Positions 1 to 64,000 of a DNA stretch of 64,000 nt are shown piece after piece (position 1 is the stretch's first letter; every line of letters starts with the position of its first letter). The stretch is from IMG/VR virus record IMGVR_UViG_3300021400_000347, positions 32,001 through 96,000 of that record; one strand, written 5' to 3'. The notes below the pieces were generated by a model, which made no database searches, was not told where the DNA came from, and saw nothing but the letters and a program-made list of their open reading frames with translations. This stretch comes from a virus (lineage: Duplodnaviria > Caudoviricetes). Position numbers and translations under genes: made by a program.

Positions 1-1
1 A

Positions 2-1210
2 AAGGATTTTGCTGCCTCACGCATCACGAATGCGCTTCATAAGAACTATATTTACGCTAATAAACATTTTGATGGAGACATTGATATTGAGGTTTTTGCT
101 CAATGGACTTCAGGGCGCGAAAAATGTTATGTCTTCTCTAATGGCGCATTAAATAGTGGCGGCGGCACCCCAGTAACAGGCATGAAGGCTGCTTTCACTC
201 GCGCGATTAATACTGAAGCAAAAGAAGATTTTGACGGTGACTTAATCCGTAAAGGGCTTGTTACCATCATCAATATTAAGCATCCTCATCCTGTATATCA
301 AAATCAGGTTAAAGATAAAATTCAAAATACAGAACTTCGTGGCCTGACACAAACGGCCTTTACAGAAGCTATTAAAACATGGATTACCGCTAATAGGTCA
401 GATTTTGAACGCATTGTTGGTATGCTAGCGAAGGAACGCAAAGCCGACCAAGCCGCAGACCGTGCGCGCGAAGCTGTTCTAAATATGGAGAAAAAGGAAT
501 CTGAACATAAGAAGCAGAAGATTACTTCATCTGACAAGTTTAAGGATTGTGAACGGCATGGTCAAGATTCTATGTTAATTATCTGCGAGGGAAACAGCGC
601 CTTGGGTGGCCTAATGCCCGCGCGCGATGTTAACAAAGAAGCTCTTTACGCAGTGCGTGGTAAAGTAAAAAATTTGCTAAAGCATCCACTTGAAGAGTGC
701 CTTGAGAACCAAGAAATTAGCGACATCATTATGGCACTTGGATGTGGGATTCAAGAACGGTATAATAGTAAAAAATTAAATTATGGCCGAGTAGCAATCG
801 CTACTGATGGTGATGTCGATGGTTATTCAATTATGTGCCTAATTTCTACAATGTTCTATGTTCTTATGCCGAAGTTTATTCTTGAGAATAGACTTTGCTG
901 GCTGCGTGCTCCTCTTTATAAGATTGAAAAAGGTAATAATAAGCTATTTGCTTATAATGATGAAGAGCTTGCGAAGATTAGAAAAGGACGTGAGAGTTGG
1001 GAGATTACACGTGCAAAAGGCCTCGGTGAGTTAAACAGCGATGATATGGAACGTTCAATGCTTCACCCAACCGAACGTCGCCTTGAAATTCTTTCAATTC
1101 ACGATGCAGAACTTGCGGCTGAAAGCCTAATGATGCTTATGGGCCCGGAAGTCGAAGGTAGAAGACAGTTCTTGTTTGATCATGTTGATTTTAGCGTTAT
1201 AAATAGGTGA
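2..1210 (+). CDS. gyrB: Type IIA topoisomerase subunit B (GyrB/ParE-like), 5'-truncated by window edge
   Basis: Frame is open from base 2. NGALNSGGGTP, TOPRIM motifs ICEGNSA, RGKVKN and ATDGDVDG, and AKGLGE. No in-frame TAG. Confidence 0.93.
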   Translation, partial: KDFAASRITNALHKNYIYANKHFDGDIDIEVFAQWTSGREKCYVFSNGALNSGGGTPVTGMKAAFTRAINTEAKEDFDGDLIRKGLVTIINIKHPHPVYQNQVKDKIQNTELRGLTQTAFTEAIKTWITANRSDFERIVGMLAKERKADQAADRAREAVLNMEKKESEHKKQKITSSDKFKDCERHGQDSMLIICEGNSALGGLMPARDVNKEALYAVRGKVKNLLKHPLEECLENQEISDIIMALGCGIQERYNSKKLNYGRVAIATDGDVDGYSIMCLISTMFYVLMPKFILENRLCWLRAPLYKIEKGNNKLFAYNDEELAKIRKGRESWEITRAKGLGELNSDDMERSMLHPTERRLEILSIHDAELAAESLMMLMGPEVEGRRQFLFDHVDFSVINR

Positions 1211-1230
1211 TAATATAATTATTATATAAA

Positions 1231-2055
1231 ATGAAAGGACTAATGTCTATGATTAATAAAAAGGCAGATAATCAATGGTATGGCAAAGGATTTGAGCAGG
1301 CGATTGTAATGGTAAAAAAAGGTAACCACTATATTAATCCTTATCCAGAGCATATCCCAAATAATGATTGGCTTGAAATTATAGAAAATGCTAAAGATTT
1401 TATTTCTCAATATGAAAAAATAGAGCCTATTATTTCTATTGAATGGATTGGAAATCATACCGGCACGCAAGATGGGGATTTAATTATTAATGGAGAGAAA
1501 AAAGAAATAAAAAGAGTATCACAAGGATTAGGAACTTGGGGAAATTTTACCATTAAACATCTTTATAAATATCTCCCTAAAGACTTTCCCTCGCACATTG
1601 AATTTATGAAAAAATCTGGACTTTATAGTAGCTTTCAGAGTGTTTCTTCAACTCATAAGTGGGAAAATGATTTATACGCAACTAACCCCCTTACAAAAGA
1701 GGAAGCAAAAAAATTTGGAGACAAGTTTATCGAAGAGGATGAAAGTTGGCGCCGAGATTTTGTAAAAGCCGTCTATAATGCTTTTTTAAACAATCCAGAA
1801 TTATTACAAGCTTTTATCAATGATTGTATTACTAAAAAAATCAGTCCTAGAAAAAATATGCCAAAAAGCCTAATTGTCTATAATTATAAAACAAAAAAAA
1901 TTAGTAATTTTGCTGATACAGATATTATCAAAAAGGAATATGATACTTCTATTAAAATCAATGAATTTGGCGTAATATTAGACACCATTAGAGTTAATTT
2001 TAGTTGGAAAAATCATTGCGGAAATAATTTAGCTATGTATATCTTTTTAAGGTGA
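1231..2055 (+). CDS. Putative PD-(D/E)xK endonuclease (possible restriction enzyme)
   Basis: AT-rich 274-aa ORF with a DGDLIINGEKKEIK motif, directly upstream of a methyltransferase. Start could be 1243 or 1249. Confidence 0.45.
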   Translation: MKGLMSMINKKADNQWYGKGFEQAIVMVKKGNHYINPYPEHIPNNDWLEIIENAKDFISQYEKIEPIISIEWIGNHTGTQDGDLIINGEKKEIKRVSQGLGTWGNFTIKHLYKYLPKDFPSHIEFMKKSGLYSSFQSVSSTHKWENDLYATNPLTKEEAKKFGDKFIEEDESWRRDFVKAVYNAFLNNPELLQAFINDCITKKISPRKNMPKSLIVYNYKTKKISNFADTDIIKKEYDTSIKINEFGVILDTIRVNFSWKNHCGNNLAMYIFLR

Positions 2056-2059
2056 TCTT

Positions 2060-2920
2060 ATGAATAATCTAGATAAATTTTATACAAAACCAAATATTGC
2101 AAAGCAATGTTTTTGTTTTTTACAACAGTACTACCCTCATATATCTGAAGAATATTTTTTGGAGCCCTCCGCTGGTTCTGGAAATTTTTTGCCCTTTTTG
2201 ACAAAATATGATGCTTTTGATATTAAACCAGAAGGAAATAATATTAAACAAGCAGATTTTTTAACATTAGAATTACTTCGTAATGATTATATTACTATTG
2301 GTAATCCGCCTTTCGGGAAACGATCAAAATTAGCTATTGATTTCTTTAACCATGCGGCAAAATATAGTAAAATTATTGCTTTTATAGTCCCGGTTTCATT
2401 TATGAAATGGGGGGTACATAAAGAATTAGATTCTAATTTTAATTTGTTAGCATATATGTATTTACCAGAAAATAGCTTTACAGATAATGGTAAAGATTTT
2501 TCTGTACGATGTGTATTTCAAATTTGGACGAGAGAAAATATTCCAAATAATTTACGTATTTTAAAATCGCCACCAATTAAACATAAAGATTTTAATATAT
2601 GGCAATATAATGCTACTCCGCAGGCTATGAAATACATAGATGAAAATTGGAAATATGCTATTTATAGACAAGGATATAAAGACTATCATCATTTGTTTAC
2701 ATAGAATGAATATGATACTGTGAAAGAACAAATGAAACAAAATATACAATTTTTTTTCATTGAACCGCTATGTGATAGAGCAGAGAAATTCGTCCATGAG
2801 GCTGATTTTGAGCAGCTTGCTTCTAGAAATACTTCTACTCCAGGGTTTGGAAAAGCGGATTTTGTTTCTTATTATTTACAATGGTTAGAAGAATCAAATA
2901 ATAATAAACAAAAATATTGA
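2060..2920 (+). CDS. Amino (N6-adenine-type) DNA methyltransferase, one in-frame TAG (2702-2704)
   Basis: DKFYT, motif I LEPSAGSGNF and motif IV GNPPFG. ORFs 2060-2704 and 2720-2920 are in frame across a single TAG. Confidence 0.85.
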
Positions 2921-2945
2921 CAATAATCAAAATTCATGATATAAT
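2917..2945 (+). promoter_or_regulatory. sigma-A/sigma-70 promoter
   Basis: TTGACA-17 bp-TATAAT with extended TG. AAGGAGG RBS follows. Confidence 0.85.
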
Positions 2946-2973
2946 ATATTTATGAAAAGGAGGATGATAACCA

Positions 2974-5352
2974 TTGATTTATGAAACGGATTTTCAAAAA
3001 TCAATTGAGGATGCTTTCCTTGCTTACGGCGCGTCAGTCGCGCAGGAAAGAGCTATCCCGGATGTGCGCGACATGCTTAAAATTGGCTTGCGGCAAGGTC
3101 TTTATGCGCAGTATAGCAATAAGCTAACTTATAAGGATAAGTTTCAAAAGGCGCAGAAGTCTGTAGCCGCCGCAATGAGCCAGTCATACGTTCACGGCGA
3201 TGCCGCAATGTATGACACATTCATTCGTGCCGCACGTCCTTGGTCTTATCGCTATCCTCTTGAAGCAGTACAAGGCAACTTTGGTAATCCAACTTCTCCT
3301 GATAGCCATGCGGCCGCGCGTTATGTCGAAATGAAGGCCGCAGAAATTAGTAATATACTATTTGATGGCCTTAAAAAGAAAGCTATTGGAGATCAATATT
3401 ATAATAACTATGACGATACTGAGCTGATCCCCTCAGTATTCCCATCAATTGGATATTGGAATATCGTAAATGGTTGCTCTGGTATTGCGGTAGCACTTGC
3501 TACATCAGTACCTTCATTTAATCTTCGTGAAGTAAATGAAGCGCTGATTAAATTGATTAAAGACCCCAATGCTCCATATGATGAAATCTATTGCGCTCCT
3601 GACTTTCCCTGCGGCGGAACCATTACTAACGCGCGCGAAGTAAAAGAAGCCCTTAAACAAGGGCAAGGCTCTTCTATCCGTATTCGTGCGAAAATGGAAT
3701 ATATTCCAGACCAGCATATGATTAAAGCAACAGAGCTGCCGCACGGTGTGTTTACAAATACGATTATTGAACAGTTAGCTGAACTAACTGTTGATAATCC
3801 AAGCTATGGAATTGAAAGAGTCGTAGACCATACAAAGCGCGAAGCAGATATTAGAATCTATCTAACTAAAGGCGCAAATCCAAACAAAATGATTGAGAAA
3901 CTTTATAAGGATACCTCCCTAGAAAACTGGTTCTCAATCAATATGGTTCTGCTTGATCAGGGTAGATTTCCAAAGGTTTTTGGATGGCGTGAAGCTTGCC
4001 TTGCTTATATTGCTCATATTAGAGAATGTAAGCGCAATATGATTCAGTTTGACCTGGACGGCGCGCTCGCCAGGTTAAATATTGTGGAAGGCTTACTTAT
4101 CGCGGCCGCATCTATTGATGAAGTAGTTGCTATTATCCGTAGTTCTAATGACCCGACCGAAGCGGCTACCAAACTAATTGCTCGCTTTGGGTTTAACGAA
4201 CCACAGGTAAAAGCTATACTGGCTATGAAGCTGGCCAGTTTAACTAAGATAGACGCCATAAAATTAAATAACGAGCGCGAGGAACTTATTAAATGTATTG
4301 AGGAGTATCGCTACTTATTAAATACCCCTACCGCTTTAGATGAATTACTTATAGAAAAACTTCAGGAAGTCGCCAAGAAGTATGGCGATGAGAGAAGGAC
4401 AAAGGTAGAAAACTTGATTAAGGCAGATGAAGAAGTAGAACTTCCTGTCGAGCAAGAAGTTAGCGTAATGCTCTTTGATAATAATACAATCCGAGTTGTA
4501 GAAAAGGATGAACTACAAGGCGCGAAGCGCGGCCGAAAAGGAGTAAATGTCAAACCGCCTAAAAACGCAAATCTCCGTAACACTCTCTATACTACTAATT
4601 TAGGGACAATCTCGGCTTTCACAAATCAGGGTAGAATGTATTCATTCCAGATTCACGAATTGGATATGAACAAAGATTATTCAATTTATGATATTCTTAC
4701 CCTACAATCAAATGAGCAAGTCCTATTACTTATTGACTCCACAATGCTAACCAAATATAAGCATTTGGTCACAGTCAGTCAACAGGGATATATTAAAAAG
4801 ACCAAAGTAAATGAATATACTGTACGTGCTCGTAAGGGAACCGCAGCAGTAAAACTAGAAGATAATGATTGTCTATGTAATGTATTCCTCAGTTCAAGTG
4901 ATGAAGATAGGATTTTGATTAGTAACACTTCTGGGTACTATAACTTCTATCCTCTTGGAGATATTAATCCAGTAGGCCGTAATAGTCGAGGAGTGAAAGC
5001 AATTAAACTTCTTGACGGAGAAGAAGTTCATTCTGCTACGCTTGTGCGCGAAGGCCATACTTATTCCGGCATCTTAACTGTATGCGCGGATGGGTACGGA
5101 AAAGTTACTCCTTTAGAGGATATTCCTATGGTTTCGCGCGGGAACCGTGGTTATAAAATCATTAATGTCGAGGATTCATACTTGGCAATGGTTTACGCGG
5201 TTTCAACTGAACAAGAAATGATTTATCTAACTGCTAATAATAAGGCTATTATAATTGAAAGAAAAGACTTATCATTTAGCGGTCGCACTGCGAGAGGAGC
5301 GAGATTAATTAATGTTACCGAAGATCTACGCACTCCAATGGATATTATGTGA
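2974..5352 (+). CDS. gyrA: Type IIA topoisomerase subunit A (GyrA/ParC-like)
   Basis: RAIPDVRDMLK, YVHGDAAMY, GNFG, catalytic AAARYVE, C-terminal beta-pinwheel repeats (GRNSRGVKAIKL). Confidence 0.95.
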   Translation: MIYETDFQKSIEDAFLAYGASVAQERAIPDVRDMLKIGLRQGLYAQYSNKLTYKDKFQKAQKSVAAAMSQSYVHGDAAMYDTFIRAARPWSYRYPLEAVQGNFGNPTSPDSHAAARYVEMKAAEISNILFDGLKKKAIGDQYYNNYDDTELIPSVFPSIGYWNIVNGCSGIAVALATSVPSFNLREVNEALIKLIKDPNAPYDEIYCAPDFPCGGTITNAREVKEALKQGQGSSIRIRAKMEYIPDQHMIKATELPHGVFTNTIIEQLAELTVDNPSYGIERVVDHTKREADIRIYLTKGANPNKMIEKLYKDTSLENWFSINMVLLDQGRFPKVFGWREACLAYIAHIRECKRNMIQFDLDGALARLNIVEGLLIAAASIDEVVAIIRSSNDPTEAATKLIARFGFNEPQVKAILAMKLASLTKIDAIKLNNEREELIKCIEEYRYLLNTPTALDELLIEKLQEVAKKYGDERRTKVENLIKADEEVELPVEQEVSVMLFDNNTIRVVEKDELQGAKRGRKGVNVKPPKNANLRNTLYTTNLGTISAFTNQGRMYSFQIHELDMNKDYSIYDILTLQSNEQVLLLIDSTMLTKYKHLVTVSQQGYIKKTKVNEYTVRARKGTAAVKLEDNDCLCNVFLSSSDEDRILISNTSGYYNFYPLGDINPVGRNSRGVKAIKLLDGEEVHSATLVREGHTYSGILTVCADGYGKVTPLEDIPMVSRGNRGYKIINVEDSYLAMVYAVSTEQEMIYLTANNKAIIIERKDLSFSGRTARGARLINVTEDLRTPMDIM

Positions 5353-5363
5353 GGTAAAGTAAA

Positions 5364-5726
5364 ATGAATCAGTATAAAGAACTTTTCGCGCAGATCTGTA
5401 AGACTACTCGCTCCCTCGCGGAGCAAGTAGCAGATTATGACACCACCAATCACGATGAAAAAGGTGCCAACGCTGCGCTAGTAATGCGAGATGATTTTGA
5501 TCATCTAGCAGAGAAAATAACTAATAATGAACAGCTTGATAAAAATGATTATGTCAAGCTACTACTTGGGAGTATGGTTGTGTCCAACAACCTCCAAGAT
5601 AGAAAGGATATGCTAGAAAAAGCGTTAAACAATTATAAGATTGATGTCATTCCTAAGCTTGAACGAGTAGTGAATGAAAGTACCGATCAGACTCTAAAAG
5701 AGTTGGTTGATGAATTGTTTAACTAA
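5364..5726 (+). CDS. Hypothetical helical protein
   Basis: 120-aa ORF, GAGGT RBS, TAA stop. Confidence 0.7.
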   Translation: MNQYKELFAQICKTTRSLAEQVADYDTTNHDEKGANAALVMRDDFDHLAEKITNNEQLDKNDYVKLLLGSMVVSNNLQDRKDMLEKALNNYKIDVIPKLERVVNESTDQTLKELVDELFN

Positions 5727-5730
5727 ATAT

Positions 5731-5869
5731 TTGACTTTTGTCGAAAAATAGTATATAATTCTTACAGAAGGTGAGAGAGATAGCCTTCTAAAATATCGAG
5801 CCTATTTTATGAAATATAGGAAAAAGTAATATTGAAATATTTGACAATTGAATAAAAATTTGGTATAAT
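5731..5869 (+). promoter_or_regulatory. Two tandem sigma-A promoters
   Basis: TTGACT-17-TATAAT (5731-5759) and TTGACA-17-TATAAT (5841-5869). Confidence 0.8.
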
Positions 5870-5943
5870 AAAGCTATAAAGTGGAACGGGAAAAACCCAA
5901 CCATTTTAAATAAAATAACAACTAAAACACACAAAAAAGGAGA

Positions 5944-6312
5944 TTGATTACTATGACACAGAACAGCGAACTAGTACTAAACTATCTAAAGAAGAATTAT
6001 GGTCAGGAATTCAGTAAGAAGGAGATTGCCGATGCAGTTGGTATTTCCGTTCCCGCCGTTACCGGTAGCATGAATGGCCTACTCAAGCGCAATTTTGCTA
6101 CTACTACTCGTGAGGAGACTGTTGAGATTGCTCCTGCCACCGAGACCCGCAAGGCTCAGACCAAGGTCGTAAAGTATCACACCCTAACTGAGGCTGGCCT
6201 AGCTTATGACCCCGTTGCTGAGGCCGCAGAGAAGGAGGCCGCTAAGGCTGCTGAGCGTGAGCGCAAGGCCGCTGAGAAGGCTGCTGCTAAGGCCGCGAAG
6301 GAGAACGCCTAA
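5944..6312 (+). CDS. Winged-HTH DNA-binding protein with Ala/Lys/Glu-rich tail
   Basis: FSKKEIADAVGISVPAVTGSMNGLLKR HTH, LTEAG wing end, AAEKAAAKAAK tail, AAGGAG RBS. Confidence 0.75.
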   Translation: MITMTQNSELVLNYLKKNYGQEFSKKEIADAVGISVPAVTGSMNGLLKRNFATTTREETVEIAPATETRKAQTKVVKYHTLTEAGLAYDPVAEAAEKEAAKAAERERKAAEKAAAKAAKENA

Positions 6313-6324
6313 TAGGAGCGCTAC

Positions 6325-6358
6325 GCGGGAGGCTCCATGAGCCCCCGCTTTTTCTTTC
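6325..6358 (+). terminator. Rho-independent terminator
   Basis: GCGGGaGGCTC-cat-GAGCCCCCGC hairpin followed by a T-run. Confidence 0.65.
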
Positions 6359-6387
6359 TTGACAATTGTTAAAAAATAAAGTATAGT
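6359..6387 (+). promoter_or_regulatory. sigma-A promoter
   Basis: TTGACA-17-TATAGT. Confidence 0.75.
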
Positions 6388-6402
6388 AAAAGAAAAAAGA
6401 GG

Positions 6403-7296
6403 TTGAAAGTTATGAAAGCAATTACTACACAAGCACTAAATATTATTGAAGTTAATGGAAAACTATTAAATGCAACTGTCGCAGAAGGCACTCTTAAGGA
6501 TGGTCGCGCCTATAAGCGCGCGAATGCCACCGTTCGTGTAACCCAGACTTATGGCGGACAGGAAGAGACTAGTGAGATTCCAGTAAGTATGTTCGCCGCG
6601 CAGTACACTCAGGCTAACAAGCCTAACCCTGGTTATGAGCAGATTGAGAAGCTCGCAACTCTACCCACCGCGCAGAATGTTGGCATTAATGATGCCGCAT
6701 CAGTTCGTTTCTCTCGGGCCTCTATTCGCGAGAATAACTTCGTTTCCAAGAGCGGTCAGCTTATTAATGGCTGGCAGATTAATGGCAACTTTGTAAATTC
6801 CCCCCTCGCTAATAGCTGCGCTACTTTTGAGGTCCAGCTCTTCATTATGGATATGCACGATGAGATGGACCGTGAGGGCGATCCGACTGGTCGTCTTGTG
6901 ATTAAGGGCGGCCTTGTACAGTATGGCGGTAAGCTAGATGTACTAGAGTTCATCGTCGAAAATCCTGACGCAGTAAATTACATTAGCCGGAACTGGAATG
7001 TTAATGATACTGTAAACGCGCGCGGTCGTATTCGGTTCACTTCTAAGGAGGAGTCCGAGGGCGGCACTGGTAGTTGGGGTGAGCATATTCCTACTACAAC
7101 TACTCGTCTAGTCCGTGAGCTTATCATTACTGAGGGTAGTGATGAGGGACTAGAGGAAGAGTTCGCATATGATCCTGCCGATATTAAGAAGGCATTTAAT
7201 GTCCGTAAGGCCGCTATTGAGCAGATGCAGGTTAATGCAACTGCAGCACCGGCCGCGAAGGCTCAGCCCACCGCTTCAAAGTATAGTTGGGAGTAA
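6403..7296 (+). CDS. Putative single-stranded DNA-binding protein (tandem OB-fold-like)
   Basis: Beta-rich 297 aa, position in the replication module next to a Sak4-like ATPase, flexible tail ending YSWE. Confidence 0.6.
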   Translation: MKVMKAITTQALNIIEVNGKLLNATVAEGTLKDGRAYKRANATVRVTQTYGGQEETSEIPVSMFAAQYTQANKPNPGYEQIEKLATLPTAQNVGINDAASVRFSRASIRENNFVSKSGQLINGWQINGNFVNSPLANSCATFEVQLFIMDMHDEMDREGDPTGRLVIKGGLVQYGGKLDVLEFIVENPDAVNYISRNWNVNDTVNARGRIRFTSKEESEGGTGSWGEHIPTTTTRLVRELIITEGSDEGLEEEFAYDPADIKKAFNVRKAAIEQMQVNATAAPAAKAQPTASKYSWE

Positions 7297-7330
7297 TCCC
7301 AACTTACTTTTTTCAGGAGGTTGAGTAAGA

Positions 7331-8326
7331 ATGGCAGATATTAATATTTTTGAACTAGAGCCTTCTAAGATTAGCAGAGATTTGAAAGGTAAGTTCCTTA
7401 TGATTTATGGTGAGCCAAAGGTTGGTAAGTCTACTTTTGGTTCATAGCTCCCTAGAGCGCTATTTCTTAATTTCGAGCAAGGCACAAATGCCTTGGCAGG
7501 TATTCGCGGAGTACCAATTCTCCGTTGGTCAGATTTTAAGAAAGTCCTCGCGCAGCTAAGGAAGCCGCAAGGCAAGGAAATGTATGATAGTATCGTAGTT
7601 GATACAGTTTCTATTGCATGGCAGCTTTGCGAGAAGTACATCTGCCAGCGTGAAGGAGTAGAATCCATTCGCGATGTTCCTTGGGGACAAGGATGGGGTA
7701 TGCTAAGAAATGAGTTTAGCGAATGCTGGCGTGAGATTACGTTACTTGGGTTTGGTATCTTATTCATTGCCCATAGCAAGGAGAAGCCAACTGAGATGCG
7801 CGATGAGGATGGAAATACTATCACAGCGCTAGCCCCTGATCTTCCAAATCAGTGCTACACAATTATTAATAGCATCGTAGATATTATTGGTTATGTTCAG
7901 GTTCAAATGAACCCGGACGGAACCACAGAGCGCTACTTGTATACACGCGCAACACCAACAGTGTTCGCTGGTAGTAGATATCAATATCTTGCTCCAAAGA
8001 TTAAGTTTGGTTATCAAGAATTAGTAGATGCTATTGGTGACGCAATTGATAGCGCAGTAATTAAGGATGGCGCAGAAGTCACCGATCATACTGAATTCGC
8101 GCAGATTAAGGACCGCCCATTCCAAGAGATTATGGCGGATGCGAAGAATATCTGGGTGAGCTATCTAGAACAAGCTACTACCGAAGAGGAAAAGGAACAG
8201 CGTTTGAATATTATGAAGGACATAGTAAAGAAAGTTTTCGGTTCAGAGACTTTCAAGCTAAGTCAGGCTGTTCCATCTCAGGCAGACCTTCTAGAGCTGT
8301 TTATTACCGAGATGAAAGAGTTATAA
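7331..8326 (+). CDS. Sak4-like/AAA_24 P-loop ATPase, one in-frame TAG (7445-7447)
   Basis: ATG after AGGAGG. Walker A YGEPKVGKST lies upstream of the TAG, and Walker B IVVDT and FIAHS lie downstream. Confidence 0.85.
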
Positions 8327-8385
8327 AAGAGCCGAGCCGATGCCGGCTCTTTTTATTTGACAAAATTATAATTTTGTGGTATAAT
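8326..8385 (+). promoter_or_regulatory. Terminator hairpin followed by sigma-A promoter
   Basis: AAAAGAGCCG...CGGCTCTTTT, then TTGACA(8357)-17-TATAAT(8380). Confidence 0.75.
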
Positions 8386-8408
8386 TATTGTAGTAAAGTA
8401 ATAAAGGA

Positions 8409-8942
8409 GTGGCAACAATGACGAAAAGTAGAACGTGTTTTGGATGTAAAGAAACATTTAATAGTAGTTCATTGGTTCAATATGCGTCTCCCAATTCTAC
8501 AGTAATGCATTGGTATTGTCCAAAATGTTTACAAGAGAAAACGGAGCGAGATAGATTTAGCAGCGTAGTCTGTAATATCTTTGGCCTTAAAGCACCGGGC
8601 CCGCGCATTTGGACAGAAAGAAAAAGACTGATTGATACATATGGATATACTGATGATCAACTAATTAATTGCCTAGAGTATCTATACCAGATAAAGGGTT
8701 TGAAAAAATTATCTGAATCTTTATGTTTAATTAATCCAAAGTCTATGTCTGAGATGTATGCCTATAAGCAGCGTCAATAGAATGAAAATAAACGGCCAGA
8801 AAATATGGCTAGAAATATTACTAACGCCGCGGCAAAAACTGAAATTAAAAATTATTTAGTGTCTGTATTTGAAAGAAATAGAGAGAAAGTCAAACAATTA
8901 AATCCTGACGATTGGTGGGATGACAATGACACTGATAGATAA
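8409..8942 (+). CDS. Zn-binding replication-associated protein, one TAG (8778-8780)
   Basis: CFGC...CPKC. Reading through TAG reaches TAA at 8940, overlapping the helicase start. Confidence 0.7.
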
Positions 8943-10533
8943 AGGCACATATCGTCAAATTATCGGAAGTTTAATGCGTAATACATTCCTGCTTGTACAA
9001 TATGACGATATCGAGCCCTCTGATTTTGGCGAGCGGTGCGCGCAAACTGCCTTTATCGCTATTAAAAACCTTTATCAAGCGGGCGCGCAGCAGCTAACCG
9101 CATCAGAGGTTGAGCAAGAAATAGAGAAGCACGAACGTAGTTATTTATACTATGTTGAAAATAATGGGCGAGAATTTCTAACAACTTGTTATGAATTAGC
9201 TAACCCAAGTAATTTTGAAACATATTATAATCAATTAAAGAAATGTTCTCTTCTGCGCGAGCTTCAAAGAGAGCATTATGATATTAGCGAGTTCTTTATT
9301 GATGATAAAGATGTAGTTAACCCGCTAGAAGCAGCGAAAGTTCAAGAGCATTGTGAACAGTCAAGTCTTGAAGATATTCTAGATAGTATTGAATCAAAAT
9401 ATTCAATCATTCGTAATAAGTTTTTACATGGAGGCAAGTCACAAGGAGACCCCTCGGAGAAGATTAATGAACTTATTGAACGACTTAAGGAAACGCCTAA
9501 TGTAGGTGAGCCACTAGAGGGGAAACTATTTAATGCTGCCTGCCGCGGGGCCCGAGTTGGATGCTTTTATCTTAAATCTAGTTCTAGTGGTTCTGGTAAA
9601 ACAAGAACATCAGTTTTTGATGCTTGTAAGTTAACATTTCCAATTAAATGGAGTCATACTATGCGAGACTTCATTATGGAAACGCCAATTAATAATGAAG
9701 ATGTAATGCGCGATCCAGTAAAGACTTTGTTTATTGTTACAGAGATGGATAAAGAAGAACTCCAAACAATTATGCTAGCATATCTATCAGGTGTGCCAGA
9801 AGATAGGATTTTAACTGGTTCATATCTTGACGATGAGTATGAAAGAGTATTGTTTGCCGCGTAGATTATTAAAGATTATCACGATAACTTCATTATAGAA
9901 GAAATTAGTGAACCTAATTTGGTAAATGTGACTGCGACAATTAAAAGATATGCTACAGTGGAAAATGTTAAGTATGTCTTTTTTGATTATATTCATAGTA
10001 CAGCAAGTATGATGAGTGAATTTGCGAAGACAGGTCTGCGTGAGGATGTAGTACTCATGCTAATGGCTAATCAGCTAAAGCAGTTAGCAAAAGATTATGG
10101 ATTGTTCATTTTCTCAGCCACGCAGGTAAATGCTTCTGCTATGACAGAAGATGATGGTTTTAAAAATGAGGCCAGTATCAGAGGAGCAAAAAGTATAGCT
10201 GATAAGGCAGATATGGCATTAATTATGACAAAAGTGACACAGAAAACTTTAAACGCGGTCATGCCAGCTTTTAAACAAGCGGTCAACGAAGGAACTTTAA
10301 ATCCTAGTATATTAGCAACTCCGCCAACCCACGTATTAGACATTTATAAAATGCGTCGTGGACGTTATAAAAATGTCCGTATATGGATTAATTTAAACTT
10401 AGGAAACGGAGAACGTACCGATCTCTTTATGACTGGCGCAGATAATCTTCCTCTAGGGGAGCCAATAGATATGTATACTGGATATTATGAGAGACGCTTA
10501 ACGAATTGGAGGCAGCAGTTATGTTTGACTTAA
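8920..10533 (+). CDS. dnaB: DnaB-like replicative helicase, one in-frame TAG (9862-9864)
   Basis: Walker A SSGSGKT, FIVTEM, Walker B VFFDYIH, ATQVN and IADKAD. The motifs are split across the TAG. Confidence 0.92.
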
Positions 10534-11636
10534 CGCACGCAGACAAAGAGCTAGAATATTTAAACTTATCTGCTCGTGATATAGTTGACGCGCTTGAGCT
10601 CGAAGATGTAGAAAAGTTTTTGCTCAGCCTAGGAGTCGAACAATTACAGGTTATGCCTGAAAAGGGATATATTATATCTCCAACAATTTGTCATAATCCA
10701 TTAGGCGCGGAGAGTAGCATGAAACTGTATTGGTATCAAAATAATAAGATATTTAGATGCTATACAGAATGTAATGAAGCTATGTCTATTTTTACACTCT
10801 ACCAAAAGTTTATGGCACTAAATTACCATGAAGTAAGTTTTGTTGAAGCTGTTGATTATGTAAAAAAGTTTATTCATGGAGAAGTTAAACCACGCGCGCG
10901 AAGCAACACCAATTATGACATAGAGAAATATAAGTATAATACAGTTATTCCTGAGCTAGAAGAATATAATCATAGTATTCTAGATTATTTTACTGTTTAT
11001 CATCATCCAGCCTGGATTAAAGATGGTATATTGCCAGAAACTATGGACAAGTTTAATATTCGTTTTTCACTAGGACAAAATAAGATAATTATTCCGCATT
11101 ATGATATTAAGAACAGACTTATTGGAATCCGCGGCAGAGCCCTAGAGAAAAAGGAAATAGATGAATTTGGGAAATATCGTCCAATTCAAGTCGGTGAAAC
11201 AATATATACTCATCCCCTTCAATTTAACTTATATGGGATTAATTTTCACCAGAATGGAATAAATAAACGTCGATCGGCCTTGCTGGTTGAAGGAGAAAAA
11301 TCTGTTATGATTGAGGACGGCTGGTATGGAGATTTAAGCAATAGCGTAGCGGTATGCGGCTCTCATTTTAATAAATATCAAATAGCATTATTAATTAGTA
11401 ATTTAAATGTGAATGAAATTATTGTTGCTTTTGATAAAGAATATGAGCAAAGCGATAGTGATCAAGGACATAGGTATCGCGCGAAAATTGAATCAATGTG
11501 TAAGCCTTTTCTTAATCAAGCTAATTTTTATTATATATGGGATTATAATAACTTGCTGGAGGAAAAAGATGCCCCAGTAGATAAAGGACAGCGAGTCTTT
11601 GAAGAATTATATAGAAATAAAGTAAAGGTAAGGTAA
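10521..11636 (+). CDS. dnaG: DNA primase
   Basis: Zn-finger ICH...CYTEC, IIIPHYD...GIRGR, TOPRIM LVEGEKS and VAFDKE. ATG follows GGAGG. Confidence 0.88.
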   Translation: MFDLTHADKELEYLNLSARDIVDALELEDVEKFLLSLGVEQLQVMPEKGYIISPTICHNPLGAESSMKLYWYQNNKIFRCYTECNEAMSIFTLYQKFMALNYHEVSFVEAVDYVKKFIHGEVKPRARSNTNYDIEKYKYNTVIPELEEYNHSILDYFTVYHHPAWIKDGILPETMDKFNIRFSLGQNKIIIPHYDIKNRLIGIRGRALEKKEIDEFGKYRPIQVGETIYTHPLQFNLYGINFHQNGINKRRSALLVEGEKSVMIEDGWYGDLSNSVAVCGSHFNKYQIALLISNLNVNEIIVAFDKEYEQSDSDQGHRYRAKIESMCKPFLNQANFYYIWDYNNLLEEKDAPVDKGQRVFEELYRNKVKVR

Positions 11637-11641
11637 TATAT

Positions 11642-13411
11642 ATGAAATATAAAGAGAAGAAGCATTATACACGGAATCCTAAGCAGGCATTAAATGATAT
11701 TCTAACGGACCGTGGAGTATTGGATATTGATAATTTTTTACACCCAAGCAGCGCGTGTGAGCTAGACCCAGCTCGTCTAGAGAACCTAGACGTTGGCGCG
11801 CGGATGCTGATGAAGCATCTTGAGAATAATAGCAATATTTTATTCATCGTGGATTGCGATGTGGATGGTTACACATCAAGTTCCATTCTCTGGCTATATA
11901 TTAAAGAGTTATATCCAGATATTAATTTAGACTTTATGGTTCATGAACATAAGCAGCACGGTTTATCGGACGTTGTTCATAAGATTGAAGACGGTAATTT
12001 TAATTTAGTTATTTGTCCCGACTCCGCAAGTTATGATGTAGAAGAGCATTGGACATTAAATAATATGGGGATGGATTGCCTGGTTATTGACCATCATGAG
12101 CAGCAAAATGATGATAACGGTAACCCGATTGTAAGTGATGCGCCAAAAACAATTGTTATCAATAATCAGCTTTCGCCGAATTATCCAAATAAAAGCCTGT
12201 GTGGTGCGGGCGTTGTATATAAGTTCTGTGAATATTTAGATAGCCTTCTCGGCGTCAATAACGCATTTAAGTTTATTGATTTAGTAGCTCTGGGTGAAAT
12301 TGCCGATGTTATGAATAGAACAAATACCGAAACCAATTATTTAATGATGGAAGGACTAAGGCATATTAGGAATAAAGGTTTTGAGACGCTATTAACCGCG
12401 CAATCTTACTCACTCAAAGATAAAGCTATCCCCCCATTTAATGGATTAACAACTATAGATGTAGCTTTCTATATCGCACCGCTGATTAACGCGATCACCA
12501 GAGTTGGAACCCGCACTGAAAAAGAAACTCTGTTTAAATGTTTTGTTTCTCCTGACGAGCTAGTGCCGAGCACAAAGCGCGGCGCCAAGTCTAGCGATTA
12601 TGAAACGGCCGCAGAACAGACCGCGCGCGTGGGTAAGAATGCGAAGTCTAGGCAGGATCGCATTAAAGAAAAAGCTATGGAAACCATTAGCTTTAAGATT
12701 GAAAAAGAAGGACTTGAGAATAATAATATTATTCTTGTAGAAGTAGATGCGGATGATGATATCCCACAAGAGCTAACTGGATTAGTAGCTATGGGTATGG
12801 TCAATAAATATCATCGTCCAGTTATGATAGGCCGGCGCAATGATAATGATCTAATTCAGGGAAGCATTAGAAGTAATAATAACTTTGCTGGTATTCCTAG
12901 CTTTAAACAGTTTTTGGAGAACAGTAAGTTTATTGAGTATACTGCTGGCCACGATAATGCGGCGGGCTTTGGTATTTCTGGTAATAAAGTAGACCAATTT
13001 ATCCAGTTCGCAAATACTACTTTGCGCGCAGAAGACTTCGACAACTGCTATCTCGTGGATTATATTCTAAATGCTGACGATGATAACTATGACCTTCTAA
13101 TTGAACTTGGCTCTCACGGGCAATATTTTGGTAATCAAATTGAAGAGATTACTTTAGTAGTAGAAAATATTACCTACAACAATTTCGTTCGTATGGGCGC
13201 GAATAAGGACAGCGTAAAAATCTCTTATAATAATATGGATTATATTAAGTTCAAAGACGAAGATTTTATCAATGAACTTGAACAAAATAAAAATAAGAAG
13301 TTGGTCATCTATGGCCGCCCGAATGTAAATGAGTTTGCTGGTAGGACAACTATCCAGTGTATCATCAATGACTATCAATTCGTAGATGATTTAAGCAAAT
13401 ACGACTTTTGA
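11642..13411 (+). CDS. recJ: RecJ-like ssDNA exonuclease (DHH family)
   Basis: DCDVDG, IDHH, LCGAGV, GEIADVM, GSIRS and AGHDNAAG. Confidence 0.92.
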   Translation: MKYKEKKHYTRNPKQALNDILTDRGVLDIDNFLHPSSACELDPARLENLDVGARMLMKHLENNSNILFIVDCDVDGYTSSSILWLYIKELYPDINLDFMVHEHKQHGLSDVVHKIEDGNFNLVICPDSASYDVEEHWTLNNMGMDCLVIDHHEQQNDDNGNPIVSDAPKTIVINNQLSPNYPNKSLCGAGVVYKFCEYLDSLLGVNNAFKFIDLVALGEIADVMNRTNTETNYLMMEGLRHIRNKGFETLLTAQSYSLKDKAIPPFNGLTTIDVAFYIAPLINAITRVGTRTEKETLFKCFVSPDELVPSTKRGAKSSDYETAAEQTARVGKNAKSRQDRIKEKAMETISFKIEKEGLENNNIILVEVDADDDIPQELTGLVAMGMVNKYHRPVMIGRRNDNDLIQGSIRSNNNFAGIPSFKQFLENSKFIEYTAGHDNAAGFGISGNKVDQFIQFANTTLRAEDFDNCYLVDYILNADDDNYDLLIELGSHGQYFGNQIEEITLVVENITYNNFVRMGANKDSVKISYNNMDYIKFKDEDFINELEQNKNKKLVIYGRPNVNEFAGRTTIQCIINDYQFVDDLSKYDF

Positions 13412-13436
13412 CAAAAAACAAAAAATCTGTTATAAT
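13408..13436 (+). promoter_or_regulatory. sigma-A promoter
   Basis: TTGACA-17-TATAAT with TG extension. Confidence 0.8.
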
Positions 13437-13465
13437 ATTAGTATAAACTAGAACGGAGTGATAGA

Positions 13466-16400
13466 ATGGACTTACGACAATATAAGCGTATGGAGACTCA
13501 TTCACATAGTAATTATAGTAATATTCGGCTACTAGACTCAATTAATCGTCCAAAGGATATGATTTTGACGGCAGCGTCACTTGGGTTGAGTGGTGTAGCA
13601 TTAACAGATCATGAGTGTCTTTGCGGTGCGGTTGAATGGTTGACGTTGGAAAAAGACTTGAAGGCCGCTGGAAAAATCCCAGAAGATTTTAAATGCGCGA
13701 TTGGCAATGAGATTTATTTGGTTGATGAAAGAAAGGCAAAGCAGCCATATTATCACTTTATTCTTATTGCCAAAGATACAATAGGTTTTAGACAGCTATG
13801 TAAGTTATCTTCTCAAAGTTGGTATAATTCATATCATGACCGTGGTATGGAACGAGTACCGACTTTAAAGTCAGAGCTTTATAAAATTGTTAAAGAAAAT
13901 CCAGGACATTTAATTGCGACAAATGCTTGTATTGGTGGAGAGCTACCAAGAGCATTATTAAAGTTAATTGAAGCGGAAAAGAATAAAGATGAAGCAACAA
14001 TTAATGCCGCGCGCGAACAAGTAAATAAGTTTATTGAGTTCTGTCTGGATTTGTTTGGTAATGACTTTTATATTGAGGTTGCGCCGGGAACTAGCCCAGA
14101 GCAGGTGGCATACAACAAACGAGTTGTTAGTATTGCGAAGTTCTTCAATATTAAAATGATTTATGCGACCGACGCACATTATCTAAAGAAGAGCGATAGA
14201 TATGTACATAAGGCATACTTGAACTCTAAAGTTGGCGAGCGTGAGGTTGATAATTTCTACGAGTTCGCGCACTTTATGGACAATAATGAAGCGTGGGAAT
14301 ACCTTTCAGTCGCATATAATGAAGAGCAGTTCATTGAATTTTGTAATAATTCAATGGAGATCTACGGGAAAATTGGGACTTATGATATTTTTAGAAATCC
14401 AATTATTCCTAAGATTGAAGTAAAAGATTATCCAAAGCGGGAAGCATTTCTTGATGGGTATCCAGTATTAGCTTATCTATTTAACTCTGACGAAGTTCAG
14501 GAGCGATATTGGGTAAATGAATGCTGGAATAGGTTATGTGAACTAGGCCTGAATCAAAATGACGTATACATCAAGCGTCTTGAAACTGAAGCTGATATTA
14601 TTCAAACAATCGGGCATAAACTGGGCAATTGCCTATTTGAATATTTCAATACGTTCCAGCATTTTATTGATTTGTTCTGGGAGTGCGGTTCAATTGTAGG
14701 CCCCGGGCGTGGAAGTAGTGTATGTTTCTTATCAAACTTCTTGCTAGGTATCACGCAGCTTGACCCAATTAAATGGAATCTTGTAGAATGGCGTTTTCTA
14801 AATAAAGAGCGTACAGAACTCCCTGATGTTGATATTGATTTAAGTCCATCAAAACGTCCACTCATCTTAAAACGAATTCGTGAAGAGCGCGGAGAGCTTA
14901 GAGTTCTACAAGTAGCGACATTTGGAACAGAAGGTACAAAGAGCGCGATTATCACAGCTTGCCGTGGTTATCGTAGCGAAACATATCCAGAAGGTATTGA
15001 TAATGATACGGCATTATATATTGCCAGCCTTGTCCCGCAGGAGCGCGGAATGCTATGGAGTCTGGATGATGTAACGAAAGGTAATGAAGAAAAAGGTCGT
15101 CAGCCAGTAACTATGTTTAATAATGAAATGGATAAGTATCCTGGATTATTAGATATTGTTTATGGTATTGATGGTCTGGTAAACAAGCGGAGCCAACATG
15201 CGTCAGGTGTTATCCTATATAATAGTGACCCTTGGGATACAAATGCTGTAATGAGAAGCCCAAATGGAGATTTAACGACACAATTCGATCTTCATAAGTC
15301 TGAGGCTTTAGGAGACACCAAGTTCGACTTCCTCGTTACTGAAATCTGTAATAAAATCACCAATGCCATTCTTCTAATGCAGAATGATAATGTACTTCCT
15401 AAAAATATGTCATTGAGAGAAGTATATAATAAGTATCTTCATCCTGATGTTATTAATTTGAAAGATGATAGACTGTGGGATACATTAGCATCTGGACAAG
15501 TAGTAGATTTGTTCCAGTTTGATACGCCAGTTGGCGGGCAAGCGATTCGTTCAATTCTACCTCGGGATCCGATTCAAATGATGATGGCCAACGCATTGAC
15601 TCGACTGACGGGTGAGAAAGGGCAAGAGCGTCCAATTGAAAAGTATGTACGCTTTAAGAATGACATCCGTCAGTGGTATAATGAATGTAAACGGTGGCAT
15701 TTAACTGACGATGATATTAAATTGCTTGAACCATATTATTTGCCTGTATTTGGAGTCCCAACTACACAGGAGAAATTAATGCTTCTTTGTATGGAGCCAA
15801 AGCTCGCACATTTCACTCTAGCGGAAGCAAATACTGCTAGAAAGATTTGCGCGAAAAAGCAGTTAAATAAAATTCCCGATCTTAAAGAGAAGTTCATTTC
15901 ACAATGCCCTAAACGAGAGTTGGGAGAATATGTATGGTTTAGCGCGATTGAACCACAGATGTCATATGCGTTCGCAGAGCCGCACGCTTTAGCATATAGT
16001 TTTATTGCGATTCAAATCTTAGTATTAACAACATATTATCCAATCATTTATTGGAATTGCGCGTGTTTAATTACTAATAGCGGCGGAGACGATTTTATTG
16101 AAGTCGATAACGAAGAAATTGAAATTAATAATGATGATGATGACGATGAAGAAGACGATGATGACGATGAGGAGATAAGTAAAAAAGTTAAGACTACTGA
16201 TTATGGAAAAGTCGCGACAGCGATTGGTAACTTCCAGAATCGAGGTATTAAAATCGAACCTCCTGATGTAAATAGTTCATTGTTTACGTTTTCTCCAAAT
16301 GTCGCAGATAATAAAATCGTTTATGGGCTTCGCGGTATTACAAGGTTGTCTGTGGATACAATTAAAAGTATCATTGCGAATCGTCCATTTAGTTCTATGG

Positions 16401-17380
16401 AAGATTTCCTGACTAAAGTAAAGCTTAATAAGGTTCAAATGATTAATCTTATTAAATGTGGCGCGTTTGATGTTGTAGAAAATAAGCCTCGAGAAGAAAT
16501 AATGCATAAATATCTTGAAAGTATCGCAGATAAAAAGACGAGGCTGACTTTACAGAATATGCAGATGCTAATCACAAAAGAGCTCATTCCTGATGAGATG
16601 AGTTATTATGCGAAGTTATTCTTGTTTAATAAGCATCTAAAAACGCAGAAGGCCGGACAATATTATATGTTGAACGATGCCGCGATTCGATTCATTGACG
16701 AGCATTTTGATTTAAATAAAACTGCGGACGGCGATAAGATCCTCCAAACCGTATGGGACAAAATGTATAGTAATGGAATGGAGCCAATGCGCGCGTATCT
16801 AAAGGCGCACGCGCAGGAGATGTTGGACGCATTGAATCAAAGCTTGTATGATGAAGTTGCTGAAAAGTATGCGCAAGGTAATATTAGCCACTGGGAAATG
16901 GAATCAGTAAACTTTTATTCGCACGAACACGAATTAATTAAAGCTGCGAATGATTATGATGATTTCTTCTCACTTCCAGAAGAGCCAGAACTTGAATATT
17001 CTTTCGTGTCAGACAGTGGCCAGGAGATAAAAATCTTTAAAATCCATCGTATTATTGGTACAGTAATTGATAAAAATAAATTAAAGAATACCGTAACTTT
17101 ATTAACCCCAACCGGTGTAGTAAATGTTAAGGTATATAAAAATCAATACGCTGTATATGATAAGCAAATTTCCGCGCCAAAGCCAGGCGGCGGAAAAACT
17201 GTTCTAGAAAAAAGTTGGTTTAGCCGCGGGAATAAACTGCTCGTACAAGGCATTCGCAGAGGGAATGAATTTATTCCTAAAAAGAAAAAGCAAGCATTAC
17301 TACCAGTAATTACAAAAATTATTGATATTGATGAAAAAGGGACGTTGACTTTCCAGCAAGAACGAGTGGAGGTAGATTAA
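13466..17380 (+). CDS. dnaE: DNA polymerase III alpha subunit (family C)
   Basis: PHP domain HSHSNYS and ALTDH, GPGRGSS, PDVDID, HASGV and KFDFL. No in-frame TAG in 1304 codons. Confidence 0.96.
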   Translation: MDLRQYKRMETHSHSNYSNIRLLDSINRPKDMILTAASLGLSGVALTDHECLCGAVEWLTLEKDLKAAGKIPEDFKCAIGNEIYLVDERKAKQPYYHFILIAKDTIGFRQLCKLSSQSWYNSYHDRGMERVPTLKSELYKIVKENPGHLIATNACIGGELPRALLKLIEAEKNKDEATINAAREQVNKFIEFCLDLFGNDFYIEVAPGTSPEQVAYNKRVVSIAKFFNIKMIYATDAHYLKKSDRYVHKAYLNSKVGEREVDNFYEFAHFMDNNEAWEYLSVAYNEEQFIEFCNNSMEIYGKIGTYDIFRNPIIPKIEVKDYPKREAFLDGYPVLAYLFNSDEVQERYWVNECWNRLCELGLNQNDVYIKRLETEADIIQTIGHKLGNCLFEYFNTFQHFIDLFWECGSIVGPGRGSSVCFLSNFLLGITQLDPIKWNLVEWRFLNKERTELPDVDIDLSPSKRPLILKRIREERGELRVLQVATFGTEGTKSAIITACRGYRSETYPEGIDNDTALYIASLVPQERGMLWSLDDVTKGNEEKGRQPVTMFNNEMDKYPGLLDIVYGIDGLVNKRSQHASGVILYNSDPWDTNAVMRSPNGDLTTQFDLHKSEALGDTKFDFLVTEICNKITNAILLMQNDNVLPKNMSLREVYNKYLHPDVINLKDDRLWDTLASGQVVDLFQFDTPVGGQAIRSILPRDPIQMMMANALTRLTGEKGQERPIEKYVRFKNDIRQWYNECKRWHLTDDDIKLLEPYYLPVFGVPTTQEKLMLLCMEPKLAHFTLAEANTARKICAKKQLNKIPDLKEKFISQCPKRELGEYVWFSAIEPQMSYAFAEPHALAYSFIAIQILVLTTYYPIIYWNCACLITNSGGDDFIEVDNEEIEINNDDDDDEEDDDDDEEISKKVKTTDYGKVATAIGNFQNRGIKIEPPDVNSSLFTFSPNVADNKIVYGLRGITRLSVDTIKSIIANRPFSSMEDFLTKVKLNKVQMINLIKCGAFDVVENKPREEIMHKYLESIADKKTRLTLQNMQMLITKELIPDEMSYYAKLFLFNKHLKTQKAGQYYMLNDAAIRFIDEHFDLNKTADGDKILQTVWDKMYSNGMEPMRAYLKAHAQEMLDALNQSLYDEVAEKYAQGNISHWEMESVNFYSHEHELIKAANDYDDFFSLPEEPELEYSFVSDSGQEIKIFKIHRIIGTVIDKNKLKNTVTLLTPTGVVNVKVYKNQYAVYDKQISAPKPGGGKTVLEKSWFSRGNKLLVQGIRRGNEFIPKKKKQALLPVITKIIDIDEKGTLTFQQERVEVD

Positions 17381-17381
17381 A

Positions 17382-18458
17382 ATGATAGGATTGGTTGATT
17401 ATGATCTATAGACGTCAGCTCTATCAGAGCTGACCCCTCCAAACTTGGAAATAATGAAGCTGGCCAATTATTATAAAATAGAAGAAAACAAGTTCTGTAG
17501 ATTGGTTTCACTAAAGGAAGAAGATCTATCTAATTATAGTTAGATTTATTTCTTTAGTGAAACCGCGCGCGAACCCGATATACCAGAAGCCTTTAAGACC
17601 AATCCTAATGTTATATACGGCGGTTCAGCTTTTACTAATGAGTAGTATGTGCCATTTGCCAATGATTTAATTGATTATACTCTTCCTTCACCGATGATTT
17701 ATAAAAACTTTTTAAAAGAAAAGTATGATGAAGGTATTAAAAGTAATGTGATTGAACATATTTTAGATGATAGTTATTATAGGCAAATGGCAGGGGATAA
17801 AAAATTACCCATTCCGCCGGTAAAAAAGAGAAAACGGGTGTATATCTATGACCGAGATTTTTTCGCGCCAGATTGGGAAAAGAATATTTCCATCTTGAGC
17901 GATAGACATCCTTCTTCTATCATTACTATCCATCCTATTCATTGTAAGACTCTAACGCAATATTTTAATTTAAGAAACTTCCCTAAACTTTCGCGCGCGA
18001 ATGGCATCATTCTTGACGTAGATGTTCCATACGATGATATTCCTTATCTACTAAAAAAATATTTAAAATTATTTTTAGCAGATATTAGCACTATAACACC
18101 ATTTTATATCGCAATAGGCGGGAATCTTAAAAGTAATCGTGCCTATTACACTAATTTGATTAAACAATTAAATTTATTATATTCTTTCTGGGCAAAATCA
18201 GTACCAGTAAAGATATATTATATAAAACCCGGACTTGGATACAATAATCCATTAGATAATTTATTCAAGGCATTAGAACTATGGACAAGAAGTTTTAATA
18301 AGGATAAAACAATCAATGACCGTATTGTTTATAAAAAAAAGAAGATATAGATAGAACGTGACGAGCGCGATGAGCTATTAAAATTTTATCCTACGGCAGC
18401 CACATTGTTTGATTAGAGTTTTAATGCTGTATCTTCAAGGGGGTATTGGAGAATATGA
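17382..18458 (+). CDS. Protein with N-terminus like phage radical-SAM/Fe-S oxidoreductase homologues, several TAGs
   Basis: MIGLVDYD...PNLEIMKLANYYK...YGGSAF. Reading through 5 TAGs gives 358 aa ending TGA and overlapping the next ATG. Confidence 0.6.
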
Positions 18459-18661
18459 CAGTAGATGAAATCATTATAAAACACGAATAGCTATCTAAGC
18501 AATTAAAGGTTGCTGCGTCTACGATGGCGTTAAGTGATGATGTTAAAACAATTTTTGCTAAAATAAAGGATCTACAAGAGCAATGCCCACATTTTAGCGC
18601 AAAACATAATTTTGTATAGATAGACGATAAATGCCCTTATTGCGGCAAGAAATTGGAGTGA
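18455..18661 (+). CDS. Small Zn-ribbon protein (2 TAG)
   Basis: 68 aa with CPH...CPYCG. ATGA overlap with the upstream gene. Confidence 0.65.
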
Positions 18662-18666
18662 TTAAT

Positions 18667-18882
18667 ATGGTAACGTTATATACAAGTGATACTTGTGGAG
18701 TATGTAAGGCTATGAAAATGAAGATGGCTATGAAGAATATTCCATATGAAAATAAAACAGACATTGATTACTTAATGGACAAGGGCATTTAGAGATTACC
18801 TGTGCTTCAGCTTGAAGATGGCACGCTAATTGATTCTCCTACCGAAATCAATGCTTGGATTAAATCACAGCCGGAGGAGTAA
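18667..18882 (+). CDS. nrdH: Glutaredoxin/NrdH-like redoxin (1 TAG at 18790)
   Basis: MVTLYTSDTCGVCK...GI(Q)RLPVL, immediately upstream of nrdD. Confidence 0.8.
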
Positions 18883-18886
18883 GAAA

Positions 18887-20809
18887 ATGGATATTAGAGT
18901 CAGATTAAATAAGAACTTCCAGACTGCGTATAACCGTATGAGCGAGAAGTACGGAGAAGAAATGGCCTATTTAAATGGCTTTGGAGACAAGCAGTTATCA
19001 TATACAGATTTTATTGATAATTTTATTGATAAAGAAACTGTCGCTGATGCCTCCGTAGATGGTAATTCAAATGTTGGCAATAAAGATATGCGCACCCTAA
19101 TGAATGAAATGCCTAAGCCGCACCGTAAGCTACTCGCTTTTAATAAGATTTATTATGAGCTTAATAAAAAGTATGGATTTAAGGTAGCAAATGACTGGCT
19201 TGAAAAAGAGTGGACGAAGGCATTATACATGCATGATGCTGACACCAGCACATACATCCATTATTGTTTTGCGTATGATTTGAAGGATGTCGCAGAAAAG
19301 GGATTATTTTTCCTAAACAACTTCAATGCTGAGCCGCCACGTCATTTGAGCACTTTTGTAGATTTCGTTAAGGAGTTTATTAGCTTTGCGGCAAATCGCT
19401 CTTCCGGCGCAGTTGGTCTACCAAATATTATTCCTTATATGTATTATTTCTGGAAAAAAGATTGCGAAACTGGATATGCTACAAAGTCTCCCGAGTATTA
19501 TGCGCGCCAGCAGATTCAGCGCTTCGTATATGCTGTAAATCAGCCGTATGTAAGGGATGGAATGTAGAGCGCATTTACAAACTGTTCTGTTTTTGATATG
19601 GCTTATCTTGAGGCGCTGTTTGGTGGGAGCATATTCCCAGATGGCTCATTTATGATTGATGAGCTACAAGGTATCCAAGATTTCCAAAAGGTTTTCATGG
19701 AAACTATCGCGGAAATTAGACAGCATAATATGTTTACCTTCCCGGTTCTGACGATTAGCCTTCTACGTAAAGATGGTAAGTTCGCGGACGAAGCCTTCGC
19801 GCGCTGGGGAGTAGAGCATAATAGAAAGTGGAGTGACAGTAATCTATTCATTGATGACAGTGTTAATTCATTAAGCAATTGCTGCCGCCTAAAGAGTAAT
19901 ATCCAAGACCTAGGTTATTTCAATTCCATTGGAGGAACCGCACTAAAGGTCGGCTCCGTAAAGGTCTCTACTGTAAACCTAGCCCGCCTAGCACTAGAAC
20001 ATCCCGGTGATGAAGAGGGCTATCTCGCTGCGCTTGAGGAGCTAGTAGAGCTTGATTGTAAGGCGCTAGATTGTGTAAGAAATATTATTGTTCGCAATGT
20101 AGAAAAGGGACTACTTCCCAATTTCTCAAAGGGCATTGTAGATTTTGATCATTTATATAATACTGTCGGTATTATTGGTATTTATGAGACAATGAAGACT
20201 TTCCACTATACCACAGAAGATGAGTTCGGTAATGTTTTTTATACCAAAAAGGCTGATGAGTTTGGTAAGCGCATTTTTGAAGTGCTACATAGAACAAAGG
20301 ATGCTTTTGCCGCGGATAAAAATTATAAGATTAATGTAGAGCAAATCCCCGGCGAATCCGCGGCCGCAAAACTACAAATCGCGGACGAGTTCTTCTTCCC
20401 AGAGACAGTAGTAAAAGATTTGCCACTATATGGTAATCAATTTATTCCTCTTGGAATTAAGACGACAATGGTTGAGCGCATTCGTATTGCTTCCCTATTC
20501 GATAGCTATTGTAATGGCGGCAGCATCGCTCATTTGAATATTGACGCCCCGTTTGACAGCTTTGAGAAAGCCTGGGACGCAGTTAATTATATTGCTGATC
20601 AAGGGCTAACTTACTTCGCCTTTAATACAAAGATTCAGGCCTGCGCGAAAAACCACGCATTTTATGGTACGAAGTGCCCAGTTTGCGGCGGAGATGTTGC
20701 GACAGAATACACACGCATTGTAGGTTTCTATACTCCAATTAAGTCATGGTCAAAAGAAAGAAAAGCAGAGTTTACATTACGTCAATGGGAGCATTTAAAT
20801 GAAACTTAA
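18887..20809 (+). CDS. nrdD: Anaerobic (class III) ribonucleotide reductase, one in-frame TAG (19565-19567)
   Basis: YMHD...YCF, SSGAV, RDGM(Q)SAFTN, FTFPV, SNCCRL, CPVCG and glycyl-radical loop TRIVGFY. Confidence 0.95.
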
Positions 20810-21278
20810 AGGCATTATAGACTATGACTGTACTAATTATAAAAAGCCGTGCTTAACACTTGAATTTCCACACTGCTCATTTAAGTGCGATGAACTAAAT
20901 GGTATTCAATGCTGCCAGAATGGACAGCTCGCGCGCGAACCTGATATTGAAGTTTCATTTGAATCTATTTGGAAACTATATCAATCGAATCCGCTAACAA
21001 AGGCGTTCTGCTGCCAAGGTCTAGAGCCATTTGACAGTTTAAATGATTTGTGGGAATTAATTGATTATATTCGTAATATGAAGCATTGTACAGATGAATT
21101 TATTATTTATACTGGCTATAATAGAGATGAATGCTCATACGCATTAGAGCTATTGAATGGCTATCCTAATATAGCAATTAAATGGGGACGTTATTTAATA
21201 AATAATGCCCCCCACTATGATGATACGTTAGGTATATACCTAGCTAGTGATAATCAGTATGCTGAATGGGTGAGTTAA
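20799..21278 (+). CDS. nrdG: Class III RNR activase (radical SAM)
   Basis: CSFKC...CCQN, GLEPF, IYTGY, GRY and LASDNQ. Overlaps the end of nrdD. Confidence 0.88.
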   Translation: MKLKGIIDYDCTNYKKPCLTLEFPHCSFKCDELNGIQCCQNGQLAREPDIEVSFESIWKLYQSNPLTKAFCCQGLEPFDSLNDLWELIDYIRNMKHCTDEFIIYTGYNRDECSYALELLNGYPNIAIKWGRYLINNAPHYDDTLGIYLASDNQYAEWVS

Positions 21279-21333
21279 TCTCACCCACTTTTCTTTTTAG
21301 ATATTTGACTTTTCTCTCAAAATATGTTATAAT
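21267..21333 (+). promoter_or_regulatory. Terminator followed by sigma-A promoter
   Basis: TGGGTGAG-ttaat-CTCACCCA plus T-run, then TTGACT(21305)-17-TATAAT(21328). Confidence 0.75.
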
Positions 21334-21362
21334 AAATTATAAACAGAGAGAGGTAGATAAGT

Positions 21363-22316
21363 ATGTGGTATATCATTGTTGGTATTTGTATCGGCGTTAT
21401 TATTTTACTTAGTATCAAATTAGCGCAAAAGTAGAAATTAGATTATAGTGAGTTAAATAAACTTACTCAATAGCTTGAATTTGCGCGCGATAGTCTAGTC
21501 AGCACTGAACAAAGACGATTGCGCGCATAGGTTGAGTTAAATAACGCGCAAGACTAGTATCATGCTTTAATCTAGAATAAGACAGAAGAACTTAAACGAA
21601 ACTTTGAATAGCAATCTAATGAATAGCAAGCTAGACTGAAAGAGCTTTGGGAAACCAAGAAAAATAATTTAGAATTAAAATTAGCCACGTTAGAGCAAAG
21701 TTATACCGAGCAGGAATTAAAAATAAAAAATGATTTTGAAGCTTAGGAAAGCGCTTTAACCGCGGCGCTAGTAGACTTAAACTCTAAAGTAAATTATGAA
21801 ACGGAGCGCTATAATGGGATATTAGAGCCTTTAAAAATACTAGAAAAAGAACGCCAAGATAAGCTATTCTATACGATTTAGATTCCACTTGAATATCACG
21901 ATGATATTGATTTCTTACTTACTACTGTCGCCGCAAAAGTACAACATCCAGATATAATTAGTAAATTAATTTGGGCAGAATATATTAAGCCCAATTTGGA
22001 TGAAACCTTTAAACGTGTTGGGATAGAAGCAAAATCTGGTATATATAAATTAACAAATATAGATAGCGGAAAAGCCTACATAGGAAAAAGTACAGATATA
22101 AAGAAACGTATTGCTGACCACTTCAAGTCCACAGTTGGAATTAAATCTATTGCTGATTAGTATGTACATCATGAAATATTAAAAACTGGTTTATGGAATT
22201 GGAGTATTGAATATATAACCTATTGTGATAAAGAAGAGTTAAGTGATTTAGAAAAGTATTATATCAACTTCTTCAAAACGCAAGAATTTGGTTATAATCG
22301 TAAGGAGGGCGGCTAA
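21363..22316 (+). CDS. N-terminal TM + coiled coil + GIY-YIG nuclease (about 10 TAG; absent from ORF track)
   Basis: MWYIIVGICIGVIILLSI...SGIYKLTNIDSGKAYIGKSTDIKKRIADH...LEKYYI...GYN. GAGAGGT RBS. TAATG overlap with the next gene. Confidence 0.85.
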
Positions 22317-22573
22317 TGGATAACGACCAATTACTAATTGATGAGTTAACCGATGAGTTAACCTCGGAAATTAATAACAGGACGGCGCATTCACTTAATC
22401 GCGCGCAGCGCCGCGCATTAATGAAAAAGACTTCCAAGAAGAATCGGCAGTCTGCTGATTTAATTAATGAAACCACAAAGAAACTATCATATATCAATTT
22501 AATTCAAAAACTAAGACAACTAAACAAAGAAAAGGAGAATGATAACGATGAAGATTCTACTAAAGACAACTGA
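22316..22573 (+). CDS. Hypothetical protein
   Basis: 85 aa, GGAGG RBS, LNRAQRRA motif. Confidence 0.65.
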   Translation: MDNDQLLIDELTDELTSEINNRTAHSLNRAQRRALMKKTSKKNRQSADLINETTKKLSYINLIQKLRQLNKEKENDNDEDSTKDN

Positions 22574-22754
22574 TGTATACCGTGTTAATGACGAAGACGA
22601 GGCCGTGCGCCTGATTGAGGACTTTAAGAGCCGCCAGAACAGTGAAGCCTATTCTCTAACCAAGTCTGGTTATGTGCTTAAGAACAAGAAGCAAAAGGGC
22701 GAGATTATTGATGAGTGGGCTGTTGTGACACTAGAGCGCACTTTTAATGAATGA
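22548..22754 (+). CDS. Hypothetical protein
   Basis: AAGGAG RBS and coding-like codon usage. Start could be 22539. Confidence 0.65.
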   Translation: MKILLKTTDVYRVNDEDEAVRLIEDFKSRQNSEAYSLTKSGYVLKNKKQKGEIIDEWAVVTLERTFNE

Positions 22755-22765
22755 GGTGAATAAAT

Positions 22766-23572
22766 ATGTCTGAACTATTTACAGCAGATGTAATTGACAA
22801 TAATCCAGATTTGGCTCAATTTGTTGGGCTGTTTGACGATATTATGAAGCTACCAGACGAGTCTTTAAATAGCACTACGTTTGATATGTATAAGAATGTT
22901 GTAGCCGCTATCCTAACTCCTGAGACTCGCAAGCAGAGTATCAATGATACAATTGAGAAGTGCCGCGCTGAAGGCATCTCTCGTCCGGCCTTCGCCCACA
23001 TCGTTGAGCAGACCAAGACTAGCCTCGCAGACTATATTAACGGCCTGAAGCCATCCGCCGCGAAGCGCGAGATGCTAGAGCTAGTTGCTCGAACCGTAAC
23101 TGATATGTTTGATGAAGCATATGAGCAGTACAACGCCGAAGATTTCAAGCTCGCTATGCGGCTAGACCCAGGCGCACACGAGCCCACTTACGCGCACTCC
23201 ACTGATGCGGCCGCGGATCTATATGCTCTCGAAGATATGGTACTTCCGGCCCATTCCCTAAGCAATAAGGTACGGACTGGCGTATATATTGCGCTCCCAG
23301 ATCGTTGGATGGCACTAATCCTCCCTCGTTCCAGTATTGGCGCGAAGACAGGGCTACGGCTAAGCAATAGTGTTGGAGTTATTGATAGCGAGTATCGCGG
23401 TGAGATTGGTGTACTTTATGACAACATTTCCGATTCTGATTATACTATTCATGCCGGTGATCGCATCGCGCAGATGCTAATCATGCCGGCGCATAGCTTT
23501 GCTGCTAATGTTGTTGATATCCTTCCTGCTAGCGACCGAGGGGAAGGAGGATTTGGCAGCACGGGTAAGTAA
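22766..23572 (+). CDS. dut: Trimeric dUTPase with ~125-aa N-terminal extension
   Basis: AAADL, PRSSIG, GVIDSEYRGE, GDRIAQ and RGEGGFGSTG. Confidence 0.93.
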   Translation: MSELFTADVIDNNPDLAQFVGLFDDIMKLPDESLNSTTFDMYKNVVAAILTPETRKQSINDTIEKCRAEGISRPAFAHIVEQTKTSLADYINGLKPSAAKREMLELVARTVTDMFDEAYEQYNAEDFKLAMRLDPGAHEPTYAHSTDAAADLYALEDMVLPAHSLSNKVRTGVYIALPDRWMALILPRSSIGAKTGLRLSNSVGVIDSEYRGEIGVLYDNISDSDYTIHAGDRIAQMLIMPAHSFAANVVDILPASDRGEGGFGSTGK

Positions 23573-24318
23573 TGCCAATTAATATTTATACTGTCACTAA
23601 TCATCTAGAAGATAATGGTTGGAAACTGATTAGTGACAGTTATAAAAACTTAAATACAGAATTAGAAATGATGTGCCCGAAAGGACATAGATAGTTCCAA
23701 ACCTATGGCAATTGGCGCAAACATATGATTTGCGAGCAATGTATGGGCGGTAATGGAAAAAAAGTTAAAAAAAATAATGTGCCAATCAAACCGATTGACA
23801 CGTAGAGGATTTTAGCACTTGACGCGGCTACAGGCATAACAGGGTATGCTGTGTATGATAATCATGAGTTGGTCGCTTATGGAACATTTAAAACAGATAA
23901 TATGTTAGAAGCACCAGCCCGTATAAATTAGGTAAAAAAGTGGTTAGAGGATGCTATAAAGAATTGGGAGCCAGATTTCGTAGGAGTAGAGAATATTTAG
24001 CTCTAGAAATATGGTGCGGCCGCAAGTCAGGTCCAGGCCAAGACATTTTAGACTTTAGCCAACTTACAAGGAGTAATAATTGATACACTATTTGAGCAAT
24101 GTATTGATTATGATTTAGTCTACTCAAGCGAATGGCGCAAGTACTGCGGCATTAGCGAGGGAGATGCGCATAGAGAGAATAAGAAAAAGGCCGCGCAAGA
24201 TAAGGTTAAACTATGGTATAATTAGGATTGTACACAAGATGAAGCTGACGCAATTTGTATAGGAAAATATTTTTGTGGAAAATTAAAAAGAACTTGGGGT
24301 GAAAGTATTTATGATTGA
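23572..24318 (+). CDS. ruvC: RuvC-like Holliday junction resolvase with N-terminal Zn ribbon (7 TAG; absent from ORF track)
   Basis: CPKGH...CEQC, then RILALDAATGITGYAV, VGVEN, WRKYCG and DEADAICIG. Confidence 0.85.
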
Positions 24319-24694
24319 ACTAACAGTACAGGAAATGATTGATAGTATCCCAACTTTGCGGGAACTAAGTAATAAGCAGCTTAAGAGTAAGGTTGCTTAT
24401 CGTGTAGCCAGACTTCTGCGTGAAGTACAGGCCGAGAGTGAAACATTTGAAACCGCGCGCGTGAACCTAATTAAGCTATATGGTGCGAAGGATGAGAATG
24501 GCAATCTTAAGACCGATGAAAATGGTAATACTTATATTGAGCAAGATAAGATTGCTGAGTTTAATAGTGAGCTAACTGATTTGCTCACTAATAAGATCAC
24601 TATTAATGGTGATAAGCTAAATATTGATGATTTAGGTGATGAAACTTTTACTCCTCAGCAGATGCTAAGCTTTAGTGCGTTCCTTGATGAGTAA
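24311..24694 (+). CDS. Hypothetical phage protein
   Basis: 127 aa, TAA stop before the terminator. Confidence 0.7.
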   Translation: MIELTVQEMIDSIPTLRELSNKQLKSKVAYRVARLLREVQAESETFETARVNLIKLYGAKDENGNLKTDENGNTYIEQDKIAEFNSELTDLLTNKITINGDKLNIDDLGDETFTPQQMLSFSAFLDE

Positions 24695-24738
24695 AAAAAT
24701 AAGTGCCCCTCCCGTAATGGGAGGGGCTTATTTTTTTA
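24694..24738. terminator. Bidirectional terminator between convergent modules
   Basis: AAAAAAATAAG-tGCCCCTCCC-gtaat-GGGAGGGGC-TTATTTTTTT. Confidence 0.85.
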
Positions 24739-27700
24739 TGGATAATAGTAAACTGTACAAGGCACACGAGATGTGGTTGTATCATTAGTACAAATTAATC
24801 TTATATTACTAATTGAAAAGTTTCGACTGGTAACAGTACCGCCGTTAATGGAAACGGACGCGGAAATATAATAATATATATCTGTATCTTCTTTACATAA
24901 ATTATATGTTTCTGGTTCCTATAGTTTTACAGTGCAAATACTGCCAGTGCCATCACCGACTGCTCCAGAGTAACCAACTGAGTTAATTGGATTTGCTGTA
25001 TAAGCGCTATTAGAAAACTATAATCTAACAGGAGCCGATGAATAATTATTACTGTTCATGGCAGTATTTGATAAATAAATTGTAAAATTATCAATAGAAA
25101 CAGAACCGCCGCTGTTCTATTCTCGAGTCGGTCCTTTAAACGTAAGCGCCATCTAATATTGATAAAAAGAAGCGCCATCCCCAAAAGATGTAGTATTACC
25201 GCCCGCCTATGTTAAATGACCAGTTAAACTAATTGAATAAGAATTGCTGGTTCCAGTTCCGCTTAAATTTGAACAATTATAAGTAATTGAAGAATCATAG
25301 AAAGGTCTAATTAAGACCCAATCATGCTAACCGTTCATTTCCCCTTCGATGCCCTCTACACTGCTTCTCCATGCATCAGCCCCGTCGGCATTGGGGTTCA
25401 TAATAATAATATCCCCTCTACTCCAAACATCTTCACCGTTAATCTAAATCGCGGCGGAATTAACCTATAATCCATTTTGACCCATAATAATAGAAACATC
25501 GTTATCATTAGTGTCGCGAGTATTTAAACTAATGCCATTAGAATTCATATGAATATAATTATCATTACTATAATCAAAATTAATACAAGTCTAATTAATT
25601 GTAACCGCGGCTTCATTTCCATTCTTAGCAATAATTATACCTGTATCGTAATTTGTATTTGCGCCGATTAATAAATTATCAGTAGAAGTAATAGCAACTT
25701 TATATGTATTTCCATTCCATTGATAATTAGAACTTATTCCATCAATCGTAAAATTGTCAGGAATTGTAGGAGCATCACTAATATTACTATAAGGAATTTT
25801 TACCCCTTGTGCTAACTAAAAACTGGTAGCAGTAATTGCTCCTTCAATAATCGCATCAGTAGCTCTTAATTGTCCCGATTTAGTTACACTAAAATGCGCG
25901 TATGTTGTAACACCATTTTCAGTCTTTTCTGGAGATTCATCCCCAGCCCATAACGCATAAGCATTGGTACTGTCACTATTTAAACCAACATAGCTTGTAT
26001 TAGCACCAGAGTGTAATGAATTAGTATCTATAGTCCATCCGCCTATAGCGCCACTAGTAGCTGTTATTGCGCCAGTGATATTTAAATCACCAGTATCAGG
26101 ATCGGCATAAAACACTTCTTGCCCAGCATAATTTCTTAATTTAAACCCATCCCAACTAATTTCTACTCTATCAACATCTTGATTTGTAGTCACTAAACTG
26201 CCTTCAATATGCGTTCCCTCGCCATTTTCATTAGCGACTTCTTGTTCATTTATTCCAACTATTGCGCCGCTTAACGCACGCAAAAATAATCCTTCACTAT
26301 TATGAACAACATATTGTTTACTATCATACCCGGCATTATTAATAGTATCATTTAATTGTGTTGATAAGCTTTCTCTATTCTTAATAACAGGAGTTTCTTG
26401 ATCATCCTCTGTCCTATTAAGCTAATTGCTAATAGTCTAGCTGTTAGTTTTATATGCGAATAAACCATCAGCGTTTAATTGAAATCTTAAGGTGTCTCCA
26501 GCATATACCCTAATTCTATTAGTATCTAACTACCCAGTAGTAATCAAATCCGCATTAATTCCAGCTGGTGTAATACCTGTATTCCAAATCCAATTATCAT
26601 TTTCATCTTTACGAGTAGCAGTAAATATACCGCCGCCGCGCATAGCAACTACACCGCTATCACTTGTAGCCCAAATGCCATTTGCGTTATCAATCGTCAA
26701 AGTGCCTTGATTAAATTGATAATCTAAATTAGCATGACGCATTGTATTAGCAATAGTATCTTCATTAATATTTCCATCCGCGGTAAAAGCCGCCGCGGCC
26801 AGACCTATTGTTGCTGAGTTCTTCTACATCTATTGCGTCTGCGCGACAATAGTAGAGAAGAGATCCTCAAATTTATTTTTGTAATTCTTTATTTTAACAG
26901 AATCTTCCCAAGGCTTGTCTAAAGAAAGTTCTAGCTCCGAGACATAACCTAAAACATTTCTAAATTGAAGTTCATAGTCATTAATGCTGGCGATATGCCC
27001 TAGTAAATTATATGCTTCTTCAATTAGCTATTTGTTAATTACATTTAAAGACACTTCATATTCTACCTTTGGATATGCGTTCTATTTTGCGATTTCTAAC
27101 GCATCTAAATAAATGGAAGTGGTTGCGTTAGAAATAGAATAGCTTAATTCTACAGGAATATCATTATTATACCAATTTGTAATAAATGATCTAATATATG
27201 GAGAAATGAAATAAGCATCATAAACTTCATTCTAGGTAGTTACATGCTATGAAAGTACGCTATAATCGACGAACTCTGCGAGCATTCTATCGGCATAGCG
27301 CAGGAGTAGTTCATCGGAAGAGGTCTTTAAATACATATTCGCTATTTGAATATGAGGATAATAAAGATCATTGTCAGCGCTACATTGACCAAAAGAAAAT
27401 ACCTAATTAGAATCAATAAAAGATAGTTCATCATTATCATTAAACTTGATTATACCGATTTTTGGATCAGAATGTTGAATATGCTCTGCTTCAGGAGTAG
27501 TATAAACACAACTTACCTCCCCGTTTGTAGCAGTAATTGTTTGCTTACTTACTCCGGCAGTAATATTAAAATAATAATATTCTAATCCTTTGTCTGTGAT
27601 AATTTCCTATGTATTGCCCTATACGTCAGTATAGGTAATCGTCATAGCAGGCCACTCGTTCTCAACTTGCTAATTATTTTTCACAGCCACACCGATAGTT

Positions 27701-30084
27701 GTGCCCTATTTCGCATTAACTACAGACGTATTAGTACAATTTTCCCAATTAATTTGGCCAGAAGTTGTAATGGCGTCAAATGTTGCATCATCAATACTAT
27801 CTTCCTAAGTGCCAGTCAATAATAGCACAGGAATATACTTATCGCCCTCTTTAACGATAGCATACTACATCCTTGAGCCAATAGTATATACTTTTCTAAA
27901 AGCTAAAGTGTGATGTGCTGGATCAGTGTCGCGGCTATCATAGAAAATAAAACTAAATTGATCTTTACCAGTTGTATTAATCCAACTCATCAGTTCTTGG
28001 CTGATTCTAATATAATAATAATATTGACGTTCCTAACTAACGCCAATCTCATAATATGCCTTCTATTCGCCAAACTCGTCCTGCGGCGGCTACCAGATAA
28101 CCGTGGGCTAAGCATATTTGCTTAATTTGCCGTTTATTTTCTTTAAGTCCTTGGTCACCGCATTTTTGTCACCATAGTCCTTATAATCATCTTCTGGCTG
28201 CCAATATCCTTCACGGATGGCCGCGCCCATAATGCGCTCAAATTCAGCAATTCGCGCGCGCTTCTTCTCGAGAGCAGTTGAAAGGTTAGGCAAAACGTTA
28301 TTGTTTAAAGTATTATTTAAATTCTCAACTTGTTCATCTGCCTTCTCCTTTTCATCCTCATCCTTATTTAATTTCTATTGCCACATTTTTTTAACAGCTT
28401 CATAATATAGCTGTGGCGCATAGGTATAGACGGCATAGAAGAATGCTGATGAATTGATTGTTTCATCGCTCTCTTCGGTTAATGTCTTTGTTAGCACGAT
28501 ATTCTCAATGCGAGTTAAGTAACCAAATTCATCTGTAATAATTTTAGCATTTTCTAAGCTAATTTTCGTGTCTGGATTAACTTTATTAGTGCTAAAATTT
28601 TTCTTCTCATATAACTTAATACTACCAGCTAAGATACCTTTTTCGGTTAGTTCAACGTAGTAAGTATATTTATATAAATTAGGCCCATCCTCTTGTTCGA
28701 TTTTTTCCATATCCTAACTTGGAATAGCTGTTACCGGTTTAGAAATCTCTAACTGTGCTAAATCAATAACGCCAGTATTGTTAGTGATTTGATTCAACAA
28801 ATCATCCGCGGCAGAAAGCTACTCTTTATCACCTTTAATAGAGTTTTCTAGAATCGTCTAGCGCGCAAGCAGGCCATTTGTGGTATTATTAAGTAAATAC
28901 TCAATGTTACGCTACTCAGCCTGTAGCGTAGAAATCTCATTATTTAATTTCTTAATATCAACTTCAAATTGCTTAAGCTCTTCTTCCTAGTCAGGAGTAA
29001 TACAACCGATAGTTTTTAGATAATCGAAATTAAGAATATAATCCTCACCGAGCTTATTTGCTTCGGTATTCATAATCGTAAGAGCTTCTCCGCTATCGTT
29101 TCCACCACCACCAGGTTCTAGAACGAATAGCTTTGTGGCTACATCATTAGCATCACTGGTACGGGTTACCTCGGACGTATCATATGGATAATTTATATCA
29201 AATGTGCCTTCGCCCTCCATAAGATACTCATCATAATATATAACTTTTTTCCCAGTGATTTCAAAGGTCACAGGATTATGTTCATATTCATATCGGCAGA
29301 AGACACCAAAAGTTTTCGCAATGTTTTGCGTTAAATTATAAACATTACTATCTTTTTCATCAATTAAACGGCACTTTTCTTTACCGACTTCATAATTAGT
29401 AGAAACCAATTTATTATCCTGAACCGTCCAAGAAGATACGTAGTCATCTTCATAAACCTTATCCGCGGCTAAACCTTTACCCTGATTCATAGCGTGGGAC
29501 ATTCTTACTTCATATGTCCATTGCCATTTATTCTTCCCATCTAGTGTAAAAATCTTATCATTCCAATACTGAATATTGTTTATTGGCAAAGGTGGCCGTT
29601 CCTATGTCAGCTCATCAGGAACTGCTTCAAACGCCTCATTATATTCATTGTAATAGGCGTCTTTCTATAAAGCAATACGGTATCCAATTTTTCCTAATTC
29701 GTGGAAAGCTAATCCTTCACAATTAACTTCACATGTAAGCTAAAATCCGGAATGCTTCTCGCTCACTTTAGTAATAAGCATTTCATATATAACCGGTTTA
29801 TTACTGCCTTTCTTAAAGATAAGCTTAATCTTCCTTAGCGCGGCGACTAGGTTACCATTTATCTTGTTTACCCATAGTGGATTCTGTATTCTCCTTCCTT
29901 CGGCATTCATGTAATACATTGGTATAGAAAAGCTAAATTCTTCGGTTCCATCATCCTTAATGGAAAATTTAGGCTCCTATAATTGACCTTTTATCTCTAC
30001 ATCATAGGGCTTCAGGACAGATAGAAATCTGTCCTGAAGCGTCCATATAGAGACTTCATAATTTCTTACCATACGCTCATACAT
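24736..30084 (-). CDS. Tail tip/baseplate hub (Tal-like) fused to host-specificity fibre, ~1782 aa, many TAG
   Basis: Five ORF-track fragments share one frame and each ends in TAG. WNTGITPAGINADLITTG(Q)L and GAITATSGAIGGWTI fibre motifs. GGAGG RBS. Confidence 0.8.
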
Positions 30085-30108
30085 TATTCAGTCTCCTCCT
30101 TTAACTCA

Positions 30109-31674
30109 TTATAAGTATCTATTTCTGTATTCAATATTGAAATTATCTAATTCACAATCAGCAGTTACAGGCGTACACTCATTTTCTGTAACTACATTGT
30201 CGCTATTAAAATAATTTCTATCAGTCAAATATAGGTATTTATCATATACCATGTCTCCAACATTTTCTTCAACTACATATGGAGTCAATTCAATATTTGT
30301 TACGGTTTCCCCATTTTCCTCTGTTGTCTTTGTTTCATATTTATTAATAGTAAACTTACCAGTGGCTTCTCCAGTCGCGGAATTAAAAGTAAATTCACAC
30401 GGCTATATGCTCTCGCCAAATAACTTTTTCATTTCTGTAATAAAGCTATTAGTAAAACCATTTGAAATAACACCTGTGGAACGATCCACATTTTCACTAA
30501 CCTTATTTAATGCCTACAATGCCCACGCGCGCGAATAGTACTCGTGAACGTCATCCATAAGTTTTAGTCTAATATCATTGATATTATTTCCAGATGAGAA
30601 AGAAGATACAACTTTAATTGCTGTATTATAGCCAGTTAAAATGCCAGGCGTAGTAAACTTAAACTCCTATGTTCCAACATTAATTTTATTGTAGTTCGCA
30701 TATTCATTAGCATTCTGCGTATGTACTTCTTTATAAATATTATTAGATGGGAAATTAATATATCCTTCATCACTATATGTAGGAGTAAGTGAGAAAGATA
30801 GCTTCGTTGGTGCCTTCGCCGTCCCGGCATAAAAAATATAAGCAGTTGAATTATTACCAGTTGTGCTAATCTAAATTTTAGTAATGGCCAACCTATCACC
30901 AACGTGCGCCTAGCCAACAATCGGGGCACTTGAAGCAACACGCTCTCTACCACTCATAAAAGGCTTTGAGGTTAAATCAGCACTGATCATGCTCCTAGTA
31001 GGCACTCCATCCTCAAAAATAATCTTTAATATATCATCATCTTGAAGAGTAGAAACCCATTGATTATTTACGTTATAATGTGAATCAGGGAGAATATTTT
31101 CGCGCGAATACCAATATGGATCGTCCATTACAAATTTTAAATCAATTTCTCCGCGGTAAACTGTCGTAGATACCTAATAAGTTTTACTATTGCCCCCTAT
31201 ATTAATCGTTTTCTCGCTTACTTTCTAGAAGGGTAATAAATGGTACTAAGGAACCTCTGAAACACGCGCCATTATCGCGCGATTGGGGTGTTCTGCGAGA
31301 ACTAGTTCTTTTGGCGGCCCGGGAGTAAACATACGTTTAAACTTCTCTAACAATGCTTCTTCAATCTCATCTGTTGCTAAAGTTAATGATAAAGAATTAG
31401 TAGTATAATGCGTGCCCCAATAAAATTGGCCATCAATTACATTATATGTACTTGTGCTATCTTCAAAATTAGCATAGATGTTCCTATCCATCCTATCTCC
31501 GCTAACCACAGAAACAAAGTTAAAATCTTCAATATTTTCTCCACCATAGGTGAAGCTAATGAAAGAACGATGCATGAGAGGCAGACGATTGTCTGCCCCA
31601 TCATGCGTTGCCTAGTATACCTAAGTTCTTACCGGTTTATTACTCGGTTCTTCATTTCCAATTAAATTTGCCAT
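30109..31674 (-). CDS. Distal tail (Dit-like) protein, ~521 aa, TAG-containing
   Basis: Follows the tape measure gene. SFTYGGENIEDF...KFVMDDPYWY. Fragments are in one frame. Confidence 0.7.
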
Positions 31675-31681
31675 TACTCCT

Positions 31682-34600
31682 TTACCTCCTTATTGAATTA
31701 ACGCTTGTTTTGCGCGCAATCTTTAAGATTTCGTCCATAGCTGTATCAGCAGCTTGACGTACATCATAATCGTTCGCGATTGAAGCGACATTCATATTTA
31801 ACGTAATACCACCAAAATCGGTGCTTGTGCCAATTGATGAATAGTCAGGTTGATTGTTAAGTACATTACGGAAATCAAGTAGAAGATTCGCTAGTGAATT
31901 AGAGCCACCGGAGCTAAGGATTTGATTCTTCCATAGTTGAGTCTCTTCTGCGTTCAAGAAGGCTTCTGGCTTGGATTTAGAACCGTGAACCATTGCCAGA
32001 CCAGTATAATCGGCTAGGCCACCTTGAGAGTAAGCATAAGCTTTAATACCTGTCGCTCCTTTTGGCAGTTTTGCTTTCTTTATTGCTTCTTCTGGCGATG
32101 ATGCACCAACTTGTACTGAACGTAGCGCGCTAGGATTGGAGCCTTCTCCTCCATAATACTGAACAATATATCCTGCATATTGAAGAGTCCCCTTTATTGT
32201 TTGACCAGCTTCTGTTATAGTAATTTCCGCTGGGGTGGCTGTACTAAAAGTATACCCAGCGAAAGAACGTTTATGATTAGCTGTTACAACTTTTGAACCG
32301 ACTTTTATAGTTAAATTGTCTGTACCTAATGTCTTGCCCGTAGTTGTTTTGTGTTCAAGAATTACATATCCAACTCCAGAAGCTTTTGTTCCACCAGTAG
32401 AACCAGTATCTATCTACTCAGGCTCCAGACTATTATCCTCTGCAGGCTTCTCTGGCTTCGGCATAAGTACCTTCATAGCCTCATTCGCGGCTGCGCCGGC
32501 CTTATTCGGATCGTCAGTCGTCTTATAACCACGTACATATGCCTAACGTATCTCATTTTCATGCTCACTAGCGCCAGGCATACCCTTAATACCATTCCAG
32601 AAAACCTCCCAGTTATAGTCGGTTTCTTCTTGCATTTTGGCATCCTTGGCATAAGCGAAGTATTGTTCGATTTCACCAGACATCTTACGAGTTTCTTCAA
32701 GCTAAGCAAGCTCAGACATACTCATATTTTCAGGAGTGTTAGCATTAATGTAATTAACTAGCTACTCAGGAGTACTAGCATTAATTACTTTATAAACTTC
32801 TGCCCAGAGTAAGCCATGCTCCTTATCATATGCCAATGCCTTGGTCATTAAATCAATCTAATGATCAAGTCTCTCGATTTGCTTATCAGACGCACTCTAA
32901 ATAGCATCAATAGTTCTCTATTGCGCATCAAAGTACGCATCCTGATCGCGCTATGCAATCTCATCTTGTAAACTCTTAATTTCAGCCGCGGAACCGCCGG
33001 AACGTTGTAGTATGGCTAACTAACGACGCATACGTTCAGTCTCAGACTGCGTATCATTAGTTTCATACATATCACGTTCACGATCAAGTTGCTCACTTAA
33101 GCCATCTAAGAATTTACCAGTGCTATCTTCAATTGCATCACGCTCATCCTAAGCCTAATCAATTTCCTACTGACGAATATTTTCTACAGCTTTAAGAACC
33201 CTATCCTCAACAGCTCTTTGATTATCAATAATTTCTTGGAGAATCTTATTACGCTTATCGTCCAAATCAATAATAGTTTCGCGATGCTCTTTAACTTCAT
33301 CGTTTAGCTAATCAATTTCTTCTTTCCGCTCGTTCATCCAGTCATCGAAGTTCTTCATGATAGCTTCGTAGCCGCCTTCTTTGGAAGTGTCAATCTTCTT
33401 GCCACTAGTATCGTACATGATTTCATTCATGTCCATACCCCAAGCTTTGAGTAATGCAACCTACTCCTTTACATTATAAGTAGGCTTACCATACTCATCG
33501 CGCTCATAGAGCTTACCAAGCGCGCGCAAGCCACCATGATCACCATTGGCCATAGTTGCTTCGTCATTGAAAATAAGCATGCCGGATTCTTCATCCATCC
33601 TCATTATTTTTCCGAAGAAACTATTTTCCAAATCTTTTACTTTGTGATCTAAATAATCTTGTTGTAAATCTGCTAGCTATTGTTCATAACTTGCCTGAGA
33701 CTTAATGGCCGCTAATGAGCGCTTCTGGCTCTCATAATATGCGTTACCATTAATTTCACGGTCGCTTAAGATCTTAGTACGAAGTTTCTCTTCATAATTA
33801 ATTTGTTTCTCAAGAGCGGCGATTTTCTGCATTAAGGTGTACCAACGGTCAAGATCTGCAATGAAAGAACCGAGATCCCCTCCGCCACCGCCACCGCCAC
33901 CGGCTTTTTTACCAAGATCGCCAATGGATAGCGATGCTAACTGTTTCCACATGGCGCGTAGTTGCTTCAAAGATGCTAGAGCATCAGCCGCGCTAGCCAT
34001 CGCAGGTCCGCCTTTAATATTTCCGGTTGCAAGTGAAGTTGCTTTTCGTTCATTAGTTACAGCACGTCCACGACTATTAGCTGTGCCATGCGCGAGAAGC
34101 GAAGCAGTTTGTAAGTGATTAAATACAATCGCATCCTCAGCAAGATTGACCATTTCAGGTCCATTCTAGCCTACTACAAAATACCTACCGCCAGAAACTA
34201 CGAGTTCAGGACCAAGCTCGCCCATTAAAGTGGAGCCGCCAGCCATTGCATTGCCGGTTGCCAAACCTACATTACCAGTTGCCTGTGGAGAAGCATTGTT
34301 CCCTGCACCTTTTTGGATGTCTTGCTTAACTGGATTTCTAAGTCCTTCAGCGCGATTAGAATAAATAGTAGTAAGAACTGAATTAGTTCCAACATTAATA
34401 TTCTGTCTAACAGGAGTGCGCCCAGCAACAGTTTGGTTATCTTTTAATGCCTATTGTACCTTAGTGACATCGGCAGTGATATTCATCGTTGCGAGTGCTT
34501 CAGCTACTTCGTTTATAAGTTTTGCGATTTTTTCTCTTGCGGGCTCAATATCTGCATCTAAAGAAAGATCGGGTAAAGCAGGTACCGTAAGATTGCCTGA

Positions 34601-37600
34601 ACCATTTGCGTCAGAAGAACCGCTAGATAATGATGCTATTCCCTAAGCTATTGCTGCATAATTTATAATTTCTAACGCCTATAAATCGGTAAGCATAGTC
34701 GTTAAGGCTGCTGCTACGCCGTCTAATGCGCTAGAATCAACATTTGCTAAAGTTTCAGACAATCCTTTAAAGGCATTTTGTATACCAAAAGTAATTGTGT
34801 TGCTTAGGTTAATATCAATTCCGGCTATGTCACCAACTTGTTTCATAAGTGCAGCTTTAGCTTCTTCCTCAGAACCAGCTGCGAAAGTATATTTATACTC
34901 TCCTAATTGTACTGTAAATGTACCATCGCCGTTATTGGATTCTTCGGTAATAAGCTCATTGATTGCATCTTGGCCACCTTGAACTAGATTTAGCGCCTAC
35001 TATTTTAATTTAGGATCACTCATTGCTTCTTGAGTAACCTTCTTTGAATCTTTTACTCCTTCTTTAGAAAAAGCATATTCAATTTTAGCAGTTTCTCCAA
35101 ATAATTGAAAACGGAATTGTTGTTTAGTTAATCCTTCTTTTAATGTGACACCCTCACCAAAATTTAGTTCTTTATCTTCCAAATAATATTTTTCTTCTGC
35201 TGCTTGCATATCAGAAAGTGAAGTATGTTCATTTCCTTTACTATCAATATATTTATCATTTTCCTCAGTCGATTTTTTTACTTTATATTCATAACCGCTT
35301 TCTAAAGTTTCAGTATGAGTTATTGTACCAGTACGAGAAGACATGGTTTCGTCCATTTCCTCTTGAGTAACCTCAAAACCACGTTCTTTTAAAAACGCGG
35401 CATTGGCTATTGCCTGAGAAGCGACATCATCAAGGTTTTCACTATTGCCAGTGTAAGTTTTTCCATCAATTGTAATAGATACTTTTCCATTAACTAAAGT
35501 AATAGACTCTGTTAACATTAATGCATATGTTAATTCAGCATTACTTAATGTCTATCCACTAGTATATTTTTGAAGAATCGTTTGAGCATCTTGAATAGTA
35601 GTATTATCTCCAGTAGCTTTATTATACGCTTCTATAATTGTTTTAGTAGAAACAGATTGCCAGTCAATAGTGACCATACTTTCGCCAGAAATAATATAAC
35701 TAATATCACCGACATCTAATTGAATTTGACCACTAAAGCCATTCTACCTAAGAATATCTATAACACTTTGCCCAATATTATCTAAATCATAATCTCCTGA
35801 TTTCGCGGCCTCACTAAAAGCACTTAATACAGCCAAATAGGTTTGCTATGTTAGTTCATCAGCATTCTTAAGCTAAGTTTCATCCCAATTAATAATATCA
35901 GCTAAAGAAAGACTACCTATTTTAATACCCTTTAATGCATTCTGCAAATCTTTATTAAAACCTTCGTCTCCTTCACTTAATTTTAACTAATCAATCATTC
36001 TTTGACGCCATTTTTCATAAGACTCCTAAAAAACGATTGCGTCTTTTTCTGTATCAAAAGTAAATAATTCACTTAGCTCGATACCATTACCATCAATATC
36101 AAGATCACCAAGCTCTTGCATTTGAACAATTAATTCGAGCATAGAAATAAGGCCATCTAACATCTTGACCTACGCATTCGCAAGATCATGGATGCCCGCT
36201 TCTACCCCACCATTCATAGCTTCAGCGCCAGTTTTAATACCGAAACCAATCTTAGTTAAATCAACTTTAACTTCACCAGTATCAACTGCTGTTAAAGCAT
36301 TACAACCAGCTTCAATAGCATTCGCTGCAGAAGTCAACTCACCATTTAATGTAAAAGCACCAAACTTAATATCTCGGCCTGTAATACCAGCTAAATTATT
36401 AATTTCATTAACAATATTATACCAATCCTAATAATCAATCATGCCACGTTGAGAACCAGCGGATTTGCTAAATACATCCTAGAATAACTGTACCGCTTGG
36501 CCCCAGTTTTTAGCATAATTTAAAGGATTCTTTTGTCCACCTGGAATATCGCCAGACATGAAATTAAAACTATCATCTTCAGTCGTTGAACGTACAGCGA
36601 GAATTTCTTTCGCTAAATCTAATTCTTGTTGATACTATTCTATTTTTTTCAATGATACTTCCTGATTCTTTTCATTAATATTTTTTAAAGTATCGTCAAT
36701 TAATTTATTTAGCTAAGCAATCCTAGTTAAAATAGAACTTGCTGATTTATAATGAGTATTAGTCTCTTTTAATGAATTATTTAATTCATCAAAAACTAAT
36801 TTTGATTTAATATTATCTACATTTTTTAATGCAGTATAAAGCTAAATAGCAGATTCCTAAGATAACTTTAGTCCTTCCGCGGTCTAAGTAAAATCTAAAT
36901 TAATCCCCTAAGAACTCGCCCAATCTTTTAGACTATTAGCATCTACATTACTTAAAGTTCCTGCTAAACCATTGTTAATTAAATCAACAAGTTTCTATAA
37001 GAAAGAAGACACTGAATCCGCGAGCTCCGCCAGCTCACTGCTAATTAATTTATTTTTATCCTTAGCAAGCATAGCTAACTGAGTAACTATGGTAGGAATA
37101 TTTGCTCCTTCGCTAATTGTTAAAATTCCATTTTCAATTGTCGCGCCAGTACCAAATAACCATGCCTGTATTTCATTTTCAGCCATTCCAAGTGTCTCAG
37201 TTAAATACGTTACATTAATTTTATCGCCGGCTTTAGCTTCTCCAATGGCTTTAATTTCCTCAGTAATTTTTTTACCAACTTTACGATCTAATTCAATTAA
37301 TGAGTCATTATAGGAATTGAAAGCATCTAAAACCGCTTCATTACTTGTATTTCCAAGACCAGGCACCTTACTAGAAAAAGTTTTCCAATCTTTTATACGA
37401 ATTTTTCCATTTCCTAATGATTCAAGACCATATCCAACAGCATCGGCTATAACATCTTCTAACTTTATACCATAGTTTGCTAATAATTGGCCTAAAGTCT
37501 TATAATCCATACCGTCAGCATTACCAAGAGCGTCTATAGCATCAATATTCTTTTGATCAATGGCAGTTAAAAGATCAGCATACGCATCATTAAGTTCAGC

Positions 37601-40600
37601 TGTAGTTGCTATGGCTGCGTCTTCCATAGATTTGTATATCATAGCATAAGCTTCAACCATATTTCCGACAGCTTCCACAACGGCAGTACCATCGCCTAAC
37701 TTCTTTATCTGGAATCCTTTTTCTGTAAGTTTATCAAATATTCTAACTAAATCACCACTAATAATAGATCCAACAGTTACTTCGGCAAGTTGCTCCGCCG
37801 CTGTTTGTAACCTATTAACTCGTGCACGATATACCGCCTCAATTTCATCTGAACTTACATTTTCCGCGCCCTTGATTTTTATTAATTGATCAACAGCGTC
37901 CTAACCACCATTAAGTAACGTCTTAATAATATCTGTATTAAACTCTTCTTGAGCAATTAGAGCCCATTTCTTTAACTGTCTAATTAATGTCTACGCTGCT
38001 TTTCCTTCATTAGAAATATCAGAGCCAGTTATAAATCCAACAATATCAATTTCTTGACCAATCAATTGTTGCGCCTAACTTTGTAAATACTTAGTAATAT
38101 ATTCATTAGAATAACCTAATTTCTCTAGCTATTCGCGTTCGCTATCAATATACAACTATAACATATTATCTCTAATCACATAACTCTAAAGAAGATCGTC
38201 ATAGTAAAATAAATCATTTGTAGAACGAAGTAATGTATCAGAGCTAATTTTATTATAGCGCTAAGTAAACTTCTCCATTTCAGCAACGCTGTTTGTTCCA
38301 GATATACCAAGCTATAAATTACTATTAAAAGCATTTAATGCGGCATCCTAAGCCTCGGCAATACTAGTAGCAACACTATTATAGATTGTATCAGCAGTGT
38401 TTTGAGAAATAATTCCTTTGTTCACGGCGCCTGTCAACTGCTATCTTAATGCACTTGGATCTAGTATTCCTTTGTCTAAAACATCGTTAATAGAAATTCC
38501 AATCGCGGATAATGAAGCATTTAATCCATCATAAAATTCTTGTTGTTCTAAATCAGTAGCACTACCATCAATAATACTATCCCAATTTAATTGACTAATT
38601 TTAGCAATAACAGCAGAAGTAGCATTATTCATTGCTTCATCAATTTCATGCTGTTGTTCTGGTGTTGCTTTTCCGTTTGGACCGACAATTTTATTTGTTA
38701 AATAATCCTAATAGGCATCAAGCTTTAATATATAGGCATCGCCAACTTTAATAAAGAAGCTTTCACTTAAATCATTTAGATTTAATCCACCATTCTCAGC
38801 TAAATTAGCAATATCACTATCTGATAGATTAAGAATGTTATCACTAATTCCGGTCCAAGCAGTTTGCGCGCGATTAATAACTTCTTGTGCAGTTTTCCAA
38901 TTCTTAGCTAAATCTTGTTTAGTCCAGCCGTACTGTTCATATAACTATTTCTCATCTTTAATAGTAGATAAATTTAATATAAAATCAGAAGCCCAATGAG
39001 CATACTCTACAGCATCAGTAATTGTTAAAATACCATTCTCAAGAGTAGCTCCGCTAAGTTCAGCACCTTCTTCTAACTCAAAAGCACTTACATTTAATTG
39101 AGCGAATGGCTCAATTTGACTAAATAAATTATTTGCACTCTTATTTAAATATTCTGTATTGGCTGTAGCATCTTCAATTAAGCCGTCCACATAAGAAGAA
39201 TATGCATTTCTATACTCAAATGTATCTTCAATAGAAGAAAAATCTACTCCATAAGTCTTTGTAAGCACAGACTTAAATACATCCCAATTGGTAATTTTAG
39301 TTTTACCAAACGCATCTGTTTCAACAGCATTCTCTAGCCCTTCCTTCCAAGTACCAGTTCTAGCATCGAATACTTGCGCTAATTCAATATCCAATGCTGT
39401 AAATAGATTATTAAGGCCATCTATACCTAAAGATGCACCATTACTTAATCCCTCAACAATAGCGTTATTATCTTCGTATTTTTTGGTTAGAATTTCAGTA
39501 TAAGCTTTATTTCGTTCGGCATTATTTAATAGCCCATCTTTGGCCGTTTCGTATAAAGTAATTGCTGTATCTACATAATTTGCTGTAGCCGTAGCAGCTG
39601 CTTGTTCCGCGGTCTAAGCCTATTGAACTTGCTGCATTAAAACAACTGTTGGCTCACTATATGCTGTTTCGGTTCCAGCAAGCACTTCCGTAATAGCAGT
39701 AGCAACTTGCTTAGATCTTGCTTGCGTTGTTGAATTGACAGCAGCGGCTTGAGCAGCGGCTTTTGCTTCTTCCGGAGCGTCAGCATATGCCTACTCCAAA
39801 TATTTTTCTCGGACTGACTACCAAGTGTACCCTTCTTCCATACCCAATTCTTTGGCTAACTAATCAATATATTGCTAATTAGCGCCAGTAAAATCAGTGC
39901 CAGTTGCTAAAGCATCCCAGTCAATTGCTGCATAATATTGATTTTTCTTATTTGCTTTTAAATTATTTAAAATTTCTTCGCTTAAATTTAATCCTTTTAA
40001 GCCATCAGCATAATACTATTCTACAAATTCTATAAAATGCGCCCAACTTTGATCTACTTCGTTTCCAAAAGCTGTAAATAAATCATCATATTTACTCTTG
40101 TCTTCATCACTTATCTCAAAAATCTAATAAGCCTGCTCTTTAGTCCATTTTCCAGCAACTTTTGCCCATGCTGTTCTCTAAACTCCAATTTTTCCATTAT
40201 CTTGTATACCAAACTTCTTCGCATAATCATTATATAATTTAGTTGACTATTCAATATGTTCCTATCTATCCGCTATATTTTTATCATATTGTTCCATGGC
40301 TTTTGCCAAGCCTTCTGGTGTATAAACCCACTTCTATAATTTAGCATCAAAATCAAAAGTTTCATCAAAACTTAATTTACTACCCGCCGCGCTGAGCTAT
40401 TCAAATGCTTCAATAGCTTTATCAAAACTAAACCCACTTTTCGCAGAGCTCAATAAACTATCTACTTTTTTCGCGCTTTCTCCAGCCTCTTTTGCTAATT
40501 CATTCGCTAAAGTATTAGTATTTACTACAAGATCTCTAATACTTTGATCAAATAAATCAGTTATTCCTTTTACATCTACTTTATTTTTTTTACCGTATTC

Positions 40601-43600
40601 TTCAACAGCACGTTTTCCTTTTACAACCGAAGCATAATCAGAAAGATCTACATTAGAAATAATACCAAATAATTCATTCTGCTACGTTGATGTAAAATTA
40701 CTTAAACCATCTAATAATTGTGTTAAAATATTTAATCTATGCTAAGCAACATTTTCATAACCATTTTCTGCCAAACCATTAATTTTTAATAGTTCATCTT
40801 TTACGAAGTCACCATATTTAGATATTATTTGATCATTTTGAAAAAGTTGTCCAATCTCTTTTACCTGATCGCTATTATTCTGCATTAATGATTTAAGTGC
40901 TTGATCATTTAATATCCCCTTATCAATATCTGTCCATATTAATTCTAATACTTTCTTTTTTTGTGTTGCAATACTTTCTTTCCATTGCGCTTCTAATGCA
41001 GGTTTAATATATTCAGTCTCATCACCGGTTAAACCTAATTTAGTAATAATATCTTCTACATTCGTATATTCCGTAAAATTTAAATTCTCTAATAACGTTT
41101 TCTAAGAATCAGTTAATTTAGAATACCAAGCAATAAACTCATTAGACCATTTACCTATTGTATCATTGTATTCTTCAGGAGCTTTTTGAGCCCACTCTGA
41201 TACACTGTCATAATCCTCATTATTATAAGCACCATTCTATAAAACATGCTTAAATAACGAACTATATGAATTATTCTTCTATAAACGAGCTCTCTAATCT
41301 GTACTTAAAGATGACGATAAATTTGCATTTTCATATAATGCAATCTAACTAATTACAATATCATCTTGTAAACTTAATGCATCCATTAACTATTGATTTT
41401 CAGCTAATTTACCTTCAACAATTTTTTTAGCCTACTTTATATCAGATTCAGAAATTTTTTCTGTTTTATTTGGCTTTTTTAATAAATCATAAATGTCATT
41501 AGCATTATCAAATAAATCAGGAAATTCATGTAAAATTGAATTAATCTAATCTAATGAGTATGACCATTCTACAGGTTCTGCACCGAGATCATTCATCCTA
41601 AGTACATCTTCTTTATACTTTGTCCAATCAATATCTTTAGCAGACTATCCTGAACTAGGCGCCTCATAAGCATCTGATTCTATAAATTCTATAGTTTTTA
41701 TAATTTCATCCCAAGTAAGAGGTTGCTCGTCATAATCTCTGGTTTCACTTTCTTCTGGATGCTTCTACATATAAGCATCAAGTAATGCCTGATCATAAAG
41801 AATTTGATTTGTCTAATCTCTATCTCTTTTAGAAGATATAACATATTGAACGCGACCGTCGTTTTGTACTGCACGAGTAGTATAACTAGCACCGTAGGTA
41901 GATATAACACCAGTCCCAATATTGCCATTGCCAGCTTTTTCTTGTTTGTCTATCGCTCCTCTAGCTTTCAATAAGGCTTCTCGCTCTTTCTATCTTAATT
42001 GTAGTTCTTTTTCTATAGCCTATCTAGCACTTCTGGCACCATCTAACCGTGCCTATGCCAAAGCTTCTTCAGCTTTCTATAAATCAATTATAGCATTACC
42101 AGCTTCATCATATGAACCAATCAGACTAGGATATTCCTCTGCCATCGCTGCCATTGCATCTTTATAATTCTTCATATCTTCTTCAGAATTATACATAACT
42201 TTTTGCAGAGCTTTTAAATTTTCAATAGAAGAATCTAGACCAGTAACTTTAGCTTGTTTTTTTAAACTTTCGTTCTTCGCTTCTTCTGTTTCGTCCCTCA
42301 GCATATCAATCTATTCTGATAGCTTAACTTCCAATCCATCAAGAATTGCACCTAGGCCACCTATTAAGAAGCCACCAATTGCACCTGCTGCCATACCCCA
42401 AGGGCCCAATGCGCTTAATGCCATTGCTCCAGTACCAGCCATAGAAAAACCATTGCCAATACCAGTTAATATTTTAGATTTTTCATGCTTATCTGAACTT
42501 TTATCTTTCGTAGAAGCTCCTACCGCGGCAATAATAGGACCGGCAATATTAGCTACCATAGCTCCAATTCCTAAACCAGTAGCCCATTTCTCTGACGCGC
42601 TCTTTCCTTGTCCTCCTGCTCCGGCTCCTTTCGCGCCTGCTGCCTTTGAAGAACTGTTCGCTTCTGCTTCATCTGCTGCTGCCGCTTTTAAGGATGCTTG
42701 CGCTTCAGCATCATTAGCGTTTTTCTTATTATATTCAGAATTTGCACTAATACGATTGCTATTAGCTAATACTTCATTGGACTATGCTACCCCATACGCT
42801 GTGCTTGCTTCTTGCTACTTTGCCTATGCACTTGCTACTGCCGCATTGGCCTCTTCTAATCTTGCTCGTGCTGTAATTGCTTTATCCGCTAATAATTCAG
42901 CATCTCCCTAACGATTTGCTAATGCATGGGCTGCTGCCGCCTAAGCCGCATCATAAGATGCCTACGCCTCCGCCGCTTCGGCCTGAGCACTTCGAACAGC
43001 AGCATTCGCGGCTTCAAGATTTGAAGTCGCAGCCCTGCCTGCAGAACTCTCTAAATCAGTAAGCCCCATTCCTAAAGTTCGAACCGGGCCAGTAGCATCA
43101 TTCAAATTCTCAGAAAAAGTACTTGTTGCCGCAGAGAAGTCTGCTAGCATTTCGTCCATAATACCGCCAAATGAAGTCTCAGTATCAATATCTAAAGACT
43201 CCATAAAAGACTTGCGACCAGATTCATCACCCAACTTTCCTAAACCATTGACCAACGCAGTATTGGCATCCTCATCTGACATACCAGTCATTCTTAGCAT
43301 ACCAACGAGTGCGCCTTTATTACCCGCGTTATCCGCAAGTGCCTATGAAGCAGTATTTGGTAAGGTCTAATCATCTGTTTTCACATGGACTTCTTTAGTT
43401 ATCGGCTCTGCTGCTTTGTTATTCAATTCTTCAACTTTCTTTAATGCTTTATCTGTATTTACATCAACTTGTTTCTTATTATTCCGCAGTTCTCGTATTC
43501 TATCCATAGCTTTGGATAAATACTAAACACCGCTCTTCAAACCTTTACCAAAACCAAAGATACTCATTAAAGAAGGAAGCAGCCCCTTCAATACTCCTAG

Positions 43601-46150
43601 TTTTCCAACTGTTTTTAAAATATTAGTAAAAAAGTCATAAACGCCTTTTAAAGCATCTTCAATATGAAAACTTAAATACAGCTATGACCAAGCATTTTTT
43701 AATTGCTATGTTTTAGTCTCTAAAGAATCCATTGTTTTTGCTACTTGTACGATGCTGGCATTTTCAGAGTTGTTAGCAGTATCCATAGCTCTTGATAGCT
43801 CTTCATAGTTAGATACCAAAGCAATAAAACGAGATTGCTGTCTGTTACCAGCCATAACTGTAGCGATATAACGCTATGTATTTTTATCTAATGTATTCCA
43901 TTTCTATGCCAACTCCATAATGACGTCATCAAAATTACGGAATTGACCAGACGCATCTTTAATAGAAATACCAACTGACTTTAATGCTTCATCAGTTTTA
44001 TTATAAGATACTTCTTCTCCTTCAACATTCATCAATGAATCAGGAGAGGCTTTCATTTCACCATATCTTGAAATAATAGACTTCAACGCGCTACCAATGT
44101 TCTATGCAGACTCTCGTGTGGTTTGCTCCATAACGCTGATAAATGCAGATGTACTCTGTAGAGTCATGCCTACAGAAGCAGCAGACGAAGCTGTTTTTTC
44201 CATAGCGTTAGCGATTTCAGCAGAGCTTACAGCAAACTTTGCTGCCAAAGCACTATATGTGTCCGTGACTTGCTGTGCGTCTGTCATCTCAATCTTAAAC
44301 GCACGCACAGCTACTGTCATAGCATTAGCGGCTGATGAATAATCAATACCAGCAATCTTTGCCATCTTTAAAGTCTCTGCAGTCAGTGACATTACCTATG
44401 CAGTTTGTAGACCTTGCTGATAGAAAATCTATGATACTGTATATACATCTTTAGTAGCAACACCGTACTACTAAGCCATGTTTGTATATTCGCCAATTTT
44501 ATCCCATAAATCAGATTGAGACATATTAGTAACTACGGCGATAGCTGTAATAGTCTTATCCAATTCTTTTACTTCGCCAATCATATTACGAATAGCGCTG
44601 GTAGCTTTATTAATCAAGGCATAGGCACCAAACCATCTTTGAACAAAACCAGACATGCTATTTAATGTCTGAGTCTACTTGCTCATACCTTGTAATTCAT
44701 TTTTAGCTTTATTAGCATCCTTTTCAGTCTCTTCTAGATTTTTATTTAATTGCTCTACCTAATTAACACCAATTGACTATACTTCCTATTGAATAGGCTG
44801 AGCAGCATTAGCCAACTAGCGCTTCTAATCGTTTAAAGACTGCTACGTTGTAGTAATCTCTTGCTGATGAGAGCTAGTCATCGTAGCAAACTGAGCTGAC
44901 GCGCTTCTTACGGTTTCACGTTTTTCCTTCGCTTTTTCTAGCGATCCAGATATCTCTGTAGCATTTTCAGAAGCCTCTTCAATTTTACTTGCTAAACTAG
45001 CTTGCCCTTCTTCAGCAGCTTTTTTAGCTCTTTCATAAATCTACTTAATAATTTCTGCAAGCTTATCGAGATCTCCGCTAGAATAAGCAGTAGTTATTTC
45101 ATCTAACTCTTTCTTTGTTGCTTCAGGAGAAATTAGCTCCATTAATCTATTATATGTTCGCTCAGTATCTCCTAAAATAAAATTAGACATCTACCGTGCG
45201 GAAGTATTTCGATTAAATCCTAAAGCGTCGCCTAAAAGCTTACTTTTATTTAAATGTAAACTACGCCCTGTCTTTCCAGTAGCGATAGAGAAAATTTCTG
45301 TAATCTATTGCTCAAAATCAGAAGCTAACTATCCTTTATCATCTAAAGTAAAGGCAGTTCTAATTCTATTCTTTAGATCTTCCGCAGCCTGCTATAAAGC
45401 AGGATTATCTCCAAGCCCTTTAGTTGCCTCAGTAATATTCTAAATTAAAGTATCGGCAACCTGCTGCGCGCGCTCCTCTGATGGCTTTAAACCTTCTAAT
45501 AAACCATCTAAGCCTCCGCCTTTTTCAACAATAGCAGGTGTTTTCATCTCACTTTGCTGTTGTTGTAAATCAGCGAGCGTCTACTAAGCTTGGCGTAATT
45601 TCTCTTCATATCCCTGAACCTCATTAGTCGCACTCTGGAACATATTTCCAAGTTTTGTTCCAGCCGCGGAAACACTGAGTGTTTGAATATTTAATCCTAA
45701 ACTTTCTAGCGTAGAAGAAAATTCAGCAAAATCACCCTTAGATAGTAGATCAGATAGTTTCATACCTTTGAGCTAAGTCAAATGTTGCTGAGTAGCTTCA
45801 ATAGATGCCTATAGCTAATCTGTCTATTGACGTATACTATCTAAATTAATATCTTTTATTGAAACGCCACTAAGAGTTTGACCAATACTTACTCCTAAGC
45901 TGTCAATTTTCTCCAGCGCGGTCATAAATTTCTAAAGTTCACCTTCAGAATAAAAGCTAGGTGTGCTGTCTTTACTCATAGACGCTACTTTACGCTTATA
46001 TTCTTCTAGCATTCTGCCTAAAGATTTACCAATAGAACTACTCGGGTCAATATTCCCCATAGCCTTCTAAAAATCTTTTATGCTATTCTACCAACCAGTT
46101 ATTCGCGCATTAATGTCCATAGTAATAGAGTTTCCACTTGAACCACTCAT
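31682..46150 (-). CDS. Tape measure protein, ~4822 aa, dense with TAG
   Basis: Twelve ORF-track fragments are all in frame with the ATG at 46150. TMP core motifs (TTRESA(Q)NIGSALKSIISRY, AGNRQQSRFIALV), hydrophobic Gly/Ala segment near 42.4 kb, GELGPE. Not every codon was checked for TAA/TGA. Confidence 0.85.
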
Positions 46151-46183
46151 GATTACCACCTCTCCATTTACTCATTTTACCTA

Positions 46184-46221
46184 TAAAAAAAAGGGCCATT
46201 TCCTGTTTAAGGAAATGGCTC
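46184..46221 (-). terminator. Rho-independent terminator upstream of tape measure gene
   Basis: GAGCCATTTCCT-loop-AGGAAATGGCCC followed by T8 on the minus strand. Confidence 0.7.
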
Positions 46222-47170
46222 AAAAGTCCTCGTCTTCAACCTAGTCAAGACGAGTGATCTCCAAAATCATATCTCTCTTCCCAGTTTCATTAACTGGTAA
46301 TCCAAGAATATTAAACACAGATACCGTAGGATTAGCCTTTTCCCCCAAGCGCAAGTTAATATCGCTCAAAATTCTAACTTTTGGCATATACAACAAATTA
46401 ATGTAATTCTTGCCATCGTTCTCATCCTTGGAGTAGAACTTACCCTCAAGGGTGAATAATCCATTAAATCTATCGCGCGAAAGCGTGTATACTAACGGAG
46501 CTTCGGCTCCCTAACGGCTTTCTTTGCTATATTTATAGTAGTAATCTGCTACGCAATATTCATAATTATCTTCTAATAGCGAAGTTAAATTTTTATCATT
46601 ATATAATACAAGTAATGTCTCTGTCTCATCATGCGCGTTAGTTACAAATTTGCCATATAACTTAACCTAGATATTATCACGCGCGAAAGCCAAAAGAAAG
46701 ACCTTGTACTATGGAAGCCTAATTTCTGGCTAATGAGATAGCTAAATAAAATTAAAATATTCTTCCGGTTCATTCTTGCTCTCTGTGTAATCCCTTAAGG
46801 TACACATTGACTTCTAAATAATTAGCTATTCATGATGTGGAAGTAATAAATAATCATCTTCCTTCGCTGTCTCACAGTGAGAGACGGCGTTCGCGCTTAA
46901 TAAAATACTCATCCCTACTGATGACATAACTCCTTCCTATAAAGTGAAAGTAACATCATCGCGGCTGTCCCAGACAACACGAGGCCGGTTTTCCCAACCT
47001 CCGCGCGCGGAAACCAATGAATTTCTCTCATTAAGCGTAGACATACTTACATTCTCAAAATATAAAATAGGCTCTCCTGCTTCCACTCGCCGCGAACCAA
47101 ACCACATATCGGTTCGCGCGCGAAGGGTAACCTGCGAAAGTTCTTTTAATCCAAAATACTAATTAAGCAT
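46220..47170 (-). CDS. Second tail-tube-like protein (paralogue), at least 8 TAG; absent from ORF track
   Basis: FGLKELSQV...LYFENVSMST...ARGGWENRPRVVWD aligns by eye with YGIKEVANV...LFLDTLKVST...ATGGWGNPKLVSWD of the upstream gene. Confidence 0.75.
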
Positions 47171-47182
47171 TTCGCATCACCT

Positions 47183-47225
47183 AAAAAAATAAAGGGGCAG
47201 CAGCTTAATGCTGCTGCCCTTTATT
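47183..47225 (-). terminator. Terminator after major tail gene
   Basis: GGGCAGCAGC-loop-GCTGCTGCCC followed by a T-run on the minus strand. Confidence 0.8.
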
Positions 47226-47232
47226 GATTAAC

Positions 47233-48210
47233 TTATAGTGAGCCAGAACCTACGGAACCGTGGTCATCCTCACTAGTGCTGCCGCTGCTGCTAGCAATAG
47301 CATAACGGACTAGCTTCATCATTTCATTCTCGCCGCGCTCATTAGTGCCGCGTAGAACGTTTAGAGTCATCTCGAAGGTTGAAGGATCGCCCTCAGCCTC
47401 TAGAGTGATGGTTACCTCGCTGGTTACCTTGGCCTTATTAATTACGAACTGGAAGGGCTCGTCCTTACCAGTCTCAGCAGAACGCATGAATGTATCGCCT
47501 ACTACCTTGTAAGTGCCAGGGAAGGTATCAGGAGAAATAGTTACTTCAATAGCAGTCTCAGAACCAGTCTCGTTTTCAATAACCTCTTCCCAGAAAATAC
47601 GAACATGGTCGCCAGCCTTGGTCTCTACTGCGGCTGGAGAACTAGAATTTTGAGAATCCATACCAATTAGAGCAGGATTTACGAAATTAATTTTCTTAGT
47701 ACCATCTAGAGTTACGTCTGCATTGCTATTCTTCTCAAAAGTTAACTGAGTGCGAGCACCGGTAGTTAAATTAATGAGACGAATAGGATGACCCTTCTTA
47801 GCGACTGGATGTAATTCTACACCAGTTAAATGGTCCTTTGGTAGAGGTAGAAGACCATTAGCGTCACATACAACTTCCTCAGTATGACGAACAATTACAG
47901 GCTCCTTAGCACTAGCCTTATGAATAGCGCCACCAAGCATAAACCGTAGAGACTCGAGAGAAATTAGAGCGTCCTCTAGAGTGATGGTAATCTCCTTACC
48001 ATAGTCCCAAGATACTAGCTTAGGATTGCCCCAACCACCAGTAGCGTCAGTGGTTTCAGCAGTAGTTTCAATAGTAGATACCTTTAGAGTATCAAGGAAT
48101 AGCACGATGTCGCCCTTGTACACACCAGCCTTTAGATCGTCGTCTAGAGCCTCAAAATATACGTTGGCAACCTCTTTAATGCCATATTTATCAAAAATAT
48201 TTACAGCCAT
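47233..48210 (-). CDS. Major tail tube protein
   Basis: Position before the TMP, AAGGAGGT RBS, high-expression codon usage, ITLEAEGDPSTF motif, no TAG. Confidence 0.75.
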   Translation of the reverse strand: MAVNIFDKYGIKEVANVYFEALDDDLKAGVYKGDIVLFLDTLKVSTIETTAETTDATGGWGNPKLVSWDYGKEITITLEDALISLESLRFMLGGAIHKASAKEPVIVRHTEEVVCDANGLLPLPKDHLTGVELHPVAKKGHPIRLINLTTGARTQLTFEKNSNADVTLDGTKKINFVNPALIGMDSQNSSSPAAVETKAGDHVRIFWEEVIENETGSETAIEVTISPDTFPGTYKVVGDTFMRSAETGKDEPFQFVINKAKVTSEVTITLEAEGDPSTFEMTLNVLRGTNERGENEMMKLVRYAIASSSGSTSEDDHGSVGSGSL

Positions 48211-48243
48211 GTTGAGTTACCTCCTTTTATAAAACATGTTTTA

Positions 48244-49014
48244 TTAGTCAGAACTAGCAATGGAGCGCATCCAATGCTTAAGCTGTTCTTTCTTAATCTT
48301 TGCGCCGGCCATGGCAGCCCTATTATTTAGGTCAAACTAATCTCGCCATCCCATGCGCGTTATCTAATCTTGAAAGGCGTAATAGGTAATATCCCAAATA
48401 TTTGCCATATTTAATCCGCAATTATTAATAGTGATACTTCCTAATAAATCAGAAAATTTTAAACCGCTTTTATCGCGTTCAGCCTTCTTCGCCTTTGCTC
48501 TGCGTACCTTTTCACGATTAGCTTTCATCTGCATTTTCAACCTTTTAACTGCAGGTGAATCGTCAGGATTTATTATAATTTCATCGGCATCGCGGTCCAT
48601 AAAACACATTTTCCGCAGGATACGCTGAAATTCAATAAATTTACTTTCATCCATAATGTGTTTTTCTTCCACTGGCCCAACGACAATCTGCGCAGGTTCC
48701 AAAGAAAAATTTATATCCTCATGAATGAAAAATCTAAATGCTTTCTTTGCTAATAGATTAGTTGGGGCATCCATACTAGTCATCAGCAAGAAATACTAAA
48801 AATCTGTAATTTTTTCTAATAACTGTTCCATCTCTTCATTTTTGCCTGTTGGCGCAGGCTTTTCTGCGGTCAATAGTGAAAGATAGATTTGAAAATTATC
48901 ATAACCTTCTGATACAATTTGACCAAGCTTTGGAGAGTAAATCGCGCAGATGTCATAAAATAAAATTGGTGCCCCAGATAAAAACTTTAAAGTTTCATTA
49001 TCAGTTAAATTCAT
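48244..49014 (-). CDS. Tail-region protein (possible assembly chaperone), TAG-containing
   Basis: ORFs 48796-49044 and 48364-48789 join in frame. Ends TAA at 48244. Confidence 0.65.
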
Positions 49015-49576
49015 GAATCTAATACCACATAGAATAACCACCAATCTAAGGTGACAAAGTTAAAGCGGATGCGCGCACGAACTATAATGTTCCAATGCCA
49101 CTAATTTGCGCTTCATTGAACATTTTGTCTAATTCTTGCATAATCAAATATGGCCGCAACGAACGTGAGTTAGTGTTATTCCACTTTATAATATCATCAT
49201 AACTACTATCGTCTACTGGTGGAATAATTTTACTTCCATCTATTACCCACTCATCATATGGGCAGGCAATATCAAAACGAATTGTAGACACCTTAAACTC
49301 GGGGTTAATCTAATTTACAATAAAATCATTGAATAAAACTGTAATGTATGACATCTTTTCTACGCTATCATCATAGATTTTAGGAACAATTAATATCTAT
49401 TTATGTAACAAGTCCATGCCATCTATATCTTCATATTTTTCAGTATTAAATGGATCACGAACCTGATATTTAAGTAGTCGACAGATATTTTGATTATTCA
49501 TAATTCTAAGCGCTATTTTGAACATATTATTGCCCATAACAGCAAAACGGCGTTGTCCAGCAATTTCTTTACTCAT
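49001..49576 (-). CDS. Neck/tail-completion protein, TAG-containing
   Basis: GGGGAG RBS, 191 aa with TAG read as sense, synteny. Confidence 0.6.
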
Positions 49577-49588
49577 TTAGATCTCCCC

Positions 49589-50839
49589 TTATGTCCATAG
49601 AGAACGGATTTCAATTTCTTTTTCAATGATTTGTCCATTTACTGATGCTTGTAAAATAAACGTACTAGACTTATTACGCTTCTTAACAGTAACCTTAGCT
49701 GAATTATCTTCTTTATTAACCTCTAAAACAAGGTACTTATCATCTTCAGGATCTGTATTTGGAGCAATATTCCATGTATATGAAGCGCCTAACTCATAAT
49801 CTTTTAAAGTATAAATTGCATACCAACCCTCACGAATATAATCGTTACCAACAATCACTGGTGTACGTGCTATATTTGCGCCTTGTTCTACAATAGTACA
49901 AGTAAAAGAATTAGTTTCACTATTAATTATTGCGGTAGGATAATTCTTAAAATTCACAGTCACTTTAACAGTGCCTGGATGTTTAGCAATTAATCCGCCA
50001 TCAGTAGTATCTAAATACCACGTATCAGCAATATCATAATTAAACTCATAAGAAGCATCGCGCTCAAATACTACATTATTCTTCATGACAATAATGTCTG
50101 GAGTAAAAGTCATACCAACTGCAATTTCAGTTGGGGCTTTAATAATAAATGAATATTGCGCTTCTTTATCAGTATCAGCAAGTGGTTCATCTAAATCATC
50201 ATAAATGAAATTTACTTTATTCTCTGTCAAAGACATATAAATAGTTCCTGGCACACTAGAAAAATCTGCTTCAATCATATTCCAAGACTCATTCTATACA
50301 ATAAAATTTGTAGAACGATCTACTGGATAATACGGCATAACAATTTCTGCATATTTATTAGGTTGAGGAGTAATTAAGTTATGCCATGTTCTATAATTAC
50401 CCTTAACTTTACTATCTACTGAACTGACGAAATAGGCCCACGACTATTGCCTATGTCCCTATCCATCAATCCACTTAAGCAAGTAATTACACCTAACAAT
50501 GAAAAATGTTCTATAAGTGCCATTTACTTTCTTTTCTTCTTGCAGTAGCAACCATTTCTCGATTGAGCCGTCATCAATCGTCCAATTCATAATATCTCCG
50601 ACTTTTAAAGGAATATCGTTAGCTACATTTAAATACATATCTTTACGATATTCTTTATCAACTTTTGTTAGGATAATTCCATCAAAATGTATTCCTCGTT
50701 CAACAGATAACTCTCGAACGGTATGAGGCGATTCTGCCATCCATTTATAAAAAGAGCGAATCCCGCCCTCGCGAATACGTTCAGCGGTCGTTTCACCCAG
50801 ATGGTTCACGCGCGCGAAAAATACATCACGATAACTCAT
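49589..50839 (-). CDS. Head-closure-like protein with C-terminal Ig-like domains, TAG-containing
   Basis: ORFs 50459-50860 and 49589-50278 are in frame. LKVGD...RCNYLLKWID and GLIAKHPGTVKVTV. Confidence 0.65.
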
Positions 50840-51101
50840 GTGGCTCTTCAAGGCCTCCAACTAAATTCATACACTCAAAAATTGTTTTACGAAAATACTC
50901 ATAAGACAAGTGTCGTAATGAATTTAGTTTGCCAATAATTGCCCAGTAATTTATTGAATTCGCGCCCAAACCTTCCAATTCAATTATAATTGAATCCAAG
51001 AATTTTTCCCATTCACCGTCTTTTTCTTTCTCGCAAAGCAAACCATATAATCGGCCCTTCAATTTATTTATATAGCCTTCAAAAGTTTCGTCATACGACA
51101 T
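50826..51101 (-). CDS. Hypothetical neck-region protein
   Basis: 91 aa from MSYDETF, overlapping both neighbours. Confidence 0.6.
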   Translation of the reverse strand: MSYDETFEGYINKLKGRLYGLLCEKEKDGEWEKFLDSIIIELEGLGANSINYWAIIGKLNSLRHLSYEYFRKTIFECMNLVGGLEEPHELS

Positions 51102-51552
51102 TCTTTTTTCCTGCCAATTTCTTAAATAAATCTGCGGGATTCTTATTCCTAGACCGATCATAAATTCCCTCGGCCTTATGTACTTCAAGAGCAACCGCGG
51201 CCTCGAGTTTATTTAATTTATCTAAATGATTTGCTTGAGAGAAATCCTTATCTGCATATAATTGACGAATATTTTCCCAACTGGCAATACATCTTTTTAT
51301 CCATTCATGCTTCATATATAAAGCGAGAAGCTGAATTTCATCATTTGTTAAGTCACCAACGAATTGCCATCCATCCTGGTCGCTGCCCTACACAGTAAGG
51401 TCTACGCGAGGATATTTAAAACGGAATACAGCCATCTTTAAAAGCTCTTGCCAATCCCGCTCTACAATTGCAAGCTCTTCTTCAAGAGTCCATTCGTCTG
51501 CGGTTATTCTAGCTAAAAAAGCATCATAAATTGATAAAAATTGAGTAGCCAT
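51091..51552 (-). CDS. Head-tail adaptor-like protein (1 TAG)
   Basis: MATQFLSIYDAFLARIT...LTNDEIQLLALYM...DFSQANHL. TAATG overlap. Confidence 0.65.
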
Positions 51553-51992
51553 TACTTCTCTTCTGCCTGATGCTTGATACTAATAGCTTGAATAATATCA
51601 ACATCACAATATTTCTTAATTAGAGCGGCAAATGCATTATCAGTTATATTATTAGCTACAAGATATTGTATTACTGTCTCCCTCTCAGCGATAGAAGCAG
51701 TAGGAATAAATTTAGTAAAAGCAGCGTAATCTTTGTCATTAATCATCTTGATAATCTCGGTCGCTTCAAGAGCATGAGATGACTCAATAGCCTGTGTCTC
51801 TTCCTCGATGCCTTCAACCTTAATGTAACCAGTTTCAATAAGATTACGAATACCCGGATCAAACGCCAATTCATCATATTGCTCTTGAGTCAATGGAATT
51901 GAGCGGCCCGGTACCAGACTACGATTAAATCTAATATCTGGATAAGATAATGCTACAGTAGCAGAACTAATGTTTTTTAAAGTGATTCCCAT
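51552..51992 (-). CDS. Hypothetical virion-associated protein
   Basis: 146 aa after the capsid gene, AAGGAGG RBS. Confidence 0.65.
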   Translation of the reverse strand: MGITLKNISSATVALSYPDIRFNRSLVPGRSIPLTQEQYDELAFDPGIRNLIETGYIKVEGIEEETQAIESSHALEATEIIKMINDKDYAAFTKFIPTASIAERETVIQYLVANNITDNAFAALIKKYCDVDIIQAISIKHQAEEK

Positions 51993-52018
51993 AATAATAT
52001 CCTCCTTTTACTCGCAAT

Positions 52019-52043
52019 TGGGGCGGGATTAGCTCCCGCCCCA
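52019..52043 (-). terminator. Strong hairpin after capsid gene (attenuator or mRNA stabiliser)
   Basis: TGGGGCGGGA-5 nt-TCCCGCCCCA. Lacks a clear U-tract. Confidence 0.5.
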
Positions 52044-52055
52044 TATTAAATTATA

Positions 52056-53168
52056 TTAACCGTTTAAAGCTGCCTTCTCAGCTGCGGTCAATAGATTTTG
52101 GTTATAACTATACCAAGGATTGCCATCCTGAGCAGTACCAGCAAGGCTGCCATTGTAATAGATACCCCAATAATTAGGAGTGCCAACTACAGCAATACCA
52201 ACCTTTAGATAACCCTGTAGAACGATGCTATTATCGCCCTCATGGTCATCCCAAGTACGGAAGTAAGGAGAGCCCTCAAAGCCTAGCTTTACAATCTTGC
52301 TATTTTGGCCAGTAGGCATAACATAAGCAAAGCAAGGATTCATAACAGTCTTCTCATTCTTCTCGTCAGTATAGGACTGTGGTAGTACTACTACAGGTAC
52401 GCCACGGAAACGACCGATATAGCCGCGCTCGCGCACCTCTAGCATATCCTGATCAGAAATCTTGACGGTGCTATTATAAACAATAGCATTTACCATCTCA
52501 GCAGCAAACTCGGGAGTGCAATAGATAACAGGATCGCCATAAGCGCGCACGGTGTTGCAAAGCTTTACCATAGCGGCGGGATCAAATGTATTAGACACAA
52601 CCTTGTTAGCAGCTGGACGACCAGCCTGATTCCAAGTATTTAGTAGGGCTTCCTGAACCATCTCAAAGATACGGTCAGTAATACCTTGCTGAATGATCTC
52701 ATAGATGTCAGTAATGCTCTCTAGACCATCTAGATAACGCTCAAAGTCAACGTAACCGGCGCCACCAATAGCCATTGGATAAACGTCAAAACGGTCACGG
52801 TCTAGACGGAAAGTCTCATAGTTGCCAGACTCGGTAGCACGAGTTACAAACTGGCGGCCACGTTGCTTACCACGGGTTACATGGAACTCAAGGCGATCGC
52901 CTTGGCCAACGCGGATAATTTCGCAGAACATATCTAGAGCATTCTCTAGGCTGCGAGGAAGAACCTCTTCGAGATTCTGGGTTAGTAGTTCAAATAGGTC
53001 AATCTTGTTGCGCTCAAACTTATAGCGATTTAGACGACCCTTGTCATCACATAGAAGCTTTACTAGCTCATCATGTAGAGCAGCTTCATAATCGTAATCG
53101 GCGGCTGCGAACTCAGCAGGAACCTTGCGGCCGAATACACCATTCATTAAAATCTGTAGATTATTCAT
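52056..53168 (-). CDS. Major capsid protein
   Basis: 370 aa after scaffold and decoration genes, GYIGRFRGVPVVVLP motif, strong codon bias, GGGAGGTG RBS, no TAG. Confidence 0.85.
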   Translation of the reverse strand: MNNLQILMNGVFGRKVPAEFAAADYDYEAALHDELVKLLCDDKGRLNRYKFERNKIDLFELLTQNLEEVLPRSLENALDMFCEIIRVGQGDRLEFHVTRGKQRGRQFVTRATESGNYETFRLDRDRFDVYPMAIGGAGYVDFERYLDGLESITDIYEIIQQGITDRIFEMVQEALLNTWNQAGRPAANKVVSNTFDPAAMVKLCNTVRAYGDPVIYCTPEFAAEMVNAIVYNSTVKISDQDMLEVRERGYIGRFRGVPVVVLPQSYTDEKNEKTVMNPCFAYVMPTGQNSKIVKLGFEGSPYFRTWDDHEGDNSIVLQGYLKVGIAVVGTPNYWGIYYNGSLAGTAQDGNPWYSYNQNLLTAAEKAALNG

Positions 53169-53183
53169 AGTTCGCACCTCCCA

Positions 53184-53744
53184 TTATAGACTCACGATCT
53201 GATACTTAACAGCAGGCTCGCCGTTAGGTACTGTGTAGAATTTTACAACTCTGCCATAAATGCCAGAGCCGGGCTTGGTCTTGGTTAGCTGTGGTACAGC
53301 AGAACCAGCTACAGGAGCTACATATAGAGTATTAGCAGCTACACTTAGATCCTTCCGTAGATCAGCATAAAGAGCGTCAACAGTGGGCCAAGTACTATCA
53401 TTGTACTGTAGGCAGTTTGTAGTTACGGTATCACCAATGCCTAGGATACCTACGCGAGGATAATCACCAGCGACCTTGCGGCCGAAGGTCTTTAGACCAT
53501 AATGGAAAATGTCATATTCTTTCTCAGTAGTATATACAATACCAATTGGCTTGTCAGTAGCAGCGGCGGGTGGATTAATAGCACCAGCGGCCTTGTCAGC
53601 GACTACCCACATGCCATTCTCACAAGGAGCGTCAGCGGTAAAAGCAGAGCCTAGTGGAGTCTGAGAAACTACCATGCCAGTCTTTGGGAAAGCTACCTGA
53701 TTTAGCTCTAGAGTGGCATATTGTTCAACAGGAAATCTTTTCAT
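53184..53744 (-). CDS. Capsid decoration/cement-like protein
   Basis: 186 aa between scaffold and MCP, CENGM motif, no TAG. Confidence 0.6.
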   Translation of the reverse strand: MKRFPVEQYATLELNQVAFPKTGMVVSQTPLGSAFTADAPCENGMWVVADKAAGAINPPAAATDKPIGIVYTTEKEYDIFHYGLKTFGRKVAGDYPRVGILGIGDTVTTNCLQYNDSTWPTVDALYADLRKDLSVAANTLYVAPVAGSAVPQLTKTKPGSGIYGRVVKFYTVPNGEPAVKYQIVSL

Positions 53745-53758
53745 AGCTAAGTCCCTCC

Positions 53759-54991
53759 TTAATTTTTGCGATATTTTTTAATTAGTAAAGCGAATTGAGA
53801 CTCTTCAGGCTCTTGTAGTGGGACTTTCGCCACAGCAGGAGCTTCGTCAGCCATCTTCTTATGCGCAAAAACAATGGCTAATTTGCCTTCCAATTCTTCA
53901 TAAGACAAGTCGTTTACCTTGTCCTTAATTACATTAATTTCTTCCGCGTCAAGAATTTTTTCATACTTTTCTACTAGATTATTCTTTCTATCTAGTTCAG
54001 CCTTGGCAGCGGCTGCTTCATATGTTGCCACAGAAGCTTTTAGAGATTCATTAAGCGTTTTTAGATTATTAACTTCATTTGAAAGTTCGTCGCGAGAATT
54101 TACAACTTCCTCATAAAGAGCCTTTAGGTCAGTATAGTCCTTATTTAGCTTGTCAAAAGCAACCTGTAGCTCATTTACCTCGGGCTCAGCTACTTCTTCC
54201 TCTTCTACAGTTGGCTCTTCCGCGGAGAACTCCTCAGCAGGAGCTACCTCTGGCTCTTCAACCACGGGCTCTACCTCTGGCTCTTCTACAGCAGCAAATT
54301 CCTCAACTACAGTTTCAATTTCTTTATTCTCATCCATCGCTTTCTCCCCTCCTTCTTCAAGTTTCGCAACTCTTGATTTTAGATCAAGCAGTAAGCTTTC
54401 AAATTTTTCAAACTAACTATTATATTGTTCATCATTCTTAGAAAAGAATGAGGATACCGAAAAACATGGCTCATGCGCGCCAATTATACAGAAGCCAAGC
54501 ATATTAGCCTTTGTATAAACGAAATAATAATCATTATTAATTTCCGCCCAATCGCCTTCAATTGAATTAGGGTCTAATTCCATACTCTAATTCTAACCAC
54601 GAATATTACGAGCTTCCTCATAATAATCGGTAAATAATACGACAGAGAATGTCGCATAATCTCTTACAACACCATCGGTATCAGTCATTGGCTCCCATCC
54701 AAGGAAACTTTCTACATAACCATAACCATTGGCTAAAGTGGGCCCAGTATGTGAAGCCCAGGTTTTAGTTTCTGGGTCAAAAAAACCAACAACTGGAGTG
54801 CTACCATTAGTAGCACTTTGAATTAATTGCTCTGCCACGGCATCTGTAATATATGAACCATTCCTGTTCGCATATTTAGTAAATACCGCAACCTTTAGCC
54901 TGTTTAAATTAGGTTCGGATTCTGAAATCACTTGAATAGGTGAATCAACAACTTGTACGTCAAAATAAACTGGTATTTTTCTCTCATCCAT
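53759..54991 (-). CDS. Prohead protease fused in frame to acidic scaffold (3 TAG in the protease part; internal start at 54337)
   Basis: ANRNGSYI, PVVG, HT, G(Q)N(Q)SMEL and HEPCF, continuing in frame into the Glu-rich coiled-coil ORF 53759-54337. Confidence 0.8.
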
Positions 54992-55002
54992 TGTTATTCA
55001 CC

Positions 55003-56523
55003 TCATTGCTCTGCGCTAATGTTTTGTTGCGTACTTTCTTGCTTCTGCGCGTCTGGCACTTCTGTGCGGCCACCCTACTCATTTGTAGTAGTAGTAGTAC
55101 TAGTATTTGTACTAGAGCTAGATCCGCCACCACCAAAGGCACTACCAGAAGTTGTATAGGAAGATTGTAGTGGTACCATCTTAACAGACATTTTAAGAAT
55201 ATCGTTCTCAAAATTCATTAAGCTAAGCTGATCGCGCTGCTTCATACCCATCGCAACACCAGCATACATTTTAGAGTAGCCATATTGTGCTCCGCGGAAA
55301 TATAAGCCTTGTAATTCTTCTCTATTAAATACAGTAAGAGGAAGAATCTAAAAATCAAAGGTCAAACCAGCGCGCGAAAAACGCTCATTTATAAGATAGC
55401 AAATCCACGTTTCATATACGTTTAAATACGCATTCATTAATGCTTCGTCTTTTTTCATAGCCATAGCCAATGCTGCGCTGCCATCAGGATTGAATAGAAT
55501 GTGCGCCCGACCCATAGCATCCCAAGCATTGTTCTTATACTTGGTAATGCGGTCGCTAGACTGGGTTGCCGCGCTTGAATCCTACACGTTTTCTAGAGTC
55601 GTATCTCCAAAAGTAGTAAGCACATCAACAGTGTCAGTCTCGGATAGCATTTGCGCGATAGAACTATGTATGTCTGCTGTTTCAGTTAAGTCAAAGACAA
55701 GCTCGCCATTACTATCAATAGGCATCTTTTGAATGAGCAACTTATGTAGCTCATTCTCGTCACGCTTCTCTTCGCGCGCAACGGCGTCCGCGAGTTTCTT
55801 CAATTGAGGAATACTGGCAATTAATAACGGCATTCCATCTCCAGCGAAACTGAAACTAACGCCCCCGCTACTCGCGGGTAGTTCCACCCAGCAGCTAGTT
55901 TTCTTATTGCCTCGTATCCATGCTCGCCACGCCTTTTGAACCTCTTTAGGAAAAGTCGTAATGGCCTCTTCGCGCGCATTGTCGTCTACGATTTGTAGGA
56001 AGTAATTTAAATCAAATTCCAATATGTCTAAATTATGGAAGTCTTTAAATCTAACTCTACAATATTGCTGCGGCAAATCTTGAACAGTGACCAAATCACC
56101 ATCTTCGCGCAGGACACCGTAGTAAATACCATTTTTTAGCCATTCTGTTGTAATATGCGCCAAGGTGTTAGGCAAATCCATATTATCAATAAAAGTACAA
56201 GCGCGATAAAAAGCTTTTAGAATCTATTTATCCGAGCCTTTGCCTTCCTAATAAAGTGGAATCACTAGCGTTTCATAAAGTGGTAGATGCGCGAGGAAGT
56301 CAATGTTATTTCTATACTCACTATTAGTGCGATAATAATATCGCGATAATTCTCTTAAAGAAAGCAAGTCACCAGAGCGAATTATCTCTTCAATCTCTTC
56401 TATAGAAAAATCATGAGCGACAGCATCAGTCTATCTATATCCCCAACGATAATAAGATGATTGTGCTTTTATCGGGGTGCGTTTTATCTTCTCTCTAAAA
56501 GTTTGAAAGTCTTTTCCTTCCAT
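55003..56523 (-). CDS. Portal protein, ~506 aa, TAG-containing
   Basis: Lies between TerL and the protease. Fragments 55582-56181 and 55075-55269 are in frame. PLQSSYT motif, TGA stop. Confidence 0.78.
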
Positions 56524-56529
56524 AGCATA

Positions 56530-58296
56530 TCACCCCCTAGTATGTGGACTGAAAAAGATAAAATCTTTTATATTTTTTTTCTTATTACGCTTCTACATTT
56601 TATCTTCATAATACTTCACTCTGTAAAGTCCATATTCAAGAGCAGAGAAGCGGTCTTTTTCAATTGAGCGCGAAATACGTTCAATTTTAAACTAATTCTA
56701 AACGCCAGTAGCCTTAAGCCGCAAATTGTTTAGCTCGTCAATAAGCCTAGATGTCATCTCGTATGGCAATAGGAATACTCTTCTATCATACAAAGACATT
56801 TTTTTGCCTTTATTTGTATTCATTAATTTGTCTTTTACTATCCGTTCATGTGCTAGAAATTCTACGCTTCCGTTATTAATTTGTGTGAAAAAATTTGAAT
56901 GAATAATATCTTCATTCTGCGCGCCCGCTTTTATATCATAAATAATTGCGTTAAATTGCGGACGAGGTTCTTCAGCTTCAGCCTTCATCTCAGGAGGTAA
57001 ATGATGGTCGTTATTAAAGACAAAATATGGTGGAAAAGTCTCACCAGTTTTTATATCTACAGACGCAACAGCCATAGCATCTAGCAAACCAATACCAGGG
57101 CCATTACCGTCAATAACAATCTCTCGAGGATTAAAAAGCTAAATTAATTTTTTCAAACGAGGCGCTTGTTCAGTTATATAATTCGCGCCGTGTATAATCT
57201 CAGTATACACTACCCTTTTCGCGCACATGTTCTACTGTGGCAAAACCTTGATAACCATAATAGCAGTGTTCGCTGAATAGCGTGCAACGTCCACTCCTAT
57301 TATATAATAGGTATTAGGATTAGTGGGATTCTCCTATGCTTTCCTCTCACATTTTAACAAAGTTCTTCTTTTATTTAATCGTTTAGAATCAAGCCAAGCA
57401 TCTTTGTTGTTACCAGACCAGATTGATAGAGATTCGCGCGCAAAGCTTTCCTCGCTTACGGTGTTGGAATAACGCTGGTCCATCAATGTAGCCTTATCTA
57501 GAAGTCCATAATGTAATGGTACTTCATATGATAGCCCCCAGCAGAAATACTCTTTCGGCCGCAGCACGGCATTTACTGCGCACTCAATGAGTTTACTATA
57601 CATAAAAACAGTACGTTCTGCGGCGGTAGTAATGAAAATTTGTGTACTTGATGGCTCCTCTGGATTTAAAGAACCATCTACTTCGTGACGTTTAATGTTC
57701 ATTTGCGGCCAAAGTACTTCATTGTATGATGTCTCATCAATTAGAGCGCACTCCTCCAGGATGGCTGCGTTCGCGCGCAAACCACGAGAAGTATCTTTAG
57801 AAACAACTGTAATTTGGCTGCCATTTTTAAACTTAAGCTCATAGTAGTTTGAACTAGACTTAATACCAGTTTTTCCGTCTTCTACTCGAGTAGCCAATTC
57901 TTTCCTAAGTAAAGGCCAATGGTTAAAGATTTCCTCGAACTTGGCTTCTGCGATTTTAATAACGGTTCCTTTAACGTCAGAGGCGAGCATTATAGTTGAG
58001 CCAGGCAGTAGGACTGCGCGCAGTACTGAAGCAAGGTATGCCGTGAATGATTTAGAGGTCGCGCGCGTGGCAGTCCAAAAGTGGTAGCGATAGCGCATAC
58101 AAGCGCGCAGCGCAATACGCTGATATGGAAGAAGATGAAAGTGCTTCGCGTCCGTGGTTGACTAAATTGTATCTAAGAATATATCTGGATACAGTATCCA
58201 CAAGTTCAAATATTTAGTAAATAGCTCTTCATTCGCGTCCAAAAACTCTCGAGTAAGAACGACGCCTTTTTCAATAGCAATCTCATTAGTCTCCAT
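56530..58296 (-). CDS. terL: Terminase large subunit, ~588 aa, TAG-containing
   Basis: LLPYQR, ATRATSKS, SRGLRANAAILEE, nuclease IGVDVAR, IDGNGPG and KDRFSA. Confidence 0.9.
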
Positions 58297-59221
58297 TTAA
58301 TTCACCTGCCAATTCGTCTTCGCCTTCGTACTGAATATCAGCAGTTTCATCAAACTCAACCTTCTCGTTCTCAATCTCTTCAAGACGCTCTGTCATATTG
58401 TAGCGTTCGCGCTTATCTTCAACCTGCTCCGCGAAGTTACCCTCATTAACAACCAGACGCTTCAAATAATTCTAAATATTCTCCATCATAAAGTCAATAG
58501 AATCTTTCGCTTCTGTATGCCATTTTGGATGCCAGCCCTTCTTCCCGTAGTAAACCATAAGCTCACCAACAGACTCGAAGTCGGCTGCGTTCTTTGCGCT
58601 CGTAGCCTCAAAGTGCGCGATTTTAATAATATTATCACGCGCGTCCATATCTTTCTTAATATCTTCGCCCGCGCGCAAACCCTTCTTAATGCGAAGCTCA
58701 ATTTCACAAAGGTCGCGCGCGTAGTGCTGTAAAATTGGAGTAGATACATTTTGTGTAGCAAGTATCTAATTATAGAAACTATCCAAGAAAAGCAATTCAT
58801 CATCTTTATACGCGGCTGACCACTCCTTACGGAGTCGGCGCATTTTTGCGTCCTAAATAGCTTTAATGTCCTCGTCAATCGTGCCCTATTCGCGCGCGAG
58901 ACGCCATCTTTCATTCTCGTCCGTCCACTAAAGTGAAGCATAGTGGTCGTTCGAGAGGAGGGAAAAGTAAGCAGTTAGCGTATGATCCTTATAGGTTGGA
59001 TATAACTATGTCCATTTATTCAAATCAAATGGTACATCAAGGTAGCGGCAAAGCCTATCAACTTCGCCCAAATTGCTCTGATCAACCATCTGCTCCAAGC
59101 AATTAGTACAAATAAGTGAAAGATGATTAGGGAAAAATTTGGATGGTGTTCGCGCAAATTCATTCTCCGGCTTTTCCTGTCTACATCTCATGCATCTACG
59201 TTTCTTTATTTCTTCTGTCAT
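58286..59221 (-). CDS. Zn-finger protein upstream of TerL (possible small terminase), ~311 aa, TAG-containing
   Basis: CMRC...CTNC, GGAGG RBS, fragments join in frame, acidic C-terminus. Confidence 0.6.
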
Positions 59222-60488
59222 GAGTTGGCTAACCTCCTTCAATACGCCTATTGCGTTCGCATTCCTTACAGGAAGATGAGAATCCATCTTTACGGCCCTT
59301 ATTCAAACAAAAGAACAACTTATGGCGTGGAAGCTCGCGGCCGCAGGTGGCGCATTTTTTACACTCCTCTAATGGGGTTTCAATTAACAGGCGATGACGC
59401 TGCGCGGCGTATGCTATTTTTTCCGGGATTTCTTTGGCCAAAATTGTACATAGGTAGTTTTCGGTATACTTAATGCCATACTTGACTTGGAGGTTATGAA
59501 CAATTTCGCCGTATGGTATTCGCGCGAGCTTTAAGTCAAGAATGTAGTTACGCGCCTCGGACAGATTGGCCATCGCGCGATAGCGTTCAAAATCAAGCAG
59601 AAGTGTATACCCATACGTATCCAATTTTTCGTGAAGCTAATCATAAAGGCCATCAAACTAATTAATTAAATGCTTAATATGGTTGGGGTTCTCCCAGTCA
59701 AAAGTATGCGGCTGAACCATCCACTTGTATTGGGGTTCGCCATTTGGGCCTTCGCGCACCTCATAGTCCTCAATGTTGCGGGAAACGCGCGAAGTTAGCG
59801 AATGGGCAATTTTTTCCTCAAGTTCCGCGCGCGAAATCCAATAGAAGGAGTCGGCCGTCCAGTCAACGAATTGGGTTTTTGGATGGTCTGCGCCCGCGAA
59901 GTGCAATGTAGGTTTAAATATGTCTTTTAGGTAGTACTAATGGCGGCGCATATCAATTAATTGATGCTTGAGCTGATATAGGCGATAACTATCCTTAAGG
60001 AGGGGAGTGTGGTCATCGTAAGGTACCTTGCCCTCATTAACGGCCACGATATGCTCTACGCGCGCAATATCATCCCAGAGTTGCTACATGCCGGGAATGT
60101 CGCTGTCGCCCGGATCGATTAGTTCGCCCGTTTTCTTATTATACTTGGGCTTGTTGATAGTGGGCTTTGGGCGTTTGTATACGGAACGTTTATTTGCGGA
60201 TTGAAGCTCCCGTTCGTCCGTTGCGGGGTTCTCCAGTATTTCGTCTAGGGAAAGAAGTTTCTCGTCTGCGGTCTTAAATGAATTGTAGCGTTTATTGTCG
60301 TCCGTCATTTCGCCACGCTACTTTGCGTTCTTGCCTTCTTCGTCCTTCCCATATAAGATGTAGTTGGCCATTTGCTCAAGTTCTGTATTAGTTGGATTTT
60401 TATCCAATGTATCCAATATATCATAAATAGCTTGAACGCGGTCAACGTCACGTTCAATGCTATAGTCTAATGAATATGCTTTTTTCAT
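59160..60488 (-). CDS. First gene of morphogenesis operon: HTH-like + C-terminal Zn finger, ~442 aa, TAG-containing
   Basis: Three ORF-track fragments are in frame with the ATG at 60488 (GAGGTG RBS). MANYILYGKD and CATC...CKEC. Confidence 0.7.
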
Positions 60489-60507
60489 GGGATCACCTCT
60501 TGAGTAT

Positions 60508-60537
60508 ATTATATCATAGGGGAACAGGAGAAGTCAA
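60508..60537 (-). promoter_or_regulatory. sigma-A promoter of morphogenesis operon
   Basis: TTGACT-18-TATAAT with TG extension. Confidence 0.7.
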
Positions 60538-60983
60538 GTATTTGGGTTGGGAGAAAGTTTGAAAATAAAAAAGTTGGTGGAATTTGGGGTAGGAAATAAA
60601 AAAAGTTGGTGGAAATTGGGGAGCGCCCCATCCGTTTGGGGTATAAAAATTACTTTTTTCCCGAAACTAACCCCCGGGACCTGGTTCAAAGCTAGAAACC
60701 TGGGCCTCGCCTCCACTTCCGCGGCGTTTCCTACCAAAATTTTCCTATTTCCACCCCGCTTTTTTCGCGGGCCCGCCTATTTCAAAATTGAGGCGCCCCC
60801 TATTTCAAAATTTTTATTCAAACGGGGGTGGTCTAAAATTTTCCAACCGGGGGTAGGCATTCAAACCGCACCGGGGGGGTACGTATTTCAAAACGCGCGC
60901 GCACGTGCGAGGAGGGTCGCGGATTTTCTAGGGCGTACCGTTTTGAATACCACGGGCCCGTTTCGTTTGGCCGGCCAGGCTTT

Positions 60984-61681
60984 TACTTTAACACATTAAA
61001 GTGCTAAAGTAGATCGATTGTTAAACTTATAACAATACTCCGCCCATTGTTAAACTTCGGGCCGGTCGTTACCGTAGATCGATTGTTAAACTTTTAACAA
61101 TCCTCCACTGTAGATCGATTGTTAAACTTTTAACAATCTAACTCGGGGCCCACTTTAGCGCGTTAAAGTGATAAAGTCCGTCACTTGTTAAACATCAGGC
61201 CAGTTAGTTATAACTAACTTGATACTGTAGATCGATTGTTAAACTTTTAACAATCGGGCCGACCGGCCAGGATCGATTGTTAAACTTTTAACAATCTTCC
61301 GCGCAGGCGTTCCGGGCCAGTTAGTCATAACTAACTTGAACCTTAAAAAAGGTTCTCCTCCACCGTCTTTATTATAGCGGATAAAGTCAAGTTTGTCAAG
61401 GGGTTTTTGAAAATTTTTTTTAGTTAGTTATGACTAACTAAAACGGGCCCGAGATTGTTAAACTTTTAACAAACTTTAGCGCGCTAAAGTACAGGCCAGT
61501 TAGTTCAGACTAACTAACTCGTGGAGATCGATTGTTAAACTTTTAACAATCTCCGGGCCGGTTAGTTATAACTAACTTGAAGGGGGGCTTTTACTTTAAC
61601 GCGTTAAAGCGTTAAATAATCGGTCGCGCTCTTGTCATCGGTGTTTAAGGGGGAGCAAGATTGTTAAACTTTTAACAATCC
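60984..61681. repeat. Interspersed array of three palindrome families (Rex-like, HisR/YerC-like, GTTAG-N6-CTAAC)
   Basis: TTGTTAAACTTTTAACAA x8 (one with a mismatch), ACTTTA-N6-TAAAG x4 and GTTAG-N6-CTAAC x5. Confidence 0.92.
61371..61399 (-). promoter_or_regulatory. sigma-A promoter inside palindrome array, no downstream ORF
   Basis: TTGACA-17-TATAAT. Confidence 0.75.
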
Positions 61682-61759
61682 TCCACCCGTCGCAAAGCAA
61701 GGCAGGGTGCGGGTTTCACGGGCCGGCCAGAGCAAGGAAAAGAGCGCCTTTCGGCGCCC

Positions 61760-61951
61760 TTACTCCCAGTCCTCCCGCCACACCTTGCCGTCCTCGTGGC
61801 ACCGGATGAACATCCCTTCCTCGTGGTAGCACTCGCTTTTGTCATGCATGCGGCAGTAGGTTTCCGCTTCTTCGAAGGTGTCGAAGGTCTCTTCGATGTC
61901 CTCATCGTAGCCGCCGTTGTAGTAGGAGATGACTTCGTAGAAATTCTTCAT
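61760..61951 (-). CDS. Small acidic early protein
   Basis: Own promoter (62002-62030), GAAAGGAAG RBS, terminator hairpin at the stop. Confidence 0.75.
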   Translation of the reverse strand: MKNFYEVISYYNGGYDEDIEETFDTFEEAETYCRMHDKSECYHEEGMFIRCHEDGKVWREDWE

Positions 61952-62094
61952 TGTTCTTTCTTCCTTTCTTGTGGTGGGCTCTTGTCCCTTTCCACGGTCT
62001 TATAATAGCATACTTTTGCCGGTTTGTCAAGCACTTTTTTTATCTTAAGCAAACTTTTTTTTGCTTGTCATCCAAGAGAGGAAAGAGGACTTTT

Positions 62095-62334
62095 TCAGTC
62101 CTCTTCCTCCTCCGCCCACGCTTCTTCTTCGGTATACTCCGCAAGGACTTCATCCATATACAGGAGCGCAACGCGCGTCACGCAATCGCCCACGGCTTCC
62201 AGAGAGGACTCGTAGTCTTTCACCGCTTCGTCCCACTCTTCGGGGGTGTACCATTCAGTCTCCACCTCGCCGTCCGTATAGTCAGTTTCCACTATCACGG
62301 TCAGACCAGACATCATGTTTTCGGGCTTCTTCAT
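62095..62334 (-). CDS. Small very acidic early protein
   Basis: 79 aa, GGAGG RBS, own promoter and terminator. Confidence 0.75.
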   Translation of the reverse strand: MKKPENMMSGLTVIVETDYTDGEVETEWYTPEEWDEAVKDYESSLEAVGDCVTRVALLYMDEVLAEYTEEEAWAEEEED

Positions 62335-62478
62335 TGTTTTGTTCCTCCACTCTTTTTTGTTTTGTGGCTTTCCCTTTCCACGGTCTTATAGTAGCACATT
62401 TCGGCCGGTTTGTCAAGTGTTTTTTTCATCCTCCACAAACTTTTTTTTAGTGGAGGGGAAGAGGGCTTTTCAGCCCTC

Positions 62479-62628
62479 TTAATCGTCTCGCCGCTCCACG
62501 CGGAGGAACTTTTCCCCAAACAGTTTAGCCATCCGCTCGCCGTCCGCCATAGCGGCCTCTTCCGTGGGGTATGCGGTGCAGACGAAGGCGTTGGTCAGGA
62601 TGATGAAGTAGCGAACCCTTTTAGTCAT
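62479..62628 (-). CDS. Small early protein (49 aa, MTKRVRYF...)
   Basis: AAGGAGG RBS, own promoter and terminator. Confidence 0.7.
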   Translation of the reverse strand: MTKRVRYFIILTNAFVCTAYPTEEAAMADGERMAKLFGEKFLRVERRDD

Positions 62629-62747
62629 TGTTTTTTCCTCCTTCTTCTCTGTGGTGGCTTTCCCTTTCCACGGTCTTATAATAGCACAGATCAACCGGTT
62701 TGTCAAGTACTTTTTTCAAGATTGAACAACTTTTTTTATGCCATATA

Positions 62748-63090
62748 ACACAGCATACAGCACAGCACACAGAACACACACAGCACAGCAAACAGGTACA
62801 CAGCACAGAGATACACACAGCACAGCACACAGAGCACACAACACAGCACGCACACAGCACACAGGTACACGCACAGCACACACACACAGAGCACAGCACA
62901 CACACAGAGCACACACAGAGCACAGCACAGAGATACACACACAGCACAGAGCACAGCACACAGGTACAGTATAGCACACAGGTACACAGCACACACAGCA
63001 CACAGATACACACAGAGCACACACACAGCACACAGATACACAGCACAGCACACAGGTACAGTACACAGGTACACCACACAGCACAGCACA
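62748..63090. repeat. Low-complexity CACAG/CACACAG tract (TG-rich on minus strand)
   Basis: Irregular tandem units cacag, cacacag, gtacacag and gatacacacag. Confidence 0.95.
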
Positions 63091-63132
63091 ACAATAGTAC
63101 CATATATAAAAGGCACCTTTTCCACCATCCTT

Positions 63133-63161
63133 ATTATACAGGATAAAAGTCAAGTTGTCAA
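63133..63161 (-). promoter_or_regulatory. sigma-A promoter firing into the TG-rich tract
   Basis: TTGACA-17-TATAAT. Confidence 0.75.
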
Positions 63162-63201
63162 TAGGTTTTTTAAAAATAATCAAAAAAAAGAGGATGGGCA
63201 T

Positions 63202-63549
63202 TTATTCGCCCATCCACATCTGTACCACTTCCATACCGCCAAATCCCGCATAGCGCGCCTCTACAATCATATCGTCCTTTACGCTTGCGCTATAGTTATC
63301 AAACATAATCATTGACACGAAATCGCCCACGGTGTAATCTTCCACGCCTTCCATAATCCACACCATACCAGCGGCGTCCACCATAACCACGATATCCTCT
63401 TCCACGCTGATCTCGGTGATGATTGCCATATGGGAGTAAAGGTGATTATAGTCAAGAGTCACATCAGGGAGAAACACAGTAGCGGACGCGGTGGAGATGG
63501 TCAGGATGGCAATCAGGGCGAGGGTCAGGGCAATCAGCTTTTTCATCAT
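63202..63549 (-). CDS. Exported/membrane-targeted small protein with signal peptide
   Basis: MKKLIALTLALIAILTISTASA signal peptide, GAAAGGA RBS, promoter at 63603-63631. Confidence 0.75.
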   Translation of the reverse strand: MMKKLIALTLALIAILTISTASATVFLPDVTLDYNHLYSHMAIITEISVEEDIVVMVDAAGMVWIMEGVEDYTVGDFVSMIMFDNYSASVKDDMIVEARYAGFGGMEVVQMWMGE

Positions 63550-63602
63550 TGTTTCAAGTCCTTTCCGGTTTTAAGGGTTTTCCTTCCCTTCTTGACAAGT
63601 CA

Positions 63603-63682
63603 ATTATAGCATATGGAAACCGGTTTGTCAATAGGTTTTTATCCACAAAATGAATCTGTGGATAACTTTTTTCTGTGGATAA
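63603..63682 (-). promoter_or_regulatory. sigma-A promoter with three DnaA boxes just upstream
   Basis: TTGACA-17-TATAAT (63603-63631). TTATCCACA at 63639, TGTGGATAA at 63657 and 63674. Confidence 0.85.
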
Positions 63683-63823
63683 CTTTTGCGCTCCTCCACC
63701 CGTGAAAACATAGACGTAGTGCGGCTTTCCAGACGCGCGCAAACATAGGCACAGTGCGGCCGGGCCGGCCACCACAGCAAAATAATAGAGACCCTTAAAA
63801 AAAGGGTCTCCTCCACCGTCCTT

Positions 63824-63902
63824 ATTATAGCGCCTTTTTGTCAATCTGTCAAGGGGTATTTATCCACAAAATTAATCTGTGGATAACTTTTCCTGTGGAT
63901 AA
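63824..63902 (-). promoter_or_regulatory. sigma-A promoter with three DnaA boxes just upstream
   Basis: TTGACA-17-TATAAT (63824-63852). TTATCCACA at 63860, TGTGGATAA at 63878 and 63894. Confidence 0.85.
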
Positions 63903-63915
63903 CTTTTAGCGCAAA

Positions 63916-63976
63916 AGTTAGTTATAACTAACCATATTACTTTAACAGGCTAAAGTTTGTTAAACTTTTAACAATC
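63916..63976. repeat. Start of a second operator-like cluster (one copy of each palindrome family)
   Basis: AGTTAGTTATAACTAACC (63916), TACTTTAACAGGCTAAAGTT (63938) and TTGTTAAACTTTTAACAA (63957). Confidence 0.85.
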
Positions 63977-64000
63977 TTGCGCGCGCAAAAGAAAAGGGCG

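Follow-up and report, generated by a model that had tools for sequence, protein, structure and literature searches.

TAG as a glutamine codon of graded use in a large phage that carries a long-arm tRNA(CUA)

In a 64,000-nucleotide stretch of viral DNA (here called the window), genes for conserved phage proteins are cut into pieces by TAG codons, which raises the question of what this codon means to the phage, how it is decoded, and how evenly it is used. The window is probably the central part of the genome of a large siphovirus of gut or rumen Clostridia, ~175 kb in full length; the record from which it comes spans 132,916 bp and is ~76% complete. TAG-to-Gln recoding of phages is already known (Borges 2021 preprint; Peters 2022; phAss-1, 2023), and the initial annotation of the window had proposed it genome-wide. 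The glutamine meaning held up in our analysis, but uniformity did not: the use of TAG is graded, with none in the capsid gene or in those of the largest replication enzymes.

Under the standard bacterial code (code 11), a greedy cover of open reading frames gives the whole record a coding density of 0.698, which rises to 0.910 when TAG is recoded; in control runs on the same record, recoding TGA or TAA gave 0.742 and 0.831. The window holds 62 ORFs of at least 100 aa under code 11, the longest of 1304 aa. Reading through TAG fuses fragments into ORFs that include one of 4825 aa (120 TAGs), one of 1782 aa (40 TAGs), a 659-aa NrdD and a 537-aa helicase (one TAG each). About 22 window genes are regained in this way, with ~251 in-frame TAGs; among them are the genes for the terminase large subunit (TerL), portal, tape measure protein, NrdD, DnaB-like helicase, Sak4-like ATPase, RuvC and GIY-YIG proteins. 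As first described, TAG alone interrupts the conserved genes and their fragments lie in frame. Read-through restores full length. The virion block contains no in-frame TAA or TGA, compared with 13 to 61 per 1000 codons out of frame, while TAG occurs there at 18.6 per 1000 codons in frame and 18.6 to 24.5 out of frame. Opposite-strand ORFs that appear under TAG read-through, such as 5719-6432, were taken as artefacts of stop-codon removal.

That every reconstructed gene ends in TAA or TGA is true by construction, but the comparison with the standard-code relative G008 agrees. For 36 orthologues the gene ends coincide in the two phages, and every one of these genes stops with TAA or TGA here; two of them stop with TAG in G008, which ends 24 of its 234 ORFs with this codon. 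At the level of sequence, UAG is never required as a terminator in the phage. The fragmented look of the genes under code 11 could also be put down to damage through prophage decay, loss of gene function or faulty assembly. The data refute this, as the frames are broken by TAG and never by TAA or TGA, the same pattern recurs in 45 related contigs from other samples at columns that are partly shared, the TAG columns follow glutamine, and a matching tRNA(CUA) is present.

The genes read on the plus strand hold few or many TAGs. The first TAG-containing gene of the window (2060-2920; 286 aa, one TAG) and a second one (17382-18458; 358 aa, five TAGs) are ORFs only with TAG read-through; both products lack a Pfam match and have no assigned function. 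A Sak4-like ATPase (7331-8326; 331 aa) has one TAG at 7445-7447, across which Pfam AAA_24 matches with an E value of 4e-47, and the corresponding codon in G008 is CAG. In the DnaB-like helicase (8920-10533) the TAG at 9862-9864 is residue 315, inside a DnaB_C match of residues 264 to 488. The anaerobic ribonucleotide reductase NrdD (18830-20809; NRDD, E 2e-89) has its TAG at 19565-19567. All three sites lie inside Pfam matches, in agreement with the initial annotation. A GIY-YIG nuclease gene (21363-22316; 317 aa, 10 TAGs; Pfam E 8e-9), again an ORF only with read-through, and a RuvC-like resolvase gene (23572-24318; 248 aa, seven TAGs; Pfam E 3e-5) are more heavily recoded; four of the seven RuvC TAG columns are CAA in G008. 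These two and a paralogue of the putative tail tube gene (phrog_2729) had been listed as invisible under code 11 and were recovered, whereas a proposed NrdH (18446-18661) has no Pfam match at E ≤0.001.

The late genes lie on the minus strand, where Pfam is almost empty and PHROGs were needed for identities; for TerL, portal and tape measure protein they agree with those first proposed. A large virion or tail protein (24736-30084; 1782 aa) has neither a Pfam nor a PHROG match, and is followed by a probable distal tail protein (30109-31674; 521 aa, 10 TAGs) with a weak Sipho_tail match (E 0.0095). The 4825-aa tape measure protein (31682-46159), its gene without in-frame TAA or TGA, matches two tail length tape measure families, phrog_4211 (E 1e-46) and phrog_28 (E 2e-24). 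Next to it are the tube-like paralogue (46220-47170; 316 aa, 10 TAGs; phrog_2729, E 2e-10) and a putative tail tube protein (47233-48210; 325 aa, no TAG), which belongs to the virion structural family phrog_2729 (E 5e-49) and for which we infer the tube role; its structure model, of mean pLDDT 41.9, was set aside. The major capsid protein (52056-53177; 373 aa, no TAG) has a predicted fold resembling HK97-type capsid proteins, the model giving 330 PDB matches at E ≤0.001; PDB sequence searches with this protein and with the putative tube protein gave no match or none of significance. Further along are a protease or scaffold-like head protein (53759-54991; 410 aa, phrog_3313; TAGs at 54593-54595, 54587-54589 and 54413-54415), the portal (55003-56523; 506 aa, six TAGs; phrog_2739, E 8e-62) and TerL (56530-58296; 588 aa, seven TAGs). 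TerL matches phrog_2 (E 2e-17) and two PHROGs that cover only fragments, and shares 31 to 37% identity with the TerL proteins of Bacillota phages that use the standard code. The last gene (59160-60488; eight TAGs; phrog_5767, E 6e-13) encodes a 442-aa protein with sigma-factor-like and endonuclease VII-like matches.

Alignment of 50 TAG columns to 26 relatives without in-frame TAG shows glutamine columns rather than random residues: Gln fills 440 of 821 cells, and the majority residue is Gln in 27 columns and Glu in 6. Log-likelihoods over the TAG columns are -109 for Gln, -165 for Glu, -194 for Ser, -231 for Leu and -245 for Tyr, so that Gln is ahead of the runner-up Glu by 55 nats. In the 44 columns covered by five or more such relatives, the profile of majority residues is 0.57 Gln and 0.14 Glu, very close to the one found, as an internal control, for CAA/CAG columns of the phage itself (Gln 0.58, Glu 0.10); the phage's Glu, Lys, Ser, Leu, Tyr and Trp columns have clearly different profiles. 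Several TAG columns are invariant Gln in all 17 to 26 covering relatives. One of them is the TAG in the N-TAG-SMEL motif of the protease-like protein (residue 135), where glutamine had been expected, and all three TAG columns of this gene have Gln in 24 to 26 of the 25 to 26 covering relatives. The same is seen at residue 314 of the portal (25/25) and at two columns of the 442-aa protein (17/17 and 18/18), and Gln is the majority residue at five of the seven TerL columns. The NrdD TAG (residue 246), also expected to be glutamine, aligns to a Gln of Thermotoga maritima NrdD (PDB 4u3e and 4coi). Read from evolutionary conservation, UAG stands for glutamine in the phage genes.

The codes of the relatives are mixed and comprise standard-code phages, TAG-recoded phages and a few with TAG at Glu positions: G010 (locus L084) has TAG at Glu columns (Glu 121, Gln 18), as do loci L034 and L052. 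Together with the six Glu-majority columns, this could suggest that TAG stands for another amino acid here as well, either Glu or, as the long-arm shape of the tRNA described below suggests, Ser, Leu or Tyr. We consider this very improbable given the log-likelihoods, the invariant Gln columns, the solved NrdD structure, and the match of the TAG profile to CAA/CAG columns that are themselves 10% Glu. Within this family the code table must be picked genome by genome, since some close relatives follow the standard code and others read TAG as Gln or, apparently, as Glu. Pipelines that apply code 11 break up about one-third of this phage's coding capacity and miss the terminase, portal, tape measure and several nucleases.

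The replication block has 5.4 TAGs per 1000 codons and the virion block 18.6; in the latter, 39% of the glutamine-type codons are TAG. The genes for gyrase, DNA polymerase III alpha and a RecJ-like protein, the largest enzymes of replication, are without TAG, the NrdD, helicase and Sak4-like ATPase genes have a single one each, and the nuclease genes and virion block are dense in it; an endolysin-like ORF has five. Recoding is thus concentrated in late structural and lysis genes, as in known TAG-to-Gln phages. As half of the replication-block genes also hold a TAG, an early-to-late switch cannot be sharp. Within the virion block the capsid gene is depleted of TAG (P = 0.0006), and its orthologues in 45 recoded relatives have one TAG against 617 CAA/CAG codons. 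A few head and tail genes adjoining it likewise avoid TAG; orthologues of the putative tail tube gene in recoded relatives have 4 TAGs against 257 CAA/CAG. The locus is a clean case of graded recoding, with a capsid gene that avoids TAG and a 4825-aa protein that holds 120, and this contrast constrains models of the suppression efficiency required.

No tRNA was found in the window, as the initial annotation had noted for suppressors, but the record does encode one. ARAGORN identified a 90-nt amber suppressor tRNA(CUA) on the plus strand at genome positions 2469 to 2558, within a tRNA array 29.4 kb upstream of the window start; it scores 57.4 bits against the Rfam tRNA model, and 16 of 21 base pairs show covariation across homologues. 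It is the only decoder found, and more suppressor tRNAs or factors may be missing because the record is only ~76% complete. With a lower threshold and introns allowed, ARAGORN output was swamped by false tRNAs, and two low-score tRNA(CUA) calls in the relative G006 were without Rfam support. BLAST found the suppressor in 1 of 10 relatives' records and gave no DNA match among GenBank phage records, partly because some relatives carry an intron-split or different suppressor; one complete relative has its suppressor gene interrupted within the anticodon by a group I intron.

The body of this tRNA resembles a Ser/Leu/Tyr-type tRNA, with an extra arm of 22 nt, and its anticodon stem-loop equals that of the phage's tRNA-Leu(CAA) except for the middle base of the anticodon. 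A suppressor inserting Ser, Leu or Tyr, as this shape would suggest, is rejected on the codon-column evidence. The long arm is shared with class II amber suppressors of the supD, supP and supF kind, but the cognate acceptor ends and D arm are not, nor are the TAG columns Ser, Leu or Tyr columns. The acceptor end has A1:U72, G2:C71 and G73, with G:C at pair 1:72 in none of 10 aligned homologues, and the D loop is short, unlike those of the Ser/Leu/Tyr tRNAs of the same genome. The loop of the extra arm reads CUGACA, that is, the glutamine anticodon CUG followed by A, and 12 of 12 long-arm tRNA(CUA) molecules have the motif YUGA(A/C), against 1 of 46 control Ser/Leu/Tyr-type tRNAs; this also speaks against a Ser, Leu or Tyr identity, as do the weak A1:U72 pair and the short D arm.

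Bacterial tRNA-Gln has U1:A72, and E. coli supE is a tRNA-Gln with a CUA anticodon. Like supE, the phage tRNA combines CUA with a weak first acceptor pair and G73, and like it would insert Gln; G2:C71 and G10 are those of a class I tRNA-Gln(CUA), but A1:U72 replaces U1:A72 and the 22-nt arm replaces a short variable loop of 4 to 5 nt. Moreover, supE is a mutant, whereas the phage tRNA is a natural gene whose extra-arm loop repeats the Gln anticodon. GlnRS depends on anticodon bases U35 and G36, and a long-arm amber tRNA-Ser has been turned Gln-accepting by changes at pairs 1-72 and 3-70 (PMC9976931). A tentative idea, to which we give somewhat less than even odds, is a "two-headed" glutamine tRNA, in which one arm reads UAG and a variable-region hairpin displays CUG or UUG followed by A, letting host GlnRS still accept the stop-codon reader. 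The decoder is one of a family of suppressor tRNAs that carry a spare glutamine anticodon, and we found no paper describing such an anticodon in an extra arm. If the extra arm does maintain tRNA identity, this would be a new way for the genetic code to change, and the tRNA would be a ready-made part for genetic code engineering.

No RF-1, PCRF or class Ic synthetase domain was found in the record (~76% complete), so that the reported lack of a release factor extends from the window to the record, and beyond the tRNA the rest of the record yielded no GlnRS gene. The RF-1 domain was not found in five relatives, nor was a phage release factor or RF1 inhibitor found here or in three complete relatives. 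A candidate host is an Acutalibacteraceae genome in whose bin one contig holds a recoded relative; this genome encodes both GlnRS (741 bits) and RF1 (523 bits). The best explanation as a whole, with a probability of roughly 90%, is that UAG means glutamine in a graded manner and is read by the phage tRNA(CUA), loaded by host GlnRS and competing with RF1. Glutamine would be put on the tRNA by the host synthetase, possibly with help from the extra arm, and the loaded tRNA would compete at UAG with the release factor 1 of the host; virion, nuclease and lysis proteins of full length would therefore await tRNA build-up. Suppression would not be complete, and this would account for the avoidance of TAG by the most abundant proteins. 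A model of late-gene recoding has been published (10.1101/2021.08.26.457843).

The RF1 kept by the candidate host, the lack of a detected release factor or inhibitor in the phage and its complete relatives, the single suppressor gene found and the strong TAG avoidance in and around the capsid gene are also consistent with TAG being a leaky stop, partially read through by the phage tRNA, with a lowered full-length yield as the selected function. This seems unlikely, though less so than a different amino acid, as the tape measure protein with its 120 TAGs needs near-complete read-through at each of them for a useful yield, and TAG accounts for 39% of the virion block's Gln-type codons; it differs from decoding as glutamine in competition with RF1 in degree only.

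Among the TAG-recoded ("code 15") phages of gut and rumen are large ones of the Agate type, from cattle, pigs and tortoise (10.1101/2021.08.26.457843), and peptide proof of TAG recoding has been obtained for crAss-like phages (Peters 2022, PMC9523058). The phages described by Borges et al. resemble ours in that TAG stands for Gln, is dense in structural and lysis genes and variable in replication genes; they also encode tRNA(CUA), have close relatives on the standard code and a heavily recoded homing-endonuclease-type gene in the early region, and their presumed hosts are standard-code Bacillota. As judged from the published description, the Agate clade fits in size, habitat and mixed codes, but two of its TAG-recoded members carry RF2, which we did not find here. 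Suppressor tRNAs were detected in only 40% of the TAG-recoded genomes, and a long-arm suppressor is not described in that preprint (10.1101/2021.08.26.457843).

The phage phAss-1 of the proposed genus Phassvirus (Babkin 2023, PMC10607447; OQ749652), a siphovirus of ~136 kb with a predicted Clostridia host, likewise reads TAG as Gln in TerL, portal, TMP and other genes and has a large tRNA array. Its three-member genus has a genome-wide nucleotide identity of ~80% or more (PMC10607447), to which our phage does not come up; with a TerL only 32.6% identical to that of phAss-1, it lies outside Phassvirus. The paper (PMC10607447) makes no mention of a variable arm, but phAss-1 encodes a homologous 91-nt long-arm tRNA(CUA) with A1:U72, G73 and an extra-arm loop reading CUCUGAA, so that the long-arm, second-anticodon design is conserved between the two phages (TerL 33% identical). 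Two more, ordinary short tRNA(CUA) genes are present in phAss-1; in our phage the long form is the sole one found. Its tape measure protein is also very long, at 3149 aa.

The sequence under study covers positions 32001 to 96000 of a linear IMG/VR record of 132,916 bp, estimated by CheckV to be ~76% complete. The first part of the window (positions 1 to 24,700) carries plus-strand genes assigned by family matches to replication and nucleotide metabolism, namely gyrase B, gyrase A, an AAA_24/Sak4-like ATPase, a DnaB-like helicase, a RecJ-like nuclease, DNA polymerase III alpha, NrdD, dUTPase, a GIY-YIG nuclease, and RuvC. Virion genes occupy the minus strand from 24,736 to 60,488; they encode TerL, portal, a head protein resembling a protease or scaffold, a capsid protein with a predicted HK97 fold, proteins of tube-like type, a tape measure protein (TMP) of 4825 aa, and large distal tail proteins. 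The switch of gene strand coincides with a reversal in the sign of the GC skew. Sequence identity of TerL is 31 to 37% to its counterparts in large siphoviruses of Bacillota that use the standard code and 32.6% to that of phAss-1, a published siphovirus that reads TAG as Gln (Babkin 2023, PMC10607447). A recoded, PHROG-supported gene pair at 58286-59287 and 59160-60488 (both minus strand) overlaps by 128 nt in different frames when genes are drawn from the first possible start, and the downstream gene probably has an internal true start. Between 60,500 and 64,000, coding density is lower, G+C reaches 0.46, and neither strand has more than short, overlapping ORFs.

Under the standard code (code 11), the virion half consists of short ORFs; when TAG is read through, these fragments join as single frames. 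Coding density under codes 11 and 15, a comparison proposed in the initial annotation, rose from 0.698 to 0.910 in a greedy ORF cover of the whole record, while control recodings of TGA and TAA gave 0.742 and 0.831, respectively. In-frame TAA and TGA are entirely missing from the virion block, though both are frequent out of frame; TAG is equally frequent in frame and out of frame. Altogether, ~251 in-frame TAGs are distributed across 22 credible genes (window 2060 to 60,488). Thirty-six orthologues share their end position with those of G008, a complete standard-code relative of 184,104 bp; in the studied phage every one of them stops with TAA or TGA, and in G008 two of them stop with TAG. 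Each TAG site named in the initial annotation was correctly placed and lies inside a family match spanning the codon; the label “NrdH” was the sole named item that lacked confirmation. It is thus virtually certain that TAG is translated in this phage, and the originally proposed recoding is real and was correctly interpreted.

To identify the inserted amino acid, IMG/VR was searched with the capsid protein, yielding 80 related loci (64 to 96% identical), of which 26 have no in-frame TAG in >800 aligned codons and 45 are recoded. Across 50 TAG columns of the studied phage, glutamine fills 440 of 821 cells among the 26 non-recoded loci and is the majority residue in 27 columns. Column-weighted log-likelihoods favored Q (−109) over E (−165), K (−167), S (−194), L (−231), and Y (−245). 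The best control comes from the phage's own CAA/CAG columns, whose majority-residue profile (Q 0.58, E 0.10, A 0.06) matches that of the 44 TAG columns covered by at least five non-recoded loci (Q 0.57, E 0.14, T 0.07). Genome-wide, 176 TAG columns aligned with G008 contain Q in 60 cases, E in 17, and K in 16. Several columns contain only glutamine in the non-recoded loci that cover them, at residue 314 of portal, at 135 and 193 in the protease-like protein, and at 57 and 184 in a 442-aa protein, and the NrdD TAG column is Q in Thermotoga maritima NrdD (PDB 4u3e, 4coi). The residues at TAG columns therefore track glutamine, as the initial reading had it, and we assign a probability of roughly 0.9 to translation of TAG as Gln by means of a phage tRNA.

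The report that no suppressor tRNA was seen holds for the window, in which no tRNA genes were found; the whole record, however, contains 22, including a tRNA(CUA) between tRNA-Thr and tRNA-Pro (genome positions 2469 to 2558; 57.4 bits with the Rfam tRNA model). With a length of 90 nt, this tRNA has a D stem of four pairs closed by a short loop, the elements A1:U72, G2:C71, and G73, and a 22-nt extra arm that folds as a five-pair hairpin. Among ten long-arm homologues from IMG/VR, 16 of 21 pairs show compensatory changes, G73 is present in eight, and the 1:72 position is A.C in four, U:A in three, G.U in two, and A:U in one, but never G:C. Each of the 12 long-arm tRNA(CUA) species collected has a Y-U-G-A-(A/C) motif (CUG or UUG and then A37) in the loop region of its extra arm; the set includes those of the studied phage (loop CUGACA) and phAss-1 and a spliced tRNA described below. 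Among 46 ordinary tRNAs of Ser/Leu/Tyr type encoded by the same DNA, only one has the motif. Sequence comparison shows a constant motif on stems that vary and covary, a pattern that suggests selection on the extra-arm loop. The suppressor is followed immediately by a 504-aa gene (genome 2723 to 4237); homologues of this gene (35 to 42% identity) also neighbor tRNA(CUA) genes in three phage contigs that are only distantly related. Elsewhere outside the window is an 88-nt tRNA with a UAU anticodon (Ile, AUA), A73, and an extra arm that is long (11121 to 11208); its counterparts in G008 and in another complete relative, G006, are 75 to 77 nt. Also outside the window, within the tRNA array, is a match to the Rfam cow-rumen-3 RNA (9358 to 9455; 76.8 bits, gathering score 86.7), which fits a rumen origin.

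No release factor had been noticed in the window, and domain searches of the whole record extended this result: neither RF-1 and PCRF nor class Ic synthetase domains were found, so that of the components suggested for a search beyond the window (RF2, a Gln-tRNA synthetase, and tRNA-CUA) only the tRNA was recovered. Five relatives, three of them complete, likewise yielded no RF-1 domain. Given these absences, the phage tRNA(CUA) would be charged by host enzymes and would compete with host RF1. One recoded relative is carried by a contig binned with an Acutalibacteraceae genome, a weak indication of its host; a true GlnRS (741 bits against a cut-off of 426) and RF1 (523 bits) are both encoded in that genome. 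The identity elements of GlnRS comprise pairs 1-72, 3-70, and 10-25 together with G73, U35, and G36, and an amber tRNA-Ser was made glutamine-accepting by two acceptor-pair changes (PMC9976931), so a long arm is compatible with glutamine acceptance. G36 is missing from an amber anticodon, and the spare CUG/UUG loop of the extra arm might compensate for this. A role of this arm in glutamine identity is a tentative proposal, to which we give somewhat less than even odds.

TAG-to-Gln late genes, phage suppressor tRNAs, close standard-code relatives, and an early-region homing-endonuclease gene with heavy recoding have all been published (Borges preprint, 10.1101/2021.08.26.457843; Peters 2022, PMC9523058; Babkin 2023, PMC10607447), and NCBI taxonomy includes a “Caudoviricetes code 15 clade”; the recoding itself is a further case of this phenomenon. 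The most interesting parts lie just outside it: the spare-anticodon suppressor and the apparent use of three codes within a single family. phAss-1 has a homologue of the long-arm suppressor, although its variable arm is not mentioned in the original paper (Babkin 2023, PMC10607447), and a literature search, mainly of papers outside the subscription journals, turned up neither a second anticodon-like arm nor a suppressor gene split by an intron.

The capsid-protein tree does not separate recoded from non-recoded lineages and requires at least seven code changes, at least two of which are forced by well-supported branches. The studied phage belongs to a five-member recoded clade whose sister group is mostly standard code. 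Another member, G006 (complete, 179,585 bp), is also recoded (density increasing from 0.677 to 0.911), and default ARAGORN reported no tRNA(CUA) in it. The gene is nevertheless present (G006:101722-102109; exons L213:1722-1755 and L213:2053-2109) and is missed by default tRNA finders because a 297-nt insert interrupts it after U35. The insert scores 34 bits with the Rfam group I intron model (E 4e-6; gathering score 50) and is 75% identical to the intron of the studied phage's tRNA-Leu(UAA) gene; the joined exons form a 91-nt tRNA(CUA) with U1:A72 and G73. That tRNA-Leu(UAA) gene (genome 7512 to 7875, outside the window) has a 280-nt intron after U34 and was also missed by default ARAGORN. Split genes may partly explain why suppressors were reported in just 40% of TAG-recoded genomes (10.1101/2021.08.26.457843). 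A third complete relative, G010 (171,958 bp; loci L227 to L235; L084:10001-11065), has a short tRNA(CUA) of 74 nt (50570 to 50643), and its TAG columns aligned with G008 contain E in 121 cases, D in 24, and Q in 18. Two more loci, L034 and L052, also place TAG at Glu columns. Apparently, then, code 11 and the readings of TAG as Gln and as Glu all occur within this family.

TAG usage in the studied phage is graded, with 5.4 per 1,000 codons in the replication block versus 18.6 in the virion block, where TAG makes up 39% of glutamine-type codons. The largest replication enzymes (gyrase B, gyrase A, polymerase III alpha, and the RecJ-like nuclease) are TAG-free; the TAG-rich genes of that block encode the GIY-YIG nuclease (10), RuvC (7), and a 358-aa protein of unassigned function (5). 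The capsid gene has no TAG (P = 0.0006 given 15 Gln codons), and its orthologues in 45 recoded relatives contain 1 TAG versus 617 CAA/CAG. Similar counts were obtained in recoded relatives for the tube-like protein (4 versus 257) and a 186-aa head protein (2 versus 262), compared with 33 to 44% TAG in TerL, portal, and TMP. We infer that suppression is good yet imperfect and that the proteins required in the highest copy numbers would therefore avoid TAG. Outside the window, an endolysin-like ORF (genome 131011 to 132537) contains five TAGs.

What the first reader, a model, noticed from the sequence alone, without database searches (positions are those of the whole stretch)
60984..63976. Non-coding array of host transcription-factor operators: candidate multi-regulator DNA decoy or host-state sensor
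Seen: about 700 bp of non-coding DNA, plus a second cluster at the window end, is built from three unrelated 18-20 bp palindromes shuffled in irregular order and joined by short GC-rich linkers. Six perfect DnaA boxes lie nearby. Established (recalled consensus): two palindromes match Firmicutes operators, clostridial Rex and HisR/YerC. Inference: about 26 near-consensus sites for four different regulators far exceed what one promoter needs. They could titrate host repressors and DnaA after injection and during genome amplification, derepressing fermentation/redox and biosynthetic regulons and stalling host replication without any phage protein. An alternative is that they couple early transcription to host NADH/NAD+, amino-acid and replication status. 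I know of no description of such a multi-operator array in a phage.
Basis: partly seen in the sequence, partly recalled or inferred. Interest (0 to 1): 0.92.

Follow-up and report, generated by a model that had tools for sequence, protein, structure and literature searches.

The report
Host-regulator operator array in phage DNA
The early region of a large gut or rumen phage is packed with perfect copies of the DNA sites that four of its host's own regulators (Rex, HisR, an iron repressor and DnaA) normally bind, so the phage probably soaks up or reads these proteins, although no binding has been tested.

Summary
Window 60985-61678 is a 700-bp non-coding array of 8 Rex-type, 5 iron-box and 5 HisR-type palindromes. 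A second cluster at 63639-63974 adds one of each and six perfect DnaA boxes.

In the whole 133-kb contig, a TAG-recoded phage, there are 73 such sites. All lie in the 25-kb early region. None lies in the other 107 kb.

- Motif A is the published clostridial Rex consensus.
- Motif C is the published Firmicutes HisR consensus.

No phage homologue of these regulators was found. Other large phages, at least two of them TAG-recoded, carry similar arrays in other combinations.

The function is unresolved. I favour sequestration of host regulators on phage DNA (a sponge). Some sites also gate phage promoters, because iron boxes overlap -35 hexamers or sit in leaders, and DnaA trios abut -35. An injection-stop site like that of T5, or an origin, is less likely.

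This scan noted a similar array earlier on another phage (e1-5753948). I found no published description.

The parts
60985..61678 (.). Main non-coding array: 8 Rex-type (A), 5 iron-box (B) and 5 HisR-type (C) palindromes, plus 2 A half-sites, joined by GC-rich linkers
61083..61100 (.). Example of a perfect Rex-type box, TTGTTAAACTTTTAACAA. Identical copies start at 61119, 61236, 61277, 61455, 61532, 61661 and 63957. The copy at 61018 has one mismatch.
   Evidence: consensus from PMC9600882
61150..61171 (.). HisR-type box that matches the 20-bp consensus cacTTTAn6TAAAgtg perfectly. Other C sites are at 60985, 61473, 61593 and 63939. Three of them carry an extra TAAAGT-like half-site 8 bp further on.
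   Evidence: consensus from PMC9413887
61202..61219 (.). Perfect iron-box palindrome AGTTAGTTATAACTAACT (B). Others are at 61319, 61422, 61498, 61560 and 63916.
   Evidence: regulon assignment
61371..61399 (-). Consensus sigma-70 promoter inside the array, with a GGTGGAGGAG leader. Its transcript would cross 2 B, 5 A and 3-4 C sites on the way to the sigma-like gene.
63639..63682 (.). DnaA-box trio (one forward, two reverse perfect TTATCCACA) that starts 8 bp upstream of the -35 of the promoter at 63631-63603
63860..63902 (.). Second DnaA-box trio, abutting the -35 of the promoter at 63852-63824
63916..63974 (.). Mini-cluster of one B, one C and one A site placed back to back
60508..60537 (-). 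Sigma-70-like promoter (TTGACT-18-TATAAT) of the first gene of the TAG-recoded late operon
59160..60488 (-). First gene downstream of the array: 442 codons, 8 in-frame TAG. It matches the PHROG family annotated 'sigma factor'. This was not confirmed by Pfam, by PDB sequence search or by a confident fold.
61760..63549 (-). Small early genes of 63, 79, 49 and 115 aa. Each has its own consensus promoter (62030, 62416, 62706, 63631), and a CA-rich tract lies at 62736-63100.

Best explanation
The array and the wider early region form a docking platform for four host DNA-binding proteins:

- the NADH-sensing repressor Rex (motif A);
- the histidine repressor HisR (motif C);
- a DtxR-family iron or metal repressor (motif B);
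- DnaA.

Shown here: the motifs are consensus-grade copies of operators used in Firmicutes genomes, they are confined to the early region, and no phage homologue of these regulators was found in the contig (about three-quarters of the genome).

Inferred: host proteins bind these sites as soon as the DNA enters the cell. One phage genome carries more perfect Rex and HisR sites than a whole host-type chromosome, and replication multiplies them. The main effect would therefore be sequestration, that is, a protein-free sponge. Sequestration would derepress fermentation and NAD+ regeneration genes, histidine supply genes and iron-uptake genes, and would draw DnaA away from oriC.

The same occupancy also acts in cis on the phage. 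Iron boxes overlap the -35 hexamer or sit at +24 to +54 of many early promoters. DnaA trios abut -35. The array lies in the path from promoter 61399 to the sigma-like first late gene. Phage transcription would therefore also depend on how many regulator molecules are left per site.
For: - Motif A equals the published clostridial Rex motif. Motif C equals the published Firmicutes HisR consensus.
- The perfect 18-mer of motif B gave more than 120 hits in bacterial genomes, almost all Firmicutes. Of 121 sites, 115 are intergenic. In 55 of 120 loci a FeoA, FeoB, DtxR-family, ZIP, DUF3793 or DUF2325 gene lies within 1.5 kb.
- Five Clostridia genomes totalling 14.9 Mb hold only 2 perfect Rex sites. 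Both lie 27-60 bp upstream of alcohol or aldehyde dehydrogenase genes. The phage holds 8.
- R. gnavus has 3 candidate HisR sites. The phage has about 10.
- All 73 sites lie in the early region and none lies in the other 107 kb.
- No Rex, TrpR, DnaA or DtxR domain was found in the phage or in complete relatives.
- In relatives the arms of the sites are conserved while the centres vary, which is the pattern expected of selection for protein binding. There are 114 A, 241 B and 68 C sites in other phage loci.
- In relative G002, ten A sites follow one another at 20-45-bp spacing (the last seven 20-25 bp apart) with no promoter nearby.
- Rex and HisR sites are never closer than 78 nt to a promoter start.
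Against: - No binding or expression data exist, and the host is not identified.
- The iron boxes and DnaA trios have fixed positions relative to promoters. This fits cis regulation better than a pure sponge.
- The array keeps a conserved place between the sigma-like gene and the early promoter block in three phages, and a promoter reads into it in each. A sponge could sit anywhere.
- The contig is only 76% complete by CheckV, so a phage-encoded binder could lie in the missing part.
- The closest relatives by the late gene lack A, B and C sites and carry other palindromes of unknown binder.
Confidence: 0.45

Rival explanations
1. The array is a purely cis-acting sensor or gate. Host regulators bound to the sites act as operators and tandem roadblocks. 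Phage early transcription, and read-through from promoter 61399 into the sigma-like first late gene, would then depend on NADH/NAD+, histidine, iron and DnaA status. Alternatively they would depend on the ratio of regulator molecules to phage genome copies, which would give a replication-coupled timer. Effects on host regulons would be incidental.
For: - Four iron boxes overlap -35 hexamers (TTAGTCTTGACTAA) and 12 sit at +24 to +54 of promoters that have no ORF.
- Seventeen of 20 DnaA boxes lie at -47 to -105.
- In three phages the A array sits at the junction of the sigma-like gene and the early block, and a sigma-70 promoter reads into it.
- Many roadblocks in series would explain why many sites are needed even though none overlaps a promoter.
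- Known precedents are Spo0A sites in phi29 and Nf (PMC2731898) and CtrA sites in alphaproteobacterial phages (PMC9437464).
Against: - Rex and HisR sites never overlap a promoter.
- 18 sites in 700 bp, and ten sites 20-45 bp apart in G002, far exceed what known operators use.
- The sigma-like gene has its own promoter.
- In G004 the promoter that crosses the array points away from the sigma-like gene.
- The sigma-factor identity rests on a PHROG label only.
Confidence: 0.3
2. The array is a cis-acting structural site: a replication origin, or an injection-stop or DNA-anchoring site like the non-coding repeat regions of the T5 first-step-transfer DNA. In this reading host proteins are used only to bend or hold the DNA.
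For: - T5-like phages keep 8 DnaA boxes plus many palindromes in a non-coding region of their pre-early DNA, which has been proposed as the injection stop signal (bioRxiv 10.1101/866236).
- The array sits at the border of the early block.
- The 20-25-bp spacing of seven adjacent sites in G002 resembles iterons.
- A second B, C and DnaA cluster lies at the minimum of cumulative GC skew, near 104 kb.
Against: - The repeats are palindromes identical to host operators, not direct iterons.
- The spacing here is irregular.
- No initiator gene is adjacent.
- The skew follows the direction of transcription, so it does not mark an origin.
- The sites are spread over 25 kb, not concentrated at one locus.
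- The contig ends are unknown, so a first-step-transfer layout cannot be tested.
Confidence: 0.12
3. Phage-encoded proteins, not host regulators, bind the palindromes, as in the stoperators of cluster A mycobacteriophages. Candidates are the four paralogous early winged-helix proteins or the HTH_36 protein. The resemblance to host operators would then be mimicry or coincidence.
For: - Four paralogous early proteins of about 110 aa fold as a long helix plus a winged helix (pLDDT 91.6), with weak winged-helix matches in the PDB.
- One HTH_36 protein is encoded among the middle genes.
- About 24% of the genome is missing.
Against: - The winged-helix family is absent from G002 and G004, which have large A arrays. 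It is present in G013 and G014, which have no A, B or C sites.
- Three unrelated palindromes each match a different published or genome-derived host consensus, and the DnaA boxes are perfect. That is unlikely to be coincidence.
- No homologue of any of the four regulators was found.
Confidence: 0.1

Closest known systems
Spo0A boxes and parS sites in Bacillus phages phi29 and Nf (PMC2731898)
   Same: A lytic Firmicutes phage carries binding sites for host DNA-binding proteins, which tie phage transcription and replication to the state of the host.
   Different: In phi29 and Nf there are a few sites for one or two proteins, placed at specific promoters and at the genome ends. They do not form dense arrays of 18 sites in 700 bp for three or four unrelated regulators.
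Non-coding repeat regions of the T5 first-step-transfer DNA (proposed injection stop signal; bioRxiv 10.1101/866236)
   Same: It is a large untranslated stretch within the earliest-expressed DNA, crowded with palindromes and DnaA boxes, and it is conserved among relatives.
   Different: In T5 only the DnaA boxes have been assigned to a host protein. The region lies in a terminal repeat of a Gram-negative phage. Here three further motif classes are assigned to host repressors, and the genome ends are unknown.
E. coli datA and the B. subtilis DnaA-box clusters (my own knowledge)
   Same: They are clusters of high-affinity DnaA boxes away from oriC that hold DnaA.
   Different: They are chromosomal and they regulate the cell's own initiation. 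Here there are 20 perfect boxes in six clusters on a phage, each cluster beside a promoter.
Stoperators of cluster A mycobacteriophages (my own knowledge)
   Same: Tens of copies of one short operator are spread through a phage genome and block transcription.
   Different: Stoperators are asymmetric, occur genome-wide and are bound by the phage's own repressor. Here the sites are palindromes that match host operators, they are confined to the early region, and no phage repressor was found.
Synthetic operator decoy arrays and the transcription-factor titration effect (PMC11549397 and my own knowledge)
   Same: Many high-affinity sites on multicopy DNA lower the free concentration of a regulator and so derepress its targets.
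   Different: Those arrays are engineered or theoretical. A natural multi-regulator decoy carried by a virus has not been described, as far as my searches show.
   Same: The early-region spacers of that phage are packed with consensus sites for several host proteins, HisR among them.
   Different: That phage carries LexA, CcpA/LacI-type and ParB sites. This one carries Rex, iron-repressor and DnaA sites.

Membership tests
Clostridial Rex operator | 18-bp palindrome TTGTTAANNNNTTAACAA | tested here: met
   8 perfect sites and 1 site with one mismatch. The consensus is quoted in PMC9600882.
Clostridial Rex operator | Lies upstream of NAD(H)-linked fermentation genes in host-type genomes | tested here: met
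   The only 2 perfect sites in 5 Clostridia genomes lie 27 and 60 bp upstream of a zinc alcohol dehydrogenase gene and an aldehyde-dehydrogenase-family gene. This is a small spot check.
Clostridial Rex operator | Bound by Rex and released by NADH | not testable with these tools
   Needs EMSA or ChIP.
Firmicutes HisR (TrpR-family) operator | 20-bp palindrome cacTTTAnnnnnnTAAAgtg | tested here: met
   Window 61150-61171 matches all 14 specified positions. There are about 10 sites in the contig.
Firmicutes HisR (TrpR-family) operator | Lies upstream of histidine biosynthesis or transport genes in host-type genomes | tested here: inconclusive
   In one rumen Ruminococcus genome, 1 of 3 perfect sites lies 28 bp upstream of a hisZ-like tRNA-synt_His gene. 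The other two do not lie next to his genes.
DtxR-family iron or metal repressor operator | Intergenic palindrome next to metal-uptake genes and to the repressor gene itself | tested here: met
   115 of 121 sites are intergenic. Genes found within 1.5 kb, by number of loci: FeoB 22, FeoA 18, DtxR-family 11, ZIP 12.
DtxR-family iron or metal repressor operator | Agreement with a published consensus, and metal-dependent binding | not tested
   I did not retrieve a published motif for this regulator. Binding needs experiment.
DnaA-box cluster (datA-like) | Several perfect TTATCCACA boxes in a short stretch outside a chromosomal origin | tested here: met
   20 perfect boxes in six clusters, 6 of them in the window. 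The phage has no DnaA gene.
Phage or plasmid replication origin with iterons | Direct repeats at regular spacing, an AT-rich unwinding element and an adjacent initiator gene | tested here: not met
   The repeats are palindromes at irregular spacing of 36-178 bp. The linkers are GC-rich. The neighbouring genes are a sigma-like gene and small early genes.
T5-type injection stop region | Non-coding palindrome and DnaA-box region inside the DNA that enters first, in a terminal repeat | tested here: inconclusive
   The composition is similar. The contig is linear and 76% complete with no terminal repeat, so its position relative to the genome ends is unknown.
Stoperator system (phage repressor) | A phage-encoded repressor whose presence tracks the sites | tested here: not met
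   No such repressor was found. The winged-helix paralog family does not track the A, B or C sites across five relatives.

The most novel reading that the evidence does not exclude
A virulent phage reprograms its host without using any protein. Its early DNA is a multi-target sponge that strips Rex, HisR, an iron repressor and DnaA from the chromosome. The falling ratio of free regulator to phage genome copies then doubles as a replication-coupled timer, which opens transcription through the array into the phage's late sigma-like gene. Related phages would swap in operator sets that match their own hosts, for example LexA, CcpA or ParB.
Probability: 0.35. Interest if true: 0.93.

Novelty: new variant of a known kind. 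Interest (0 to 1): 0.85.

Why it matters
Phages are known to take over cells with proteins and small RNAs, and a few carry one or two host-factor sites as sensors. Here a 25-kb early region holds 73 consensus operators for four unrelated host regulators, and other large phages carry the same motifs in other combinations.

If these sites titrate the regulators, this would be a protein-free way to derepress redox, amino-acid and iron regulons and to disturb replication control. It would also be a natural counterpart of synthetic decoy arrays.

There are three practical uses:
- The motif set gives a host-prediction signal, because the operators point to a Clostridia-type host.
- The data give a genome-derived operator for a little-studied DtxR-family iron regulon.
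- The hypothesis is directly testable with EMSA, a multicopy plasmid and RNA-seq.

Tried and rejected
- **DNA similarity.** Searches of the array and of 25 kb of the window against INPHARED phages found nothing.
- **Rfam.** A scan of 60000-64000 gave only sub-threshold noise.
- **Early proteins.** Pfam scans of 45 early ORFs found no recognised DNA-binding family at E of 0.01 or less, apart from a marginal AP2 hit.
- **Middle genes.** A Pfam scan of 74 middle-gene ORFs gave one HTH_36 protein.
- **Weak repressor-like hits.** Partial Fe_dep_repress matches in relatives G006 and G009 are sub-threshold. The G006 one is a generic small winged-helix protein; no ORF was found at the G009 site.
- **Winged-helix paralogs as binders.** I tested this by phyletic pattern and found no correlation with the sites.
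- **Sigma-like gene.** Neither Pfam nor a PDB sequence search matched it, and the AlphaFold model was too poor (pLDDT 54) to use in a fold search.
- **GC skew.** Skew follows the direction of transcription, so it could not locate an origin.
- **LexA, cre and parS patterns.** These are absent from the early region.
Full report
**What is there.** Window 60985-61678 is free of ORFs of 40 aa or more. It is built from three unrelated palindromes:
- A, TTGTTAAACTTTTAACAA: 8 copies in the array, 7 of them identical, usually inside a longer shared unit GATCGATTGTTAAACTTTTAACAATC.
- B, AGTTAGTTATAACTAACT: 5 copies.
- C, ACTTTA-N6-TAAAGT: 5 copies.

Two A half-sites are also present. The sites cover 46% of the array and are 25% GC, while the linkers are 51% GC.

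At 63639-63974 there are two trios of perfect DnaA boxes, then one B, one C and one A site back to back. Every class exceeds its shuffle expectation by 10-fold or more.

**Context.** The window is positions 32001-96000 of a 132,916-bp IMG/VR virus contig. The contig is linear and 76% complete by CheckV. The phage encodes a DnaE-type polymerase, topoisomerase II, RecJ, a primase, a helicase and NrdD.

It reads TAG as sense in its late genes. Reading TAG through doubles the long-ORF coverage and opens frames of 4829 and 1783 codons, and a suppressor tRNA (CTA) is present.

Contig 92.5-118.5 kb holds about 60 near-perfect sigma-70 promoters. They lie on the minus strand up to about 103.5 kb and mostly on the plus strand after that. 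Each drives a small gene or no ORF at all. This early region is 50-56% GC against about 37% elsewhere.

The motifs belong to the whole early region, not only to the array. It holds 10 A, 33 B, 10 C and 20 perfect DnaA boxes. The other 107 kb has none.

The array lies between the last early gene of the left arm and the first gene of the TAG-recoded late operon. That gene (window 60488-59160, minus strand) matches a PHROG family annotated as a sigma factor. Pfam, a PDB sequence search and a low-confidence fold (pLDDT 54) did not confirm this.

**What the motifs are.**
- *Motif C* matches the common Firmicutes HisR consensus cacTTTAnnnnnnTAAAgtg (PMC9413887). Window 61150-61171 fits all 14 specified positions. 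Three C sites carry an extra half-site 8 bp further on. That matches the eight-base-pair half-site spacing that the same paper describes for TrpR.
- *Motif B* was unassigned. Of 121 sites, 115 are intergenic. The flanking genes are feoB, feoA, a ZIP transporter, an ABC exporter, DUF3793, DUF2325 and a DtxR-family repressor. In 55 of 120 loci one of these, leaving the ABC exporter aside, lies within 1.5 kb. B is therefore the operator of a DtxR-family iron or metal-uptake regulon.

Spot checks in five Clostridia genomes found only two perfect Rex sites in 14.9 Mb. Both lie just upstream of alcohol or aldehyde dehydrogenase genes. One of three perfect C-type sites in a rumen Ruminococcus genome lies just upstream of a hisZ-like gene.

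**Who binds.** Six-frame HMM searches found no Rex N-domain, TrpR/HisR, DnaA C-domain or DtxR N-domain in the contig. They found no Rex domain in three complete relatives. Only sub-threshold generic winged-helix hits appeared in B- and C-rich relatives.

The phage does encode four paralogous early proteins of about 110 aa. They fold confidently as a long helix plus a winged helix. This family is absent from G002 and G004, which have large A arrays. It is present in G013 and G014, which have no A, B or C sites. It therefore does not track the motifs. Host regulators are the most economical binders, and I put that at about 0.85.

**Relatives.** Exact-motif scans of IMG/VR recovered many large phage contigs with clusters of the same motifs beside blocks of consensus promoters:
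- L008 has 13 A sites.
- L022/G002 has 24 A sites, ten of them 20-45 bp apart (seven at 20-25 bp), interleaved with B and C sites.
- L034/G006 has 19 B and 11 C sites.
- L016 has 11 C sites.
- L049 and L088 have 16 B sites each.

The arms of the sites are conserved and the centres vary. I counted 114 A, 241 B and 68 C distinct sites. C sites were not used to find these loci, so their co-occurrence with A and B is independent evidence.

G002 and G004 are complete and TAG-recoded. In each, the A array sits between the homologue of the sigma-like gene and the early promoter block, and a promoter reads into it.

The closest relatives by that gene (56-58% identity) have no A, B or C sites. Instead they carry a different 19-bp palindrome. 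In L269 it recurs about every 300-400 bp, and at the two promoters I checked it lies about 10 nt upstream of the -35.

The repertoire therefore seems to vary from phage to phage.

**How it may work.** Two layouts coexist.
- *Promoter-linked sites.* Seventeen of 20 DnaA boxes lie at -47 to -105. Four iron boxes overlap a -35 hexamer. Twelve iron boxes lie at +24 to +54 of promoters whose transcripts start with a GGTGGAGGAG leader and have no ORF. These look like true cis operators.
- *Promoter-independent sites.* Rex and HisR sites are never closer than 78 nt to a transcription start, and they occur only in dense arrays.

One phage genome holds 8 perfect Rex sites, against 0-1 in a host-type genome. 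It holds about 10 HisR sites, against 3 in R. gnavus. Even one copy should therefore compete for these low-abundance repressors, and replication multiplies the load. This step is inference.

I therefore favour sequestration as the main role of the array (0.45), with cis gating as a real second effect or as the main rival (0.30). A T5-like injection-stop or origin role (0.12) and a phage-encoded binder (0.10) remain possible.

**Novelty.** Full-text searches found no description of multi-regulator operator arrays in phages. The nearest known cases are:
- the Spo0A and parS sites of phi29 and Nf (PMC2731898);
- CtrA sites in alphaproteobacterial phages (PMC9437464);
- the T5 non-coding DnaA-box region (bioRxiv 10.1101/866236);
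- chromosomal DnaA sinks;
- mycobacteriophage stoperators.

I class this as a new variant of a known kind, namely host-factor sites on phage DNA. It has a substantial chance of being a new mechanism if the sponge function is shown.

Noticed in passing
window 24736-60488 (minus strand); tRNA at contig 2469-2558: The phage reads TAG as sense in its late genes. Examples are a 4822-codon ORF with 120 in-frame TAG (window 31682-46150) and a 1782-codon ORF with 40. A suppressor tRNA with anticodon CTA is encoded, and the early genes are almost free of TAG. Relatives G002 and G004 are TAG-recoded too.
   Followed up: partly
contig 92.5-118.5 kb (window 60500-64000 and L001, L002): About 60 near-perfect sigma-70 promoters (TTGACA-17-TGnTATAAT) form two divergent arms. 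This early region is 50-56% GC against about 37% for the rest of the genome, and the early regions of relatives are also GC-enriched.
   Followed up: partly
contig 92969-118326 (window 60969, 61721, 63763; L001, L002): The 8-bp palindrome GGCCGGCC occurs 33 times, always in the early region and usually just after a terminator T-run (yCGGGCCGGCCmG). It never occurs in the other 107 kb. Its binder or function is unknown.
   Followed up: no
window 61399-61340 and 63852-63787; L001 (about 10 more): Consensus promoters with no ORF give transcripts that start with a GGTGGAGGAG leader. The promoter at 63852 runs straight into an intrinsic terminator (63811-63787), so it would make an RNA of about 45 nt that carries a strong Shine-Dalgarno-like sequence.
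   Followed up: no
window 62736-63100: An irregular CA-rich tract of about 350 bp, UG-rich on the transcribed minus strand, lies downstream of the consensus promoter at 63161-63133. It has no clear coding periodicity.
   Followed up: no
window 60550-60960: The 430 bp between the array and the late promoter hold further repeat families: AAAAAAGTTGGTGGAAWTTGGGG twice and TATTTCAAAA-like units about six times. They are unassigned.
   Followed up: no
L001:15809-16135, L001:18137-18487, L002:385-714, L002:2134-2460: Four paralogous early proteins of about 110 aa are predicted to be a long helix plus a winged helix (pLDDT 91.6). They belong to a family of more than 250 unnamed proteins with no Pfam domain. 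Their phyletic pattern does not track the A, B or C sites.
   Followed up: yes
window 63202-63549; L001:11718-12059; L001:14288-14611: Three paralogous small early proteins carry N-terminal signal-peptide-like segments. None matches Pfam and the one checked against PHROGs has no match. The one in the window has a DnaA-box trio upstream of its promoter.
   Followed up: no
L269:1-8000 and L273:1-8000: The closest relatives by the sigma-like gene lack A, B and C sites. They carry TTGGATGTAnTACATCCAA (19 copies) or TTAGATGTTnAACATCTAA (12 copies) spread through the early region; in L269, at the two promoters I checked, the palindrome lies about 10 nt upstream of the -35. The binder is unknown.
   Followed up: partly
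L001:12138-12583 (contig 104138-104583): A second array of a DnaA trio, 3 B and 4 C sites lies at the point where the two early arms diverge. This is also the minimum of cumulative GC skew.
   Followed up: partly
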